Shown: one piece after another, positions 1 through 64,000 of the stretch
Numbering within the stretch: the stretch's first letter is position 1
Layout: each line of letters starts with the position of its first letter
From: a virus
IMG/VR virus record: IMGVR_UViG_3300037493_003528
Span: 1 to 64,000 of that record
Reading direction: 5' to 3' (one strand)
Length of the DNA: 64,000 nt
Program-made: the position numbers and the translations under genes
Notes under the pieces: model-generated
Told to the model about the DNA's origin: nothing
The model's database searches: none
The model's input: only the letters and a program-made list of their open reading frames with translations

Positions 1-286
1 ATTTGTTTTTGCACGAATGGATACACCACTAGAAGTGTGTTTGGATAGAGTTCGTCAGCGTCGTATTGAAAAGGGAAACACTAAACCTTTTAACACTGCA
101 AATACTGAAGGTGCGTACTATGCTGTAATAAATTCTGCTGACAAGTTTAAGGAAATTGGTGTTATTACCAGACTCATAAATCATAAATTGGATCCAGTTG
201 CACAGATTAAGGCTATTTTGGATGAAGATGATGGCTTTAGATTTGAAAATTCTTATATTGAGAAATCTTTTATGGGAGTGAGGTGA
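1..286 (+). CDS. P-loop nucleotide kinase, C-terminal part only (candidate 5-hmdU DNA kinase); 5' end outside window
   Basis: Open frame runs in from the window edge. DTPLEVCLDRVRQRR is an NMP-kinase lid-type motif. Lies directly upstream of an aGPT-Pplase1-like gene. Confidence 0.6.
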   Translation, partial: FVFARMDTPLEVCLDRVRQRRIEKGNTKPFNTANTEGAYYAVINSADKFKEIGVITRLINHKLDPVAQIKAILDEDDGFRFENSYIEKSFMGVR

Positions 287-287
287 C

Positions 288-1172
288 ATGAAACAATCGC
301 ATAAAGAGGCAATCACAGATGCAATAGTTGTCCACAGATATTTCGAGTTCATAAATCTACGATATAAAATATATCTTGATAAAAATGCTGGTCTTCCACG
401 TCCATGGACAACCGATGTTATTCTTAACACGTATAAGTTTACTAACATTTTTCGTGAATTGGATAGAGGAACGGTTTGGTACAGGGAACATATCAGAGAG
501 CCGTACGCTAATGACCCAGAATTATTCTTCAACACGTGTGTTTATCGTCACTTTAATTACTTTCCAACAGCTGAAAGGATGGGATACATAAATAATTACA
601 CACCAGATTTGATACTAGCGCTGGAAGGGTTGTTTGCTAAAATGAAGAGTATGAAAATTAAGATTTATACATCGGCTCACATGATTAATGGAAACATTAA
701 GAATGGTGGTATGAAAACTAATCAGAGCCTGAATTTTATTTTCAGGGATCTTTGGAAGAATCGTGAAGAATTACAACCAACACCTGATGATACGCTGGAA
801 TCTGCATATAAGAGATTTAAGTCACTTGGATTCGGACCATTTACACGGTACGAGGTAATAACTGATTTGCGTCATACAAGATATCTGAGGAATGCCACTG
901 ATATTATGACGTGGGCAAATGCTGGTCCTGGTGCCATGCGAGGGATTGATAGAATTTGCGGTGTTTATTGTAAGAAGGCTGTATTTTCTGAACAGCAGTA
1001 TTTGTTAATCATGCGTGAGTTGTTATCTGTCTCTAAACGTTACTTGATGGCATATGTGCCAGATATGGAGATGAGGGATATTGAGCACAGTTTGTGTGAG
1101 TTTGATAAGTACGAGCGTGGACGTTTGGGTCAGGGTCACTTACGTGCTAAGTACGTGCCTTATCAAGTTTAG
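288..1172 (+). CDS. aGPT-Pplase1 / HMUDK-helical family thymidine hypermodification enzyme
   Basis: Motifs PWTTDVILNTYKFTNIFRELDRGT, GFGPFTRYEVITDL, GPGAMRGI and DIEHSLCEFDKYER are typical of this helical glycosylase-like family. Confidence 0.85.
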   Translation: MKQSHKEAITDAIVVHRYFEFINLRYKIYLDKNAGLPRPWTTDVILNTYKFTNIFRELDRGTVWYREHIREPYANDPELFFNTCVYRHFNYFPTAERMGYINNYTPDLILALEGLFAKMKSMKIKIYTSAHMINGNIKNGGMKTNQSLNFIFRDLWKNREELQPTPDDTLESAYKRFKSLGFGPFTRYEVITDLRHTRYLRNATDIMTWANAGPGAMRGIDRICGVYCKKAVFSEQQYLLIMRELLSVSKRYLMAYVPDMEMRDIEHSLCEFDKYERGRLGQGHLRAKYVPYQV

Positions 1173-1174
1173 TA
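1164..1174 (+). promoter_or_regulatory. CAAGTTTAGTA motif copy 1 (putative phage promoter)
   Basis: Exact 11-mer recurring at gene boundaries; here 20 nt before the ATG at 1195. Confidence 0.55.
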
Positions 1175-1194
1175 AATTGAGAGGAATGAAATAA

Positions 1195-1536
1195 ATGACT
1201 ACAGTAGAAGTAACCAAAGGGAAGTTGGAATATATTTCAGATGCTGTTGTAGATCTTGTACTTAAAAAGAATCATGATTACGGGGACGCATGGCAACGAT
1301 ATGGAATTTTTACTCCGCTAATTCGTATAAATGATAAGATACTCCGACTGAAAACTCTAGCGTCGGTTTATGCATTGGTTGTAGATGAGGGTATCGAAGA
1401 TACTCTGAAGGATATTATTGGTTATGCTCTTTTAGCATTGTTGTATATTCAGGAAAATTCCAGTTTGTCATACGAGGATAAGTTACAATTAGTGAAGAAA
1501 ATTGTAGATGAAGACAACGAAGATGGAACCAATTGA
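1195..1536 (+). CDS. Nucleotide-modification-associated domain 1 (Nmad1/DUF1599, MazG-like helical fold)
   Basis: KKNHDYGDAW...RINDKILRL...EDTLKDIIGYALL. Confidence 0.8.
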   Translation: MTTVEVTKGKLEYISDAVVDLVLKKNHDYGDAWQRYGIFTPLIRINDKILRLKTLASVYALVVDEGIEDTLKDIIGYALLALLYIQENSSLSYEDKLQLVKKIVDEDNEDGTN

Positions 1537-1708
1537 AATATCCAGTTCGAAGTTGTTACCAAAAAATAAAAATGGTTATTACTATACAACCAGTCTTGAA
1601 CAAGCAATAAAGATTTTCAATGTTAAATATCCTATGCATACAATAAAAGAAATTTATAAGTTGTCATCAGGTAAAAAAATAATTTATTACTGTATACAAG
1701 TCCCATGA
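1508..1708 (+). CDS. hypothetical protein
   Basis: ORF translationally coupled to both neighbours. Confidence 0.5.
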   Translation: MKTTKMEPIEISSSKLLPKNKNGYYYTTSLEQAIKIFNVKYPMHTIKEIYKLSSGKKIIYYCIQVP

Positions 1709-4269
1709 ATGAAATTTGCGCACGCTGTGGTTTACACAAAGATTGTCACACTCCATTTATGGAGTCACATGGCTCTGATGAACCATTGGTTTTGATAGTA
1801 GGAGAAGCACCTGGAGAGGATGAGGATTCGCAGGGTAAACCTTTTGTTGGTAAGGCAGGGAAATTACTTAGGACAGTTTTGGAAGAGGTTGGATTTGATG
1901 TAAAGAGGGATATAAGGTTTACAAATGTTGTACGCTGTCGTCCTCCGATGAACAAGATAACGAAAAAAGCCATTCAATACTGCTCCAAATTTGCGTTGGA
2001 AGAGATAGAACAATACAACCCAAATATGGTTTTCTTGTTAGGTAATAGTGCGTTATCAGGGATACTTGGTGAAACTGGTATTACGAATTGGAATGGTTCC
2101 ATTATCGATAAGAATGATAGGTTATACGTGCCATTGTACCATCCAGCATATTTGTTACGTAATCCGCAACCCATGGACCAGTGGTTATCTGCAATGATGA
2201 CAGCATTTGATAGACTCGTTGCCGATCCAGATAAGATTACGGCATCTAGTATGCGATATTCTTATCCAAAAACAATGGATGAATTGTTTGAGATGAAAAA
2301 GTATCTTGATGAGTTCGAGTTCATAGCGTATGATACAGAGGTACGGTATCTTGATGCCTTCAATGCGAATAACATTCTTATTTCGGTATCATTTGCTGCA
2401 GGGGATGTAGCTTATAGTGTTCCAATACATCATTCAGAAGCACCTTGGAAGAATATTGATATGGTTAAGGAAATTATAGTTGATATTTTGCGATCACACA
2501 ACGGAAATATTATAGGTCATAACATAAAGTTTGACCAAAAACATACGTATACAACATTGGGATATTGGTTCGATGCTGGTGGTGATACAATGTTGATTAG
2601 TTATTTGCTGGATAATAGGTCGGGTACACACGGATTAAAGCGTTTGGCAGGTGTTTATATTGGGATGTATGAGTATGATTCTGTGTTAGTAGATTATGTG
2701 CGTGAGCACAAAGATGCGGATCCAAAGCGTGGTGGGTCGTATGAAAATATTCCATTAAGCATTTTGGAAACATATTCGGCTATGGATGCAGCAGCAACTC
2801 TATTGTTGGAAGAGAAATTATATCCAATGCTGTCAGACAAGCAAAAGGAATTTTATAGTGGTTTGTTTGTTTCAATATCAAATTTGCTTGGTGAGATTGA
2901 GATGAATGGTTTTATGATAGATGGATATATAGCGGATAGGTACGTTAGGATTTATTCGTCTATGCGTGACAAAATATATGATGAAGTAATTTCTGATCCT
3001 ATTGTTAAGAAGTTGATAAAAAGTCATGTTACTGCACAGAAAGCCGAAGATGAATTTAGGATTTCTAAGAAATTACATGTGAAGAAATCAGTACCATATA
3101 GATTTAATCCTGGCTCACCTGCAGCAATGGTGGAATTAGTTTACGTGTTTGGTAAGACAAAGGTGACTTATACAACAATCAAAGGTGCTCCATCTACAAA
3201 ATCTATTTATATGAAGAAGTATGAAGGAAAGATGCCAGTTTTGGCAATAATACGATATTGGAAATTATTATCAAAAATGATATCAACATATTTAGATCCA
3301 GCTGTTAATGGTCGTTGGGTATCTACGATTGATGGTAAGGTGCGTTGTTCTTACAATATGCACGCAACAAAAACTGGTCGGTTATCGTCTACGGATCCAA
3401 ATCTTCAAAACATTCCTACACCTGAGAAAGAGCCTGGAACGTTGCTTGAGTATTTACCAATAAAGAATGTTTTTACGACATCATTCGAAGATGGTGTTGT
3501 CATGTCAGCGGATCAGTCTGGTATGGAGTTGAGGGTATTTGCAGCATTATCGAAGTGTACGTCTATGTTGGAGATTCACAAATCGGGTGAAGATTTCCAC
3601 AATATGGTTGCGTCAATGGTGTCTCACATTCCTGCAGATAGTGTTCCAAAGCATATACGGTATAAATTCAAGAAGGTTAACTGGACATTGATCTATGGTG
3701 GTAGTGCGTTTACGTTATCACAATTGGATGGTTTTCCCATGGATGAAGCTGAGGAATTGGTTAAGAGTTATTATGATAGATTTCCAGAAGTTCCTGAATA
3801 CATGGAACAGTGTATAGAATTTTCTGAGGATAATAATTATATCGAAAGTCCATTTGGTAGACGGTTACATCTATATTACATAAATGACAAATATCAGATT
3901 AAGTTGCGCAATCATGATAGAAGGACGTGCGTTAATATGCCTGTTCAATCGGGGTCATCTGATCTTGTTTTGAGTGGAGGTGTTATAATTTCTAGGAAAT
4001 TAAAAGATCTCGGTCTTAGGTCCAGGATAGTTAACACTGTTCACGATTCTATTATTTTGGATGTACCAAAATCTGAAATAGCTATGACTGCTGCATTGGT
4101 TAAGTATAGCATGGAAAATGTAGTTAATTTAGCACCAACATATTTTCCAATTGTAGATTTTAGTTGGATGACATGTCCTTTGGTTGTAGATATAGAAATT
4201 GGATCACATTATGGAGCAGAGGAAAAATATGAAGTCAGTAAAGAAGATTTACAAAAAGTTAGATTTTAG
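1705..4269 (+). CDS. polA: DNA polymerase family A with N-terminal family-4 uracil-DNA glycosylase domain and 3'-5' exonuclease (SPO1 gp31-like architecture)
   Basis: UDG4: CARC..C, GEAPG, GKPFVGKAG, TNVVRCRPP, HPAYLLR. Exo: DTE, HNIKFD, YSAMD. Pol: TGRLSSTDPNLQNIP, DQSGMELR, KKVNWTLIYG, NMPVQS, TVHDSI. Confidence 0.95.
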   Translation: MNEICARCGLHKDCHTPFMESHGSDEPLVLIVGEAPGEDEDSQGKPFVGKAGKLLRTVLEEVGFDVKRDIRFTNVVRCRPPMNKITKKAIQYCSKFALEEIEQYNPNMVFLLGNSALSGILGETGITNWNGSIIDKNDRLYVPLYHPAYLLRNPQPMDQWLSAMMTAFDRLVADPDKITASSMRYSYPKTMDELFEMKKYLDEFEFIAYDTEVRYLDAFNANNILISVSFAAGDVAYSVPIHHSEAPWKNIDMVKEIIVDILRSHNGNIIGHNIKFDQKHTYTTLGYWFDAGGDTMLISYLLDNRSGTHGLKRLAGVYIGMYEYDSVLVDYVREHKDADPKRGGSYENIPLSILETYSAMDAAATLLLEEKLYPMLSDKQKEFYSGLFVSISNLLGEIEMNGFMIDGYIADRYVRIYSSMRDKIYDEVISDPIVKKLIKSHVTAQKAEDEFRISKKLHVKKSVPYRFNPGSPAAMVELVYVFGKTKVTYTTIKGAPSTKSIYMKKYEGKMPVLAIIRYWKLLSKMISTYLDPAVNGRWVSTIDGKVRCSYNMHATKTGRLSSTDPNLQNIPTPEKEPGTLLEYLPIKNVFTTSFEDGVVMSADQSGMELRVFAALSKCTSMLEIHKSGEDFHNMVASMVSHIPADSVPKHIRYKFKKVNWTLIYGGSAFTLSQLDGFPMDEAEELVKSYYDRFPEVPEYMEQCIEFSEDNNYIESPFGRRLHLYYINDKYQIKLRNHDRRTCVNMPVQSGSSDLVLSGGVIISRKLKDLGLRSRIVNTVHDSIILDVPKSEIAMTAALVKYSMENVVNLAPTYFPIVDFSWMTCPLVVDIEIGSHYGAEEKYEVSKEDLQKVRF

Positions 4270-4420
4270 GATTAGATTATCAACATTGAATATGTGGTTA
4301 GGAAGGGTTGGATTAGTTCTTGTTATTGTAACAGGTGATGATGATTTACCGATTGAGTTGCACTTAACTCTATGGTCCAGTTACAAATTTCATATCATGT
4401 CACATAAAGGATTTTCGTAA
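4229..4420 (+). CDS. small hypothetical protein
   Basis: ORF fills the gap and its stop overlaps the next ATG (TAATG). Confidence 0.35.
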   Translation: MKSVKKIYKKLDFRIRLSTLNMWLGRVGLVLVIVTGDDDLPIELHLTLWSSYKFHIMSHKGFS

Positions 4421-4674
4421 TGAGAGAAAAATATGATGTTAATTCTGTAATGAATCCTTATATAGTAGAGCCTAGTGAAGTTACAGCTGGAGATAAATTT
4501 GGTTACAAGATAGTTGCTTGTATATGGTCCTTGGATGAGTGGTGTGCGTTTCGTGCTCCAACCAATTGGTCTGATGATAGGGTTGCGAAAGAGGGAGATG
4601 AAATTTTAGAGGATGTAGCAAATTCAATATTTCCAACCTTGGCAAGTTTGGGTATGGTATATGGTAATATTTAA
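4420..4674 (+). CDS. hypothetical protein
   Basis: Coupled 84-aa ORF. Confidence 0.55.
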
Positions 4675-4688
4675 AGGAGATAATTATT

Positions 4689-5255
4689 ATGGGAATATTA
4701 GCGGATTGGCAAATTGAAGCATTAGCAATTGGAGGGATGATAGATCCGTACTGTGCAGGTCAAATCTCAGCATCAGATGATACAGACGAAAAGATTATAT
4801 CGTATGGTCTTTCTTCTTATGGTTATGATTTAAGATTATCTAATGAATACCGCATCTTTTCTAATGCGCATGCTGGAGTAATAGATCCAAAGTATTTCAA
4901 TGATGAATTTCTGTATGATGTTATTGGAGACGTTTGTGTTGTTCCTCCAAATGGTTTTGCTCTTGCACGATCTATGGAATTTTTTGATATTCCACGTAAC
5001 ATAATGACCATTTGTTTAGGGAAGAGTACATATGCTCGTTGTGGTATTATTGTTGGAGTAACGGCACTGGAGCCTGAATGGAAGGGTCATGTTACAATAG
5101 AGATATCAAACACCACACCGTTGCCAGTAAGAGTTTACTCATACGAAGGTATTGTTCAGGTGCTGTTTTTGGAAGGCTCAGGAACATGTAGGAAATCATA
5201 TTTGGATAAAGATGGTAAGTATCAAGGACAAACTGGTGTTACGTTAGCAAAATAA
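4689..5255 (+). CDS. dcd: dCTP deaminase
   Basis: [50 protein letters not shown]; RBS AAGGAG. Confidence 0.95.
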
Positions 5256-5265
5256 GGAGCTAAAA

Positions 5266-5823
5266 ATGGATGAAGTAGTTAATATTATTGATGAGATAAA
5301 GGGTACGGTTATTACGGTAGTGACAGATCGTGGTAAGAAGACGTTTGATATTGGGAAACTATTCTTGATTGATGAAGACAATCTTACGAGGGAGTTTGTT
5401 CAACAGGCAGCATTTTACGCATTCTTTTCAGTGTTGATAGCAACAGCAGAAAGGAATGTTGCTAAACGTGACTTATTGAAAGATCAGGAATATTCTGCTG
5501 CAGACGAATCTTATAGAAAAGAATTAACAGATAAGGCTGAGAAATATACGGAAACTGTTATTAAATCTATGGTTTTGCGTGATGAAGATTATCAAACTAC
5601 CATGGAGGAATTGGAATCGGCACGGTATGATCTTAATCTATTGAAGGCAATAACCAGAGCGTATGAACATAAGGGTAATATGCTACAATCGTTGGGAAGT
5701 CATTTACGACATGAATATTCTATGATGGGTATGCACGTGAATGAAGCGGAAGTAGTAGATGCTGTTAAGGCTGTAAAAGAAAACATTACGAAAAGACGTA
5801 AAATTGATAACCAACAAGTTTAG
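5266..5823 (+). CDS. UvsY-like recombination mediator (helical)
   Basis: Helical 185-aa protein with TETVIKSMVLRDEDY and 'AYEHKGNMLQSLG', upstream of SSB and RecA. Confidence 0.55.
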   Translation: MDEVVNIIDEIKGTVITVVTDRGKKTFDIGKLFLIDEDNLTREFVQQAAFYAFFSVLIATAERNVAKRDLLKDQEYSAADESYRKELTDKAEKYTETVIKSMVLRDEDYQTTMEELESARYDLNLLKAITRAYEHKGNMLQSLGSHLRHEYSMMGMHVNEAEVVDAVKAVKENITKRRKIDNQQV

Positions 5824-5825
5824 TA
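5815..5825 (+). promoter_or_regulatory. CAAGTTTAGTA motif copy 2
   Basis: Exact 11-mer upstream of the SSB gene. Confidence 0.55.
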
Positions 5826-5894
5826 ATGGTAGAGCTAGGACATGGCGAAAGTCGATTAGTCAAGGCTCATACAAAATCTTTAGAGAGGTGTAAA

Positions 5895-6836
5895 ATGAAA
5901 CAGACGGATATTGGTTTTGCTGGTAGGTCACGAGCGGAAAATCTTGCGAAGTTGCGTGACAAGATATCGAGGGTTGATGTCTCAACAGGTTCATCTGGTT
6001 TTATGCGGATTCAGGATGGACGAAATATTATCCGCATTCTTCCGCAGGTTGGGAAGATGGAATACTTCTTCCAGACAGTCGGTCGGCACATGATTCCTCC
6101 CGATGGTAAGAAATTCTTCTATTGTCCCAAATTTACCAGCGAAGGTGAGAAGGATTGTCCCATTTGCGAATATGTAGAGGAACTGTATAAGACAGGTGAC
6201 AAGGTAAATAAGGCTCTGGCAAGCGAATTGCGTGTCAAGAGGATGTTTTGGATGAATGTCATAGATCGTGCCAACGAGAAATCTGGTCCACAGATCTATA
6301 CGCCTGGAGTTACAGTTTTCGGTGCTGTCAGTTCCCTGATCGGCGATCCTGATTATGGTGATATCTTCGATTTAGAAGACGGCATTGACCTGATTATCGA
6401 AAAGTCTGGTAAAGGTTTGGATACTGAATATCAGGTTAAGACTAAGCGTTCTTCTACACCGCTATCTGACGATCCTGCCATGGTCAAGAAATGGATAACT
6501 GTTGCAAAAGATTTGTCCTATGTAGAAGTATCCAATGATAAAGAGGAGGACAAGGAGTTGTCAGTTGGGCATGCGGTTTATGTTCTTCCTTATGATAGAC
6601 TTGATAAGGAGTTTGGTTCGATTTCAGATATGGACGAAGATGATGAAGAGGAAGAGGAAGTTAAACCGAAAAAGCGTGTTGTAGCTGTTGAAGATGACGA
6701 AGATGACATTAAACCTTTGAAGAGGACGGTAGTAGATTTGGATGATTCTGATGCAGATGAGGACGATGAGGACGATGAAGAAAAGGAGGATGTTGTTACA
6801 CCTTCTCGTAGGATAGCACGTCGTAGACCACACTAA
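5895..6836 (+). CDS. T4 gp32-like single-stranded DNA-binding protein
   Basis: RBS GAGGTG before ATG 5895. IRILP, H..CPKF..CPIC Zn site, NVIDR, YGDIFDLEDGIDL, long acidic tail. Confidence 0.85.
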   Translation: MKQTDIGFAGRSRAENLAKLRDKISRVDVSTGSSGFMRIQDGRNIIRILPQVGKMEYFFQTVGRHMIPPDGKKFFYCPKFTSEGEKDCPICEYVEELYKTGDKVNKALASELRVKRMFWMNVIDRANEKSGPQIYTPGVTVFGAVSSLIGDPDYGDIFDLEDGIDLIIEKSGKGLDTEYQVKTKRSSTPLSDDPAMVKKWITVAKDLSYVEVSNDKEEDKELSVGHAVYVLPYDRLDKEFGSISDMDEDDEEEEEVKPKKRVVAVEDDEDDIKPLKRTVVDLDDSDADEDDEDDEEKEDVVTPSRRIARRRPH

Positions 6837-6847
6837 CTTACGTCTAC

Positions 6848-6884
6848 AAAAATGCTACACCAAAACATCGGTGTAGCATTTTTT
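6848..6884 (+). terminator. Rho-independent terminator after ssb
   Basis: Stem AAAAATGCTACACC / GGTGTAGCATTTTT with 8-nt loop and T-tract. Confidence 0.85.
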
Positions 6885-6894
6885 GTGAGGTAAT

Positions 6895-8106
6895 ATGAAA
6901 TTCATACACTTTTCAGATACGCACATTGGAGTTGATACCCTAGGATCACTGGATCCTACTACAGGTATCAATCGTCGTGTTTTAGATTATCTTGATATGC
7001 TGGATTCAATAGTTGATTTTGCGGTGGATGAGAACGTGGATTTAGTCCTATTTACAGGCGATGCGTTTCATGTAAATTCACCGCATCCAACGTACCTTAA
7101 TGAGTTTTCCAGACGTATTGTAAAAATGCGTGAGCAGTGTCCTGTGGTATTATTGGTTGGGAATCATGATACATCTCCTAGAGCAACAGCATCTGCAATT
7201 GATATTTATGCATCCCTGCAAATGGATGGAATCGTTGTTGGAAATAAGTTGGAATTACACGTTATTGATACGAAAGCTGGACCAGTTCAGGTTGTAACTG
7301 TTCCATACCCAAATAGGAGTTTATTGCGAAATAGTGTCGTTGGAGTAGATAAAGGTACAATTTCATCTTTATTGCGTAAACAGCTCACCTGGAGTCTCCA
7401 TGACGTTTCTGTGAGTATAAATAAGACGATTCCCTGTTTGATGGCTGGACATTTTTCTGTTGATATTGGAGTTAAGGGATCTGAAACAGATTATGTTCTT
7501 GGTGTCAATGCAGAGTTATGTTTGGATGATATTGCCGATCCATTATATGATTATGTAGCGTTGGGTCATATACATAAATATCAAAATCTAACTGCTGGGA
7601 TGAGTGATGTTCCACCAGTTGTTTATGCTGGGTCGATAGAAAGGGTGTCATTTAACGAACAGAATGAGGCAAAGGGATTTGTATTGGGTGAAATAGTAGA
7701 TAAGAAAACTACTTGGGAATTTATCGAATTGGAAGCACGACCATACAAGACAGTTGAAGTTGTTTGTGAGAACGGTAATGCAACGAAAAAGATATTAGCG
7801 AAGATATCAAAAATGGATCTTAGAGGTGCGGTTGTTCGTTACGTTGTAAGTTTACCTGAGGAGTATACTTCATCAATAGATGATTTTACTATTCAGTTAG
7901 CATTTGAGGAAGCAGGTGTGTTTGCCGTTGGTGCAAGAAAGGTTAACGTTGTTCGTGCTGCAAGTCCCAATAACAGGTCAGAGGGATTCAATGTTGGTTC
8001 TAATCCAATAGAATTATTATCAAAATATTTTCAGCTACATCAGATTGATAAATCAGATATTAAACAATTAATGGTGTTAGCAAAAGAAATTATGAGTGAG
8101 GTATAA
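6895..8106 (+). CDS. sbcD: SbcD/Mre11-family metallophosphoesterase nuclease
   Basis: HFSDTHIG, GDAFH, GNHD, GHF, ALGHIH, YAGSIERVSFNE. Confidence 0.92.
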   Translation: MKFIHFSDTHIGVDTLGSLDPTTGINRRVLDYLDMLDSIVDFAVDENVDLVLFTGDAFHVNSPHPTYLNEFSRRIVKMREQCPVVLLVGNHDTSPRATASAIDIYASLQMDGIVVGNKLELHVIDTKAGPVQVVTVPYPNRSLLRNSVVGVDKGTISSLLRKQLTWSLHDVSVSINKTIPCLMAGHFSVDIGVKGSETDYVLGVNAELCLDDIADPLYDYVALGHIHKYQNLTAGMSDVPPVVYAGSIERVSFNEQNEAKGFVLGEIVDKKTTWEFIELEARPYKTVEVVCENGNATKKILAKISKMDLRGAVVRYVVSLPEEYTSSIDDFTIQLAFEEAGVFAVGARKVNVVRAASPNNRSEGFNVGSNPIELLSKYFQLHQIDKSDIKQLMVLAKEIMSEV

Positions 8107-8107
8107 A

Positions 8108-9160
8108 ATGAATGCTGAAAGCGTTGTTACTAAGGAAGATTTGAAAAGCATTCTGGGGGACCTGGAAAAGAGTAAGAATAAGAAATTTGACGTTTCTTTA
8201 TTATCAGATGATAACTCACCTTGTGTTGTAACAGAATGGATGTCAACAGGTTGTCTGGCGTTGGATACGATTATGGGTGGTGGGTTGCCTATTGGAAGAA
8301 TGACTGAGATCTATGGTGATAATTCAACAGGGAAATCATTGATAGCATCACAGGTTGCTGCGATTGCACAGGATGATGGAGCACTTGTTGTTTATGTTGA
8401 TACAGAATCAGCAGTCAGTTTGCCGATGATGAAGGAAGTTGGTGTTGATATTGATAAACTCATTTACTCTGCTCCAGACACAGTTGAAGAGGTTTTCGAA
8501 TTATTTTCTAGTGCTGTTGAAAGTAAGGTAAAGCGTTTCCCAAATAAACGTATGTTGTTAATATGGGATTCTGTTGCTGCAACGTCTGTGGAACAGGAAA
8601 TGGAAAATCCTTATGGCAAGGCAACCATGGGTCGTCATGCTCAGATCATCAGTCAATCAATGAGGAAGTTTACGAGAACTATATCGAAACAACATGTGTG
8701 TTGTTTGTTCCTGAACCAAACTCGAGAAAAGATTGGAGTTATGTTTGGTGACAATGTTGCTACATTTGGTGGTAAGGCTATTGGTTTTCATGCTTCTATT
8801 CGTATCCAATTGAAGATGGGTCAGAAGATAAAAACAGATGGTAAGAAAACTATTGGTATAAATAGTCGTGCTACTGTTGTTAAGAACAAGGTTGCTGTAC
8901 CATTCAAGATGGCAGAGTTACCAATATATTTTGGGCACGGTATAGATGATGCACTCGCAAGTTTCGAATATTTAAGAGTAGGAGAGTTATTGGTTCGTAA
9001 AGGAAGTTATTACACAATAGTTGGAATACAAGCAGAACCATTTACGAAGGCTGGTTGGGAAAAGTTTTATGATGATAACTATGAAAAGATCGCAGAGATT
9101 ATATCGAAAACTGATTTGATTGATAATGAAATCGAGGAATCTAGTGAGACCAACGAGTAG
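8108..9160 (+). CDS. recA: RecA/UvsX recombinase
   Basis: STGCLALD, GGLPIGR, Walker A GDNSTGKS, DSVAA, NQTREKIGVMFG, GGKAIGFHASIR, KNKVAVPF. Confidence 0.95.
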   Translation: MNAESVVTKEDLKSILGDLEKSKNKKFDVSLLSDDNSPCVVTEWMSTGCLALDTIMGGGLPIGRMTEIYGDNSTGKSLIASQVAAIAQDDGALVVYVDTESAVSLPMMKEVGVDIDKLIYSAPDTVEEVFELFSSAVESKVKRFPNKRMLLIWDSVAATSVEQEMENPYGKATMGRHAQIISQSMRKFTRTISKQHVCCLFLNQTREKIGVMFGDNVATFGGKAIGFHASIRIQLKMGQKIKTDGKKTIGINSRATVVKNKVAVPFKMAELPIYFGHGIDDALASFEYLRVGELLVRKGSYYTIVGIQAEPFTKAGWEKFYDDNYEKIAEIISKTDLIDNEIEESSETNE

Positions 9161-10121
9161 TGAAGAGCCTGTTACACTAATAATTGATGGAACAAATATG
9201 GCGTATCGTGCCAAATATAAGTTTCAGTTATCAAACAAAGGTATTGATACATCAATTACATATGGTTTTATCAAGATGTTAATCCCTCTAATACGAGATT
9301 ACAATGTTAACAGCGTTATTGTAGCGTGGGATGGTGGGATACCAACATTTCGTACGAAGTTGGTACCAGAATACAAGGCAAACAGGCATATTGATGAAGA
9401 TCCTGAAGAGCGTAAGGATTTCAAGAGACAAATGGTGGAACTCCATATACATGCATTACCAGCTATGGGAGTTGTTAGTATTTACAAAGACAAAGTCGAG
9501 GCAGATGATATTATATACCATGCAGCAAAGGTATCAAGTGGAAAGGTTTTGATTGTTAGTTCTGATAAGGATTTACTGCAATGTTGCAGTGAAAGCGTTT
9601 CTGTGTTAAATCCATCTAGAGATAAGGTTTATACACCAGAATTATTGGAAGATGAGATAGGGATACCTGCTAAGGATTATATACATTGGAGAGCATTACA
9701 AGGTGACAGTAGTGATAACATATCAGGAGTTTTTGGTATAGGTGAAAAGACTGCTACTAAATTATTCAAGGAGTTTGGATCACTCAGTGGAATATGCAAT
9801 GCTGCAGATGGTTGTAATCCAGCTGGAAGATTATCTGATAAACTTGGGGATGCTGTTAAGTTGTTTGGAATGAATAGGATTAACAATAATGTAATGGCAA
9901 TGGCATTGTTTAGGGATCGCTGTGGGTGCAGATTACTGATGTATAATGAAATTAGAAACTATCAACCATTAAGTAAGGTAAGGCTCATGAATTATATGAT
10001 GAAGAACGGTTTTGCATCTTTTGTTGATACATTGCCTGGATTAGCATCAAGGTTGGTTAAACCTGCTTTGAATATTCATGAACGTTATCCAGCAATTTGT
10101 GTGGAAAGGATATCAATATGA
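9126..10121 (+). CDS. 5'-3' exonuclease / flap endonuclease (T4 RNase H-like)
   Basis: IIDGTN, AWDG, YKANR, EADD, SSDKDLLQ, GDSSDNISGVFGIGEKTA. Confidence 0.92.
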   Translation: MKSRNLVRPTSSEEPVTLIIDGTNMAYRAKYKFQLSNKGIDTSITYGFIKMLIPLIRDYNVNSVIVAWDGGIPTFRTKLVPEYKANRHIDEDPEERKDFKRQMVELHIHALPAMGVVSIYKDKVEADDIIYHAAKVSSGKVLIVSSDKDLLQCCSESVSVLNPSRDKVYTPELLEDEIGIPAKDYIHWRALQGDSSDNISGVFGIGEKTATKLFKEFGSLSGICNAADGCNPAGRLSDKLGDAVKLFGMNRINNNVMAMALFRDRCGCRLLMYNEIRNYQPLSKVRLMNYMMKNGFASFVDTLPGLASRLVKPALNIHERYPAICVERISI

Positions 10122-10612
10122 GTGAGATAACTATTATAGGTATAGATCCAGGGAAGCATGGTGGTATAGCAATTGTCAATGATGATTTTGTGAGAGTTAT
10201 CCCAATTCCATTGGCAGGTGATGATGTTGATTTAGCTGGTATTCATACTTGGTTGTGTGAGTATGTTCCTTTTAGTAGAAAGCATAATACTGTCATTGCA
10301 TATATTGAGAAGGTTGGTGCTATGCCAAAGCAGGGAGTTACATCAATGTTTTCATTTGGTTTTACAACTGGTGCACTCCATGGTATAGTTGCAGCAATGA
10401 TGATACCACGGTTTATGGTAACACCGCAAGCGTGGAAGAAAGAAATTCTGGTTGGTACTGCAAAAGACAAGAACTCAGCGATAGAATATTGTAGGAGAGT
10501 TTACCCAAATGTTTCGTTGATGGCTACTGATAGATCCAAAACTTGCCATGATGGTATGGCTGATGCATTATGTATAGCATGCTTTGGTGTTTTACAACAT
10601 GGCAATATTTGA
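10118..10612 (+). CDS. RuvC-like Holliday junction resolvase
   Basis: IGIDPGKHGG, YIEKV, SMFSFG, PQAWKK, DGMADALCIA. Confidence 0.88.
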   Translation: MSEITIIGIDPGKHGGIAIVNDDFVRVIPIPLAGDDVDLAGIHTWLCEYVPFSRKHNTVIAYIEKVGAMPKQGVTSMFSFGFTTGALHGIVAAMMIPRFMVTPQAWKKEILVGTAKDKNSAIEYCRRVYPNVSLMATDRSKTCHDGMADALCIACFGVLQHGNI

Positions 10613-11297
10613 TACAAATGCAGTTTTGGATCTTGTAAATAGTTACAACAAAACTAAATCAGATGAAACAGCTGAGCTTATTTTGGAATTGTGCAATCCT
10701 CTTATGGTTTACATTATTAATATTTACAATACAGTTGATAATGATGATGTTTTGCAAGAAGTATCAATAAAGTTGTTAGCATCATTGAAGAGTTACAATG
10801 GTGATAAAGGAAGCGTTCATACGTATTTCTCACGAGTTATACGTAATTGTTGCATAACATATTATCATAAACATATTGCTAAGGAAACTCATTACGATTT
10901 GGATGATGAAACAATTAATTTTGGTGTATACATAAATGAGAATGTAATTTTGCAAGGTTTGATGAAGCGCAACAAAGTGAGATTTCCCAGTGTAGAATGT
11001 ATAGATGAAATAACCGAAATTGTTTATGCGTCTATAAATGAGGGATTGGATAAGGGTCGGACATTAGTAAGGGAAATATCGAATAAGTACGGTTTGTCTA
11101 GGGATAATTCGTTGGTTATATATAGTAGTTCTTTGGTGTATTTGAGAATGTTACTATACAATGATTGTAATAATAATAATAATTATGATTATTTATTAGA
11201 TGAGTTTTCGTTATCAGGTGAGATAAGGGAAGTTTTGGGTGATGAAATATTCAATAAGCTGATAAATATATTCTATGGTTTGATAGTCCATTTATGA
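10599..11297 (+). CDS. sigma-70-like (region 2) phage transcription factor
   Basis: DDVLQEVSIKLLASLKSYNGDKGSVHTYFSRVIRN resembles sigma region 2; no obvious canonical region 4. Confidence 0.6.
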   Translation: MAIFDTNAVLDLVNSYNKTKSDETAELILELCNPLMVYIINIYNTVDNDDVLQEVSIKLLASLKSYNGDKGSVHTYFSRVIRNCCITYYHKHIAKETHYDLDDETINFGVYINENVILQGLMKRNKVRFPSVECIDEITEIVYASINEGLDKGRTLVREISNKYGLSRDNSLVIYSSSLVYLRMLLYNDCNNNNNYDYLLDEFSLSGEIREVLGDEIFNKLINIFYGLIVHL

Positions 11298-11306
11298 GAG
11301 GTTATT

Positions 11307-12008
11307 ATGCCTGTTTCAAAAAAAGAATGTAAAAAGATTCGTGAAGTTGAGGGTATGCAGGGAGGAATAACTTATTACATTACTCACAAAGATTATACTG
11401 AAGAAACGGCTCTTTGTTTTAGATTGATACGAGATCCAAATAAGCAGGATGAGGAGAAAACATTACGTTGTGCTAATCATGCTGGGATGGGGACAGAGCA
11501 TGTTGGTAGTGGTGCTTGTAAGTACCATGGTGGTGCATCAACATCAGTGATAAATACAATAAAAACTGGTAAAGGTGCTGTCATGACACGGAAGTCATTG
11601 TCTGATAAAATTGATACATACTTAGGTGAGGACAGTGAGAAGTTATTTGATCTATCAAAAGAACTTGCTGCAATGCGTGCGGTATTCGAAGAATTTATGG
11701 AGACGTTTGCTTCTCCAACAGATGAGGCAAAATATTCTGGTGATTTGTATAGGTTGGTAAACCTTGTTGGAACAGTAGGAACGTTGGTTGATAAGATATC
11801 AAGGATAAATTCACGTAATACATTGACAAGCGCACAAGTTTTGTATATTAGAGCAACAGTGGCTGATATCTTGGTTAAGTACTTACGGGATCCAATTCAG
11901 CGGGAGATGGCAGTGAAGGAACTAACAAGCAGGGTCACAGGTAATGAGTTACCAGATTACAATTTAGTGAAACGTGAAAAATGGGAATCTGTTGAGAAGG
12001 AGGAGTGA
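11307..12008 (+). CDS. HGG-motif protein, probable terminase small subunit
   Basis: RCANHAGMGTEHVGSGACKYHGG motif followed by helical region, as in TerS-like proteins of monoderm-host phages. Confidence 0.55.
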   Translation: MPVSKKECKKIREVEGMQGGITYYITHKDYTEETALCFRLIRDPNKQDEEKTLRCANHAGMGTEHVGSGACKYHGGASTSVINTIKTGKGAVMTRKSLSDKIDTYLGEDSEKLFDLSKELAAMRAVFEEFMETFASPTDEAKYSGDLYRLVNLVGTVGTLVDKISRINSRNTLTSAQVLYIRATVADILVKYLRDPIQREMAVKELTSRVTGNELPDYNLVKREKWESVEKEE

Positions 12009-12310
12009 TGGATGAAAAAACAGCACAGGAATTTTTTATCAAAGCAGTGGCAGACGTGGCAAGTAATCCTTACGAGCGCATCAAAGAACTGGAAGTCAAT
12101 CTCAATGCACTCCAAACAAAATACGAGGAACTGGTGGATGACTATCAGGAACTTGAAGCGGATATAACAATTCGGGATAGAGCATTAGTTAGGCGTAATA
12201 ACGAGATTGCCCGCCTGATGGATTATTGCATCAGTATAAATGAATACCCTGAGCAGGTTACTAGAATACTGTTAGATTGGTGTAAAGCTGATAAGGAGGA
12301 AGAGCAATGA
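12005..12310 (+). CDS. coiled-coil hypothetical protein
   Basis: Heptad pattern; RBS GGAGGAG. Confidence 0.6.
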   Translation: MMDEKTAQEFFIKAVADVASNPYERIKELEVNLNALQTKYEELVDDYQELEADITIRDRALVRRNNEIARLMDYCISINEYPEQVTRILLDWCKADKEEEQ

Positions 12311-12573
12311 AATACACAACCGTTCCGCACATAGTTGTTGATGCTACATGCATTGAAAAGTCTGAGTATTTTGGTAAGTCACTTATTATTCAAGGTGATT
12401 ACTTAGTAACAATTCCTATTGGTGTAAATGGTGTTGTTTTCAATATGCCACATGAATTATTCGATGCATTATTCGATAGGCAGTATTCGTGTTTGCAGGA
12501 ATTCATCGATGACAAAAAAGGAAAATATTCAGATGAAGTTCTTGATTGTTTAATTGATAATTGGGAGAAGTGA
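12307..12573 (+). CDS. hypothetical protein
   Basis: Coupled ORF with RBS. Confidence 0.55.
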   Translation: MKYTTVPHIVVDATCIEKSEYFGKSLIIQGDYLVTIPIGVNGVVFNMPHELFDALFDRQYSCLQEFIDDKKGKYSDEVLDCLIDNWEK

Positions 12574-12574
12574 A

Positions 12575-13114
12575 ATGGAAAATGAATCTATGACGTTACC
12601 TAAGGAAGTTATGGTAAAATACATGCAGTCAATTTTCGTCGAGACAGGGACATTCGATGGTCGCACTGTTCAGATGGCACTGGATTGTGGTTGTATGGTA
12701 GTTTATTCAATTGAAACAGATAACGGTTTGTTTTCAGAAGTGAGTGTACGATTTCGTGGTAATTCTCATGTTCATTTGTTTCATGGTGATTCGTTGGATT
12801 GTCTTGGTTTTATATTACAAGAAATAAAAGAACGTAAAGCGTTGATATGGTTGGATGCACATATACAGGATTCATACGAGTGGGGTAAGGTTGCTGTACC
12901 AATTATCAAAGAGTTAAATATCTTTGCAAGCGCAGATTATTTACAACACACGATTATGATGGATGATATGAGACTGGCTGGAAATGCATATGGATGGCAG
13001 GGAATTTCGTATCAAAACATAACAGATGCTGTATTGAATATTAACAAGGATTACCAACTGTGTTTGGAAGATAGTAAGGTAGCTGCTGCGGATATTTTGG
13101 TTGCTCATATATAA
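12575..13114 (+). CDS. class I SAM-dependent methyltransferase-like protein
   Basis: FVETGTFDG, YSIE, GDS, WLDAH, MDDMR. Confidence 0.75.
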   Translation: MENESMTLPKEVMVKYMQSIFVETGTFDGRTVQMALDCGCMVVYSIETDNGLFSEVSVRFRGNSHVHLFHGDSLDCLGFILQEIKERKALIWLDAHIQDSYEWGKVAVPIIKELNIFASADYLQHTIMMDDMRLAGNAYGWQGISYQNITDAVLNINKDYQLCLEDSKVAAADILVAHI

Positions 13115-13121
13115 GGTGATA

Positions 13122-13319
13122 ATGTATAACATTGTTGATAAAAATGTAGTCATTGTGCATCCAGAGAATGTTGATGATGCTAATAAAATTAATGGTTTGG
13201 TTTTGAGTGGTAGTATTGTGTTAGAGGAAATTGGTGTTGGTGCAAAAAATAATACCATAAAGAAAGTAATATATATTCGCAGTGAGGTTATAAGAGAAGA
13301 GATTTTTGTAGGAAGTTAA
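13122..13319 (+). CDS. hypothetical protein
   Basis: RBS AAGGTG and ATG at 13122. Confidence 0.45.
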   Translation: MYNIVDKNVVIVHPENVDDANKINGLVLSGSIVLEEIGVGAKNNTIKKVIYIRSEVIREEIFVGS

Positions 13320-13332
13320 GGTATATTTATTT

Positions 13333-15399
13333 ATGTCTATCATCATCACAATGAAATCTTTTAAGGGTCATAAAGGTATTCCTGGCCATCAAGGAGGATC
13401 GTTAGCTAGGAAGTATGAATCCAATGTGCAACTTGGTGAAGGTACTCAAAGTACACCACCTAGAACTGGTGATGTTCCAAAACCAATATTCGAAATACAC
13501 GATGCACGTAAATTAATGAGTAACTTTTATTCTGTAGCAGTTTGTATTCGTGGTGAAAATTTAGGTCGTATAATTGCTGTTAATGCAGATTTCAATCATA
13601 GTTATATGTTACATCAGGCAGGACTAAAAACATCGATAGATGACTGGGTAAGGTTTACTGTTGCAAAAAGAACAGATGGAGGGCAAATTTTATTGGGGGA
13701 TTATTACTTTGCTGGTCAAAAAGTAGTGCAAGGAGAAGATAAGATTTCTGCAATGAATAATATTTATATGGCTTGTGATTATCTAATAGCTGCAGGATTA
13801 TCAGATGATACACCATTGGGAATTACATCCAATTTTCGTAATATGTTGGAACTGACTGTTCATAAAGAGATAGAACTGAAATCGTTTCCTAAGCACAAAG
13901 GTATTCTTGGTCATCAGGGTGGCTCATTAGCCAGAAATGCAGTACAGGAACAACCAGTAACCAATAACAATAAAAATAAATGTCAATTTCCTGGGCAACG
14001 GCTCACGTTAATGGAGCAATTGATTTACGATGATATGACAGATCTTGGAACAGACTTCAAATATTCTACATACGATTCTTCATACACGAATCCTCCACCT
14101 GGAAGTCCTGGATTTGAATTGCGATTAATGACGAAGGTTAGTAAGATTTTACAAGAAACACCTAATAACGATTTTGTGGTGCATCAACGATATATTGGCA
14201 AAGACGGTTATTGTGAGTACGTTAAAGATGATAAGGGTGCGTACATATCATTGCCTGTTTCGAAGGATGATATGCTGTTATTCAAGGAAAAGGTTCATAA
14301 ACTTGTAAGAAACAGGGGTGAAAATATAATACGGGAGTTAGGTTTACCACCCGATCTTGATACACTGGTTAGTGAACTAAAATATACAGGTGATTTTCGA
14401 TCTTATGAATTTCAAGATAAATTGCAGAAAATGGTTGATAAAACAGATTTAACTGGTTACACGAGAGATGAGATACAATATCTCATACCGTATTATTATG
14501 AATGGAAGAATAAGGAAAAGATTGGATTACATTGGGAAGATGACTATCCTGATAATGATGTTAAAAATAAGGATTTTGACCACATGTTGGGCACGGTTGG
14601 TTACACCTTTACCGATGAATATGACTTTCAAGTGAAGCATCAGATAGCTCTTGGTAACTTGGATCCCGATTTCGTTAGTTTTCATTTATTAGCTCCTAAT
14701 CTTGCACGTCCGCAAAGTTCTGCCACTGGTAAGTGGGAATTATTACCATCGGTAATGTATCATTGCGCAACCAATGCTGGAGCTATTATGGCTACACAGT
14801 TGAAATCTCGTAGGGAATTGGGAATGAGAAATGGTACAGGTTTGGGTGGGGGAGAGGATGATACAATATCAATTGGTGTAAGTGAGGAAGTTATCAAGAA
14901 TGTCGAGCGTAGCATACACGAAGCACATGCTGTTGTGACAGGTAAGATTAAGTTTGCAGATTTGCTTCATGCTATGAAAGTTGGTGCTGGAGCAAATGGT
15001 GTACCATTCGGACTAACAACTGAGCCTGCTTGGTATCAAAATATTTTGGATATGGAAAATGGAATTGTTCCTGAAGACAAACCAGGACAATTGATAGAAA
15101 AGATATGGGATTTCTATCATCTTGATTTTGTTGGATATAGGCAAGGAGCTGGTGGTTACGAGAATCCTGTGTTTTTTGGAACAGATTATAAAGCGTTAGC
15201 AAAGTTGGATCCAACAGAGTTCAAGGTTATAAAGTTATCTCCAGCTAATCCAAATGCTAAAGGTAGTAGGATGAACTCGATGACAGAATGGCGATTGATT
15301 GGTGGTGACACTGTAAAAATGGATGAAGTTATTGATTACTACGGACCTGAAGATTATGATGAGATTTTAGGTTATTATCAGAAAGGAGTGCCTAGATGA
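13333..15399 (+). CDS. leader-tagged polyprotein: two leader copies, unknown domain(s) and C-terminal ADP-ribosyltransferase-like domain
   Basis: Leader at the N-terminus and again at 13867-13935 (IELKSFPKHKGILGHQGGSLAR). C-terminal MYHCATNAGAIMATQLKSR...TISIG...EWRL resembles ART-fold H/S/E motifs. Confidence 0.6.
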   Translation: MSIIITMKSFKGHKGIPGHQGGSLARKYESNVQLGEGTQSTPPRTGDVPKPIFEIHDARKLMSNFYSVAVCIRGENLGRIIAVNADFNHSYMLHQAGLKTSIDDWVRFTVAKRTDGGQILLGDYYFAGQKVVQGEDKISAMNNIYMACDYLIAAGLSDDTPLGITSNFRNMLELTVHKEIELKSFPKHKGILGHQGGSLARNAVQEQPVTNNNKNKCQFPGQRLTLMEQLIYDDMTDLGTDFKYSTYDSSYTNPPPGSPGFELRLMTKVSKILQETPNNDFVVHQRYIGKDGYCEYVKDDKGAYISLPVSKDDMLLFKEKVHKLVRNRGENIIRELGLPPDLDTLVSELKYTGDFRSYEFQDKLQKMVDKTDLTGYTRDEIQYLIPYYYEWKNKEKIGLHWEDDYPDNDVKNKDFDHMLGTVGYTFTDEYDFQVKHQIALGNLDPDFVSFHLLAPNLARPQSSATGKWELLPSVMYHCATNAGAIMATQLKSRRELGMRNGTGLGGGEDDTISIGVSEEVIKNVERSIHEAHAVVTGKIKFADLLHAMKVGAGANGVPFGLTTEPAWYQNILDMENGIVPEDKPGQLIEKIWDFYHLDFVGYRQGAGGYENPVFFGTDYKALAKLDPTEFKVIKLSPANPNAKGSRMNSMTEWRLIGGDTVKMDEVIDYYGPEDYDEILGYYQKGVPR

Positions 15400-15815
15400 C
15401 TGAAGAAAATGTAGCATTAACTGGCGTGCCGTTGAGTATTGATGCATCTGTCATAAGTTCAGGTGGTATTCAGGAAAGAGTTTTCGTTAATAGGATGCAG
15501 ATTTTAGCATTCTTTTCTCGTACGCAAGTTCGGGAAAGTGGTTTGATTGTTGATAGATTGGAAGGGATAGCCATCAGAACTCACATACCTACTAAGTGGG
15601 TAGGTAACGGTGGTGATATGTCTTTTCGCAATTTTATCATAAATTACATGTTCGATTTCAATAAGGAAAAGTTTGATGAAAATAATGAAAAACATTGGGA
15701 TTTTATATTAAAGATATTCCAACCTGGATTTACACGTTTCTGGATACAGGTATTTTCAGAGAAAGAATTTTCAGTGCTTATGGAACTAAATCCAGATTGG
15801 GATCTTAAGGAATGA
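15396..15815 (+). CDS. hypothetical protein without leader (possible partner/immunity protein)
   Basis: ATGA-coupled to the preceding effector; aromatic-rich. Confidence 0.55.
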   Translation: MTEENVALTGVPLSIDASVISSGGIQERVFVNRMQILAFFSRTQVRESGLIVDRLEGIAIRTHIPTKWVGNGGDMSFRNFIINYMFDFNKEKFDENNEKHWDFILKIFQPGFTRFWIQVFSEKEFSVLMELNPDWDLKE

Positions 15816-16603
15816 AACAACCAATTGTCATAGTTTATAAAGGTGGTAAAGGTAGTGGATTCAAGAACCATCTTAGTAAACCAGGACACTATGGTGGCTC
15901 ATTACCACGTGGTGAGATGCAAGAACAGAAATCTGAACGGTTTATTGTTCCAAAAGAGGCGTGGTATATTGATGAAAGTAGACCAAATTGTAAAAGAGTT
16001 TATGTTCAGGCATGGGTTGATTCGTTGTCAGAAAGAGGTTGGGATGTTCGTGATATCATAGAAAAATCGTTACATGCTGGTGTATTACCACAAGCTTATT
16101 CAAGGGAATATGTCCCTGATTGGGGTGAAGTGACTGAAAAGGAATACACTGTTTGGAGAGCTGGTAAGTTGGATAAGAAGGATGAAGGTATATATTTTGG
16201 TCCAGATATGGAAGAGATAAGAATGTATTCAACAAATAATGGTGCTGATATAAAAAGTTACACAATAAAATTACATAATCCAAAAACATATCTTGATAAG
16301 AATGAAGCCATGTTGGATTTGTTTCCGAATTGTGTATCTGAGGCAAAGATAGAAAAGAAGCGTCGAGAGTATGGTTATGATTGGAATGCAACTGTTAAGT
16401 TGATGCCACATTTGTGGGAAATTCAAGATGCAGGTTATCGTGGTGCAGATGTTGTTAAAGTTAATAGGCAATTGGATGCTCGTATTGCTAAAGCACTAAA
16501 TAAGCGTGGTTATGATTCAATGGTTTTACTTAAACCTGAACCGCCATGTTCACGAGAAATAATGTTGATTGATCCAATAAAGAATTTGGTGCAAAATGAT
16601 TGA
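15812..16603 (+). CDS. leader-tagged ART-PolyVal-like ADP-ribosyltransferase
   Basis: Variant leader IVIVYKGGKGSGFKNHLSKPGHYGGSLPR. VWRAG...GIYFG...Y.IKLHNP...GYDSMV...EIMLIDP matches the polyvalent-protein ART pattern. Confidence 0.6.
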   Translation: MKQPIVIVYKGGKGSGFKNHLSKPGHYGGSLPRGEMQEQKSERFIVPKEAWYIDESRPNCKRVYVQAWVDSLSERGWDVRDIIEKSLHAGVLPQAYSREYVPDWGEVTEKEYTVWRAGKLDKKDEGIYFGPDMEEIRMYSTNNGADIKSYTIKLHNPKTYLDKNEAMLDLFPNCVSEAKIEKKRREYGYDWNATVKLMPHLWEIQDAGYRGADVVKVNRQLDARIAKALNKRGYDSMVLLKPEPPCSREIMLIDPIKNLVQND

Positions 16604-17615
16604 TGTTATTGATAACATAAAAAGCATGTTGGTAAATCCAGATAATGCTGAATTTATTGAGCGTATATTATTATCAGGAATGAAATTTAATGGTAATAAA
16701 CCTATCACTATTACCATGAAATCTTTTAAGGGTCATAAAGGAATTCCTGGTCATCAAGGCGGTTCATTAGCTAGAAACGAAACTTGGCAATCAGGTAAGA
16801 CTGAAGCGCAAAAGATAAAAATATTAACCAATGGAAAATTAACTCCTGATTCTAATGTTAGATACATTAAGGGAATCACAAAAAGCATGATTTGTAATGT
16901 GGCTGGTAATGGACGAGTTATTATCAAAGGTGATGATGTTTTGTCCAGTGTTCTTAATCCAATTGCGATGGTTGCCAATGAAAAGTTGGCATATGATGTT
17001 TCTGTGGCTATGGGATTTGATAGATTGGTTCCAACAACAGTTGTCAGAATGTTGGATGAGGATATCGTGGAAGATATTAGTCAAAGTACAGGTACTCATC
17101 GTAATCCAGTTGTGTATAGGAAGGGTAACGTTGTTTCTATGCAGGAATGGATAGAAAATTCAATTGCACCATATGAGATTTACCATCAACAATATTCAGG
17201 TACATTACCAATTCCTGGTGCGTATGCAGAAGGTGAGTTTATCAAGATGGGTGTATTGGATTCTATAATAGGTAATGGTGATAGACATTCTAATAATTCT
17301 GTATTTTTGGTTGATCAAAAGACTGGTGAGATAACAAATGTTTATGCCATAGATCATAACTTGATAAGAGGTTTGTATAATAATACTATTGATGCTGTTA
17401 GAAGAGCAAAGCAAAGTTATTCAGAATCAAGTGGTAAATTTAATTTTGATTTTGTTATACCAAATTCTATGTGTGATACATTAAGAGAAAAGTGCAGCAC
17501 TGATGGTGAAATATATAATTTATTCAAATCTGATGGTGATACAAGATATATGATGGATAGGGTTGATGATTTGTTGCGAATATATGGTGATGGGAAATTT
17601 CTCGATAGAATCTGA
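16596..17615 (+). CDS. leader-tagged PI3/PI4-kinase / HipA-like kinase
   Basis: Leader at 16704-16775. NEKLAYDVS, LVPTTVVR, SMQEW, LDSIIGNGDRHSNN, AIDHNL. Confidence 0.75.
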   Translation: MIDVIDNIKSMLVNPDNAEFIERILLSGMKFNGNKPITITMKSFKGHKGIPGHQGGSLARNETWQSGKTEAQKIKILTNGKLTPDSNVRYIKGITKSMICNVAGNGRVIIKGDDVLSSVLNPIAMVANEKLAYDVSVAMGFDRLVPTTVVRMLDEDIVEDISQSTGTHRNPVVYRKGNVVSMQEWIENSIAPYEIYHQQYSGTLPIPGAYAEGEFIKMGVLDSIIGNGDRHSNNSVFLVDQKTGEITNVYAIDHNLIRGLYNNTIDAVRRAKQSYSESSGKFNFDFVIPNSMCDTLREKCSTDGEIYNLFKSDGDTRYMMDRVDDLLRIYGDGKFLDRI

Positions 17616-17643
17616 ACGAATTATTCGTTGTTTTGTTATGCGA

Positions 17644-17654
17644 CAAGTTTAGTA
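17644..17654 (+). promoter_or_regulatory. CAAGTTTAGTA motif copy 3
   Basis: Intergenic, 15 nt before ATG 17670. Confidence 0.55.
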
Positions 17655-17669
17655 TGTTAGGAATATAAT

Positions 17670-18251
17670 ATGAATAAGTTGATACTGAGAAGGAAATATT
17701 TTAGAGGGCACAAGGGTCGTCCAGGATTTGAAGGTGGCTCAGTGCCACGCAGTGCTGGTAAGGTCATACCAGATTTTAAGGTTACTGGTAGAGATGAAAA
17801 TGGTATGAGTGCTGGTGATAGACACAGATTTGAATTGACGAAATACTTGCGTCAGGTGAAGAAGGTTGGATCCCGCAGTAGTACCGAATCAGTTGTTTGT
17901 GATTATGGTCATTTCTCTTTTCCTAAAGGTGAACTACCAGCTAAATATAAACTTGGTAAATCGAAAGAATGTTTTAGGAATGCTATGCGATTGGCAGAGC
18001 AGCACCCTGAATTAACTTATGTAGAGGGATTCGCATTCCCTGATTTTATGGATATTCCTATACATCATGCGTGGTGTGTTGATAAGAATAATTTAGTGAT
18101 AGATAATACGTGGCCTAAGATAGGAACAGTTTACAAGGGTATACGATTTGATATTGATTTTATCTACAAAGTTCAAATGGAAACTGAGACGTATGGTGTT
18201 ATTGATTTTAGTAGTAAGTTTTTTCGTGATGCATATCCACCAAAGGTATAA
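17670..18251 (+). CDS. leader-tagged papain/transglutaminase-like Cys-His-Asp enzyme
   Basis: Leader LILRRKYFRGHKGRPGFEGGSVPR; KECFRNA, YVEGFA, HHAWCVD, VIDNTW. Confidence 0.7.
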   Translation: MNKLILRRKYFRGHKGRPGFEGGSVPRSAGKVIPDFKVTGRDENGMSAGDRHRFELTKYLRQVKKVGSRSSTESVVCDYGHFSFPKGELPAKYKLGKSKECFRNAMRLAEQHPELTYVEGFAFPDFMDIPIHHAWCVDKNNLVIDNTWPKIGTVYKGIRFDIDFIYKVQMETETYGVIDFSSKFFRDAYPPKV

Positions 18252-18260
18252 TAAACCAGA

Positions 18261-18392
18261 ATGAAACTAATTGTAAAAACAAAATCGTTTCCTGGACATA
18301 AGGGTATTATAGGTCATCAAGGCGGTTCGTTACCTAAGAATTTAGAAATGGAGGTAAGAAATGAAAATAACTTTAAGAACAAAATCTTTTAA
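18261..18392 (+). CDS. leader-only mini-ORF (43 aa, not in ORF track)
   Basis: Hand translation: MKLIVKTKSFPGHKGIIGHQGGSLPKNLEMEVRNENNFKNKIF*. Confidence 0.55.
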   Translation: MKLIVKTKSFPGHKGIIGHQGGSLPKNLEMEVRNENNFKNKIF

Positions 18393-18762
18393 GGGTCATA
18401 AAGGAATTCCTGGTCATCGGGGTGGATCGTTATCACGAGCGGATGCTGGTAGCACTGATAAATTATTAAGAGATGAACAGCATGAATTAGAGCGTAGTTT
18501 TGACTACTTGAGAACAAATACAAATAGTTGGGCAGTACGAGATAACATAAAAACATTATCAAACAAATATCTTGATACAAAACTTTATACTATCGATAAG
18601 AAGACTGCACTAAAGAACGTTGCCAAATTACAGAAAATTATGAAGTTGGATATGATGGATAACGAGGATTTTGTAATTTTAGATATAGCATCAGAGTTTG
18701 ATGGTAATGGTTATGGTGAGTATCCTGACTACATGAATGAAGGGGAAGAGGACAACAATTGA
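18361..18762 (+). CDS. leader-tagged protein, unknown helical/acidic cargo
   Basis: MKITLRTKSFKGHKGIPGHRGGSLSR; RBS GGAGGT. Confidence 0.75.
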   Translation: MKITLRTKSFKGHKGIPGHRGGSLSRADAGSTDKLLRDEQHELERSFDYLRTNTNSWAVRDNIKTLSNKYLDTKLYTIDKKTALKNVAKLQKIMKLDMMDNEDFVILDIASEFDGNGYGEYPDYMNEGEEDNN

Positions 18763-19322
18763 AACTAGTAATAAGAACTAAATCGTTTCCTGACCATAAA
18801 GGTATTCCTGGACATCAAGGAGGAAGTCTTCCAAAAATTCAAGGAATGCAAAGAAATCTTCCGTTCCCGGAGATAACTGTTGAGCAGGATCAAAATCATT
18901 TTACTGTTCCATGTGAAGGGACAGAGGACATTGATTACAGCAATGCTCAGGATTGGATATGGCACGAGAATGGTTCAAGAATGGTACAGCCAAATTGGTT
19001 CCATGAAATAAAGAGACCGACACCTGCTGAAATGGAACAGATTAAGACAATCGTTAAAGCAGAGCAGGGAAGTTTGGATCAGGAGCATAATACCAATTCT
19101 GCATATGATTCCTATGAATATGTAAGACTTTGGAAGGGTAAGGATTACATAGCTCAGAGACGTATAGTGGTTAGCAAGGATTATCCAACCGACGTAATAG
19201 CGTGGACTGATGGATTATTCTGCAGATGTCCTTATTGTAAGGGACCTACGCTCGAGCCTGATTGGGAGAAAGTGTATAATGCATGCGACAGTTGTGGTAT
19301 TGAATACATTCTTAAGGAATGA
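18759..19322 (+). CDS. leader-tagged protein with C-terminal Zn ribbon
   Basis: TTG start; KLVIRTKSFPDHKGIPGHQGGSLPK; CPYC...CDSC. Confidence 0.75.
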   Translation: MKLVIRTKSFPDHKGIPGHQGGSLPKIQGMQRNLPFPEITVEQDQNHFTVPCEGTEDIDYSNAQDWIWHENGSRMVQPNWFHEIKRPTPAEMEQIKTIVKAEQGSLDQEHNTNSAYDSYEYVRLWKGKDYIAQRRIVVSKDYPTDVIAWTDGLFCRCPYCKGPTLEPDWEKVYNACDSCGIEYILKE

Positions 19323-19480
19323 TTTATGAAATTAAGGGATTACGTAAAAGAGATAGGAAATTCGTTCCGAACCATAGTAGTAAGAAATGGTTATATTGAG
19401 GCAAGATTATAATGGTGGAGCGACGAATAATTCGTGAAAGCCGTGGAAATGGTAAGATACTCTAAATGGAGTAACGAATA

Positions 19481-21007
19481 ATGCTACAAACAACAGAAAT
19501 TAGCAGCATAGGAGAATTGGTAAAAAGCATATCTATACAGGTAAGTGGAACTAGTCAGTTTAGTAAGTTCCAAAGAATGTATAAGAATGATCGAATAGCA
19601 TTCGTGCATGATATTATGCCTAGATTAGGAAAAAGCATAACACCTTATCAGGAGGAGATATTAGGTTACTTTGATGAGGGAGAAAAGAGAGTAGCTGTAA
19701 GAGGACCACACGGTTTGGGAAAGACTTTCTTAGCGAGTATTATCGTGCATCATGGTTTACTTACCAGTGAGGAGGATTGCAAGATTCCCTGTACAGCTAG
19801 TGCATTTAGGCAGTTGGAAAAGTATTTGTTTCCTGAGATCAAAAAGAGCTCAACGTTTATAGCGTGGCCTGCTGTAGGAAGGCAACCTTATACGAGTTCT
19901 GGTGGAGGAAATTGTGAAATGCATCAAATGTCCATCAAGCTATCTGATGGCATGGTAGAAGCGTTTGCTGTAGCAAGCGATAACTATGCGTATATCGAGG
20001 GTGCTCATGCACGACGACTAATATATGTGTTTGATGAGGCAAAGACTATTCCAGATGGCATGTGGGATGCTGCTGAAGGAGCATTCTCCACAGAAGGCAT
20101 AGCATCAGACAACAAAGAAGACTACGCAAATGATAGTGAATGCTATGCATTTGCTATCAGCACTCCTGGTGCTCCATCAGGACGATTCTATGATATACAT
20201 ATGCATAAGGAAGGCTATGAGGACTGGAGAGTAAGGCACGTTACTCTCGATGAAGCTATTAATGCTGGTCGCATAGGAAAAGACTGGGCAGAGCGTAGAC
20301 TTAAGCAGTGGGGAGAAACGTCTAGTACGTACCAGAACAGAGTCCTAGGAGAGTTTGCAGACATGTCAGAGGAAGGAGTTATACCTTTATCTCATATAAA
20401 CATGGCAGTGGCTCGCTGGAAGGCTTGGGACGTGTCTGGACGACCTGTTTTAAAGGGTAGGAGAAGTATAGGAGTAGACGTGGCTAGGATGGGTGAAGAC
20501 AACACCGTACTGGCGTGCAGGGAGGCATCCACCGTCACAAACGTCCATACTTTTACAAAACTTCCGACCACGGCAGTTGCAGGACATGTCAAGCATTATT
20601 CGTCAGGTAGAATTATTAATATAGAAATGGATGGTGGACTTGGTGCAGCTGTATATGATATGCTCCACGAAGAAGGTGTGCCAATGCTTAAACCTATAAT
20701 AGTAAATGGCAAGACGCTTAAGCGAGATAAGTCTGGAGAGTTAAAGTTTGCTAACGTGCGTGCTGCTATGTGGTGGAATATGCGTGAACTACTGGATCCA
20801 GTAAATGGAGAAGGTGTTATGCTTCCACCTATTATTAAGTTGATTGGAGACCTGTCCGCACCGAAGTGGGAGATAAAGAAAGATGCTACTGTGTTCTTGG
20901 AGGATAAGAAATCCATACATGAGAGAATTGGTAGATCTACGGATTATGGAGATGCTGTGTGTCTGGCATTTTGGGAAAGCGGTGGCGGTGGAGGTGTGGT
21001 ATTTTAG
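19481..21007 (+). CDS. terL: terminase large subunit
   Basis: ITPYQ, Walker A RGPHGLGKT, Walker B YVFDEA, ISTP, nuclease GVDVARMGEDNT, STDYGDA. Confidence 0.93.
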   Translation: MLQTTEISSIGELVKSISIQVSGTSQFSKFQRMYKNDRIAFVHDIMPRLGKSITPYQEEILGYFDEGEKRVAVRGPHGLGKTFLASIIVHHGLLTSEEDCKIPCTASAFRQLEKYLFPEIKKSSTFIAWPAVGRQPYTSSGGGNCEMHQMSIKLSDGMVEAFAVASDNYAYIEGAHARRLIYVFDEAKTIPDGMWDAAEGAFSTEGIASDNKEDYANDSECYAFAISTPGAPSGRFYDIHMHKEGYEDWRVRHVTLDEAINAGRIGKDWAERRLKQWGETSSTYQNRVLGEFADMSEEGVIPLSHINMAVARWKAWDVSGRPVLKGRRSIGVDVARMGEDNTVLACREASTVTNVHTFTKLPTTAVAGHVKHYSSGRIINIEMDGGLGAAVYDMLHEEGVPMLKPIIVNGKTLKRDKSGELKFANVRAAMWWNMRELLDPVNGEGVMLPPIIKLIGDLSAPKWEIKKDATVFLEDKKSIHERIGRSTDYGDAVCLAFWESGGGGGVVF

Positions 21008-21037
21008 AGCGTAAAGGAACTTTAGATAAGGTGACTT

Positions 21038-21481
21038 ATGAAGCTAATATTCAAATCGTTTCCTAATCCTGGACATGAAGGAATCCCTGGACATCAAGGT
21101 GGGAGCCTTCCACGTGGTGAATCATCAAATAAGAAGACATTTAGGCACGGAACAAGTATTGAAAGTGCCGATAAAATTAGAACTGAGGGAATACGTAGAA
21201 ATAGTGCTAGTATAGGTGACAGAGCATCTTCAGTTTATTTTATGCAGGACAAAAGTGCTATTCGTGATTACGTCACAGACAAATACAACGAAAGTGATGA
21301 AGGATTTGCGATTGTTGAATTTGATGTACCAGAGGAATTTACTGACTCCATTTTGGAGGATGAAGAAGAAGGTGACTCCTTCAGAATGGAGAAGGATGTT
21401 CCTACAGAATGGATAAGAAATATTGAATACTATGATGCAAAAGGAAAATTCTCGAAGAGAATTGACATCACGAAAGTTTAG
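21038..21481 (+). CDS. leader-tagged ADP-ribosyltransferase-fold protein (H-G-T type, Tpt1/PARP-like)
   Basis: Leader MKLIFKSFPNPGHEGIPGHQGGSLPR; FRHGTS...IRTEGI...VYF...IVEFDVP...DVPTEWI. Confidence 0.65.
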   Translation: MKLIFKSFPNPGHEGIPGHQGGSLPRGESSNKKTFRHGTSIESADKIRTEGIRRNSASIGDRASSVYFMQDKSAIRDYVTDKYNESDEGFAIVEFDVPEEFTDSILEDEEEGDSFRMEKDVPTEWIRNIEYYDAKGKFSKRIDITKV

Positions 21482-21483
21482 TA
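21473..21483 (+). promoter_or_regulatory. AAAGTTTAGTA motif copy 4 (1 mismatch)
   Basis: At a gene end within the effector array. Confidence 0.45.
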
Positions 21484-21580
21484 TTGGTGAGGGTATATTT
21501 ATGTGGATAGATGTTATGTTCGAGATCGCGATTGTTATTCTGGCATTCCTGGGAATCGTGATCATAAACAAGAGGAAGAA

Positions 21581-22441
21581 ATGAGAATAGTGTTCAAGTC
21601 GTTTCCTGACCATAAAGGTATTCCTGGACATCAGGGAGGGTCAGTAGCACGTGGTGAAGATTCTAGTATTAATACTGTTTTTAGTAAATTTTCTTATGCT
21701 GATTATACAAAATCCAGTGATAAATCGTCTTTTATTAAGAATAACGTTAATAAAATATTTTCTGTCCTAGGAATAAAATCGAATGTTGAGATTGTCGATG
21801 ACAAAAAGTTCAGTGAGATATTTCACGATATTAAGGTATCTGCTGGCGCCACAATATTAGATGTTCATGCAGGATATCATGCTAAAAATAACATTGTGTA
21901 TTTGAGACAGAGCAGGTTGGATGCTGTTAAAAGTAAGAGTGATTACAGATTATACAAAAATGTTATCTATCATGAAATAGGACATGCTTATCATGCTGAT
22001 ATTCTGGGAATAAAAGTGCAGGATAAGGGTGAATATGGCTCAGGGTGGTGTGAGGACTTTGCAGATGATTTTGGAAATTGGATAGGATATTCAGAACGGT
22101 TGCATAATGTTTATACTGGAATATCCGTACCTATTAATTCTAGGGAACTTGCTAAAGCCACTGATTACAATTTACAGAGTTCTTTTGATGAGATGTTAAA
22201 GAGACACGAGAGAACAAAACAATTTGTTGGCAGATTTCCTTGTGCCAGGAGGTGTAAAATGAAGAAGATACTAAGAAAGACAACAGATAAAACAACAGTG
22301 ACAGAATTTGTGCCAGAAAATGAGAAAGACGTAAAGTTATTATCAGAGTTGGTTATAACTGGTAAAATACCTATAGACGTGGCTCACAAAAGAAAATACA
22401 AAAATGTTGTGAAGTGGAATAAAAATGAAATTAATATTTAA
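21581..22441 (+). CDS. leader-tagged zincin-like metallopeptidase (HEXXH)
   Basis: Start re-assigned to ATG 21581 (RBS GAGGAAG). Leader MRIVFKSFPDHKGIPGHQGGSVAR; YHEIGHAYH...CEDFAD. Confidence 0.7.
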   Translation: MRIVFKSFPDHKGIPGHQGGSVARGEDSSINTVFSKFSYADYTKSSDKSSFIKNNVNKIFSVLGIKSNVEIVDDKKFSEIFHDIKVSAGATILDVHAGYHAKNNIVYLRQSRLDAVKSKSDYRLYKNVIYHEIGHAYHADILGIKVQDKGEYGSGWCEDFADDFGNWIGYSERLHNVYTGISVPINSRELAKATDYNLQSSFDEMLKRHERTKQFVGRFPCARRCKMKKILRKTTDKTTVTEFVPENEKDVKLLSELVITGKIPIDVAHKRKYKNVVKWNKNEINI

Positions 22442-23153
22442 GACTTTCCCTAATCCTGGACATGAAGGAATCCCTGGACATCAGGGAGGTTCCCTCCCTC
22501 GAGGTGAATCTGCACCAAAACAAGGTAATGATGATGATGCTAAAATAAAAGCAAGTATGTCAAAGTTAGTAACTGTAGATCTTGCAACCATGGAAACTGA
22601 TCCCCCAAAGAAATATTGGATTACTCCACAAAGGGAAATAGTATCAGACACTGTAACAGTTGATCAGTCTCATGCCTTAATGCTTGCTAGACTTATATAT
22701 AGTAATCCAGAATTGGCAAAAGAAAATGGTTTAGATATAAATATTGATGACATCAAGAAAATGTTGGTGAATGATACATATGAGGATACTATATTAGAGG
22801 ATAAGGCTTATCATAATAGATACATGAAGGTGGAATTGAGAACAATTTCATTAAAGCACCCTGAAAAAGCTAACACCATTAGTATATTTACTGGAGAACT
22901 TAATAGTCCTGCATTAAAGAAAATTCAGGATAGGATGGATAAAGGTATGTTGCCAGCTACATATAAAACACCTGCAGGTAAGAAAGAATATTATAATATA
23001 GTATTGAGTGGTTTTTCTGGTGATAAAGTTGTGACGATTAAGACTAATTATAGTGAGCTTATGACATCCACTGGATTCTTTATACCAGAAGGTGATAATG
23101 CATATGAGGCAGGAACACTAAAACATATGAGGAAGGCTAGGTTGATAAAATGA
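22425..23153 (+). CDS. leader-tagged protein, unknown cargo
   Basis: MKLIFKTFPNPGHEGIPGHQGGSLPR. Confidence 0.75.
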   Translation: MKLIFKTFPNPGHEGIPGHQGGSLPRGESAPKQGNDDDAKIKASMSKLVTVDLATMETDPPKKYWITPQREIVSDTVTVDQSHALMLARLIYSNPELAKENGLDINIDDIKKMLVNDTYEDTILEDKAYHNRYMKVELRTISLKHPEKANTISIFTGELNSPALKKIQDRMDKGMLPATYKTPAGKKEYYNIVLSGFSGDKVVTIKTNYSELMTSTGFFIPEGDNAYEAGTLKHMRKARLIK

Positions 23154-24106
23154 GACTAATTTTCAGAACAAAATCGTTTCCAGATCCAGGTCATAGAGGT
23201 ATTCCAGGTCATAGAGGTGGCTCATTACCACGTAACGAATCTGCATCAGCACCTAAAGAAACACCTAAGGATAAAAAGAAAGTTGAAGAGCCTGCATACA
23301 CTACTGTTAGGACACCAGAATTATCTAAACAGTATAATGACATATTTAAGGGTAGTAAGGTGAATCCTGAAGGTATTGATACAATGGCTGTATACAAAAA
23401 TCCTGATGGAACATGGACTAAGGAAAGACAAGCGTTGCATGACAAAATAATTGATAGCTTTTTTGCTGGTAATACACCTATATTTCGTGCTGGAGAAACA
23501 CCAGTTTCGTATATTCTAGGTGGTGGTCCTGCATCTGGTAAGTCTACACTCGTAAAATCAGGTTTAGTGGATTTACCAAAAAATATGGTTTTTGCTGCTG
23601 CAGATGATATTAAACTTATGCTACCAGAATTTCAATTGTCTATGAAGATTAAGGATGTTGACGGTGCTATTTATGTACATGAGGAATCGTCATATATATC
23701 TAAGGAAATAATGAAAAGATCTGTAGCAGAAGGTTATAATATGCTTATGGATGGAACAGGTGATAATAATATTGAATCATTATCCAAAAAAGTTGTGGAT
23801 ATGAGAACATCAGGTCAGCCAGTGATAGGTTTATACGTAACTTGTGATACTGACATAGCAATTTCTAGGAGTTTGTCTAGAGCCGAGAAAACAGGTCGTT
23901 ATATACCTGAATCTGTTTTACGTAGTAATCACAAATCGGTGTCCATGATTTTCGAGGACATAGTTAAAGCTGGAATTATGGATTCTATATCTTTATACGA
24001 TACGTCTAGTGGTAAAGCTATTGTTATAGCAAGAGCAGTTAAAACAAAATTGGAAATTTTGGATGATAAAGCCTACAAGAGATTTCTTGCTAAGGCAAAG
24101 GAGTAA
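23150..24106 (+). CDS. leader-tagged zeta-toxin-family P-loop kinase
   Basis: Leader; ERQALHDKII, GGGPASGKST, ADDIK, HEESS, DGTG, RAEKTGRYIP. Confidence 0.85.
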   Translation: MRLIFRTKSFPDPGHRGIPGHRGGSLPRNESASAPKETPKDKKKVEEPAYTTVRTPELSKQYNDIFKGSKVNPEGIDTMAVYKNPDGTWTKERQALHDKIIDSFFAGNTPIFRAGETPVSYILGGGPASGKSTLVKSGLVDLPKNMVFAAADDIKLMLPEFQLSMKIKDVDGAIYVHEESSYISKEIMKRSVAEGYNMLMDGTGDNNIESLSKKVVDMRTSGQPVIGLYVTCDTDIAISRSLSRAEKTGRYIPESVLRSNHKSVSMIFEDIVKAGIMDSISLYDTSSGKAIVIARAVKTKLEILDDKAYKRFLAKAKE

Positions 24107-24108
24107 AA

Positions 24109-24282
24109 ATGGCACTAACATCTAAGGAAATAGAACAAATTGCTAAGGACGAAATGAGGGGTGTTAAACCGACAATTAAGGGTAAGGATGCCGATGAATT
24201 TAGGAAAAGGTTTGCTGTTGACATGGCATTAGCTAAGGAGAAGGGTTGGATAATAGAATTACCATTTGAGATACCTGAATAG
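24109..24282 (+). CDS. 57-aa protein (not in ORF track), candidate zeta antitoxin
   Basis: RBS AAGGAG; MALTSKEIEQIAKDEMRG...GWIIELPFEIPE*. Confidence 0.55.
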   Translation: MALTSKEIEQIAKDEMRGVKPTIKGKDADEFRKRFAVDMALAKEKGWIIELPFEIPE

Positions 24283-24284
24283 TT

Positions 24285-24947
24285 ATGTTAGTCATTGCTT
24301 ATTACAATAATGATGGTTATAGAAACATGGTCTGGAGACTTGCACAGTTGTGTAATTCTTGGGGCATTCCTTTTAGGTCATACTGCGATACATGGCTTAG
24401 GAAACAACCTGAATATAGGGCAAATATACCAATATTCTCTGCTAATAAAGGTGCAGGTTACTGGGCATGGAAGCCACTAATTATTTTGGATGCATTAAAG
24501 TCATCTGATGAAGTTGTGTACTTAGATTCATCAGTGGTTCCAGTAGATAAAGAAACTATTTGTGATTTTGTTAAATTTACAGATAGACTATGTTCTATAG
24601 AATATGCTGATGTAAATAAGATATGGACTAAGCGTGCATGTTTTGTTGGTATGAATTGTGATTATGAGAAATACTGGGATGCTAAACATGTGTGGGCAGG
24701 TGTTGTATCTGCAAAAGATTCTAGCATTGTAGAGGAATGGAAATATTACTGTTTGCAATATGATATTATTTCCGATTCTCCATGCGAAAATAACTTCCTA
24801 GAGTTTAAAGATCACAGACACGATCAGAGTATACTGGCAAATATTATTATAAAACATAAACAAAAATACCTAATTAACACAAAATTTTTGGATGTTAATA
24901 ATTATAGTCATAGACCTAAACCAAATAGATTTGAGGAGATGGTATGA
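24285..24947 (+). CDS. GT-A fold glycosyltransferase-like protein
   Basis: GAGYWAWKPLII, VYLDS, DHRHDQSIL. Confidence 0.65.
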   Translation: MLVIAYYNNDGYRNMVWRLAQLCNSWGIPFRSYCDTWLRKQPEYRANIPIFSANKGAGYWAWKPLIILDALKSSDEVVYLDSSVVPVDKETICDFVKFTDRLCSIEYADVNKIWTKRACFVGMNCDYEKYWDAKHVWAGVVSAKDSSIVEEWKYYCLQYDIISDSPCENNFLEFKDHRHDQSILANIIIKHKQKYLINTKFLDVNNYSHRPKPNRFEEMV

Positions 24948-25558
24948 CAGAGAATTTCTTCTCTTACGTATGGGATGGTGGTTATTATGAGGGAAATCCA
25001 TTGGATTATTTTAGTGTATTACACGCAACTTATTTGCGTTGTGTAAAGTCATATGTTAAATCTGATACTACAGCTTTGGAAATAGGTCCTGGTAAGGGTG
25101 CGTGGACATCATGTATGCTAAGTGCTAAGGATGTATGGTGCATTGATGCTTTACCAGTAGAAGACACACAGTTTGCATATACAAATATTGATAACATTAA
25201 ATATGTTCATGTTCACGATTATCTTATGCAGGAACTACCTGATAACTATTTTAGTTATGCATTTTCATATGGTTGTTTGTGTCATGTACCATTTGAGGGA
25301 ATAGAAGAGTATGCCAGAAATATGTTTGCAAAACTGTTGAGTGGAGCAGATGTTTTTTGGATGGTTGCAGATGATGAAAAGCACCGTATAGTAACTGGTA
25401 CTGGTATACCAGATGTTGGTCCAGGTCATTGGTATAATGCTGGCATAGAAAGAACTTGTAATATGCTAAAAGAAGTTGGATATCAAATTGTAGAGTCTGA
25501 TGTGAAAACTGTTTCACGAGATCCTGTCATATATTTCAAGAAGGCAAGTTTAGTATAG
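24944..25558 (+). CDS. class I SAM-dependent methyltransferase
   Basis: LEIGPGKGAWT, FSYAFSYGCLCHVP. Confidence 0.8.
   Translation: MTENFFSYVWDGGYYEGNPLDYFSVLHATYLRCVKSYVKSDTTALEIGPGKGAWTSCMLSAKDVWCIDALPVEDTQFAYTNIDNIKYVHVHDYLMQELPDNYFSYAFSYGCLCHVPFEGIEEYARNMFAKLLSGADVFWMVADDEKHRIVTGTGIPDVGPGHWYNAGIERTCNMLKEVGYQIVESDVKTVSRDPVIYFKKASLV
25545..25555 (+). promoter_or_regulatory. CAAGTTTAGTA motif copy 5
   Basis: Exact 11-mer at a gene end, 32 nt before ATG 25588. Confidence 0.55.
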
Positions 25559-25587
25559 TTATACTATACTAAATAGGTAGGTGGATC

Positions 25588-25827
25588 ATGGACACGAAAT
25601 ATTTTAGTTTTGATGAATGGCTTGCTGCAGTTGATAATATAATTAGTGAAGAATTGGGTGGTTTAACATCAATGGATCTCCCAGATAAAAATTATGTTGA
25701 TTGGTACTCTGATGGCATCTCTCCAGAATTAGCTGCAAATCGTGCTATTTCAGATAATTCTGATTTGGATGATGAGGATGAGGATGAGGATGAAGACGAT
25801 AATGATTATGAACGTGAAAGGTTATAA
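25588..25827 (+). CDS. small acidic protein
   Basis: FDEWLAAVD...DLPD..Y.DWY.DG.SP pattern seen in small phage proteins; D/E tail. Confidence 0.6.
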   Translation: MDTKYFSFDEWLAAVDNIISEELGGLTSMDLPDKNYVDWYSDGISPELAANRAISDNSDLDDEDEDEDEDDNDYERERL

Positions 25828-26474
25828 TGCCTTACATAATGTCTGAGTCGTGCCAAATTAGAAATTTGACATCTATATATGAGCTATATTTTCCTGATAA
25901 GGTCGATGGACTATTTGTTGATGTTGGAGCACATAACGGTTATGAGTTTTCCAATACATGGGGTCTGGCACAAGCAGGGTGGTCGGGAATTTGTGTAGAG
26001 CCTGTACCAGAATTAGCTGCAGATTGTAGGAAGTTGTATCTTGATAATAGTAAAATTACTACATTGGAAATGTGTATAGGTAATTTTACAGGAGAGGTAA
26101 AATTATACTTAACAGGCAATCCTACAATTGATGAGGAAACAGTTAATATGAGTCCGTGGGATTGTGTATATGATAAAAACAATTTTATGATGTCTCCAAT
26201 TTCTACTCTTGATGATGTACTCATCAAAAATGATATAACTTCCAAATTTCAAGTTTTGTCAATAGATGTAGAGGGTGCTGAATTACATGTTCTAACTGGT
26301 TTTACGTGGCAAATGTGGATGCCTAATATGATTATTATTGAGACTCACGAAAACAATCCAGACAGTAGAAAATCATATCACGTTGATGCGATAAATAAGT
26401 GGTTTGATGGAACAATATACCACAAAATACAGATTGATGGTTTAAATGCAATATACGTTTTGGATGTAAAATAA
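25827..26474 (+). CDS. FkbM-family methyltransferase
   Basis: FVDVGAHNG..FSNT, WSGICVEP, LSIDVEGAE, IIIE. Confidence 0.88.
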   Translation: MPYIMSESCQIRNLTSIYELYFPDKVDGLFVDVGAHNGYEFSNTWGLAQAGWSGICVEPVPELAADCRKLYLDNSKITTLEMCIGNFTGEVKLYLTGNPTIDEETVNMSPWDCVYDKNNFMMSPISTLDDVLIKNDITSKFQVLSIDVEGAELHVLTGFTWQMWMPNMIIIETHENNPDSRKSYHVDAINKWFDGTIYHKIQIDGLNAIYVLDVK

Positions 26475-26475
26475 T

Positions 26476-26652
26476 ATGGCTTTTCAGTGCAATGCTTTTC
26501 AGAATACTGGATTTCAGTCTTGTAAAAAGAAAAGTGGTGAAGCTACTTATCATCGTGTAGTGTTTCAGACCATAAGAAAGTTAGATGATGAAACTGCAAT
26601 AGCATTATTTGTTGCAGCTCGATCGCAGAAACGTAAAATAAAGATTGTATGA
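26476..26652 (+). CDS. 58-aa protein with AFQxNAFQ motif (not in ORF track), probable virion protein
   Basis: Hand translation MAFQCNAFQNTGFQSCKKK...KIKIV*. Confidence 0.45.
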   Translation: MAFQCNAFQNTGFQSCKKKSGEATYHRVVFQTIRKLDDETAIALFVAARSQKRKIKIV

Positions 26653-26665
26653 GGTATATTTAATT

Positions 26666-27184
26666 ATGAAAAATCTTGGTACAATGAAAACAGTCAGTGA
26701 GCCAGTTGATGCTAAACTGATTGGATGGTTCAAGAATCCTATAAAGCGTAAGAGTTGGAGAGCTAAGGATTTAATCCAGGATTTATTGGATGCTAGGTCA
26801 GAAGAAAGAATGCCGATAGAAACGTCTATTACATCAGAGCCAGAGGTCGTTACAGCACCAGTAACAGCACCAGTAACAGCACCAACAGAATTTACGTTTA
26901 ATATATCTGTTCCTGTTGCAGTTCATGTTCCTACAAATCCTACACCCAATGTTGTGGTAAATAATGAGGTTTTACCCACTCCTATTACTGTAGGCTCTCC
27001 ACAGGTCACTGTAAATCCTCAGGCTATAACTGTGGAGCCTGCAAATGTAGTTGTAAATAATGCTGTTCCTGTGCCAGAAGTTGTTGTTAACAATGAAATA
27101 AAGTTACAACCTTACAATGATTCTACTAACTTTTCTGTTGTGAGGGATGACAGTGGTAACATTACTGGCATAAAGGAAGAATAA
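26666..27184 (+). CDS. V/N/P-rich virion-associated protein
   Basis: RBS GAGGT; PNVVVNNEV repeats; C-terminal VVRDDSGNITG. Confidence 0.6.
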   Translation: MKNLGTMKTVSEPVDAKLIGWFKNPIKRKSWRAKDLIQDLLDARSEERMPIETSITSEPEVVTAPVTAPVTAPTEFTFNISVPVAVHVPTNPTPNVVVNNEVLPTPITVGSPQVTVNPQAITVEPANVVVNNAVPVPEVVVNNEIKLQPYNDSTNFSVVRDDSGNITGIKEE

Positions 27185-27187
27185 TTA

Positions 27188-27580
27188 ATGCCTGTAAAGC
27201 ATTCATTTGTAAATCCTATTGCGGATGAGCCTGGATACACTGGCACAAAGCCATCAGATTGGAATGCTATCCATTCTGGGACAAATGTACATGGGCACAC
27301 AGGGATTGATGATGGTGGTGTTATAACAATTGGTGGAGCTACTGGAGCTACTGGAGCTACTGGAGCAACTGGTCCTACGGGTGCTGGTATTGATGGAGCT
27401 ACTGGAGCAACTGGTCCTACGGGTGCTGGTATTGATGGAGCTACTGGAGCAACTGGTCCTACGGGTGCTGGTATTGATGGAGAAACTGGTTCTACAGGAG
27501 CAAGTGGAGCCACTGGACCACAAGGTTTTACAGGTGCTACCGGACCTGTCAGTAGTAACTATTTTCCAGGTGGATGGTAA
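27188..27580 (+). CDS. short collagen-like (Gly-X-Thr) fibre protein
   Basis: GAT/GPT triplets; N-terminal KHSFV...KPSDWNAIH. Confidence 0.8.
27353..27478 (+). repeat. 3 x 42-nt perfect tandem repeat ([14 protein letters not shown])
   Basis: ggagctactggagcaactggtcctacgggtgctggtattgat x3. Confidence 0.85.
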
Positions 27581-27583
27581 CAA

Positions 27584-30500
27584 ATGTCTATATTAACTGA
27601 GACCAAAAATCTAGATCAGATAACTTTTGCCAGTGGTGCACAAGCTGATTACGATGGCAATACTACAACAGATTGGACAGATAGTGACACAGGGACTGGT
27701 GTAAGTACGACAGGTATATTCTTTGACAGCAAATCTTGTTTCAAGTTCGACTCAGGAGCAGCTGGAGCAGGAAATGTTGCCATCAGAACAAGGGATGTAG
27801 GAACTTTTGTGGATCCGGAGTGGCTGACCATAAAGTGCTATTTCGATACACTTGGTACTCTGGCTGCAAATGATTATTTTGAAGCAAGGCTCGACGACAG
27901 TGCGTATAGATTATGGATACGATTTGCTTCAGACGGTTTATTCGTGTATGATGGAGCATCTTGGAATGAGGTGGGAACCAATCTGGTTGTACAGGATGTA
28001 TGGCAGGAATGGACTTTCAAATGGTCTGTTATACTAGCTGGTGTTGTTGACGTATATCTTAATGGAGTTCTACAGGCTGCATCCGTTGATTGTTCCTACG
28101 CAATAGCTGGTACAGACGGTACTGCTACTTTCTCACAGCTTGGTACATCGGTGCAGGGTGTTACCTATTTGGATTACATTAAGATAGGACAGGCTCAGCG
28201 CATCAGTGGTGAAGTGTGGGAAATGAATGAGGGTGGTCAATTAACAATACGTACAGATACAAGATGGCATGCAAATTCAGTTGCATCAATGCTTGGAACT
28301 GTCGGTAATCTTACAGTCACAGAGGGAAAACTTGTTTTTGATGGAACAAAGGTTAGATGGATTCCCATAGATACAGGTTCTGGTACATCAGCCATTGGTA
28401 CGACAATAACTCAGGGTGCTGTAACAGGAATATTTTTAGGTTATTGGTCATCCCTAACGGCTGTTCCGTCTGCTACAATTGGAGATTCAGGATTTCTAAA
28501 ATTGTTGGAAGTGACAGGTGGTCCATTTACGACAGGTGCTCTGACCTTCGGTGCTGGGACTGGTACAGCAAATGCCACAGGACCTGATGTTACGGGTTGG
28601 ATAGAGATCGTTGCCGATTCTGCTGCTACGATTACCGTACCGAGACTTGGGGAACATGAGATCCGTGGTGATTGGTTTTATCTCGCAGACACAGATGGCA
28701 CTACTGCTCAGCAGATACAGATACCTACCAATGGCGGTGGAGCCACGACATACTGTCCAGGTGTTTGGGTGGAGACAGTGGAGTCATCAGGTACTTATGA
28801 ATATTGGCCATCGTTAGCTGTAGCTGCTGATGGGTGGTCACGAACTCATCTAGGTGGTGCGCTTGGAGAAAACGACCGTAGACGTAATTTTGTGAAAGAT
28901 GCAGGTAGTGGACTTATCCAATTTGGTGAGGTCTCGGATTTAGCAGCAGCTTATGCGAACGTAGCTGCTCAGGCTTCTGCATATGTTCAAGTAGCTCATA
29001 CTTGTACGTATGCTGTATCAGGAAATATTTGTACCATAACTTATCCAACAGGACATCTTCTGAAGACAGGTGCAGTGGTTGGTGTCAATTTTACAGATGG
29101 TGGTGCTTCAGCATTAGATGGGACTTTCACGATTACTGTCCTGGATGTATACAAGTATACCTTCGCACTAACAACTGGCGATACGAGTGGGAACGCTACC
29201 GTATATCCTGGACTAACGATAACCTTTACTGCTCATGCTCTTGGCATTGGCGATACGGTATACTGCGACTTTACGACTGGTGGTGGAGTTGATGGCGATT
29301 ATACAATTTATGCTTCAGGTGCTAGTGGTACTGCTGCGAATACATATATTGTGGCGTATCCAAACGCAACAGCTGTCGCAAACGGAAATGTTAGCGTATA
29401 CTCCAGATACGTCATAACCTTTAACGGTCATGGTCTTGCCATTGGTAACAGGGTATATCTTAACTTCACAACTGGTGCAGGTGTTGATGGAATTTATACA
29501 ATCGTAGCTGTTCCAGACGCTAATACATTTCACATTGTAGCTAACAATGATGCATCTGCTGACTCCGGTAACGTAACGATACAGCAGATTATTGGCAATA
29601 TCCCTCCGGATAATTGTCACGTTAGGATACCCAATGTATTTTTGCGGGAAGCTGCTACTGCATCAAGAGCATCAAATTTGGTCAATGGAACTATCGGAAG
29701 TCGTCCAGAATGGGCAACTGGCTCTGCTGGAGCTATCGATTTTGAGTTCGCATATTCAACATGGTATATGAACTTCTCTCAGTCATATTCTATGAAGCTG
29801 AACGATTGTTCAACTTACAATACAATAATCATATCCGAGTGCGCTACAGCTTTGGATCTTGATAATGTTGGCGTGTCAAATATTAGCTCGTTGGCTCTTG
29901 CTCCGTTGGCACTGACTTCCGACTTTGCCGGAGGTACGATCCAGAATTGCAATTTCCAAAGGGGTGGAGCACCAGCTTCTAACGGTCATGCCATTGCAAT
30001 GAGTTATTGCATAGGTCAGACGATTTCTAACTGCCTAACTGGTGTCGTGCAATTTGTTAGATCCTCTGGATATGGCATTGGTCTGTCATATTGTTCTACC
30101 ATTACCATCAATAATTGCAGAGGTATAAATTGCAGCGTCAGTGTCGCAGCAAGCAATACAATCGCAGTAAACGACTGGGATCATGTAGATAGGTATGTTG
30201 GATACACTAATCTAACAACTCCGATATACGTTGTGAATGTTGGTGCAGCTTCTGTTAATATTCTTGTTGATGGTATAACATTTGGATTTAATGGCGTCAT
30301 TCCTAACGTACATCCTTACTCAGGATTGTTCACGTCAGCTAACGGAACGAACATAACTTTCAGAAATGCAGGTACTTTTGACAATCCTTTACCATGTGGA
30401 TCATGGAGACAAAGTCTGTACGCGATGGGTGTATGCTTTGGGTCAGGCGGTAATAATTACAATCTTAGGACGCAGAGATTGTACATAGACGACAATATGC

Positions 30501-32095
30501 GTACATCCCCATTTGCAACCATTAACTCAGACAAGAACGTAGCGCATGAATCTGTACTAGGTGGTAGGCTTGCAATGTATCCTACCGCAAATTGTCTTCT
30601 ACTGGATGCAGGACTTAACTCCGTTATGAAAGGTTGCAAGACTGGCGAGAGTTCTGTTACTGGTCAAGGTTCCGTTTATGGTACGCATTTCTTTGACCTA
30701 TTCTCGGGTGACCTATCCGGGAGATATGTGCTGACATTCAACGAGCCGACAACGGAAACATCATCATACTTCACAATGGTATCAGGAACTCGGAAGTTCA
30801 ATTCTGCTGGTGGTATCCTGATGGGTGTTGTTGGTGATCAGGCTGTGTGGGAAGATGCTTACTACAGAAAGGGTCATACTGGTTTTCAGAATGTAACACC
30901 TGTTATGTCAGGTGGAACTATTGGGAATTATACGCTGGAATATGATATTGATGTTAATGACGGTACTGGTTGGAACAATTCATGGACAACTTTATCCGGA
31001 GCTAACTTATCTGCCGAGACCATAGATCCAGCACTTGGCTTCAAATTGAAGATACAGATTACAACGACAACGGGTAACATCACAGCCATTACATATCTAA
31101 GAATATATACTACATCTACGCTTACATCGCAGGAAAATTACACGTACGATTTGGATCAGTATACTCTAACTCTTACTGGTCTACAGACCGGAACAAAAGT
31201 TGCATTTCTGAGTGCCGGTACAGAGACGTTATTGACCAATGTAGTTACATCCGCTGGGGGTGTAGCATCGTATACTTATCCGGACACCTTAGTTGGAAGT
31301 GACATTGATATAGCAATACTGTCTGCCGGATACCTGTATCAGAAGGTACTTACATATGAGCTACTTGCTACTGACTCTTCAATTCCTATAGCACAGAACG
31401 TAGACTATGGGTATGATGCGCTTGTCTCAGCCACTGTGACATTCAATGGGACTACAAAAAGGATAGTATGCGATGCATCCACGACTAGCATTGATGTCGT
31501 AGGTGTCTACACTGAATGGGTAGACTGGGCACTTACGAGCAATAACCTGCGATACAATAATGCCTTCAATGAGCTTGGCGGTAATACCATTGACTCGGGT
31601 GCAGGTACGAGCGTTCCCGTCTATGGTTTCTTGGTTAATAGCTGGAGAATTGCTCCCGACGAAGCCGACCACACCCTAGCAGTTACCGGAGGCATTATCC
31701 TGGTAGATGGTGGTGGAGATCCATTTGTGGATACAACTGGTGCATACACAGTCAGGATAAACTATCAGCAACCAGTTCAGGCGATTACAGTTTCTACTGG
31801 TGGTGGCGGTGGAGCTACTCCAGCTGATATCTGGTCATACACCACTCGCAAGTTGACGAGTGGTGGAAACACGGACGTTGCATCAGCAGTTGCATCAAAG
31901 ATTGTAGAAGGCACACTTACATTAGAGCAGATACTGAGAATTTTGGTTGCTGTTGCAGTTGGGAAGAGTGAGATTACAGATCTTGGTGGAGGTTCCGCTA
32001 CTGTTGTGTTCAGAGATACCAATGATGCAAAAGATAGAGTTACTGCTGACATGCTAAACAGCGAAAGAGTTACTGTTACTGTTGATACTACATAG
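27584..32095 (+). CDS. large virion fibre/adhesin: LamG-like N-domain, three HxLxxG beta-repeats, beta-helix region
   Basis: 1503 aa, Thr/Gly-rich; VDVYLNG...YLDYI; repeats GHLLKTG/AHALGIG/GHGLAIG; Asn/Cys-ladder region. Confidence 0.7.
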   Translation: MSILTETKNLDQITFASGAQADYDGNTTTDWTDSDTGTGVSTTGIFFDSKSCFKFDSGAAGAGNVAIRTRDVGTFVDPEWLTIKCYFDTLGTLAANDYFEARLDDSAYRLWIRFASDGLFVYDGASWNEVGTNLVVQDVWQEWTFKWSVILAGVVDVYLNGVLQAASVDCSYAIAGTDGTATFSQLGTSVQGVTYLDYIKIGQAQRISGEVWEMNEGGQLTIRTDTRWHANSVASMLGTVGNLTVTEGKLVFDGTKVRWIPIDTGSGTSAIGTTITQGAVTGIFLGYWSSLTAVPSATIGDSGFLKLLEVTGGPFTTGALTFGAGTGTANATGPDVTGWIEIVADSAATITVPRLGEHEIRGDWFYLADTDGTTAQQIQIPTNGGGATTYCPGVWVETVESSGTYEYWPSLAVAADGWSRTHLGGALGENDRRRNFVKDAGSGLIQFGEVSDLAAAYANVAAQASAYVQVAHTCTYAVSGNICTITYPTGHLLKTGAVVGVNFTDGGASALDGTFTITVLDVYKYTFALTTGDTSGNATVYPGLTITFTAHALGIGDTVYCDFTTGGGVDGDYTIYASGASGTAANTYIVAYPNATAVANGNVSVYSRYVITFNGHGLAIGNRVYLNFTTGAGVDGIYTIVAVPDANTFHIVANNDASADSGNVTIQQIIGNIPPDNCHVRIPNVFLREAATASRASNLVNGTIGSRPEWATGSAGAIDFEFAYSTWYMNFSQSYSMKLNDCSTYNTIIISECATALDLDNVGVSNISSLALAPLALTSDFAGGTIQNCNFQRGGAPASNGHAIAMSYCIGQTISNCLTGVVQFVRSSGYGIGLSYCSTITINNCRGINCSVSVAASNTIAVNDWDHVDRYVGYTNLTTPIYVVNVGAASVNILVDGITFGFNGVIPNVHPYSGLFTSANGTNITFRNAGTFDNPLPCGSWRQSLYAMGVCFGSGGNNYNLRTQRLYIDDNMRTSPFATINSDKNVAHESVLGGRLAMYPTANCLLLDAGLNSVMKGCKTGESSVTGQGSVYGTHFFDLFSGDLSGRYVLTFNEPTTETSSYFTMVSGTRKFNSAGGILMGVVGDQAVWEDAYYRKGHTGFQNVTPVMSGGTIGNYTLEYDIDVNDGTGWNNSWTTLSGANLSAETIDPALGFKLKIQITTTTGNITAITYLRIYTTSTLTSQENYTYDLDQYTLTLTGLQTGTKVAFLSAGTETLLTNVVTSAGGVASYTYPDTLVGSDIDIAILSAGYLYQKVLTYELLATDSSIPIAQNVDYGYDALVSATVTFNGTTKRIVCDASTTSIDVVGVYTEWVDWALTSNNLRYNNAFNELGGNTIDSGAGTSVPVYGFLVNSWRIAPDEADHTLAVTGGIILVDGGGDPFVDTTGAYTVRINYQQPVQAITVSTGGGGGATPADIWSYTTRKLTSGGNTDVASAVASKIVEGTLTLEQILRILVAVAVGKSEITDLGGGSATVVFRDTNDAKDRVTADMLNSERVTVTVDTT

Positions 32096-32104
32096 GTTAT
32101 ATAA

Positions 32105-33471
<1,367 letters not shown>

Positions 33472-33475
<4 letters not shown>

Positions 33476-34362
33476 AAATTATAAATAAACTTGGTGAGGA
33501 AAAAGTTACTGGAGAGTTAGGACCAACTGGTCCTATTGGTGTAACTGGTTCATCAGGACCATCTGGAGCAACTGGTCCTACTGGAGTTACTGGCTTCACT
33601 GGAGCTGGTGTAACTGGAGCTACTGGAGCAACTGGAGTATCGGGGACACCCAATGGTCCTACTGGTCCATCAGGACCAACTGGAGCTACTGGAGCAGTAG
33701 GACCATCTGGAGCAACGTTCACAATTGTTGGTGCCATGTCTTTGTTATCATACGACGAGACTAATTCAGCAGAAAATGTTTCTGCTACTGCAGAAAGTGC
33801 TGCACTAAAAACAGTATCTCTTGCAATAAATAGTTATACATATATTATGATTGAAATTATTGTGCGTAGTAGATATGAACAGGACGTTTCTGCCAAAGTG
33901 GATTTTACATGGAGGATAAAGTATGATGGTTCGACGATAAGAACTTTTATTCATAGAGTTATAGCACTATCTACATCAGGTATTGATTCTGGTGGTAGAT
34001 ATACGAGTACTCTATCACATATTATGGAAGGTGGTCAAGGGTCTGCTAAAAATATTACTGTAACAGCTCAAAATTCTGTTAGTAATGCAAATGTTGGATC
34101 ATTGATACATTCTATAAGAGTTTATGGTATAATGGATGTTGTTACCAATGCTGGTCCTACTGGCTTAACAGGTCCTACTGGAGTTACTGGCTTAACTGGT
34201 CCTACTGGAGTTAGTGGTTTTACTGGAGCTACTGGAGTTACTGGAGCTACTGGAGCAGATGGATCTCCTGGAGGAGCTACTGGAGCTACTGGAGCTACTG
34301 GCTTAACTGGTCCTACGGGTGCTGCTGGTGCAGATACGTTACAAATGTTAGTTTTTTCTTAG
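33472..34362 (+). CDS. collagen-like protein with central globular domain
   Basis: Start at ATG 33472 ([14 protein letters not shown]); two GXT blocks. Confidence 0.8.
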
Positions 34363-34374
34363 GAGGTATATATA

Positions 34375-34727
34375 ATGGCTTTGTTTTCAAAGGTGCTACT
34401 AAGTGGGTCTACTAATGGGAAGGGAATATTGATAACTGGAACAACGTCTGGTTCTGCAACAACTATTCATACTGCTTGTAGTGGGACTGCTAATATGGAT
34501 GAAATTTGGATATATCTTGTAAATCAAGAAGCAACTGAGGAAATTTTAACTACGGTGCAATTCGGGAGCGATGCTACAGCAGATGAAATTGCTGTGAGTG
34601 TACCAGCTGCTGCAGGTTTACAATTCGTAGTTCCAGGATTGGTACTAAATAATTCCAACATAGTAAAAGCATTTGCTGCAACTGGAAGTAAGGTAGTTGC
34701 GCACGGATTTGTTAATAGGATAACTGA

Positions 34728-34731
<4 letters not shown>
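34375..34731 (+). CDS. small fibre connector protein (paralog of 35906)
   Basis: SKVLLSGSTNGKGI...DEIWIY...AGLQFVVPGLVL...GFVNRI. Confidence 0.75.
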
Positions 34732-36264
<1,533 letters not shown>

Positions 36265-36268
<4 letters not shown>

Positions 36269-37275
36269 CAGTGAATTGTATAGCTGTAAGAGGTAGAGCA
36301 TTGGGTGGAAATACGTTTCCTAATATTGTAGATAATACAATAAATAGACCATACGGATACATTCCAGGAGGATATATTAAACATGTATATTGTAAATATA
36401 CAGATGTTATAAATTTTTCGACTGGTGTAGCAGTTAGAGCAAATGTTAGTAATTTATCTACTCGTAGGATAAATCAAGCAAATTTATCTGATCTATCAGC
36501 ATATGGATACACATCAGGTGGATTAACTGGTTATCAAGGGGTGTGCTGTAACACCACAGATTTATTGACATATTCTACTGGCATGTTTTCTCTTAAAACT
36601 ACATCCGATTTACCAACTGCCAGAAAGACGGGATGTGCTACAACAGATGGAAAATTGTACGGTTATATTTGTGGTGGAGAGGATGATAATTATACAAGAA
36701 TAAAATCCATTGTTCAAGTCACATTTTCATCGCAAATAATGGCTACAAAAACATCAATGGAACTCAGTGCAGCAAGTGCTTATCTTGGTTCTACTTGGGA
36801 TTCTGGTGCGTATGGATATATTTTAGGTTGTACTATAACTGGCTGGATTAGTTGGACTAGTATGATTACGTTTTCTTCAGAAACATGTGCTGCACGTACT
36901 GCAGCAAATCTTACTACAGCTAGGTATAGTGTTGGTTGCATATCAGATGAAATTAATTTTGGTTATGCAGTGTGTGGGGTTGGTGGAAATGCAAATCATA
37001 GTAAGTTAGTAGATGTAATTGTATTTTCTTCTCAAACAACTAATGCTCTTACAAGTGCAAGTTTTTCAGTTAATAGTCATAATTTTACAGGAGTTTCTAA
37101 CGGCACTACATATGGATATATTGTTGGAGGGGTTTGTCTTGATAGTAATTCATATGCTATACCAAATAATATTACATTTAAAATGACGTTTTCTACGCAA
37201 ATTATATCAATTGATACAACATGCACATTAGAAGAATGTCATGATGAGGGTATTGGAAGTAATGGTTTAGCATGA
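36265..37275 (+). CDS. Kelch-like beta-propeller virion protein
   Basis: About 50-aa repeats with YGYxxGG...TFSS...L..AR. Confidence 0.7.
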
Positions 37276-38291
37276 CAAAAGATTATCAAGCTATAAAAAT
37301 AAGACGTGATATACCATTTTGTAGATCTGTTGGTATTGTAGATAATTACATGAGTGTAGGAACGTGTGGTTATATTGGTGGTGGTAATTATTACACTGAA
37401 TATAGTTATGCACCATACTATTTTGTGGAGATGATTACATTTTCAACATCCATTTTGTCGTATTGTTGTCCTGCTACATTGGTTACTGTTACATCATATA
37501 TTTTTAGGACTGCGACCATAACAGATTTTAGTACGTTTGGTTATTGGATAGGAGGTACTGGGGATGCTGCAACAACAGAAGTAATAACTTATTCTACAAG
37601 AGTTACTAATGCTAAAAGTACTAGTAATCTTATACATGCCAGAATTGGATTAGTTGGAATAGGTGATGGTGTATTATATGGATATGTAATAGGTTGCACA
37701 GATGTTTCTGATGCAGTAGAAAAACTTACATATTCTACTGGCACGTTTTCTGCAAAAACAGATTATAATTTGAGTGTGAAGAGAAATATGAGTGGAAGTT
37801 TATCAGATGGATCTATGTATAATAGTCCAGTTAGAGGTTATATCGCTGGTGGAATAGATACTGATACTGTTATACAAAATGTAACAGATGAAATTATATA
37901 TTCTACTGGTGTGATGTCTGCAGTTACAGCTGCAAATTTGCCTGTTGCGAAACATACTTTGGTAGGATTATCAGATGGATTTAGTTATGGATATTTTTGT
38001 GGTGGAATTTCTACAGCTTATTCGTATTCTATAGCTGAATTAGTTTTTTCTACTAGTGTAACATCAGCTGTTACAACACCTAGATTAAGTTATGCTAGAG
38101 CACGAATGTCAGCTATATCAGATGGTATTATGTGTGGATATATAGTGTGTGGAGAATATACTAATTATTATTCAGCAATGATACAGACAATTGACAAACT
38201 TACATATTCTACACACGTAATAAGTTCTGATACTTATGAAAGGGTATATAAGTCACGAGTTGGTTCTGCTGGTATATCGGAGGCATGTTAA
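37272..38291 (+). CDS. Kelch-like beta-propeller virion protein (paralog)
   Basis: Repeats SDG..YGY..GG...TYSTG. Confidence 0.7.
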   Translation: MTKDYQAIKIRRDIPFCRSVGIVDNYMSVGTCGYIGGGNYYTEYSYAPYYFVEMITFSTSILSYCCPATLVTVTSYIFRTATITDFSTFGYWIGGTGDAATTEVITYSTRVTNAKSTSNLIHARIGLVGIGDGVLYGYVIGCTDVSDAVEKLTYSTGTFSAKTDYNLSVKRNMSGSLSDGSMYNSPVRGYIAGGIDTDTVIQNVTDEIIYSTGVMSAVTAANLPVAKHTLVGLSDGFSYGYFCGGISTAYSYSIAELVFSTSVTSAVTTPRLSYARARMSAISDGIMCGYIVCGEYTNYYSAMIQTIDKLTYSTHVISSDTYERVYKSRVGSAGISEAC

Positions 38292-39410
38292 ATGGATAAA
38301 GATATTTTGGATAAAATGCTGAGTGCATTTGATGAAATTCAGATGCCTAGAACACCGTATGCACTAGAAAATTTAGTTGTTAATTGCAAATTTACAACTG
38401 AACAGCAATATGCACAATGTGTGCTAGAATTATCAATAGCATACGACAATTTACGCACTGCTAAATTGAATACTAGAATAAAAGAAATACAAATAAAAAA
38501 TCATTTGGTATTTACAGAAACACAGCGTTGTAAAAGGGATATTTTGATTGTAGAATTGGAACAGTTGAGACGTACTATATTGGGTGCTGTAAGAGAATTT
38601 GAGGTGCTGTTCAACTTGTGGAAAAGTTATCCTATTAAGTATACAAGAGAACAACTAAATGATGCACAAAAAGAAGAATTTAGGATTCGTTTGGAAACAC
38701 AAGCACAGTTTGACATGAATGCATCAGGACGTATAAGTGCGAGCAACCAGGAAGGTTTGAGGCAAATTGGTAGAATGACATACCCACAATTGGATGTTTC
38801 TAGGGAAGTGGAAAAAAGATTTTTGGCGGATGGAAAGTTGCGCTGTCTTATGGTAATACCCACCATAAAAAAAGCTGAAACTGGATTGCCATGCATTGAA
38901 AATATTGCATTTCCTAGTGGTGCTGAGGTTAAAATTTTAAATGTTTTTGATAGAGCTGTTGATGATGCATATAATTATGCAATACAGATGGCTTTGGATG
39001 AACAATGTGATTTTGTTTTGACAATTGAGGATGATACTTTTCCACCAGCAGATGCATTTGTTAGCTTGTTGAAATTAATAAGAGAAAATTCTAAGTGTGT
39101 AGTTGGAGCCTGGTATCCAAAAAAAGAAGTCAGTTTGCAAGGTGCTCACATAGAAAAGATTGATAATGTACGTGGACCTATGTCAGCGGATGGAACAATA
39201 AAAGAGGCATACACAATTGCCATGGGTTGCACACTGTATCCAATTGGAATATTCATGAAAATACCATATCCTTGGTTCAAAACAACACCAAATATGACGC
39301 AGGACAGTTTCTTCTCACAATTAGCTAGGGAAGCTGGGTATAAGTTATTAGTAGATACATCGATAAAGTGCCGTCATATTGATGCAATGACGGGAAAGGT
39401 TTATGAATGA
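38292..39410 (+). CDS. coiled-coil domain fused to GT2-like glycosyltransferase
   Basis: N-terminal QYAQCVLEL coiled coil; C-terminal LTIEDD, AMGCTL, PWF, QDSFF, VDTSIKCRH. Confidence 0.65.
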   Translation: MDKDILDKMLSAFDEIQMPRTPYALENLVVNCKFTTEQQYAQCVLELSIAYDNLRTAKLNTRIKEIQIKNHLVFTETQRCKRDILIVELEQLRRTILGAVREFEVLFNLWKSYPIKYTREQLNDAQKEEFRIRLETQAQFDMNASGRISASNQEGLRQIGRMTYPQLDVSREVEKRFLADGKLRCLMVIPTIKKAETGLPCIENIAFPSGAEVKILNVFDRAVDDAYNYAIQMALDEQCDFVLTIEDDTFPPADAFVSLLKLIRENSKCVVGAWYPKKEVSLQGAHIEKIDNVRGPMSADGTIKEAYTIAMGCTLYPIGIFMKIPYPWFKTTPNMTQDSFFSQLAREAGYKLLVDTSIKCRHIDAMTGKVYE

Positions 39411-40279
39411 TACAGGGAATTGACACCAGTAAGTATGTTGATGATTGGAGAACTCCTAAGACTGTTGATTGGGAACAGTGCAAAGTAGCAGGTTGTAGAT
39501 TTGTAATCATGAGAGCCACTCTCAGTACAGATCAGCAGGATGTAGTTTACAAGTTACATAAGGAAGCACTGAGTGGTATTTTACCTAGAGGATCGTATCA
39601 TTATTACCGTACCACATCTAGCATAAGTGATCAGGTAAGGTATTATTACAATTTTGCTGGATGTTTGGAAATTGCACCTGTTATGGATTTAGAAGATTAT
39701 TATAAGGAACTTCCTTATGGACAAGCGTTGATTAACACTACTGAAAAGTTTCTCGCTGAGTGCGATCAAGCATTTGGTCAGGAAACTATTTTGTATACCA
39801 GCTATGATATTATCAAGAATTACATGGCATTACCTGCTGGACATCCGTTGACAAAGCGCAAATTATGGATTGCAAATTACGGTGTGAAAAAGCCACACAT
39901 AGCTCCATGGACAGAATATCTTTTGTGGCAATACTCAGACACTGTGGATGATCAGGGTCGTAATGCAACTTATTACGGATTTAATGAGTGCTTTGCATTG
40001 GATATGAATAAATTCCCTGGATCTGAGGAAGATTTTGCGAAATTTACATCCGGAGCAGTTGTTGATCCAATTCCTCCAGTGATTGGTGAGTTTACATTAA
40101 AAGCACAAATGGAGATGAGGGTCAGGACAGCACCAAATTTATTAGCTCCAGTTATTGGATCAATACCTATTGGTGCAACTATTAAACCTATTGGAATTGG
40201 GGGAGTAAATGCGTGGGCAGAACTGTCTCCAGGTCGCTGGACATGTGTTCAATTAGATACAGAAGTGTTTTATAAATAG
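39407..40279 (+). CDS. endolysin, GH25 muramidase with SH3b-like domain
   Basis: GIDTSKY, VDW, GSYHYY, PVMDLED, LWIANY, LWQYS, LDMN; C-terminal MRVRTAP. Confidence 0.9.
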   Translation: MIQGIDTSKYVDDWRTPKTVDWEQCKVAGCRFVIMRATLSTDQQDVVYKLHKEALSGILPRGSYHYYRTTSSISDQVRYYYNFAGCLEIAPVMDLEDYYKELPYGQALINTTEKFLAECDQAFGQETILYTSYDIIKNYMALPAGHPLTKRKLWIANYGVKKPHIAPWTEYLLWQYSDTVDDQGRNATYYGFNECFALDMNKFPGSEEDFAKFTSGAVVDPIPPVIGEFTLKAQMEMRVRTAPNLLAPVIGSIPIGATIKPIGIGGVNAWAELSPGRWTCVQLDTEVFYK

Positions 40280-40288
40280 GAGATTATT

Positions 40289-41080
40289 ATGGGTGCAAAA
40301 GTATTATACATAGATAAAGGGGATGCGATCCCGATAATAATACAATCAGGGATTGACGGGATTGTGGCAAAGCCAGCCCCAACTACATTTGGAATGATAA
40401 GCCAGTTATGTGCTGACAATAAGATACCATGTGGAATATTTTACGAAGTCGATATGTTCTGGTATGCCGACCAGGGATTCGATCCTGGTAATTTTACAAA
40501 GTGGCCATTGCCAGACAAGGATGCACAAATTCAATATTTGGACAGGTTCATCAATGGGCACACGGTTCAATTTTGCATGTTGGATTTTTCGGTCATTAAT
40601 CGTAATGGGCAATACCTTGATCCACCCTGGATCGGTAGCGTCGGTAGGCACTTCATGGATATGGTTAGGAAGCGTTACTCGAAACTTATTAAGACCACCT
40701 ATCTTTATCAGAATCTAGACCCAGTAACTCATTATCCTGGTAATCAGGAAATAGTCAGGTTGTTATCAGAAGAAAAAGCATCACTTGCTTTTCCTGATTT
40801 CGAAACTGGTATACTTTCCGGCAAACGTCCTAAGTTACCGTACGATGCCGGTAACTGGGAATGGTGGATGTATTCCAAATCTCCGAAGATGTTTACGTAT
40901 GCTCACGATGTAGATAGTTTGCGTAGAGATATGGGACTTACTTCTTTTATAACACCACCTATTATCCCTCCTACTACGAATCCTGGTACTATTCCCTCTG
41001 GTGTAGACATGGCAACGATAAATTCAAAGCTGGACGCTATTTTAGTGGCAACAAGCCGGATTAATTCAAAGTTCACGTAA
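40289..41080 (+). CDS. divergent GH25-like TIM-barrel protein
   Basis: IPCGIFY, MLDF, WEWWMYS; adjacent to the endolysin; catalytic motifs degenerate. Confidence 0.45.
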   Translation: MGAKVLYIDKGDAIPIIIQSGIDGIVAKPAPTTFGMISQLCADNKIPCGIFYEVDMFWYADQGFDPGNFTKWPLPDKDAQIQYLDRFINGHTVQFCMLDFSVINRNGQYLDPPWIGSVGRHFMDMVRKRYSKLIKTTYLYQNLDPVTHYPGNQEIVRLLSEEKASLAFPDFETGILSGKRPKLPYDAGNWEWWMYSKSPKMFTYAHDVDSLRRDMGLTSFITPPIIPPTTNPGTIPSGVDMATINSKLDAILVATSRINSKFT

Positions 41081-41091
41081 GGAGGAGCATT

Positions 41092-41382
41092 ATGGTAGTG
41101 TTTTCAGGAGTCAATTTGTGCCTATCGATGCTGTTGTTAATGTCCTCGGTTAGGTATTACTATAAGGTCAAAAATGTTTGCAATTGGGCATGGTTGTTAT
41201 TTTTGACAATTGCCATTTCGGTAGGATGGGTAATTGTGTATGCTATAACGTTATTTACACCAGAGGCTATCCATTCCAGTTTTAATGCTGAAGTAACAAA
41301 CCCGCTATTCACATTGACATTAACGTTGATGGTAGCAAACCAATTAATAGGAGCAAAGCGTTATGCAAATAAACTTAGTTGA
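41092..41382 (+). CDS. membrane protein (3 TM), lysis module
   Basis: Hydrophobic segments. Confidence 0.55.
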   Translation: MVVFSGVNLCLSMLLLMSSVRYYYKVKNVCNWAWLLFLTIAISVGWVIVYAITLFTPEAIHSSFNAEVTNPLFTLTLTLMVANQLIGAKRYANKLS

Positions 41383-41722
41383 TATTATCTCCGGAATAGG
41401 AGTATTAATAATTTTATGGAAAGCCATGAAGCTGACTCCCAAAGAAGGGAAGGTACTGGATGCGGATGCAGTACTCAAGTATCAGGAAGCATTAACTAAT
41501 CAAATTAGCATAAGTGATGAACTGCGAAAATGCATTACACTTTTGGAAGATGAAGCTAAAGTGTGGCACGCTAAACAAGAAAAATTTGAAGATACGGTTA
41601 TGAAACTGAATCTTAAAATCGAGAATCTGCAAACCGCAGTTGATCTGCTATCTGCTCAGGTTACCTTACTTGGCGGAGAACCATTTGGAAAAAAGAAAGA
41701 AGGAAAGGAGGTGAATAAATGA
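41363..41722 (+). CDS. TM plus coiled-coil protein (holin-associated)
   Basis: N-terminal TM followed by heptads. Confidence 0.55.
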   Translation: MQINLVDIISGIGVLIILWKAMKLTPKEGKVLDADAVLKYQEALTNQISISDELRKCITLLEDEAKVWHAKQEKFEDTVMKLNLKIENLQTAVDLLSAQVTLLGGEPFGKKKEGKEVNK

Positions 41723-41910
41723 ATACAAAACTAAAGTACCTATTGACAAGTCGCAAGTTCTGGGCAGCGTTTATCGGACTGGCTTTAATGACTACAAAAA
41801 CATTTAAACCAGATTTCCCAATTGCGGAAGAGGAGTTAACCAACATTGTCTACATTCTTGTAGCATATATTGTTGGAACAAGTATTGAGACAAAAGCTAG
41901 GAGTGGATAA
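41719..41910 (+). CDS. holin
   Basis: LTSRKFWAA motif, 2 TM, 63 aa. Confidence 0.75.
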   Translation: MNTKLKYLLTSRKFWAAFIGLALMTTKTFKPDFPIAEEELTNIVYILVAYIVGTSIETKARSG

Positions 41911-42128
41911 TGAATTTTGGATTAGCATTTGAGATGGTGAAACTTGGTAATGGTATGAGATTACCACATTGGAGTTCTGATGTTGTTATACGAGCACAAT
42001 TACCTGATGCAAACAGTAAAATGACAGTTCCATATTTGTATGTTAGCAGTCGACTTGGTTGTGTTCCATGGGTAGTAACTGTAATAGAATTGTTTGCTAC
42101 AAATTGGGAAGTTGTTTCTGTTGATTAA
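41910..42128 (+). CDS. DUF2829 / Thoeris anti-defence Tad2-like protein
   Basis: MNFGLAFE..K.G..MR..W...PYLY...VPW....LFATNWEVV. Confidence 0.75.
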   Translation: MNFGLAFEMVKLGNGMRLPHWSSDVVIRAQLPDANSKMTVPYLYVSSRLGCVPWVVTVIELFATNWEVVSVD

Positions 42129-42141
42129 ATTTGTAAGCATG

Positions 42142-42152
42142 CAAGTTTAGTA
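42142..42152 (+). promoter_or_regulatory. CAAGTTTAGTA motif copy 6
   Basis: Intergenic, 4 nt before ATG 42157, which lacks an SD. Confidence 0.55.
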
Positions 42153-42156
42153 ATGC

Positions 42157-43284
42157 ATGAGAACAAAACTTAGATTACATGTATTAGGTTTAGCTCACGT
42201 CCCTACTCATAGGGACGTGAGTATGTGTGCATACACACAGAAGATTTTGAAGTTTTCTGAGATGATGACAGAATTGGGTCACGAGGTTTATCTTTATTGT
42301 GGAGAGGGTAGTGATGTTAAGTGCACAGAATTGATACAATGTATCACTAACCAGGAGCGTATTGATTGTTATGGTGATTATGACTGGCGCACTGAGTTTT
42401 TCAAACATGATGGTAAAGACTCTGCATACGTAACATTCAATAACAATGCCGTAAGAGAGATAAATAAGAGAAAAGAAAACAAAGATATTCTATGTATCAC
42501 AATGGGAAATTACCAGCAGGTTGTTATTGATGGTACTGGTTTACTTGCAGTAGAGACAGGAATAGGTTATACAGGTACGTGCACAAAGTTCAAGGTATAT
42601 GAATCATATTCTTGGATGCATTACATGTATGGTATTACAAGAGTAAATGATGGACCATCGTACGATTGTGTTATACCAAATTATTTTTATCCTGCTGATT
42701 TTCCATATGTTAAAAAGAAGAAAGATTATTACCTTTACATTGGCAGAATTATATTACGTAAGGGTGTAGACATTGCAGTTCAGGTAACTAAGGAAATTGG
42801 TGCTACACTTATAATCGCAGGACAGGGTACTCTCAAAAATGAGACAGAACATATTGATATTCAAGGGGATCATATTAAGTTTGTTGGTTCTGTTTTATCT
42901 GCCGAACGATCTGTATTGATGGGAAATGCTAAAGCAGTATTTGTTCCAACTTATTACATAGAACCATTTGGTGGAGTAGCTGTAGAAGCCATGATGTGCG
43001 GTACTCCAGTAATAACTAGTGATTGGGGCGCATTTACGGAAACTGTTCTACATGGAGTCACTGGGTATCGTTGTCGTACTATTGATGACTATATCTGGTC
43101 GGCAAAGAATATCAATAAAATATCCACTAGGGCGTGTAGGGACTGGGCAATTAGAAATTTTTCGTGTGAAAGAATTGGTGCAATGTATGAGGAATATTTC
43201 TTTAAGATAATGGATTTATGGAAATCTGGGTGGGGAGAATTACATCCTGAAAGAACTGAATTAAATTGGTTAAGGAAATATTAA
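42157..43284 (+). CDS. GT4 (GT-B) glycosyltransferase
   Basis: GHEVYLY, YIGRIILRKG, EPFGGVAVEAMMCGTPVITSDWGAFTETV. Confidence 0.9.
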   Translation: MRTKLRLHVLGLAHVPTHRDVSMCAYTQKILKFSEMMTELGHEVYLYCGEGSDVKCTELIQCITNQERIDCYGDYDWRTEFFKHDGKDSAYVTFNNNAVREINKRKENKDILCITMGNYQQVVIDGTGLLAVETGIGYTGTCTKFKVYESYSWMHYMYGITRVNDGPSYDCVIPNYFYPADFPYVKKKKDYYLYIGRIILRKGVDIAVQVTKEIGATLIIAGQGTLKNETEHIDIQGDHIKFVGSVLSAERSVLMGNAKAVFVPTYYIEPFGGVAVEAMMCGTPVITSDWGAFTETVLHGVTGYRCRTIDDYIWSAKNINKISTRACRDWAIRNFSCERIGAMYEEYFFKIMDLWKSGWGELHPERTELNWLRKY

Positions 43285-43288
43285 CTTT

Positions 43289-43849
43289 ATGGATAAAAAA
43301 TATTTTACTGAGTTAACCATTGAAGAAACACCGTTTGCTAATAATCTTGGTGCTGCAATCATTGATATATTTGCTCCTAAATCAGTGGTAGATGTTGGTT
43401 GCGCTACAGGTTTGTATCTTAAACCGTTGATAGAGAATAATATTGCAGTTCTCGGGATAGATTCTAGCGGTGTTGCTGTAGAAAATGCAGTTATACCACT
43501 GAAATATTTAGTGAGAGTTAACATCTTGGATCTATCATTAAAGTTACAAAGGAATATGTATGATTTATGTATATGCTTGGAAGTTTTGGAGCATATAGAA
43601 GCACAGTATTCACTAAAAGTTATCAAGAATCTTGTGCAACTATCAGATACAATTATATTTTCTGCTGCACAACCTATGCAGGGTGGGGAGGGACACGTGA
43701 ATTGTCGTCCACGCAATTATTGGGAATCTTTATTCGTTTCCCTAAATTTTTATAGAGATATTGAGAAAGAGATTTTATTGAAGGAAAGGATTCTTAAAGG
43801 AGTATATATGGGATGGTTCATAAACAATTTTATGATATTCATTAAGTAG
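43289..43849 (+). CDS. class I SAM-dependent methyltransferase
   Basis: VVDVGCATG, YDLCICLEVLEHI, FSAAQPMQGGEGHVNC. Confidence 0.88.
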   Translation: MDKKYFTELTIEETPFANNLGAAIIDIFAPKSVVDVGCATGLYLKPLIENNIAVLGIDSSGVAVENAVIPLKYLVRVNILDLSLKLQRNMYDLCICLEVLEHIEAQYSLKVIKNLVQLSDTIIFSAAQPMQGGEGHVNCRPRNYWESLFVSLNFYRDIEKEILLKERILKGVYMGWFINNFMIFIK

Positions 43850-43871
43850 CGGTATATTTATACGACAATAG

Positions 43872-43882
43872 CAAGTTTAGCA
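43872..43882 (+). promoter_or_regulatory. CAAGTTTAGCA motif copy 7 (1 mismatch)
   Basis: Intergenic, upstream of the TS-like gene. Confidence 0.5.
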
Positions 43883-43914
43883 AATTAGACTAAATTTTGT
43901 TATTGGAGGATATT

Positions 43915-45009
43915 ATGAGTTACATAAATTTTACTACGGCTCTCGTCAACGAACTGGGAAATTTGTTGGATGATGGGAAGTTTGTTGATATTGTAGGACG
44001 TACTGGTGTCAAGTCTTCAACACTTGAACTAACTGGTCGACTCATAACCATAGATAAACCTACTGAGCGTGTTATATGCATTCCTCACAGGAATAATAAC
44101 ATATTTGCTACAGTTGCAGAGACTGTATGGGTTCTTGCTGGTCGCAATGATGTTAATTTCTTATCAAGATATTTACCTAGAGCGGTAAATTTCTCGGATG
44201 ATGGTGTCGTGTGGAGAGCTGGTTATGGTCCCAGACTTAGGAATTATGACGGTGTAGATCAGATAATGAATGTTGTAAATATACTAAAGAGTAACCTTAC
44301 CAGCCGTCAGGCTGTTATATCAATATTTGATCCACGAAAAGATTATGAAGATTCAAAAGATATCCCATGCACAAATTGGATACACTTCATGGTGCGTGAT
44401 GGTAAATTACTCATGTCAATAGTGATGCGTAGTAATGATATAATTTGGGGTGCGTCTGGGATTAACTGGTTTGAGTGGTCTGTCTTACACGAATATGTTG
44501 CACAAGCAGTTGGTGTGGATGTTGGAAAAATGACATATTTTGCAGATTCCCTGCACCTGTACTCAGATCATTATGGTAAAGCAGAGAAAATCGTTAAAAC
44601 ATATACATCTAATATGTATACTGCTTTTGGATTCGAGTCTGATAAGTTAGTCGTTGGTGCTGATATGGATGAAATACTCAGTGAGATTCTTGAAATTGAA
44701 GACATGATATCGGTTAATGCTTATGCTAGGGGAGGCATGACAATCTTCTCAGATCCAGATGCTGGTTTACTGGGTCGTTTTCGGGATATGCTTATTTTGT
44801 GGAATTTCATAAAAATTGACGATACATATGGTATCACACACGTTTTGAATAGTATGTATCGTGAGAATGGTAACTTGGATTTGAGGGTTGCTGCGATAGA
44901 GTATATAACAAGAACAAAGGAATTACCGTCGGGTGTTCCAGTTCATCCAAATGAAATCGCATTTTTGTCACAATTTTCTGCTACAAATAAGGTCACGAAT
45001 TTATTGTGA
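43915..45009 (+). CDS. thymidylate-synthase-fold enzyme, probable dUMP hydroxymethylase
   Basis: RBS GGAGG; FSDDG, GYGPRL, SRQAVISI, KDIPCTN, MRSNDIIWG..GIN.FEW, SLHLY. Confidence 0.8.
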   Translation: MSYINFTTALVNELGNLLDDGKFVDIVGRTGVKSSTLELTGRLITIDKPTERVICIPHRNNNIFATVAETVWVLAGRNDVNFLSRYLPRAVNFSDDGVVWRAGYGPRLRNYDGVDQIMNVVNILKSNLTSRQAVISIFDPRKDYEDSKDIPCTNWIHFMVRDGKLLMSIVMRSNDIIWGASGINWFEWSVLHEYVAQAVGVDVGKMTYFADSLHLYSDHYGKAEKIVKTYTSNMYTAFGFESDKLVVGADMDEILSEILEIEDMISVNAYARGGMTIFSDPDAGLLGRFRDMLILWNFIKIDDTYGITHVLNSMYRENGNLDLRVAAIEYITRTKELPSGVPVHPNEIAFLSQFSATNKVTNLL

Positions 45010-45215
45010 TTTATATAACACTTTTCCGTGGTCGGAATCTCCAGGTACACTATATAATACCGTGCATTGTATATAGCTGTGCAAATTTAGATAATAATGA
45101 TAATAGTTATAATAATGTATAATAAGAATCAATCAAAAAAGCTTTATACAATATTACAGTATACTAACGTATACTGTAAATTGTAAGGGATCTCCGATCC
45201 CACAAGGATAATATA

Positions 45216-47177
45216 ATGAATACTTTTCAAAGATTGAAGATGGGATTGGAAATTGGTTTACGAGCTGTTAGGAATGCTAACAACATAGAAACTATTTCTA
45301 ACAGAATTGATGATATGGTCAGTGAAGGCATAATGGAGGAAAAGGAAGCGTTCTCCAACAAGTCATTATTGGATGTCCGTAATACCAAATCAGATACAGC
45401 GTACGCATCTGCATACTATCTCCTCAGAAACTTTGCAACCAAATCAGATGTTATCCCAGAATATGGAACACAGCAGAGAGATATTTATATCTCGAATTTG
45501 TGGCGTAATGAACCTATCTTGGCAGGTGCAATTTATTCCATGTCTGCAAAAATGACAGCTCAGTCCTGGAGGATAGCTGGTAGGAGAAATTCTGCGCAGA
45601 AATTTGCAAAGTTATTTGCTAGATCTGCGCACATTGGTGGTTATGATTGGGGTGGTTTTATCTCATCAGTTGCACAGGATTTTTATACCACGGATCGTGG
45701 AGTATTCTTGGAAACACCACGTGATGGAGATCAGTATAGTCCTATTACTGAGATAGGGCACATGGATGCATTATGTTGCCAGCTCACAGGAAATACTAAG
45801 ATTCCTGTAGAATACAATTCTGAATTGACTGGTCAGAGGATACGCTTTAAACCTGGAGAGGTTATGCACTTCTCGTCGTTACCATCCACCAGAGAAATAA
45901 ATGTTGGTGCTGGATTCTGTGCAGTATCAAGAGCCTTATCTGCAGCAAAACTACTGATGGGATTGCACGATTATGATGCCGAGAAATTGAATAATCTTCC
46001 ACCAGAGGGTGTTGCTGCAGTAACAGGTATGACAATGGACGAGTTTAATGACGCTATTTCTTTATGGATGGCTAAGAGAAAGCAAAATGATTCTCTAACA
46101 TTCCCACAAGTTTTGTGGCTTATTGGATCGCAACCAAACTCTACTGTAGCAGTTAATTTTACAGGCTTTTCACAATTACCAGAATCGTTTGATAGGACAA
46201 CCGTTGTTACACAATATGTTAATACGTTAGCATTATGTTTTGGTGTAGATGTTAGAGAGTTTTGGGCAGTTTCATCTGGTGCATTGGGAACTGCTGGTGA
46301 GTCAGAGATCCAACATTTGAAGGCAAAGGGTAAGGGTGCGGGAGAGTTTATCTCAATTACAGAACGTCACATTAATGGTGAATTGCCAGAGGGTGTAGAT
46401 TTTGAGTATGATACAAAAGATATTGATGAGGATCTGGTTGCAGCTAATACTGCTAAGGCTTGGATAGATGCATTCTTACCACTGTATACTTCCAAACCAG
46501 GAACATCTGGTCCAGTTGCTGGTCCTGGTGCTGGTCCTGGAGGACAGGCTCTAAATAATCCTACTGGTGCAAATGGTCCTAAGCTCAGTCCAGCGTTTGG
46601 ATCCCCTAGTGCACAGCTGAAGAAAGAGGCAATGACTGGAGCAACAGGACCAACAGGCTCCGATCAATCTGGTCCACCCGACAAACAAAATCCAAATGCT
46701 CCACAAAAAGAAGAGGAACCTGTTATAACCAAAAAACAATTACTACGGTTATTAGCGGATAAAGGTGTTTTACCAGATTACATGGTTACAGATGAGCGTA
46801 CGGTTATTGTAGATTCTGATATCCATAAAGAAGGCCATGGGGATGATTTTACAGAATTTGTTTGGAAGGCTGGAATTTTAACAGAGCGTAGGTTACCACC
46901 TATAACTTTGGTTAGTCCTACAGTTGTAGACTTTTCAAAGATAGATGTTTCTATTGTTACAAAATCAGATGATCCAATAGTTGCAGTGGAAGATGTTCCT
47001 GTTGTTAAAAGGAATATTGTCGGTAAACCTATACCAGATCAGGAAGTTGAACGTGGTGTTCGTATTACAAGAGCAGTGATAAAATCAGAAAGTAAGTTGT
47101 GGCGAAGTAATCCAGATTTAAAAGATCATGCATTAACCGTGGAAGAAGAGGATACATACTTAGATGACAAGAGCTAG
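45216..47177 (+). CDS. portal protein
   Basis: First gene of the head module, 653 aa; GFCAVSRA, LALCFGVD; low-complexity C-terminal extension. Confidence 0.7.
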   Translation: MNTFQRLKMGLEIGLRAVRNANNIETISNRIDDMVSEGIMEEKEAFSNKSLLDVRNTKSDTAYASAYYLLRNFATKSDVIPEYGTQQRDIYISNLWRNEPILAGAIYSMSAKMTAQSWRIAGRRNSAQKFAKLFARSAHIGGYDWGGFISSVAQDFYTTDRGVFLETPRDGDQYSPITEIGHMDALCCQLTGNTKIPVEYNSELTGQRIRFKPGEVMHFSSLPSTREINVGAGFCAVSRALSAAKLLMGLHDYDAEKLNNLPPEGVAAVTGMTMDEFNDAISLWMAKRKQNDSLTFPQVLWLIGSQPNSTVAVNFTGFSQLPESFDRTTVVTQYVNTLALCFGVDVREFWAVSSGALGTAGESEIQHLKAKGKGAGEFISITERHINGELPEGVDFEYDTKDIDEDLVAANTAKAWIDAFLPLYTSKPGTSGPVAGPGAGPGGQALNNPTGANGPKLSPAFGSPSAQLKKEAMTGATGPTGSDQSGPPDKQNPNAPQKEEEPVITKKQLLRLLADKGVLPDYMVTDERTVIVDSDIHKEGHGDDFTEFVWKAGILTERRLPPITLVSPTVVDFSKIDVSIVTKSDDPIVAVEDVPVVKRNIVGKPIPDQEVERGVRITRAVIKSESKLWRSNPDLKDHALTVEEEDTYLDDKS

Positions 47178-47832
47178 GGTTGTATACGTTCCAGATGAAA
47201 TTATAACAAAGCAACTTCCAATATCTGAAGAGAGTAAGGGAATTCTGATAGATATTAGACAGAACATATTTGATACAATGGTAAATAATTTATCTGAGAA
47301 AATGTATTCTGGTGATATTTCTCTTGGTCAGTGGGAAGAGTCCATGAAGAATTCTATCAGAGAATTGCATGCTAGTGTATCAGCGATTGCTAAGGGTGGT
47401 TGGGATAATATGTCATCAGTAGATTGGGGTCGTCTTGGTACACCATTAAGAGAGCAGTATAAATACCTTCACAAATTTGCAAATGATATTTCTGCATCAC
47501 GTGATACAATATCATTAGCAAAGATTAAGGCACGTGCACGGTTATATGGTTTGGCATCATCTGGTACTGCAGCATTGGTGGAAGCTGGTCCCATATTTGA
47601 GTACTTACTTCCTTACATGCCGAGGGACGGCTCGACCGAATGTTTGGTTGGATGTAAGTGTAGATGGGTGCTTAATGTTATTTCAAAGACAAAACAGTCG
47701 CAAAAGGTAAGAGCTGTTTGGAAACTATCTGTTGCAGAACATTGTAAAACATGTATATCAAGGAATGAGCACGAGGAAATCTTGGTTATTCCTACAAATA
47801 TAGAAGTACCAAATAACATTGGTGGGTACTAA
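47164..47832 (+). CDS. MuF/gp7-like minor head protein
   Basis: Follows portal; EQYKYLHKFA, ARARLY, PRDGSTECLVGCKCRW, EHCKTC. Confidence 0.65.
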   Translation: MTRARVVYVPDEIITKQLPISEESKGILIDIRQNIFDTMVNNLSEKMYSGDISLGQWEESMKNSIRELHASVSAIAKGGWDNMSSVDWGRLGTPLREQYKYLHKFANDISASRDTISLAKIKARARLYGLASSGTAALVEAGPIFEYLLPYMPRDGSTECLVGCKCRWVLNVISKTKQSQKVRAVWKLSVAEHCKTCISRNEHEEILVIPTNIEVPNNIGGY

Positions 47833-47880
47833 CACATGATTGTTGAAGTTGTCAGGTATATTTGTTTATGAGGATTTCAT

Positions 47881-49299
47881 ATGCCACGTTTTGATAATCG
47901 TATAAAAGAAGTTGATAATGTAGAACTAACGTTGTCACAGGTTAATTCCATTGCACGTATGGCTGATGCAATTGGTGAGGATAAGAATGGTTGGTCTATA
48001 GCAATTTCTAGTTTTAAGAAATCACATAAAATTTCTGGTGGTAAGTGGGTAAAGGATAATATATTAGACAAGGAAATTTCTTCTGCTTATGTCACTAAGC
48101 AGGATAATGGAACTTATTGGATAACTGCCGTATCAACTGCTGCAATAAAAGATCGTGAGGGAGAAACTTTTACAACTGCTGCAATTGATTATGATATGAA
48201 TGTTGCTAAGGAAACTGGAGTTTATCCACAGTTTAGGGTGTTCCATTCTGGTGGTCTTGGAATAGGGCAGGTATCTAAGATGTCCAGAGTTGGTATTTTT
48301 GCTATTGATGAGGGATCGTCTTACAATGATGCCTTTTCTTTGGATGTGTGTGAGAAGATGTTGTCCCGCAATGCAGATGGAAAGTGGCGTGTATCCAGAG
48401 GTTTTAGAGTTCTTGAGGCTTCAGGAATATGTCCAGATTGCGGAGAGGATTTGTTAATCCGTACCAAACACATGGCGATAGGTTTTAGATGTCCCACGTG
48501 TAATTCTATTCAATTGGGATCTAAGGGATCTTTGGGTAACCTTAAATTTCTGAAGGCAAAAACATTTGACATTACGGTAACAGATGTACCTGCTGTGCCG
48601 TGGACAGGTGTTAGTGCATTTCCAATTGATTTATCATATATGGAGGTTGGAATGAATAAAAAAGAATTGCGAACACGGTTACTGAAAGCTGGTTTGGATG
48701 AGTTGAAAGTAGATGAGCGGTTGGAAGGTATCTCGGAAGATACTCTTAAAGAGTTTGACAACATTCCTGAAGCTATACTTCTGAAGGAATTTTCAGCTGA
48801 TGCTGAAGAGTCTGAGACTACCATTGATTCGGATAATGTTTTTACGCTGGATGAAAGTGTCCTAAAGGAATTTTCTAAGATCGTTGCTAAACAGGTATCT
48901 GAAGTCGTTTCTATGCAATTGGATGGTCTGACTGTGGAAGTGGAAGAAGATGAATTGAAGGAAAATTCTAAGATCGTTGAATTGCAAGGTGCCATTGATG
49001 AATTGAAGGAGTTGGTTGAGTTACTAATTGGTAAGAAAACCACAGTTAGTGATGAAGTTGAAACTCCTCGTAACGGTTTGCGTGTCCTGCGAGCTAAGGC
49101 ATTTCCTCCGAAGAAGGATGGTAAGAATAAGTTTCCTCCTGATGAGGAATCCGACGAAGATTCATCTGACGACGAAGATGCCGATAATGCACCAGTGAAG
49201 AAGGTTGCTAAGGAATATGGCGACGATGTTTTGATTGTTGGTGCTAATGGAAAACGAATGAAGAGTATGACAGATTTTGTCACAAGTGGAGGTGACTAA
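47881..49299 (+). CDS. prohead protease (HK97-type) / scaffold fusion with N-terminal ChaB-like domain
   Basis: DREGE, FRVFH, VSRGF, DITVTDVPAVPWT; acidic coiled-coil C-terminus; precedes capsid gene. Confidence 0.75.
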   Translation: MPRFDNRIKEVDNVELTLSQVNSIARMADAIGEDKNGWSIAISSFKKSHKISGGKWVKDNILDKEISSAYVTKQDNGTYWITAVSTAAIKDREGETFTTAAIDYDMNVAKETGVYPQFRVFHSGGLGIGQVSKMSRVGIFAIDEGSSYNDAFSLDVCEKMLSRNADGKWRVSRGFRVLEASGICPDCGEDLLIRTKHMAIGFRCPTCNSIQLGSKGSLGNLKFLKAKTFDITVTDVPAVPWTGVSAFPIDLSYMEVGMNKKELRTRLLKAGLDELKVDERLEGISEDTLKEFDNIPEAILLKEFSADAEESETTIDSDNVFTLDESVLKEFSKIVAKQVSEVVSMQLDGLTVEVEEDELKENSKIVELQGAIDELKELVELLIGKKTTVSDEVETPRNGLRVLRAKAFPPKKDGKNKFPPDEESDEDSSDDEDADNAPVKKVAKEYGDDVLIVGANGKRMKSMTDFVTSGGD

Positions 49300-50660
49300 T
49301 GCCTAATGGATTGATAACTAATGTATTTGATCGTCCTGGTTTGGTTCGTCTGAAGGAGCAGGAACTTGGGAGTCCTTCTACGACCAATATTTATGGTCGG
49401 TATTCCATTTTCAATGAGTGTGCTGCAGGAGACATCTTTGGTCTTCAGGTTCAGACTCATGGTCTGTTGAATTGGATCGGGTGGCGTCCCAATAAATATT
49501 ATCGTCGGCGTGTTGATTTTGTGACATGGATGGGTCCAGAAGGCACTGCTGCTGGACAAGCTGGTAATGGTGCTGGAGCTCCTTGCTCAGATCCTACCGT
49601 TGGTTTTGAATATGGTCAGGGTGGTTACGAGATGGTTCACAAATCCTGGTACCACTTTATTGGTGATCCTTTGGATCCTCATACTGTTGTTCAGGAACGT
49701 TGTGAAACATCCCCACGTTACCGTCTTAATGGTCAGCTCATCAGTGATGATGTTGAATGGCAGATGAACGGTATTATGACTGCCATGCAGCAGAATATGC
49801 GTCGTGACTTGGTCCATGGCTCACATGGTAATGCATATGAAATGGACGGTTTGGAATCTATTATTAAGACTGGTTATGTTGATGATTTCAATCAGCCTAT
49901 GCCTATGGTGGATTCAATCTTGGTAGCTTGGAATGATAATCTGGACGGTCTCATAAATGGCAATGGTAATTTCTTTGACTATATGGATGAAGTTGTCAAT
50001 GAGATTGAGTATCGTGCTACAGCGTTTGGCAGCATATCAGAAACTGATATGGTCCTGGTTACCAGTCGGTTTATGGCTACTTGCCTTTTGGATGCGTATG
50101 CTTGTTACACTACCTGCGGTGTTACCGATACAGGCGATGTGTCAGATCAAGCTTTGCGAGCACAGCAACGTCAATTGCGGATGCAGCTTAATGCTGGTCC
50201 TTTGTATGACGGTGCGTCAGCAGTTGGATTTATTCAGTTGAAATCTGGTAGACGGTTACCGATTATGGTGGATGACACCATGGACATTGGTAAAGCGTTG
50301 TACGGCTGGAATACTGATATCTACCTGCTAACTCGTAAGGTTGGTTCTCTCGACGTGCTTTACGGAGAATTTTTGGATATGCGTGTGTACGAGAATCGCA
50401 TCAAGAAATTTGCTCCTAAATTCACTGCTCAGAGTGATGCAGCTGGACGATTTGTAACTAAGGCGAAAGAAGATAATTGGTGTTTCACCCTCATGCTTGG
50501 TACAAGTCCAGAAGTTTATATTTCTGCTCCTTGGGCACAGGCTCGCATCTCCGGAGTTTCTTGTGCTAAGAAACGTCGTCCTGTGAATGGTGATCCTTAC
50601 CAGATCGAATATCTTCCTGGCGAGGGTGTTCTCTACAAAGCAAAGACTTCCCTATACTAA
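49299..50660 (+). CDS. major capsid protein
   Basis: Follows protease/scaffold, 453 aa; DLVHGS..YEMDGLESII; strong RBS GGAGGTG; downstream hairpin. Confidence 0.8.
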   Translation: MPNGLITNVFDRPGLVRLKEQELGSPSTTNIYGRYSIFNECAAGDIFGLQVQTHGLLNWIGWRPNKYYRRRVDFVTWMGPEGTAAGQAGNGAGAPCSDPTVGFEYGQGGYEMVHKSWYHFIGDPLDPHTVVQERCETSPRYRLNGQLISDDVEWQMNGIMTAMQQNMRRDLVHGSHGNAYEMDGLESIIKTGYVDDFNQPMPMVDSILVAWNDNLDGLINGNGNFFDYMDEVVNEIEYRATAFGSISETDMVLVTSRFMATCLLDAYACYTTCGVTDTGDVSDQALRAQQRQLRMQLNAGPLYDGASAVGFIQLKSGRRLPIMVDDTMDIGKALYGWNTDIYLLTRKVGSLDVLYGEFLDMRVYENRIKKFAPKFTAQSDAAGRFVTKAKEDNWCFTLMLGTSPEVYISAPWAQARISGVSCAKKRRPVNGDPYQIEYLPGEGVLYKAKTSLY

Positions 50661-50684
50661 TATTGGAAGTTTGGTTATTAATAT

Positions 50685-50721
50685 TTGTAGGAGTTTGGTG
50701 ATGAAAACCAAACTCCTACAA
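50685..50721 (+). terminator. 15-bp perfect hairpin after capsid gene (terminator or mRNA-stabilising stem)
   Basis: TTGTAGGAGTTTGGT / ACCAAACTCCTACAA. Confidence 0.75.
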
Positions 50722-50729
50722 GTTTAGTA
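50719..50729 (+). promoter_or_regulatory. CAAGTTTAGTA motif copy 8
   Basis: Overlaps the hairpin 3' end, upstream of the GT gene. Confidence 0.5.
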
Positions 50730-50744
50730 GTGTGAGAGGTGAAT

Positions 50745-52484
50745 ATGGATGATGTTCTTGTCTCTGTTGTTACTGGAACGTATAATCGCATACGATATCT
50801 GAAGGCAATGGTAACAACAGTGCGTAGTTCTATAGGTGTGGGGTTGCCATATGAAATAGTTTTGGTTGATGGTGGAAGTACTGATGGTACACAGGCTTGG
50901 TGTAAAACACAAGAAGATATTGTTTTTATTGAACAGAATAAATTGGTTGGTGCTGTGAAGGCATTTAGTGCTGGATTTGCAAAAGCAAAGGGTAAGTATG
51001 TTATTATTGCGAATGATGATATTGTTTTTATGGATGATGCTATTATTGCAGCAGTTGCCTTTATGGAGATTCACATAGATGTTGGTATTGGGTGTTTTTG
51101 TCAGGATCGTGGAGAGCAGGCTTTTCATGTTGAGTTCATGTCAGCAGTTTTGAATGGACAGTCAATTAGCGTTCCTTATGGACAGGTTTGTATAGTTCCT
51201 AGGGAATTGGGTGATAAGGTTGGATGGTGGGGTAATTATCTTCACACATATGCTGGAGATAATGAGTTATCGTGTAATATGTTGGAATTGGGATACAGGG
51301 TAGAGCCTGTAGAACCATGTGCGTGCGTGCATGATTATGTTGTAAAGGATGATCTTAGAGTTGCAAATATGGGATCCATTGACAATCATCCAGCAACAGG
51401 TCATCCAGATTCTAATGCTTGGGTGAAGAAGTGGACTCGTAATGGAAAGCGTGGTCCTATTATTGGTTCAGTTGGGAAGTATAGAACAGAGTCTGTTGTA
51501 TCACGAGTTTTATATGCACCAATATATGATCCATCAATTAGAACGGATTTGTTGCGTACCACAAAGTATGGTTTACGTGAGGCACTTGCCAGAGAATTTC
51601 ATGTTGTAGAATTAGATTATTATGATAATCCATTGGAGATATTGGATGTAGCTGAGCGGTGGAAGCCAGATATATTTTTATTGCAGTTGCAGGATTCAAA
51701 AGTCTTTAATCTAAATCATCTAAAATATCTTATGTCATACAACAGAAATTCCTTATTCATTAGTTGGAATGGTGATTTTATTTCTGAAAATATATTGGAT
51801 TCGCAATATATGGCTATGATGCAATTGATGCATTTACCATTATTTGTTACCACGTTTATGGAAGAGCAATATAAAGCTGTTGGTATAGATTTCAGGTTTT
51901 GGGAAATTGGTTACGAGGATATAAGAAATCCAGATGACGGTATTCCCACGATGAATACACCTAAGCACGATGTTTTGTTTCTCGGCAATGCTTATTATCC
52001 AGATCGTGTAGAACTTGGTAATGTGCTTAGGTCGCTTAAAGGCATAAATGTTGGTATATATGGAAATTGGAAAAGAATAAAAGCAAATGGTATGAACATC
52101 TACGATTTTGCAGATGGTATGAGGTTATACAGGAATTGCAAGATTGCAGTATCTGATTGCAGAAAGGCAAGAGGGTATGTATCAAATAGGTTGTTTCAGG
52201 AATTGTATGCTGGAGCGTTTGTGCTGCAAAAAAGAATTGAGGGGATGGAAGAACTGATTGGTTTGCAGGATGGAGTTCATCTTGTTATTTGGGATACATT
52301 TGATGACCTGAAGGAAAAGATTGTTTATTGGTTGGATCGTGATGAGGAAAGAAAGAAGATTGCAGAGGCAGGTCAATTATATGTTTCTGTAAATCATTCT
52401 TTTGATGTTAGAGTGCAGGAGTTGGAAGTTATGATGGCACAGCAGAAATTTGTATTTCATACAAAGGGTATACTTGGATTATGA
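50745..52484 (+). CDS. two-domain glycosyltransferase: GT2 plus CgeB/YkvP-like GT-B
   Basis: VSVVTGTYNR, VDGGSTDG, ANDD; DVLFLG, SNRLFQ..GAFVL, IAEAGQ...HSFDVR. Confidence 0.88.
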   Translation: MDDVLVSVVTGTYNRIRYLKAMVTTVRSSIGVGLPYEIVLVDGGSTDGTQAWCKTQEDIVFIEQNKLVGAVKAFSAGFAKAKGKYVIIANDDIVFMDDAIIAAVAFMEIHIDVGIGCFCQDRGEQAFHVEFMSAVLNGQSISVPYGQVCIVPRELGDKVGWWGNYLHTYAGDNELSCNMLELGYRVEPVEPCACVHDYVVKDDLRVANMGSIDNHPATGHPDSNAWVKKWTRNGKRGPIIGSVGKYRTESVVSRVLYAPIYDPSIRTDLLRTTKYGLREALAREFHVVELDYYDNPLEILDVAERWKPDIFLLQLQDSKVFNLNHLKYLMSYNRNSLFISWNGDFISENILDSQYMAMMQLMHLPLFVTTFMEEQYKAVGIDFRFWEIGYEDIRNPDDGIPTMNTPKHDVLFLGNAYYPDRVELGNVLRSLKGINVGIYGNWKRIKANGMNIYDFADGMRLYRNCKIAVSDCRKARGYVSNRLFQELYAGAFVLQKRIEGMEELIGLQDGVHLVIWDTFDDLKEKIVYWLDRDEERKKIAEAGQLYVSVNHSFDVRVQELEVMMAQQKFVFHTKGILGL

Positions 52485-53764
52485 AAGATGTTACAATTAT
52501 TATACCATCATATGTAGTTGATGACAAAACATATGGTTGGTTGGTGGAATCAGTTGCATCTGCACTAGATCAGATGGTTCATGTAATTGTCTATGATGAT
52601 GGTAGTCCTTATAAAGTTGTAAATAAACTCATTAAGGAATTTAGTAGATCAGACCTGTATGTGTTTGGATCAGATGAAAATCATGGTGTTTCATATGCTA
52701 GGAATAGGGCAACTGAGAAGGTTGAGACGACTCTGTTTATTCCTTTGGATTGTGATGATAAGTTTGGAGAGGATGCCATTGAGAAATTGCATTTGATATG
52801 GGATGGTGTACCAGTTTATTCAGATCTATCTAAATTTGGTAATGAGCATATAATTCATTTCAGGTTATTGGATTTTGATTGTAAAATGTTAAAGGAGAAA
52901 TTGGGCATCGCACCAGTTTCTGTTTTACATTCCATAGAACAGTGGAAAACGTTGGGTGGTTGGAATGAGGATATAAATTTGTATGAGGATGCTGAATATA
53001 ATGCAAGGTTGCTTGGGACATATTGTGGTAAGAATGTTCATGAGCCACTAATCATGTATAGGCAACATGATTTGCAGAGAACTAAGAAATATGATGCTAT
53101 CTCAAGAAACATCAGTAAAAATATTTTGGATATGGTTAGGAGGTATGATATGCCATGCTCATCGTGTGGTGGTGCTCGTCGGTCTCAGATGGTTAAGAAC
53201 AACTCATTTTCTTCAAGTATACCAAATGTTCTTCCTTTACAGAGTAGAATTGATAACATGCCTGGATCGCAGGGAGAACTTGTTTTGGCACATTACGTTG
53301 GTGGTGCAGGGAAAATGACACATTATTATCGTGGGGTTGTTACTAATTATCCCTATAAGGTTATGTACGATTCTCTTTTGTATGTAGATGTGAGAGATAC
53401 ATCAGAGCCAGATTCACTAAACAAGAAATCGTTTTTGTTACGAGTTAATAAGAGTGATACTTCAACAACTACCACTGCTCCAGTTGTTGAAGTATCTGCG
53501 ATAGTTCCTGCAGATGTGATTATTGATACAGCTACTGTTAAAAGAGTTTCTGTTGCATTTGTGGAGAAGGTTCCAATTGTAGATTTGGATAAGGTTGCTA
53601 TTAATGATGACATTGATTACTTGCCTGATATTGCAAATTTGTCTGTAAGAGCAATTCGTAATTTAGATATTGATGAAGAAGTAGCTAGGAAACTGTTGAA
53701 GATTGAGACGTTTGGTCTGAATAGGGAACGTGTTATTGAGTGGTTAAATAACAGGTTAAAATGA
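52481..53764 (+). CDS. GT2 glycosyltransferase fused to C-terminal putative head accessory domain
   Basis: TIIIPSY, YDDGS, GVSYARN, LDCDD, YEDAEY, YRQH; internal AGGAGGT-ATG at 53150. Confidence 0.8.
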   Translation: MKDVTIIIPSYVVDDKTYGWLVESVASALDQMVHVIVYDDGSPYKVVNKLIKEFSRSDLYVFGSDENHGVSYARNRATEKVETTLFIPLDCDDKFGEDAIEKLHLIWDGVPVYSDLSKFGNEHIIHFRLLDFDCKMLKEKLGIAPVSVLHSIEQWKTLGGWNEDINLYEDAEYNARLLGTYCGKNVHEPLIMYRQHDLQRTKKYDAISRNISKNILDMVRRYDMPCSSCGGARRSQMVKNNSFSSSIPNVLPLQSRIDNMPGSQGELVLAHYVGGAGKMTHYYRGVVTNYPYKVMYDSLLYVDVRDTSEPDSLNKKSFLLRVNKSDTSTTTTAPVVEVSAIVPADVIIDTATVKRVSVAFVEKVPIVDLDKVAINDDIDYLPDIANLSVRAIRNLDIDEEVARKLLKIETFGLNRERVIEWLNNRLK

Positions 53765-54096
53765 TAAATTACATATACATTGCGTTGGGTGTGTTTGGTT
53801 TTACATATCTTTTACGATATCTGGATGGTCCATTTGACATTCTAAGAAATTTTAGGAAATTATTTGGATTAACATACATTGAGGTTTTGGATAGTCCAGG
53901 TGAGGAAATTGAAGAATATCCAGATAAACCATTGGGTAGGTTCATCAGTTGTTTTTGGTGTCTTACAACGTGGGTATCTATCATATTTTGTGTTACGTTT
54001 TCTATTATCAATAATAATGCAATATTTGACACGTTTGTAGGTATATTTATATGTGTGGGAGTTTCTGGATTTATTCACGATATGATAAGAAGGTAA
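53761..54096 (+). CDS. DUF1360-like membrane protein
   Basis: DGPFD...R, CFWCLTTW, TM segments. Confidence 0.6.
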   Translation: MINYIYIALGVFGFTYLLRYLDGPFDILRNFRKLFGLTYIEVLDSPGEEIEEYPDKPLGRFISCFWCLTTWVSIIFCVTFSIINNNAIFDTFVGIFICVGVSGFIHDMIRR

Positions 54097-54100
54097 CTAT

Positions 54101-55156
54101 ATGGCTAGAATATCATACAATACATTAGCGGATGATTACCAGGAGGGGATAACTCTTGATAGGTATCAAGAGTTGATGGGATTACCACTAAATGCATTTA
54201 ATGGTTTAAACAATCCTGACGAGATAAATGATTATGTTTGTAGTACGATATGGACTCAGGGTCATCGAGATTATTTAGCAAAATATTTGGCAGCATCAGA
54301 GGAGATGCGTGAACAGGAATTGGGATTTTTCATTGCTCCAAAATATATTTCAAATGAGAGACACGTACCAAAATCATCTACAATACTTAATCGTAAATGG
54401 TTTGTGAAAATTGGTAAGAAAACTGACACGTTAATATCATCTGGTGTATCATTAGTTTTGTCAACAATATATGGTGTTTATGATCCTGTTGTTATAATTG
54501 TTCCAACAACCGTTACAGATGCAAGTGAAATCTTAGTTACTTATCCAGGTGAGAAGATTGCAATACATCCAACATATGTTTCAATTTCGGGTGGGAATGT
54601 AGAGATTCGTATTCCCAGAGGTAGACTGGTGGATCCTACTCTGAATGATGATCGTGAGGATCACCTGGATTATTTTGATGACGCAAATTTTATAACATCT
54701 GTAGACGTTTATCGTCGTTGGTATGATCCAACCTATGGTATAGAAATAGTTTCTCACATAGAAAATACTTTTACGGAAAGCATTAAGGCTGGTTTTGCAC
54801 TGGTGTTGGATAACAGAACTGCAGTTGTGGAGGTGCATCAGGCAACGTGGGTTGCTGGAGTACCTTCTCCTGATTGTGCTGCATCATGCACTGATTTCAA
54901 GTTCATGAGGATTAATTATTTGTCAGGTAGGCAGAGTTCTATAAAAGTGGAACTTGAGACGGCTCGTCTAGCTCATACACTTATGCCATATTCACCTTGT
55001 GCTTGTGAGCCTGTTCAGTTATATTGGTTGGATGATTGCAATTCTAAGGATTATGATTTAACACCTTATGGAAATAAATCTGGTGCTATAAATGCGTGGA
55101 TAGCGGATTCCAGATCTAAGATAGGATTTGGTACTGCTATTGGAGGAATCAAATGA
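54101..55156 (+). CDS. head-tail adaptor/neck-like structural protein
   Basis: Position after capsid; beta-rich. Confidence 0.5.
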   Translation: MARISYNTLADDYQEGITLDRYQELMGLPLNAFNGLNNPDEINDYVCSTIWTQGHRDYLAKYLAASEEMREQELGFFIAPKYISNERHVPKSSTILNRKWFVKIGKKTDTLISSGVSLVLSTIYGVYDPVVIIVPTTVTDASEILVTYPGEKIAIHPTYVSISGGNVEIRIPRGRLVDPTLNDDREDHLDYFDDANFITSVDVYRRWYDPTYGIEIVSHIENTFTESIKAGFALVLDNRTAVVEVHQATWVAGVPSPDCAASCTDFKFMRINYLSGRQSSIKVELETARLAHTLMPYSPCACEPVQLYWLDDCNSKDYDLTPYGNKSGAINAWIADSRSKIGFGTAIGGIK

Positions 55157-55809
55157 AGTTTATCATAAGAACAAAATCGTTTCCTGATCATAAGGGTATT
55201 CCTGGTCATCAAGGTGGCTCTCTTTCAAGAAATGGCAGTGATGGGAAGGATGAAGATCCTGTAAAGATGTATGAGCAGGGTGCTAAAGTTGGAGATATTG
55301 TAGATCATTTTAGTAAATCGCCACATGCCGAAAATCTTGCAAGGCAGGTTGCCGAAGGAAAGCAAAGGTTCAATGATGATAAAGCGAAGCGTAATCAAGA
55401 GCTAGTTGCAGAGCAACAGGCAAGACGATCGCAAGAATTAAAGATTACAGGAAGTGAGATTTCAGCATATGATAGGATGGTTGCAGATGAAAAGAAGTGG
55501 CGGGAAGATAATCCAGCTCTAGACACAACTAAACTTCCTGAGTATGCAGCATGGAAGAAATTCCAGGATTCAGTCGGTAAATATTATTCATATAACATAT
55601 ATGTGTCTCCAAATTCTAAGACAGTTGAGATTTCATTCAAGAGTAAGAGTATAAGTATCACTAAACAGCGTGCGCAGATTCAGAATATGATAACTAGCAA
55701 CAATCTTCCTGGAAGTGAATTTTATGGTTCTGGTTACGAGGTAGAGCATGATCCAGATGCTATAGAAGGTACTCCAGCATATACTCATACATTCAGGTAT
55801 GGATATTGA
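55153..55809 (+). CDS. leader-tagged protein, unknown cargo, inside head-tail module
   Basis: MKFIIRTKSFPDHKGIPGHQGGSLSR. Confidence 0.75.
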   Translation: MKFIIRTKSFPDHKGIPGHQGGSLSRNGSDGKDEDPVKMYEQGAKVGDIVDHFSKSPHAENLARQVAEGKQRFNDDKAKRNQELVAEQQARRSQELKITGSEISAYDRMVADEKKWREDNPALDTTKLPEYAAWKKFQDSVGKYYSYNIYVSPNSKTVEISFKSKSISITKQRAQIQNMITSNNLPGSEFYGSGYEVEHDPDAIEGTPAYTHTFRYGY

Positions 55810-55817
55810 GGTAAAAT

Positions 55818-56393
55818 TTGGCAAAACTATTCTCTGTAAATGTTATACGTAGACCAAAAGCAGCAAGACGGGTTGCAGAAGAGGTTAGGAATGAGGTGCG
55901 TACAGCTTATAAGAATTTAGCAGAGGATTGTATAAACAAATTGGATTTCAATGTTCTTGGTTGGGAAAAAGCACCAAAATTTGCTAGTAAGATATCAGTT
56001 ACGGAAAAGGAATGGCAACTGAGTATTGGTTATGATCCTAAGACAGATGGAGGAATGCACTATTTGTGGGCAGACAAAGGAACTGGAGAGCGTGGTGGTG
56101 GGGATCCTTATGAGATTGTTCCAAAGAATAAGAAGGGTCATCTTGTGTTTACGTATCCTCCACACATCCCCAAAACTTTTCCAATTCCAGCTGTTCCTGG
56201 TATAATTGTGCATGGTCTTCCCAGGATTAATATTCGTAAGAAGGTAACAGCTCCTGGTATCTATCCTAGGAACTTCTCGAAGAATCTTACCGACTTTCTG
56301 AAGAAAAGGGAGCAGGTAGGTGGTTTGCGCAGTGTTACGGAAGCAGCAATAAAAAGAGCGTTTAGGACGTTGGGAATATATGATAGAAAATAA
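55818..56393 (+). CDS. neck/tail-completion (HK97 gp10-like) protein
   Basis: Basic; WADKGTG...YEIVPK...KVTAPGIYPRNF. Confidence 0.55.
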   Translation: MAKLFSVNVIRRPKAARRVAEEVRNEVRTAYKNLAEDCINKLDFNVLGWEKAPKFASKISVTEKEWQLSIGYDPKTDGGMHYLWADKGTGERGGGDPYEIVPKNKKGHLVFTYPPHIPKTFPIPAVPGIIVHGLPRINIRKKVTAPGIYPRNFSKNLTDFLKKREQVGGLRSVTEAAIKRAFRTLGIYDRK

Positions 56394-56415
56394 TAATAAT
56401 AAAAAGAGGTGAGAA

Positions 56416-57066
56416 ATGAAAATAATTTTAAGAACAAAATCGTTCCCAGATCCTGGCCATGAGGGAAGACCAGGAAAGCGTGGTGGCTCTCTTCCGAGAA
56501 AGGGTGGTGGGGAGAAGAAGGCTGATGAGAAGATTAATGAGGAAGTTGATTTATCAAAGCCACATTGGAGAGACATAAATGGTGTGACGCATCAAGGTGA
56601 GGAAGAAGATCCTGAGCCATCATATTATTATGGGAAGAGACAGGAGAGAAAGTTTGGAACAGGTCTCAGTTCTAATAATCCAACTTTACTTCAGGATGAA
56701 GGAACTAATGATACAATGTTTAGTACTAGAAGAAGCGATTTGAAGGTAGCTGCAGAAACTGGTGAGAAGATTAATAATATAGGATCGTATAAGAATGTTT
56801 TTCGTGCGCTGGAAGCGTTGGCAGGTGATAATGGTGGTGCTGTTAATACAGAGTATGAGATTCCAAATGGGAAGGTAAAAGCATTTGCCATCGCTGACAA
56901 AGTCCTTAGTAAATTGGATAGAGATGATTTTATGCAGGTTGTTGCAGGTGATTATGACAAGACACAGAAAATATTGAATGGATTTGGACGTGATGGTAGG
57001 ACAACTGATAAATTACTTGAGGCACTATTTCAAGGTAATTTGAGTGATTCTATAAATTATGATTAG
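56416..57066 (+). CDS. leader-tagged protein, unknown cargo
   Basis: MKIILRTKSFPDPGHEGRPGKRGGSLPR; RBS GAGGTG. Confidence 0.75.
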   Translation: MKIILRTKSFPDPGHEGRPGKRGGSLPRKGGGEKKADEKINEEVDLSKPHWRDINGVTHQGEEEDPEPSYYYGKRQERKFGTGLSSNNPTLLQDEGTNDTMFSTRRSDLKVAAETGEKINNIGSYKNVFRALEALAGDNGGAVNTEYEIPNGKVKAFAIADKVLSKLDRDDFMQVVAGDYDKTQKILNGFGRDGRTTDKLLEALFQGNLSDSINYD

Positions 57067-57072
57067 GTAATT

Positions 57073-57444
57073 ATGACAAAACAATCAGAATTTACAATGG
57101 TTAGGTACGTACAAAAGTTTGGTAATGTGGCTGTTGTTAATGTTGATGATGATCTCAAACTCATCCAAAGTGTGTACGTAACCGTTGCAATTGGTGAAGA
57201 ATTTAGCATACCAACTGAGATTTTATTCAGAGGAGTTGATTATGGAATAGACTGGACAGTGATTTATCCTACTGGTTTGCATATAGAGCCTGATAATATT
57301 CAAAAATCTTTTTATGCACACGGTATATTTACAATAGAGGATATTACCAAAGATCCAAACAGAGTTATTGCAGCAATAAATTCTATATTAAAATTGACTG
57401 CCATAAAAATAATTAGTGATACTAAAGAAATGTTAGGAGGATAA
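57073..57444 (+). CDS. hypothetical structural-module protein
   Basis: 123-aa ORF before the major tail gene. Confidence 0.5.
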   Translation: MTKQSEFTMVRYVQKFGNVAVVNVDDDLKLIQSVYVTVAIGEEFSIPTEILFRGVDYGIDWTVIYPTGLHIEPDNIQKSFYAHGIFTIEDITKDPNRVIAAINSILKLTAIKIISDTKEMLGG

Positions 57445-57445
57445 C

Positions 57446-58930
57446 ATGAAGAATTATTTTCATAAGGATGGTCGGGTGTGGATGCAGCGTAAGAAATTCG
57501 AACCTTACATGCTCCTGCTTCCATACGGCATGACTAACATCACAGATCCTGTTGGTAACTTGAATGCTGTACGAGAGCCTAGTTCCAGTAAACGTGGTGC
57601 AAGCGTAATTACCGATGTAGTTCGTGGTGAGCCTGGATTACCGCAGTTTCAGTTGGAAACACGGTTGCAGAAGACACTGAATTACCTGTTTGGATTGAAA
57701 GATTGCACTGTGCAGATGCAGGCTCATCTTGGTCGTTGTGACCGACCAGATAATTATTTTGCGTCATCTTTGGTAATGCACTGGGAACGTGCGCATCGTG
57801 GTGATTTGGGTATGGATCGTCTCTCTATCGTAGAGGGAGAAAATTCTCCAATTCAGACTCAGGTACCATTTGTTGCGGAAATTGGTCCTATGCTGTTTGA
57901 CATGGACACTGAGTTCTCTTCAGCCAGAACCATTTTTGAGAGTGAAGATATTACTAGTATGTATTTCTTGGGAAGTGAGTGTTTGGAAGATTGCAAATCC
58001 CAGGAAGATGCCGGAGAAAATGGTTATGTTTCTACAACTGCTAAGATTGGTTCTATTACCAATATAGCAAATGTTTGGTCTACAATAGATGCTGGAGAAA
58101 CTTGGGTTCAGACAACCACTAATCCATTTGCTGCTGCACTTGATATATCTGACGTTATTGCAATTGGTACTAAGACGAGTCATCGTGTAATTGTTTCCAA
58201 TGGCACGACCAGAGTAGCTAATCCTGCTCAGGTTGCATATGCGGATGTTAGTATAGTTGGTACAACAACGTGGGTATCAGCTGTAGTAGGTTCTAAAAAT
58301 GGTCAGTTCATTAAAAAACTGTTTTTCTTGGATTGGATGCACGTTTATGCTCTTACCGATGATGGTTACATCTATATGTCAGGTGATGGTGGTGCTTCCT
58401 GGTCTGCAGTTTATTCATCTGGCACTACTGATTTATTGGATATGGGTGGTACTGCCAATGGTGTTTTGTGGGCAGTTGGTGAAACAAGTGTTATCCTTAC
58501 CAGTGGTGATTATGGTGCTACGTGGGATGCAGTTACGGCGCCTGCAGCTTTAACGTACAGTACTGTGTGTGTAACACCTGATGGAACTGTATTGATTGGA
58601 TCATCTACAGGTTTAGTGTACGGTTCGTACGATGACGGTGCTAATTGGTCTACACTGTCGTTACAAGGCATAACTGCTACAGCTGTATCACGTATTAGAA
58701 GTTGGGGAGATTCTAATATTTGGGTGATTGCCGAAACAGCTGGTGGTGGTAAAGCGTTGCGCTCCATTGATGGTGGTGCAACAATCAGGTTGTGGAAGTT
58801 AAATATGCCTACTAATGTGGGATTAAATGCACTGTTCTTGGTAGATACCAATATGGTATTTGTTGGAGGTGATGCTGTTGCTGGTTCTGCATTTATTTCT
58901 AAAACAATATCTAATGTGGTTGGTTTATAA
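57446..58930 (+). CDS. probable major tail protein with BNR/Asp-box beta-propeller
   Basis: Strong RBS; repeats STIDAGETW, SGDGGASW, SGDYGATW, SYDDGANW, SIDGGATI; followed by hairpin, chaperone and TMP. Confidence 0.65.
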   Translation: MKNYFHKDGRVWMQRKKFEPYMLLLPYGMTNITDPVGNLNAVREPSSSKRGASVITDVVRGEPGLPQFQLETRLQKTLNYLFGLKDCTVQMQAHLGRCDRPDNYFASSLVMHWERAHRGDLGMDRLSIVEGENSPIQTQVPFVAEIGPMLFDMDTEFSSARTIFESEDITSMYFLGSECLEDCKSQEDAGENGYVSTTAKIGSITNIANVWSTIDAGETWVQTTTNPFAAALDISDVIAIGTKTSHRVIVSNGTTRVANPAQVAYADVSIVGTTTWVSAVVGSKNGQFIKKLFFLDWMHVYALTDDGYIYMSGDGGASWSAVYSSGTTDLLDMGGTANGVLWAVGETSVILTSGDYGATWDAVTAPAALTYSTVCVTPDGTVLIGSSTGLVYGSYDDGANWSTLSLQGITATAVSRIRSWGDSNIWVIAETAGGGKALRSIDGGATIRLWKLNMPTNVGLNALFLVDTNMVFVGGDAVAGSAFISKTISNVVGL

Positions 58931-58954
58931 AGTCATTCTCATTATCTCCTTGAA

Positions 58955-58990
58955 AGAGCAGTAGGATTTACTCCTTTTTCCTACTGCTCT
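58955..58990 (+). terminator. 12-bp hairpin after major tail gene
   Basis: AGAGCAGTAGGA / TCCTACTGCTCT; second hairpin GTCTCCC-TCAT-GGGAGAC at 59006-59023. Confidence 0.65.
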
Positions 58991-59036
58991 AAGGATATTC
59001 TAGTAGTCTCCCTCATGGGAGACGTGGATTGAAACT

Positions 59037-59573
59037 ATGGATAACTTGAAATTGACATCTGGCTTTGTTATATCAATAAAACAATTATCGCCGTACTATT
59101 TGGATTTTATAACTGAAGCGTTCCCTATGCCAGATTTCCCAGTGCGTAAGATTAAGTTGTTTTCTGGGGATATTATTGATTACGATTATGTTTTATCAGA
59201 TACAATTCCTTCTGAGCCTGGAGAGGAGTTGGATTTATATCTGAAATATAAGAGAGTAGAGGTAGAATGTGCAAAAGTTGAAGTTGCTCGTCAGAGAGCT
59301 AAAAGAGATTATTTGCTTGCTACATGCGTATTCATTGAAGATGGACCAATAAAGTTTGAGGATAAAGAGTGGGAATATAGGATGGAAGCAGCATTTCCAA
59401 ACTATAAGATTCCCACACATCCTGGTAGGAGAGCGTTGGCATTCCTGAAGGGAATTGCTATAACATCTAAGGAAGAGATGGAAATGATTATTAGTAGGTG
59501 TCTATATCAGGAGGTAGACATGCAGAGCATAATCACTGCTCTGCAGGGTTTTCGGTCTGAAATGGCACGATGA
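59037..59573 (+). CDS. tail assembly chaperone (gpG-like)
   Basis: Between major tail and TMP genes. Confidence 0.7.
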   Translation: MDNLKLTSGFVISIKQLSPYYLDFITEAFPMPDFPVRKIKLFSGDIIDYDYVLSDTIPSEPGEELDLYLKYKRVEVECAKVEVARQRAKRDYLLATCVFIEDGPIKFEDKEWEYRMEAAFPNYKIPTHPGRRALAFLKGIAITSKEEMEMIISRCLYQEVDMQSIITALQGFRSEMAR

Positions 59574-59802
59574 ACCATTAGTAGATGTAATTGCGGACAG
59601 AGATAATAATGATGGTAAGGTTGGTTATAGTGTTAGATTGTTGGAAATGGAAACTGCAATGGCTTATTCAATTACTTATGATGACACTTGGTACACAATA
59701 TCAGTATTAGCTAGAGCTAATATGATAGCTGGTAGATTGGGTAGGCAGTGGTTGGAATCGTTGCAACAGGAAGAGATTAATGAAACTATTGGAGTTAAGT
59801 AA
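59551..59802 (+). CDS. frameshift-accessed chaperone extension (gpT-like), +1 frame
   Basis: Frame open 59533-59802 (FGLKWHDEPL...IGVK*); stop overlaps the TMP ATG; no SD-associated start. Confidence 0.65.
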   Translation, partial: FGLKWHDEPLVDVIADRDNNDGKVGYSVRLLEMETAMAYSITYDDTWYTISVLARANMIAGRLGRQWLESLQQEEINETIGVK

Positions 59803-62186
59803 TGAATGATGATGATTCTGGTAGTAATGAGGTTGTATTTCAGGCAAGATTCAAGGATGAGACAGATTCATTCTTCCAGAAATTTGATGCAAGTATTGAT
59901 AAAATATCTACTAAAACAGAAGAAGGTTTTGGTAAAGTTACAGAGTCAATAGAATCTGTTGCACCAGCAGCAGGTGCTATGGCTGGAGTGGTGGCTGCAC
60001 TTACAACTAAGTTGGCTGAGTGGGCAGTTCAATTTACACAAAACATACTGGATTTTATTAGTGCATCTGAATTGATTGCAGAAAAGACAGCGTCTTTGGG
60101 TGTCAGTTTGTCTGTTGTCGGTGAGAATGCTGGTGTATCCAATGCAGCACTAAATGAATATGAAGTTACGTTGAAGAAGATAGGATATACGAGTTCTGAA
60201 TCCAGACAAGCTTTACTGAAAATGTTACAGGCTGAACTTGATTTGAGTGATTCAGCAAAATTAGCGAAGGTTGCTATGGATGCTGCTGCAGTAGGTGGTG
60301 TAGATCAGTATACAGCATTGGAACGGATTATTACGTCGATAACGTATCAATCTCCACGAATGCTAAAAACATTGGGATTGGTTGTCGATTTTCAGGATGA
60401 GCTTAAGAAAGCAGCACTGGTTGCAGATAGGGCACTTACAGAGACAGAAAAGCGTCAGGTGTCTCTTAATGCAGTAATGACAGCAGGTCTGAAATTAGAG
60501 GGTGCTAGTGATGCAGCACGAAATACTGCCACTGGACAAAAGATATTACAAGCTAATCAGATAAAAGATTTGCAGGAAACAATTGGTGGTATGTTTCAGG
60601 GCTCTACAGTTGAGATTCTTAAGACTGGAACAGAGGCATTGCAAGGGATTATTGAATATCTTGCTAGTAATAAGGAAAATATAGATTCAGTGAGAGGTTC
60701 TCTTGCTGGAATAGTTGCATCTGTTATTGATATTACAGTGGCTACCGTAGAACTTTCTGTACCAATAATTGAAGTTATAGATAATATTACAAGATTGGGA
60801 GGACTACTTCCAACCATATCAGACTTGTTTAGTGATTTATTTAAGGATAAAACAGCTTTTGAGGTGGTGGTTGACTCACTAACAACAATTAATCAATTGC
60901 TTATGATGTATGCATCACTAACTACAGCTATCGCTGGTCAGACTGATGATACGTGGGATAGACAAGCTGAAATATGGAAAACTCGTTTATATATGTTAAC
61001 AAAAAAACTTTCTGTGTCTGAAGGGAAAGATAGAATTGCAGACTTAGAAGATGAACAGACATTTGTGGATTTGTTTAATGGAAAACTGAAGGAATTGGTG
61101 GAAACAGCTAAAAGTGCAGAGGATGCATTAAAAGGTACTACTGATGCTACTGATAATCTTGCAGAAAATGCAGCACGAAAATTGGATTCTGCTCTTGTTA
61201 CTGCAAATGCACAATTGAAGAAGTTGAAGGAAGATCAGGATTTAGCAGCATCTGAAAGAGTTATAAAGGTTCAGAGATCTGCAATAGAGGAAGAATTACG
61301 TCTCCAGTGGGCAAGAGAAGATCATGAGCGGTCTCACAATGAGCGGATCCAACAGATCTTGGTTAGTGCTGAAGAAAGAAAAGCAGAACTCGTAAAAACT
61401 GCATCAGAAAATAAGTTGAATGCTGAGAAGGAATATAGTAGACGTTTACAGGATATATTAAATTCGTTCAACACAGAATCATCTGAGTTGATTAGGAAAC
61501 GTGATGCAGTTGGATTGTTACAATTATCTCGTAATTATGATAAGTCACTAGCTAACGAGAAGGTTGTGCAGGAACGTCGTCGTAAGGATACTGAGGAAGC
61601 ATATCAGAAGACTATTAAGAATATTGATGAGTCTGTTAAGAAGCAGTTGCAGAAGGCAGATGAGGCACAAGCTAAAGAGTTAGAAAATTACCAGCGTGGT
61701 CTTGATAGACAAAGACAATTGAAATTGTTGAATGATAAGTGGGCAGAGGAAGATAGGCAGAGAGCACTTGCTAGGACATTGGATACAATGGCAAAAGGAT
61801 TTGTTGCCATGGATGGCATGACTGCTGCAGGATTACGTAAAATATACGATCAGTGGGGTGCGTATTTTCAACATTTGGGTACTATGATAACAGGTTGGTC
61901 GCAGTGGATAGCTGCAGGTGTGACATTTAGTGGATTATCTAATCCTGCACTTAATCCCAAACTTCCAACGGTTACAAAAGGACAAGCTGGAATAGTATCA
62001 CAAATGTTGGTTCCCGAAGCACTAAAAATGGCTCCCAGCATTGGTCAGACTCCTTATACAACTCCATCATCTACTAATTACGAGAAACGTGATATAAAGA
62101 TAACTGTTGATGGAAATGCATTAAGTCCTTACATCCAGAGAGTTGTTGTAAATACCTTGATGGAGATAGAGAGGAATCGTGGTTAA
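59802..62186 (+). CDS. tape measure protein
   Basis: 794 aa, Ala-rich helical and long coiled coil, after the chaperone genes. Confidence 0.85.
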   Translation: MNDDDSGSNEVVFQARFKDETDSFFQKFDASIDKISTKTEEGFGKVTESIESVAPAAGAMAGVVAALTTKLAEWAVQFTQNILDFISASELIAEKTASLGVSLSVVGENAGVSNAALNEYEVTLKKIGYTSSESRQALLKMLQAELDLSDSAKLAKVAMDAAAVGGVDQYTALERIITSITYQSPRMLKTLGLVVDFQDELKKAALVADRALTETEKRQVSLNAVMTAGLKLEGASDAARNTATGQKILQANQIKDLQETIGGMFQGSTVEILKTGTEALQGIIEYLASNKENIDSVRGSLAGIVASVIDITVATVELSVPIIEVIDNITRLGGLLPTISDLFSDLFKDKTAFEVVVDSLTTINQLLMMYASLTTAIAGQTDDTWDRQAEIWKTRLYMLTKKLSVSEGKDRIADLEDEQTFVDLFNGKLKELVETAKSAEDALKGTTDATDNLAENAARKLDSALVTANAQLKKLKEDQDLAASERVIKVQRSAIEEELRLQWAREDHERSHNERIQQILVSAEERKAELVKTASENKLNAEKEYSRRLQDILNSFNTESSELIRKRDAVGLLQLSRNYDKSLANEKVVQERRRKDTEEAYQKTIKNIDESVKKQLQKADEAQAKELENYQRGLDRQRQLKLLNDKWAEEDRQRALARTLDTMAKGFVAMDGMTAAGLRKIYDQWGAYFQHLGTMITGWSQWIAAGVTFSGLSNPALNPKLPTVTKGQAGIVSQMLVPEALKMAPSIGQTPYTTPSSTNYEKRDIKITVDGNALSPYIQRVVVNTLMEIERNRG

Positions 62187-62631
62187 TAGTAATTATAATA
62201 AGGACACGTCATATAAAATTGGAGCATCGCTTACAGCAATGGTTGCTCTTAGAGATCTTAACATAGGTGTACCTGATCAGGTTACGTTTAAACCTGCTGG
62301 TCTGTCTTATGTAAGAGCAGACTATTCTAGGGTGTCAGATGGTGCTGCAATGGCGTCTTGGGTTTGGGATATTATATCTATTCACAAGTTAGCGTTGCTG
62401 TTGAATTTCTTGAATGGAACCACATTTGCAAGCGTTTATATACAAACCGATGTAAGGGATGGTACGTTTGCAATTCCTAAAAATGCATTTAAGGTTTTTT
62501 CTGCTATTATGTGGAAGCCATTACTATATGGTGAGGACGGTGTTCCAGTTGCCAGGAGTCCTTATGCTATGCAAACAGTTAATATTCAGTTTGTAAATTT
62601 GGTGGAGCAGATTGGATATCTTAGTTTATGA
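62179..62631 (+). CDS. distal tail-like protein
   Basis: Immediately after TMP. Confidence 0.55.
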   Translation: MVNSNYNKDTSYKIGASLTAMVALRDLNIGVPDQVTFKPAGLSYVRADYSRVSDGAAMASWVWDIISIHKLALLLNFLNGTTFASVYIQTDVRDGTFAIPKNAFKVFSAIMWKPLLYGEDGVPVARSPYAMQTVNIQFVNLVEQIGYLSL

Positions 62632-64000
62632 GCACCATATCACCTGCAGAACTTGTAACTCTTAGGACAAAACATCCTCACAGTGGGAAGTTTTATTTAT
62701 CAATTTTATCTCCTACCGTTGTGTATTGTGGGAAGATATCTATTGCTATTGTTAGAGGTGCAACACAAATAACGTTATCCAACATTAGTGGTGATATTGC
62801 AAATGTTGTTGAAGGTAATACAATTTATGTTGGTATGGCGTGTGGGGATTATAGTGTTTCTATCAGACGATACAGGTCCAGAGTTGGAAATGTTATTACA
62901 GTAGACGAAAATTCTGTGGTGTGGGATGTTTCTCACTACATAACAATTCTTGATAATCATGAAGTATTCCCAATATATCCCTTTATTTCTGATACTACAC
63001 CATTTGTTTTTTACAAGGATAAGGACATAGTTTATTCAGATCAGAATACATATCCTCCTCCAGTTGCAATAGCTGGTGCTCCAAAGGTTGGTTTTCTGAC
63101 TGCTGGTATGATAACGTTCGACTTGGATGCAAGTGATAGTTATGTAATTGCTAGTGGTGCCACAATTACAACATATCACTGGGAGTGCTCCAGTGGTAGT
63201 ATAGCAAATAGTAACATTGCTGTTACAACTATTTCATTTACTGTTGCAGGGCAATATTGGTTAAAGTTAACAGTAACTGATTCCAATAATAAGTCGCAAA
63301 TAACTTATAGACGTATTTATGTGCATGAGAGAAGTGGTGTAAATGCTCCATGCCTTGATTTTGAGATTACATCTAATCCTAATGGCTCTTACGATTCTGG
63401 TTGGAGTATGAGGGTGAAGTTACTGAAGGGAGCAGAACTAACAAATATATCAGATGGTACTCAGGTAGTTTTGTGGTATGAATCTTACTACGATGGTGTT
63501 GAACAGTATATTGGTGATGCTGGTAATGTTAGGTTGGTTGGATACATAAGATCTGAGACAGTTAATAGGCAATTATCGTTGGGATATGTTGAGTTTGAGG
63601 TTGCTACGATAGATGCTGTTTTGGATGCTTGTAATATGTTTAGTATATCGCTCGAAGAAAATGCTATAGTTGATACATGGTATAAATTTCCAACCACAAC
63701 ATTAACGGTTGCTAGGGCAATACACCATTTGTGGAAATGGCATAGCACTTTGTTTGAAGTATGCGATGTGTTTTTACCAGTAATAAATACCAACACAATG
63801 TCTGCATGTGATGATATGGAGAATGGAACGTTATTAACTCTTACGAGTTGGGCATATTCTAATGGTATTTATGCTAAGACATGTTGTGACAAACTTGGTA
63901 GAATGCACGTGGAAGAGGATTTGTTACTGGTGTCATTGACAAGACAAGCTGCAGTTCCTGTGGTTTTGGATATATTAGCAGTGGATAGACGTGGTGAATC
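62628..64000 (+). CDS. tail tip/baseplate protein with PKD-like domain (3' truncated by window)
   Basis: ATG 62628, MSTISPAELVTLR...; PPVAIAG, LDASDS, TYHW, GQYWLKLTVTDS. Confidence 0.7.
   Translation, partial: MSTISPAELVTLRTKHPHSGKFYLSILSPTVVYCGKISIAIVRGATQITLSNISGDIANVVEGNTIYVGMACGDYSVSIRRYRSRVGNVITVDENSVVWDVSHYITILDNHEVFPIYPFISDTTPFVFYKDKDIVYSDQNTYPPPVAIAGAPKVGFLTAGMITFDLDASDSYVIASGATITTYHWECSSGSIANSNIAVTTISFTVAGQYWLKLTVTDSNNKSQITYRRIYVHERSGVNAPCLDFEITSNPNGSYDSGWSMRVKLLKGAELTNISDGTQVVLWYESYYDGVEQYIGDAGNVRLVGYIRSETVNRQLSLGYVEFEVATIDAVLDACNMFSISLEENAIVDTWYKFPTTTLTVARAIHHLWKWHSTLFEVCDVFLPVINTNTMSACDDMENGTLLTLTSWAYSNGIYAKTCCDKLGRMHVEEDLLLVSLTRQAAVPVVLDILAVDRRGE

Follow-up and report, generated by a model that had tools for sequence, protein, structure and literature searches.

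Phage-type polyvalent proteins combine 2 to 15 disparate domains in one polypeptide, and their processing into separate units has been proposed (Iyer, Burroughs, Anand, de Souza, Aravind 2017, PMC5512222). The 2811-aa polyvalent protein of phi24B was detected in virions by proteomics (bioRxiv 10.64898/2026.04.10.717836). In the MuF polymorphic toxins, variable C-terminal toxin domains are carried on a conserved (pro)phage head-morphogenesis protein with N-terminal PF04233 (Jamet et al. 2017, PMC5576092; Zhang et al. 2012, PMC3482391), and in phage T4 a capsid-targeting sequence on IPI-III and Alt is removed by the prohead protease gp21 (PMC3012670, PMC9958956).

The locus described here belongs to an uncultured phage (IMG/VR record of 78,810 nt with direct terminal repeats, rated 100% complete); the window, i.e., the whole stretch of DNA that was analysed, comprises positions 1 to 64,000 of this record. 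A short peptide, the header, precedes enzyme domains of the same class as those of the polyvalent proteins (ART-PolyVal, zeta-like kinase, zincin peptidase, 2H, PBECR, NUDIX, SNF2 and LPD1; PMC5512222). This phage contributes a strong Zeta_toxin match, weak ART-PolyVal and kinase matches, an ART fold in the gene at 21038 and an HExxH motif in the gene at 21581. Header proteins and polyvalent proteins alike are associated with portal, MuF and late head genes (here the array flanks terL and two header genes lie in the head-tail module), polyvalent proteins contain modules homologous to cargos of this phage, and in both cases the prediction is that the proteins travel with the DNA and are processed into units. 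In contrast to the polyvalent proteins, the domains mostly occupy separate genes in this phage, although multi-domain polypeptides are present in the relatives G004 and G005 and in many database matches. Some header polyproteins likewise agree with the MuF toxins (PF04233 is present in P0003, P0030 and L058), whereas in this phage the toxins are not fused to a head protein, and a six-frame search found no PF04233 MuF domain in the genome. With the T4 targeting sequence the header shares the character of a short N-terminal leader on unrelated proteins, including an ADP-ribosyltransferase, which here would also be located inside the head, and a protease with a gp21-like modelled fold is encoded in this phage. 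However, the header is unrelated in sequence to the T4 leader, about twice as long and Gly/Pro-rich. A gp21 site (L/I-x-E) terminates the T4 leader, whereas no Glu is conserved in the header, which moreover is found inside polyproteins and in phages of archaea as well as bacteria. The header peptide was not found in a term search of PMC5512222, nor any junction motif in a term search of PMC5576092 and PMC3482391; no model in Pfam, NCBIfam or PHROG covers it, and no description of the motif was found in the catalogues and literature searched.

The header peptide and its conservation

Six-frame regex scans of the complete 78,810-nt genome identified 14 header copies in 13 ORFs, all on the + strand, and no further copies outside these, which bears out the number and positions reported in the initial annotation. 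The copies start at 13333, 13867 (internal), 15812, 16704, 17670, 18261, 18361, 18759, 21038, 21581, 22425, 23150, 55153 and 56416, and 12 of the 14 are located at or near the N-terminus. The header comprises about 26 residues, namely a short hydrophobic strand ending in Lys and a conserved block, (S/T)F-x-x-H-x-G-(I/R)-P-G-x-x-G-G-S-(L/V)-P-(R/K); a polar linker separates this block from the enzyme domain behind it. All 14 aligned copies have F, H, G and GGS, while K and one further G are shared by 90% or more of them. Pro and Gly are abundant in the peptide, which is extended.

The conservation of the header reflects selection on the peptide and not a repeat at the DNA level. Codon differences among the copies were synonymous in 535 cases and non-synonymous in 306, the Ser, Gly and Arg codons vary freely, and third-position identity at identical residues was 0.46. 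Because third positions are thus near random at identical residues while the invariant residues are kept in 14/14 copies, purifying selection on the peptide is ongoing, stand-alone genes included. Three header pairs have exact nucleotide identities of 35-37 nt.

Several dialects of the header were distinguished: K-SF (this phage), K-GG-x-GSG (close relatives) and D-GG-x-GSGN (many prophages); the copy at 15812 is written in a different dialect from the others (K-GG-x-GSG-F..H). Each genome keeps its own dialect, identity over the 10 residues upstream of the His being 0.52 within genomes but 0.27 from one genome to another; a single recognition partner common to all headers of a phage would produce this pattern, and so would gene conversion.

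Header genes and their cargos

The 13 ORFs, all on the + strand, comprise 11 separate header-plus-cargo genes, one two-module protein and one header-only ORF, and apart from the header they are unrelated to each other; 12 of the 13 hold at most one module. The exception is the 688-aa product of 13333-15399, in which a header (13333-13425) is followed by module A, a second, internal header (13867-13950) and module B. Homologues of module A lie between two headers in P0001 (267-372) and P0011, and module B is similar to the C-terminal parts of P0019 and P0114.

In the remainder of the 13-24 kb array, the gene in the K-GG-x-GSG dialect (15812-16603) has a weakly ART-PolyVal-like cargo (Pfam E 2e-4), and the next (16596-17615) a weakly PI3/PI4-kinase-like cargo (E 1.9e-5) that resembles residues 115-287 of P0003; both matches are below the Pfam cut-offs. 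The header of the latter gene (16704-16790) lies 36 residues past the first possible start codon, so that the start of the gene is ambiguous. The cargo of 17670-18251 carries transglutaminase-like Cys, His and Asp motifs that are conserved with L014:5835-7121. A 43-aa ORF at 18261-18392 consists of a header alone, and the following header gene starts within it; a remnant and a cargo-less header peptide are the candidate readings. The two genes that follow encode a 107-aa cargo without family assignment (18361-18762) and, from a TTG start, a cargo with a Cys-rich C-terminal end (18759-19322). The terL gene (19481-21007, phrog_2, E 1e-35), the product of which is 45% identical to Streptomyces phage terminases, is situated inside the array.

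Downstream of terL, the cargo of 21038-21481 is modelled with an ADP-ribosyltransferase fold (AlphaFold2 and Foldseek) that matches the Rhs ART toxin TreX and Tpt1/KptA (prob 1.00, E 2.6e-4, TM by target 0.65-0.67); its H-G-T motif is conserved, and in the model the header has no ordered structure and stands apart from the cargo fold. The gene at 21581-22441 has a zincin-like cargo with HExxH, a homologue of which lies between two headers in P0137 (287-419); its ORF opens at GTG 21503, and the ATG at 21581 gives a canonical N-terminal header. A recurrent domain forms the cargo of 22425-23153, with a homologue in P0114 (972-1156) exactly between the headers at 884 and 1167. The last gene of the array (23150-24106) encodes a zeta-toxin-type P-loop kinase (Pfam Zeta_toxin, E 7.8e-23) and also matches phrog_16619 'minor head protein' (E 1.4e-38). 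Of the cargos named in the initial annotation, the zeta-toxin kinase was confirmed in this way, and the HEXXH and Cys-His-Asp motifs of the zincin-like and transglutaminase-like cargos were found; of its ART-like cargos, the one at 21038 agrees with the modelled fold, the matches behind the one at 15812 and behind the PI3/4K-like kinase are present but weak, and module B of 13333-15399 is a putative one.

Replication genes directly precede the array, a position that we counted against the explanation of the header proteins as head cargo.

The head-tail module and the header in other phages

Two further header genes lie inside the head-tail module, 55153-55809, the slot of which is conserved in relatives while its cargo is not (the cargo is without relatives), and 56416-57066, so that the header genes lie both around terL and within this module, as first annotated. 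Between them is a 191-aa gene without header (55818-56393) that adjoins header genes in the relatives too. The module includes, all on the + strand, a probable portal gene (45216-47177, assigned by position and size only, with no family match), a gene for a post-portal minor head protein in the MuF position with a Cys4 C-terminus (47164-47832), and a probable major capsid protein gene (49299-50660) with a weak phrog_212 match and 60-74% identity in 12 related contigs. An hhalign comparison of the post-portal family with a MuF-bearing protein gave no support for MuF homology.

Encoded between the portal and capsid genes, the product of 47881-49299 has, according to an AlphaFold2 model built from 47 sequences, the prohead-protease fold of the assemblin/T4 gp21 type (residues ~67-250); a Zn ribbon and a scaffold-like C-terminal tail, acidic and coiled, are also present. 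T4 gp21 was the best VIA-align match of the model (5jbl_A, Z 9.6, rmsd 3.0, 132 residues aligned), and the next 37 rows of the same comparison were herpesvirus proteases. The Pfam S78 sequence model did not match the protein; H122, S85, S153 and S172 are invariant in its 47 homologues. None of the capsid, scaffold and portal proteins of this phage contains the full header motif, and the prohead protease, if it cuts those, would recognise something shorter; only a loose 'hydrophobic-x-K' likeness is present in the capsid protein (K19, invariant) and, as a non-conserved K-S-M-T, close to the C-terminus of the scaffold.

Five related near-complete genomes contain 14, 9, 6, 3 and 2 header copies, many of them inside the head-gene cluster, where header genes are found between the portal/post-portal gene and the protease/MCP genes. 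The same modules occur both fused and split among the relatives, and in L008 and L012 header-cargo modules precede the post-portal protein in one fused polypeptide.

A search with a header profile, as proposed with the initial annotation, was carried out on 1.84 billion representative proteins and returned 233 clusters (E<=1e-3). Homologues mainly on non-phage proteins would have spoken against the interpretation in the initial annotation; every match was in a phage, prophage or metagenome context. Among the best 150 of the 233 clusters, 69 had the motif at the N-terminus only, 63 were multi-copy polyproteins and 18 had a single internal copy. The N-terminal class consists of small proteins with the motif at residues 1-30 and a fixed distance between Met and motif (conserved His at index 12 in 44/80 instances). 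In the polyproteins of these 150 clusters 2-7 internal copies separate the modules, each module having its own header irrespective of the anchor, and the domains include Phage_Mu_F, Portal_Mu, ART-PolyVal, LPD1, InPase, Zeta_toxin, 2H, M90-like zincin, PARP, ADPrib_exo_Tox and CCA-adding enzyme. In all, enzyme modules are preceded by a header in hundreds of phage proteins. Most header proteins yielded no zincin or papain-like domain, which we counted, with the motif missing from capsid, scaffold and portal and the lack of a detectable MuF in this phage, against the head-cargo explanation.

The Gly-rich dialect occurs in prophages of Clostridia, Proteobacteria and archaea, and a DNA pattern for it returned 77 stretches in prokaryote genomes, about 60 of which are real. 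It is often placed between a portal protein and a C-terminal toxin domain (e.g., Portal_Mu, header, PBECR3 in L027, and portal, header, NUDIX, Ntox50 in L086), and a portal domain was present at the ORF start in 11 of 18 such ORFs scanned; others are giant SNF2-type polyvalent proteins with the header at the start.

Probable release from, and possible loading into, the head

Judging from the sequence comparisons, the header most likely marks capsid-borne proteins that are released by cleavage inside the head; its probable role is that of a processing site, with a possible further role as a loading tag. In other phages the header joins effector domains to a portal, MuF or post-portal head protein, and a portal-fused effector cannot leave the capsid uncut, so the header, as the conserved element at the junction, was counted in favour of a cut at this site. 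About half of all occurrences are internal, some immediately behind a portal or MuF anchor, which should be enough to bring the protein into the capsid, and a release or processing site therefore fits at least as well as loading. A stand-alone protein needs no mere cut site, so that a loading role may be retained; processing alone does not explain the 69 N-terminal clusters. Conversely, an N-terminal header on proteins that the post-portal protein already anchors (L008, L012) is redundant as an address.

More specifically, we give an even chance to the reading that the header is the module header of virion-carried polyvalent effectors, split into genes in this phage, and is recognised by the head-maturation machinery. 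The polyvalent protein would have been taken apart into separately translated header-cargo genes, the modules of which would end up inside the procapsid, with the header as the element that the maturation machinery recognises. In anchored or multi-module proteins, a cut at the header would free each enzyme to leave with the DNA; on stand-alone proteins, header recognition would be the ticket into the procapsid, as for the T4 capsid-targeting sequence, and the header may afterwards be trimmed. The best candidate for the cutting enzyme would be the gp21/assemblin-fold prohead protease-scaffold protein (47881-49299), alternative candidates being the header-tagged zincin (21581) and the transglutaminase-like peptidase (17670), and the candidate cut points are after the conserved Lys or at GG|S. 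A papain-like peptidase removes the N-terminal double-glycine leaders of bacteriocins, the last residues of which are GG, but the C39 transporter of these systems is absent from this phage.

A broader version, which we regard as tentative and somewhat unlikely, takes the header for a near-universal handle of bacterial and archaeal tailed viruses that is portable, is read by the head-maturation machinery, suffices to load any protein into the procapsid and to release it inside, and co-evolves with the phage protease. The injected arsenal would then be free to take the form of a polyprotein, of portal or MuF fusions or of loose genes, and chosen proteins could be loaded deliberately into capsids.

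The initial annotation had taken the header for a modular address tag. Its modular position before unrelated enzyme domains and its link to the head are upheld, its role as an address is putative, and a pure tag, never cut, that docks inside the procapsid on the scaffold tail, the inner face of the capsid, the portal or the post-portal protein appears improbable. The strictly N-terminal position at a fixed distance from Met in the 69 small-protein clusters, the genome-specific dialect and the header modelled as disordered and free of the cargo would suit such a tag, and internal copies might be fused ready-made tagged cassettes or provide added avidity. Encapsulin cargo-loading peptides, which are short, rich in Gly, Ser and Leu, and direct enzymes of unrelated kinds into an HK97-fold shell, offer an analogy as does the T4 targeting sequence, although they are usually C-terminal whereas the header is N-terminal or internal. 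However, headers are kept directly behind portal or MuF anchors that should be sufficient for placement in the head, portal-fused toxins would remain tethered without a cut, and there is one header per module, not per protein.

The converse, that the header is only a cleavage or linker element of polyproteins and on stand-alone genes a functionless leftover of fission and a homology patch for cassette swapping, is less probable again. The exact identities of 35-37 nt between headers of unrelated cassettes, the header-only ORF at 18261 as a remnant, and the occurrence of the same modules fused or split among relatives are consistent with it, and so, by analogy, are VENN of CdiA and DPxGL of Rhs, short conserved peptides just upstream of hypervariable toxin domains that mark a cleavage or recombination boundary. 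Against it stand the purifying selection on stand-alone headers (third-position identity of 0.46, invariant residues in 14/14) and an N-terminal class as large as the internal class across distant phages.

Very unlikely, finally, is a signal read during or after ejection (tail-channel threading, refolding or docking to a host factor), for which every module would need its own header copy, in line with one header per module whatever the anchor, with the extended Pro/Gly-rich peptide and with the wide range of hosts, archaea among them (as would suit a partner inside the phage or one of a very general kind), but which leaves the release of portal-fused modules unexplained, and a host-factor motif is not expected to differ in dialect between close relatives.

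Header copies and cargos in the window

Header conservation is at the peptide level and under strong selection. The 14 copies of this ~26-residue peptide reported in the initial annotation were all recovered in place by a six-frame scan, each on the + strand, and no further copies were found in six frames of the complete 78,810-nt genome (the record is complete, with terminal repeats). Twelve copies stand at or near an ORF start, each of these ORFs having a plausible ribosome-binding site. The header at 13867 is internal, so that the 688-aa ORF starting at 13333 has two modules, and the header at 18261 opens a 43-aa ORF without cargo. Alignment of the copies gave the consensus M-K-(3 hydrophobic)-x-(hydrophobic)-K-S-F-P-x-H-x-G-I/R-P-G-H-x-G-G-S-L-P-R, with F, H, G and GGS invariant in all 14; in the variant copy at 15812, K-GG-x-GSG-F takes the place of K-S-F. 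Codon differences among the 14 copies were 535 synonymous vs 306 non-synonymous, Ser being encoded by TCN and AGY, Gly by all four codons and Arg by CGN and AGR, and third-position agreement at identical residues was 46%. Three pairs of headers share 35-37 identical nt, and there has therefore been some recent copying or gene conversion.

The sequences that follow the header had been described as unrelated, and this holds for the domains, which are preceded by a polar low-complexity linker. The zeta-toxin kinase proposed earlier was confirmed in 23150 (Pfam E 7.8e-23), the cargo of which further matches a PHROG made up of “minor head proteins” of 1440 aa. The proposed HEXXH zincin has its HExxH motif in 21581, and the transglutaminase-type cargo (17670) has Cys, His and Asp motifs as in transglutaminase-like peptidases, which are kept in a relative. 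Two assignments stood in part: among the ART-like domains, an ART fold was found in 21038, whereas 15812 matched ART-PolyVal below the Pfam threshold only, and the PI3/4K-like kinase (16596) had a sub-threshold Pfam match to a PI3/PI4-kinase-like domain. The AlphaFold2 model of 21038 comprises a confident domain with an ADP-ribosyltransferase fold (best matches: an Rhs ART toxin and Tpt1/KptA) and a header (residues 1-30) that is disordered and unpacked against this domain. No family could be assigned to the remaining cargos of the window by Pfam and similar searches. A 57-aa ORF (24109-24282) lies immediately after the zeta-toxin-type cargo and could be an antidote-like partner.

Headers in other proteins, relatives and prokaryote genomes

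As envisaged in the initial annotation, a profile of the 14 headers was run against 1.84 billion representative proteins and the fused domains were tallied; 233 clusters matched (E<=1e-3). Among the best 150 of these clusters, 69 carry the header at residues 1-30 of proteins that mostly span ~100-350 aa, a few being longer; 63 contain two to seven copies in proteins of roughly 160 to 2600 aa, usually >400; and 18 have a single internal header. The distance from Met to motif is near-constant in the N-terminal class. The long header proteins are polyvalent proteins as defined by Iyer et al. 2017, and the domains between their headers include Phage_Mu_F, Portal_Mu, ART-PolyVal, LPD1, InPase, zeta toxin, 2H phosphoesterase, M90-like zincin, GNAT, PARP, exotoxin-type ART and CCA-adding enzyme. 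Homologues of window cargos were found exactly between two headers in such database proteins: that of 22425 at 972-1156 of P0114 (headers at 884 and 1167), that of the 21581 zincin at 287-419 of P0137 (headers at 252 and 468) and that of the first module of 13333 at 267-372 of P0001 (headers at 231 and 399). The header thus marks a module boundary, and it forms part of the module downstream. Ten top metagenomic clusters were looked up and every member came from metagenome sources; tblastn with two polyproteins gave matches in the cargo domains only. With a whole header protein or a 33-aa header as query, tblastn on 50,697 phage records was uninformative, probably since the motif is masked by the low-complexity filter, and a homologue search limited to residues 1-40 recovered no proteins other than those of the window, the word index having yielded few candidates.

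The layout of the phage recurs in contigs whose terminase is 57-71% identical or whose capsid protein is 60-74% identical. Header numbers in five near-complete relatives are 14, 9, 6, 3 and 2, and in those with 3 and 2 the copies lie inside proteins of >800 to 1200 aa. In several relatives, header genes fall in the interval flanked by the portal/post-portal genes on one side and the protease/capsid genes on the other, and at two of their loci (L008, L012) the post-portal protein forms the C-terminal part of a 676-680-aa protein with a header at its start. The head-tail slots at 55153 and 56416 are conserved in position among the relatives but not in cargo. A 191-aa gene without header (55818-56393) adjoins the header genes in relatives even where these now stand in the portal-capsid interval (as for the gene at L008:6467-7039); its product may belong to the neck or act together with the header proteins. 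Header dialects are genome-specific, the ten residues upstream of the His having an identity of 0.52 within genomes vs 0.27 between them. Weak evidence on the host comes from one relative, the contig of which was assigned to a Candidatus Izemoplasmatales MAG. The terminase large subunits of two relatives (L001:5251-7620 and L003:4992-7208) are 789 and 738 aa long vs 508 aa in the window, with the match broken into two blocks, as an intein or another insertion would produce; inteins also interrupt the portal P0012, the MuF protein L058 and the helicase L077.

K-S-F is often swapped for K-GG-x-GSG-(F/H/N)-x in long proteins and close relatives. A DNA pattern for this Gly-rich form, run on prokaryote assemblies (one genome per species), matched 77 stretches with ~60 clear instances, most of which read D-GG-P-GSGN-(F/W)-GH-x-GRPG-xx-GGS. 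Their sources were Clostridia (Lachnospiraceae, Oscillospiraceae), Alpha-, Beta- and Gammaproteobacteria and Acidobacteriota among bacteria, and methanogens and others among archaea. Eleven of the 18 Gly-rich ORFs scanned open with a portal domain, the header standing later, before or between C-terminal modules (e.g., Portal_Mu, header, PBECR3 nuclease; or portal, header, NUDIX, Ntox50), and MuF was present in one. Three others of the 18 (1650-2100 aa) have the header at the N-terminus and an SNF2-type helicase at the C-terminus, and one, which derives from a cultured Oxalobacter, has the order header, PBECR2, header, ART-PolyVal. Cultured strains with header-bearing prophages include Oxalobacter paraformigenes HOxBLS (L083) and Clostridiales bacterium CCNA10 (L034; portal, NUDIX, header, tail domain). 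A pattern search with the alignment of the window headers gave 167 matches in prokaryote genomes, none of which was confirmed by tblastn.

Head genes of the phage

The gene just upstream of the capsid gene (47881-49299) encodes a protein of 472 aa with 134 homologues, which no Pfam or PHROG model matches. In the structural model, its domain at ~67-250 has the T4 prohead protease gp21 as best match (Z 9.6, rmsd 3.0, 132 residues), followed by 37 herpesvirus assemblins. A four-Cys zinc ribbon is inserted after the protease core, a small N-terminal domain weakly matches ChaB (Z 3.4), and the acidic, coiled C-terminal tail ends in a conserved S-M-T-(D/E)-F helix. Because a gp21-like domain is joined to an acidic, coiled, scaffold-like tail, the protein is predicted to be a prohead protease fused to a scaffold. 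Co-folding it with the header gave a score of 0.00 (two runs, without controls), which bears on binding in neither direction. Six-frame searches of the genome with the Pfam models MuF, Peptidase_S78 and Peptidase_Prp gave no match, and no PDB entry was matched in sequence by the portal, the post-portal protein or the protease.

The post-portal protein (47164-47832; 222 aa) follows the probable portal and belongs to a family in which four Cys are invariant and the C-terminal end, I-G-G-(Y/F/I), is almost so; three members (P0291, P0292 and P0294) have an N-terminal 2H phosphoesterase domain and no header. It occupies the position of MuF, and homology to MuF was unsupported by Pfam or by hhalign of its family against a MuF-bearing protein. 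The N-terminal arm of the probable major capsid protein (49299-50660) runs to 20-60 residues and varies in the alignment, but one Lys within it, K19, is invariant; Glu comes next, and this may be a maturation cut site. Two family-2 glycosyltransferase genes (50739-53764) lie between the capsid and the head-tail connector genes, a position kept in relatives, and might serve virion or DNA glycosylation.

Proposed role of the header and other features of the window

Six facts must be explained jointly: one header per module, its place at the start of loose genes, its place just after portal or MuF anchors, the strong selection on it, one dialect per genome and its lack of structure. We give about an even chance to the reading that the header is read by the head-maturation machinery and serves release and, for loose genes, loading. 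Recognition of the header would lead to release of the module by cutting (e.g., from the portal); for loose genes it would lead to entry into the procapsid, the simplest role, comparable to that of the T4 capsid-targeting sequence, which is later removed by gp21. A nuclease or toxin fused to the portal must be cut to leave the capsid, and nothing but the header is conserved at that junction, which favours a processing site. A loose gene needs no cut site, and recognition would therefore also do something for the stand-alone protein. Three less likely rivals are that the header is purely an address tag, that it is purely a junction and the leaders on loose genes are vestigial, and that it is a signal acting in the course of ejection or afterwards. 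A leader of RiPP or secretion type was rejected, the cargos being enzyme domains of 100-490 aa, the header no signal peptide and the contexts all virion genes. Phage 80-alpha head proteins mimic the Prp-cleaved extension of ribosomal protein L27; a likeness of the header to the L27 N-terminus or this extension was discarded, as the registers mismatch and no Prp is encoded.

If the header is read by the head-maturation machinery, the cut may be made by the prohead protease, by the header-tagged zincin or by the transglutaminase-like cargo, and the conserved Lys and the GG/S junction (between GG and S) are leads for the cut point. The invariance of capsid K19 is one lead for Lys, and assemblins cut before Ser after a small residue, a lead for GG/S; a K-S-M-T near the scaffold C-terminus resembles the Lys site of the header but is not conserved.

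Polyvalent proteins, MuF toxins and the T4 internal proteins that bear a capsid-targeting sequence already represent the class. The header matched no model among Pfam, NCBIfam and PHROG, it occurs in no solved structure (the sole PDB match was a His-tag linker), and a literature search with the header as a letter string returned no relevant paper, although an earlier description is possible; a term search found no mention of it in Iyer et al. 2017 (PMC5512222), PMC5576092 and PMC3482391. The window adds the K-S-F dialect, a complete genome whose arsenal is split almost throughout, and a clade holding the same modules in either split or fused form. The split arrangement is a natural experiment in which the cargos can be studied singly. 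Phages are thought to inject host-disarming enzymes within the first seconds of infection; to our knowledge, the selection of such proteins for the capsid and their release within it are understood only in T4 and a few giant phages. One conserved peptide before each effector module, whether in a loose gene, a polyprotein or a portal fusion, gives a concrete, testable handle on this choice and release, and header searches allow candidate injected effectors, many without a known fold, to be listed computationally. Should the header be sufficient, it would offer a route to loading chosen proteins into phage particles.

The motif CAAGTTTAGTA (up to 1 mismatch) was counted on the + strand at 1164, 5815, 11835, 17644, 21473, 25545, 42142, 43872 and 50719, i.e., 9 copies in the window vs 1.75 expected. 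Nearly all copies immediately precede a gene start, across the replication, header-array and structural regions; the motif is possibly a phage promoter or some other boundary signal. Several ORFs of the tail-fibre region (27330-27596 and 32105-35896) contain collagen-like runs of G-x-T/G-P-T triplets, and G+C content is raised to 0.44-0.45 from 28 to 34 kb.
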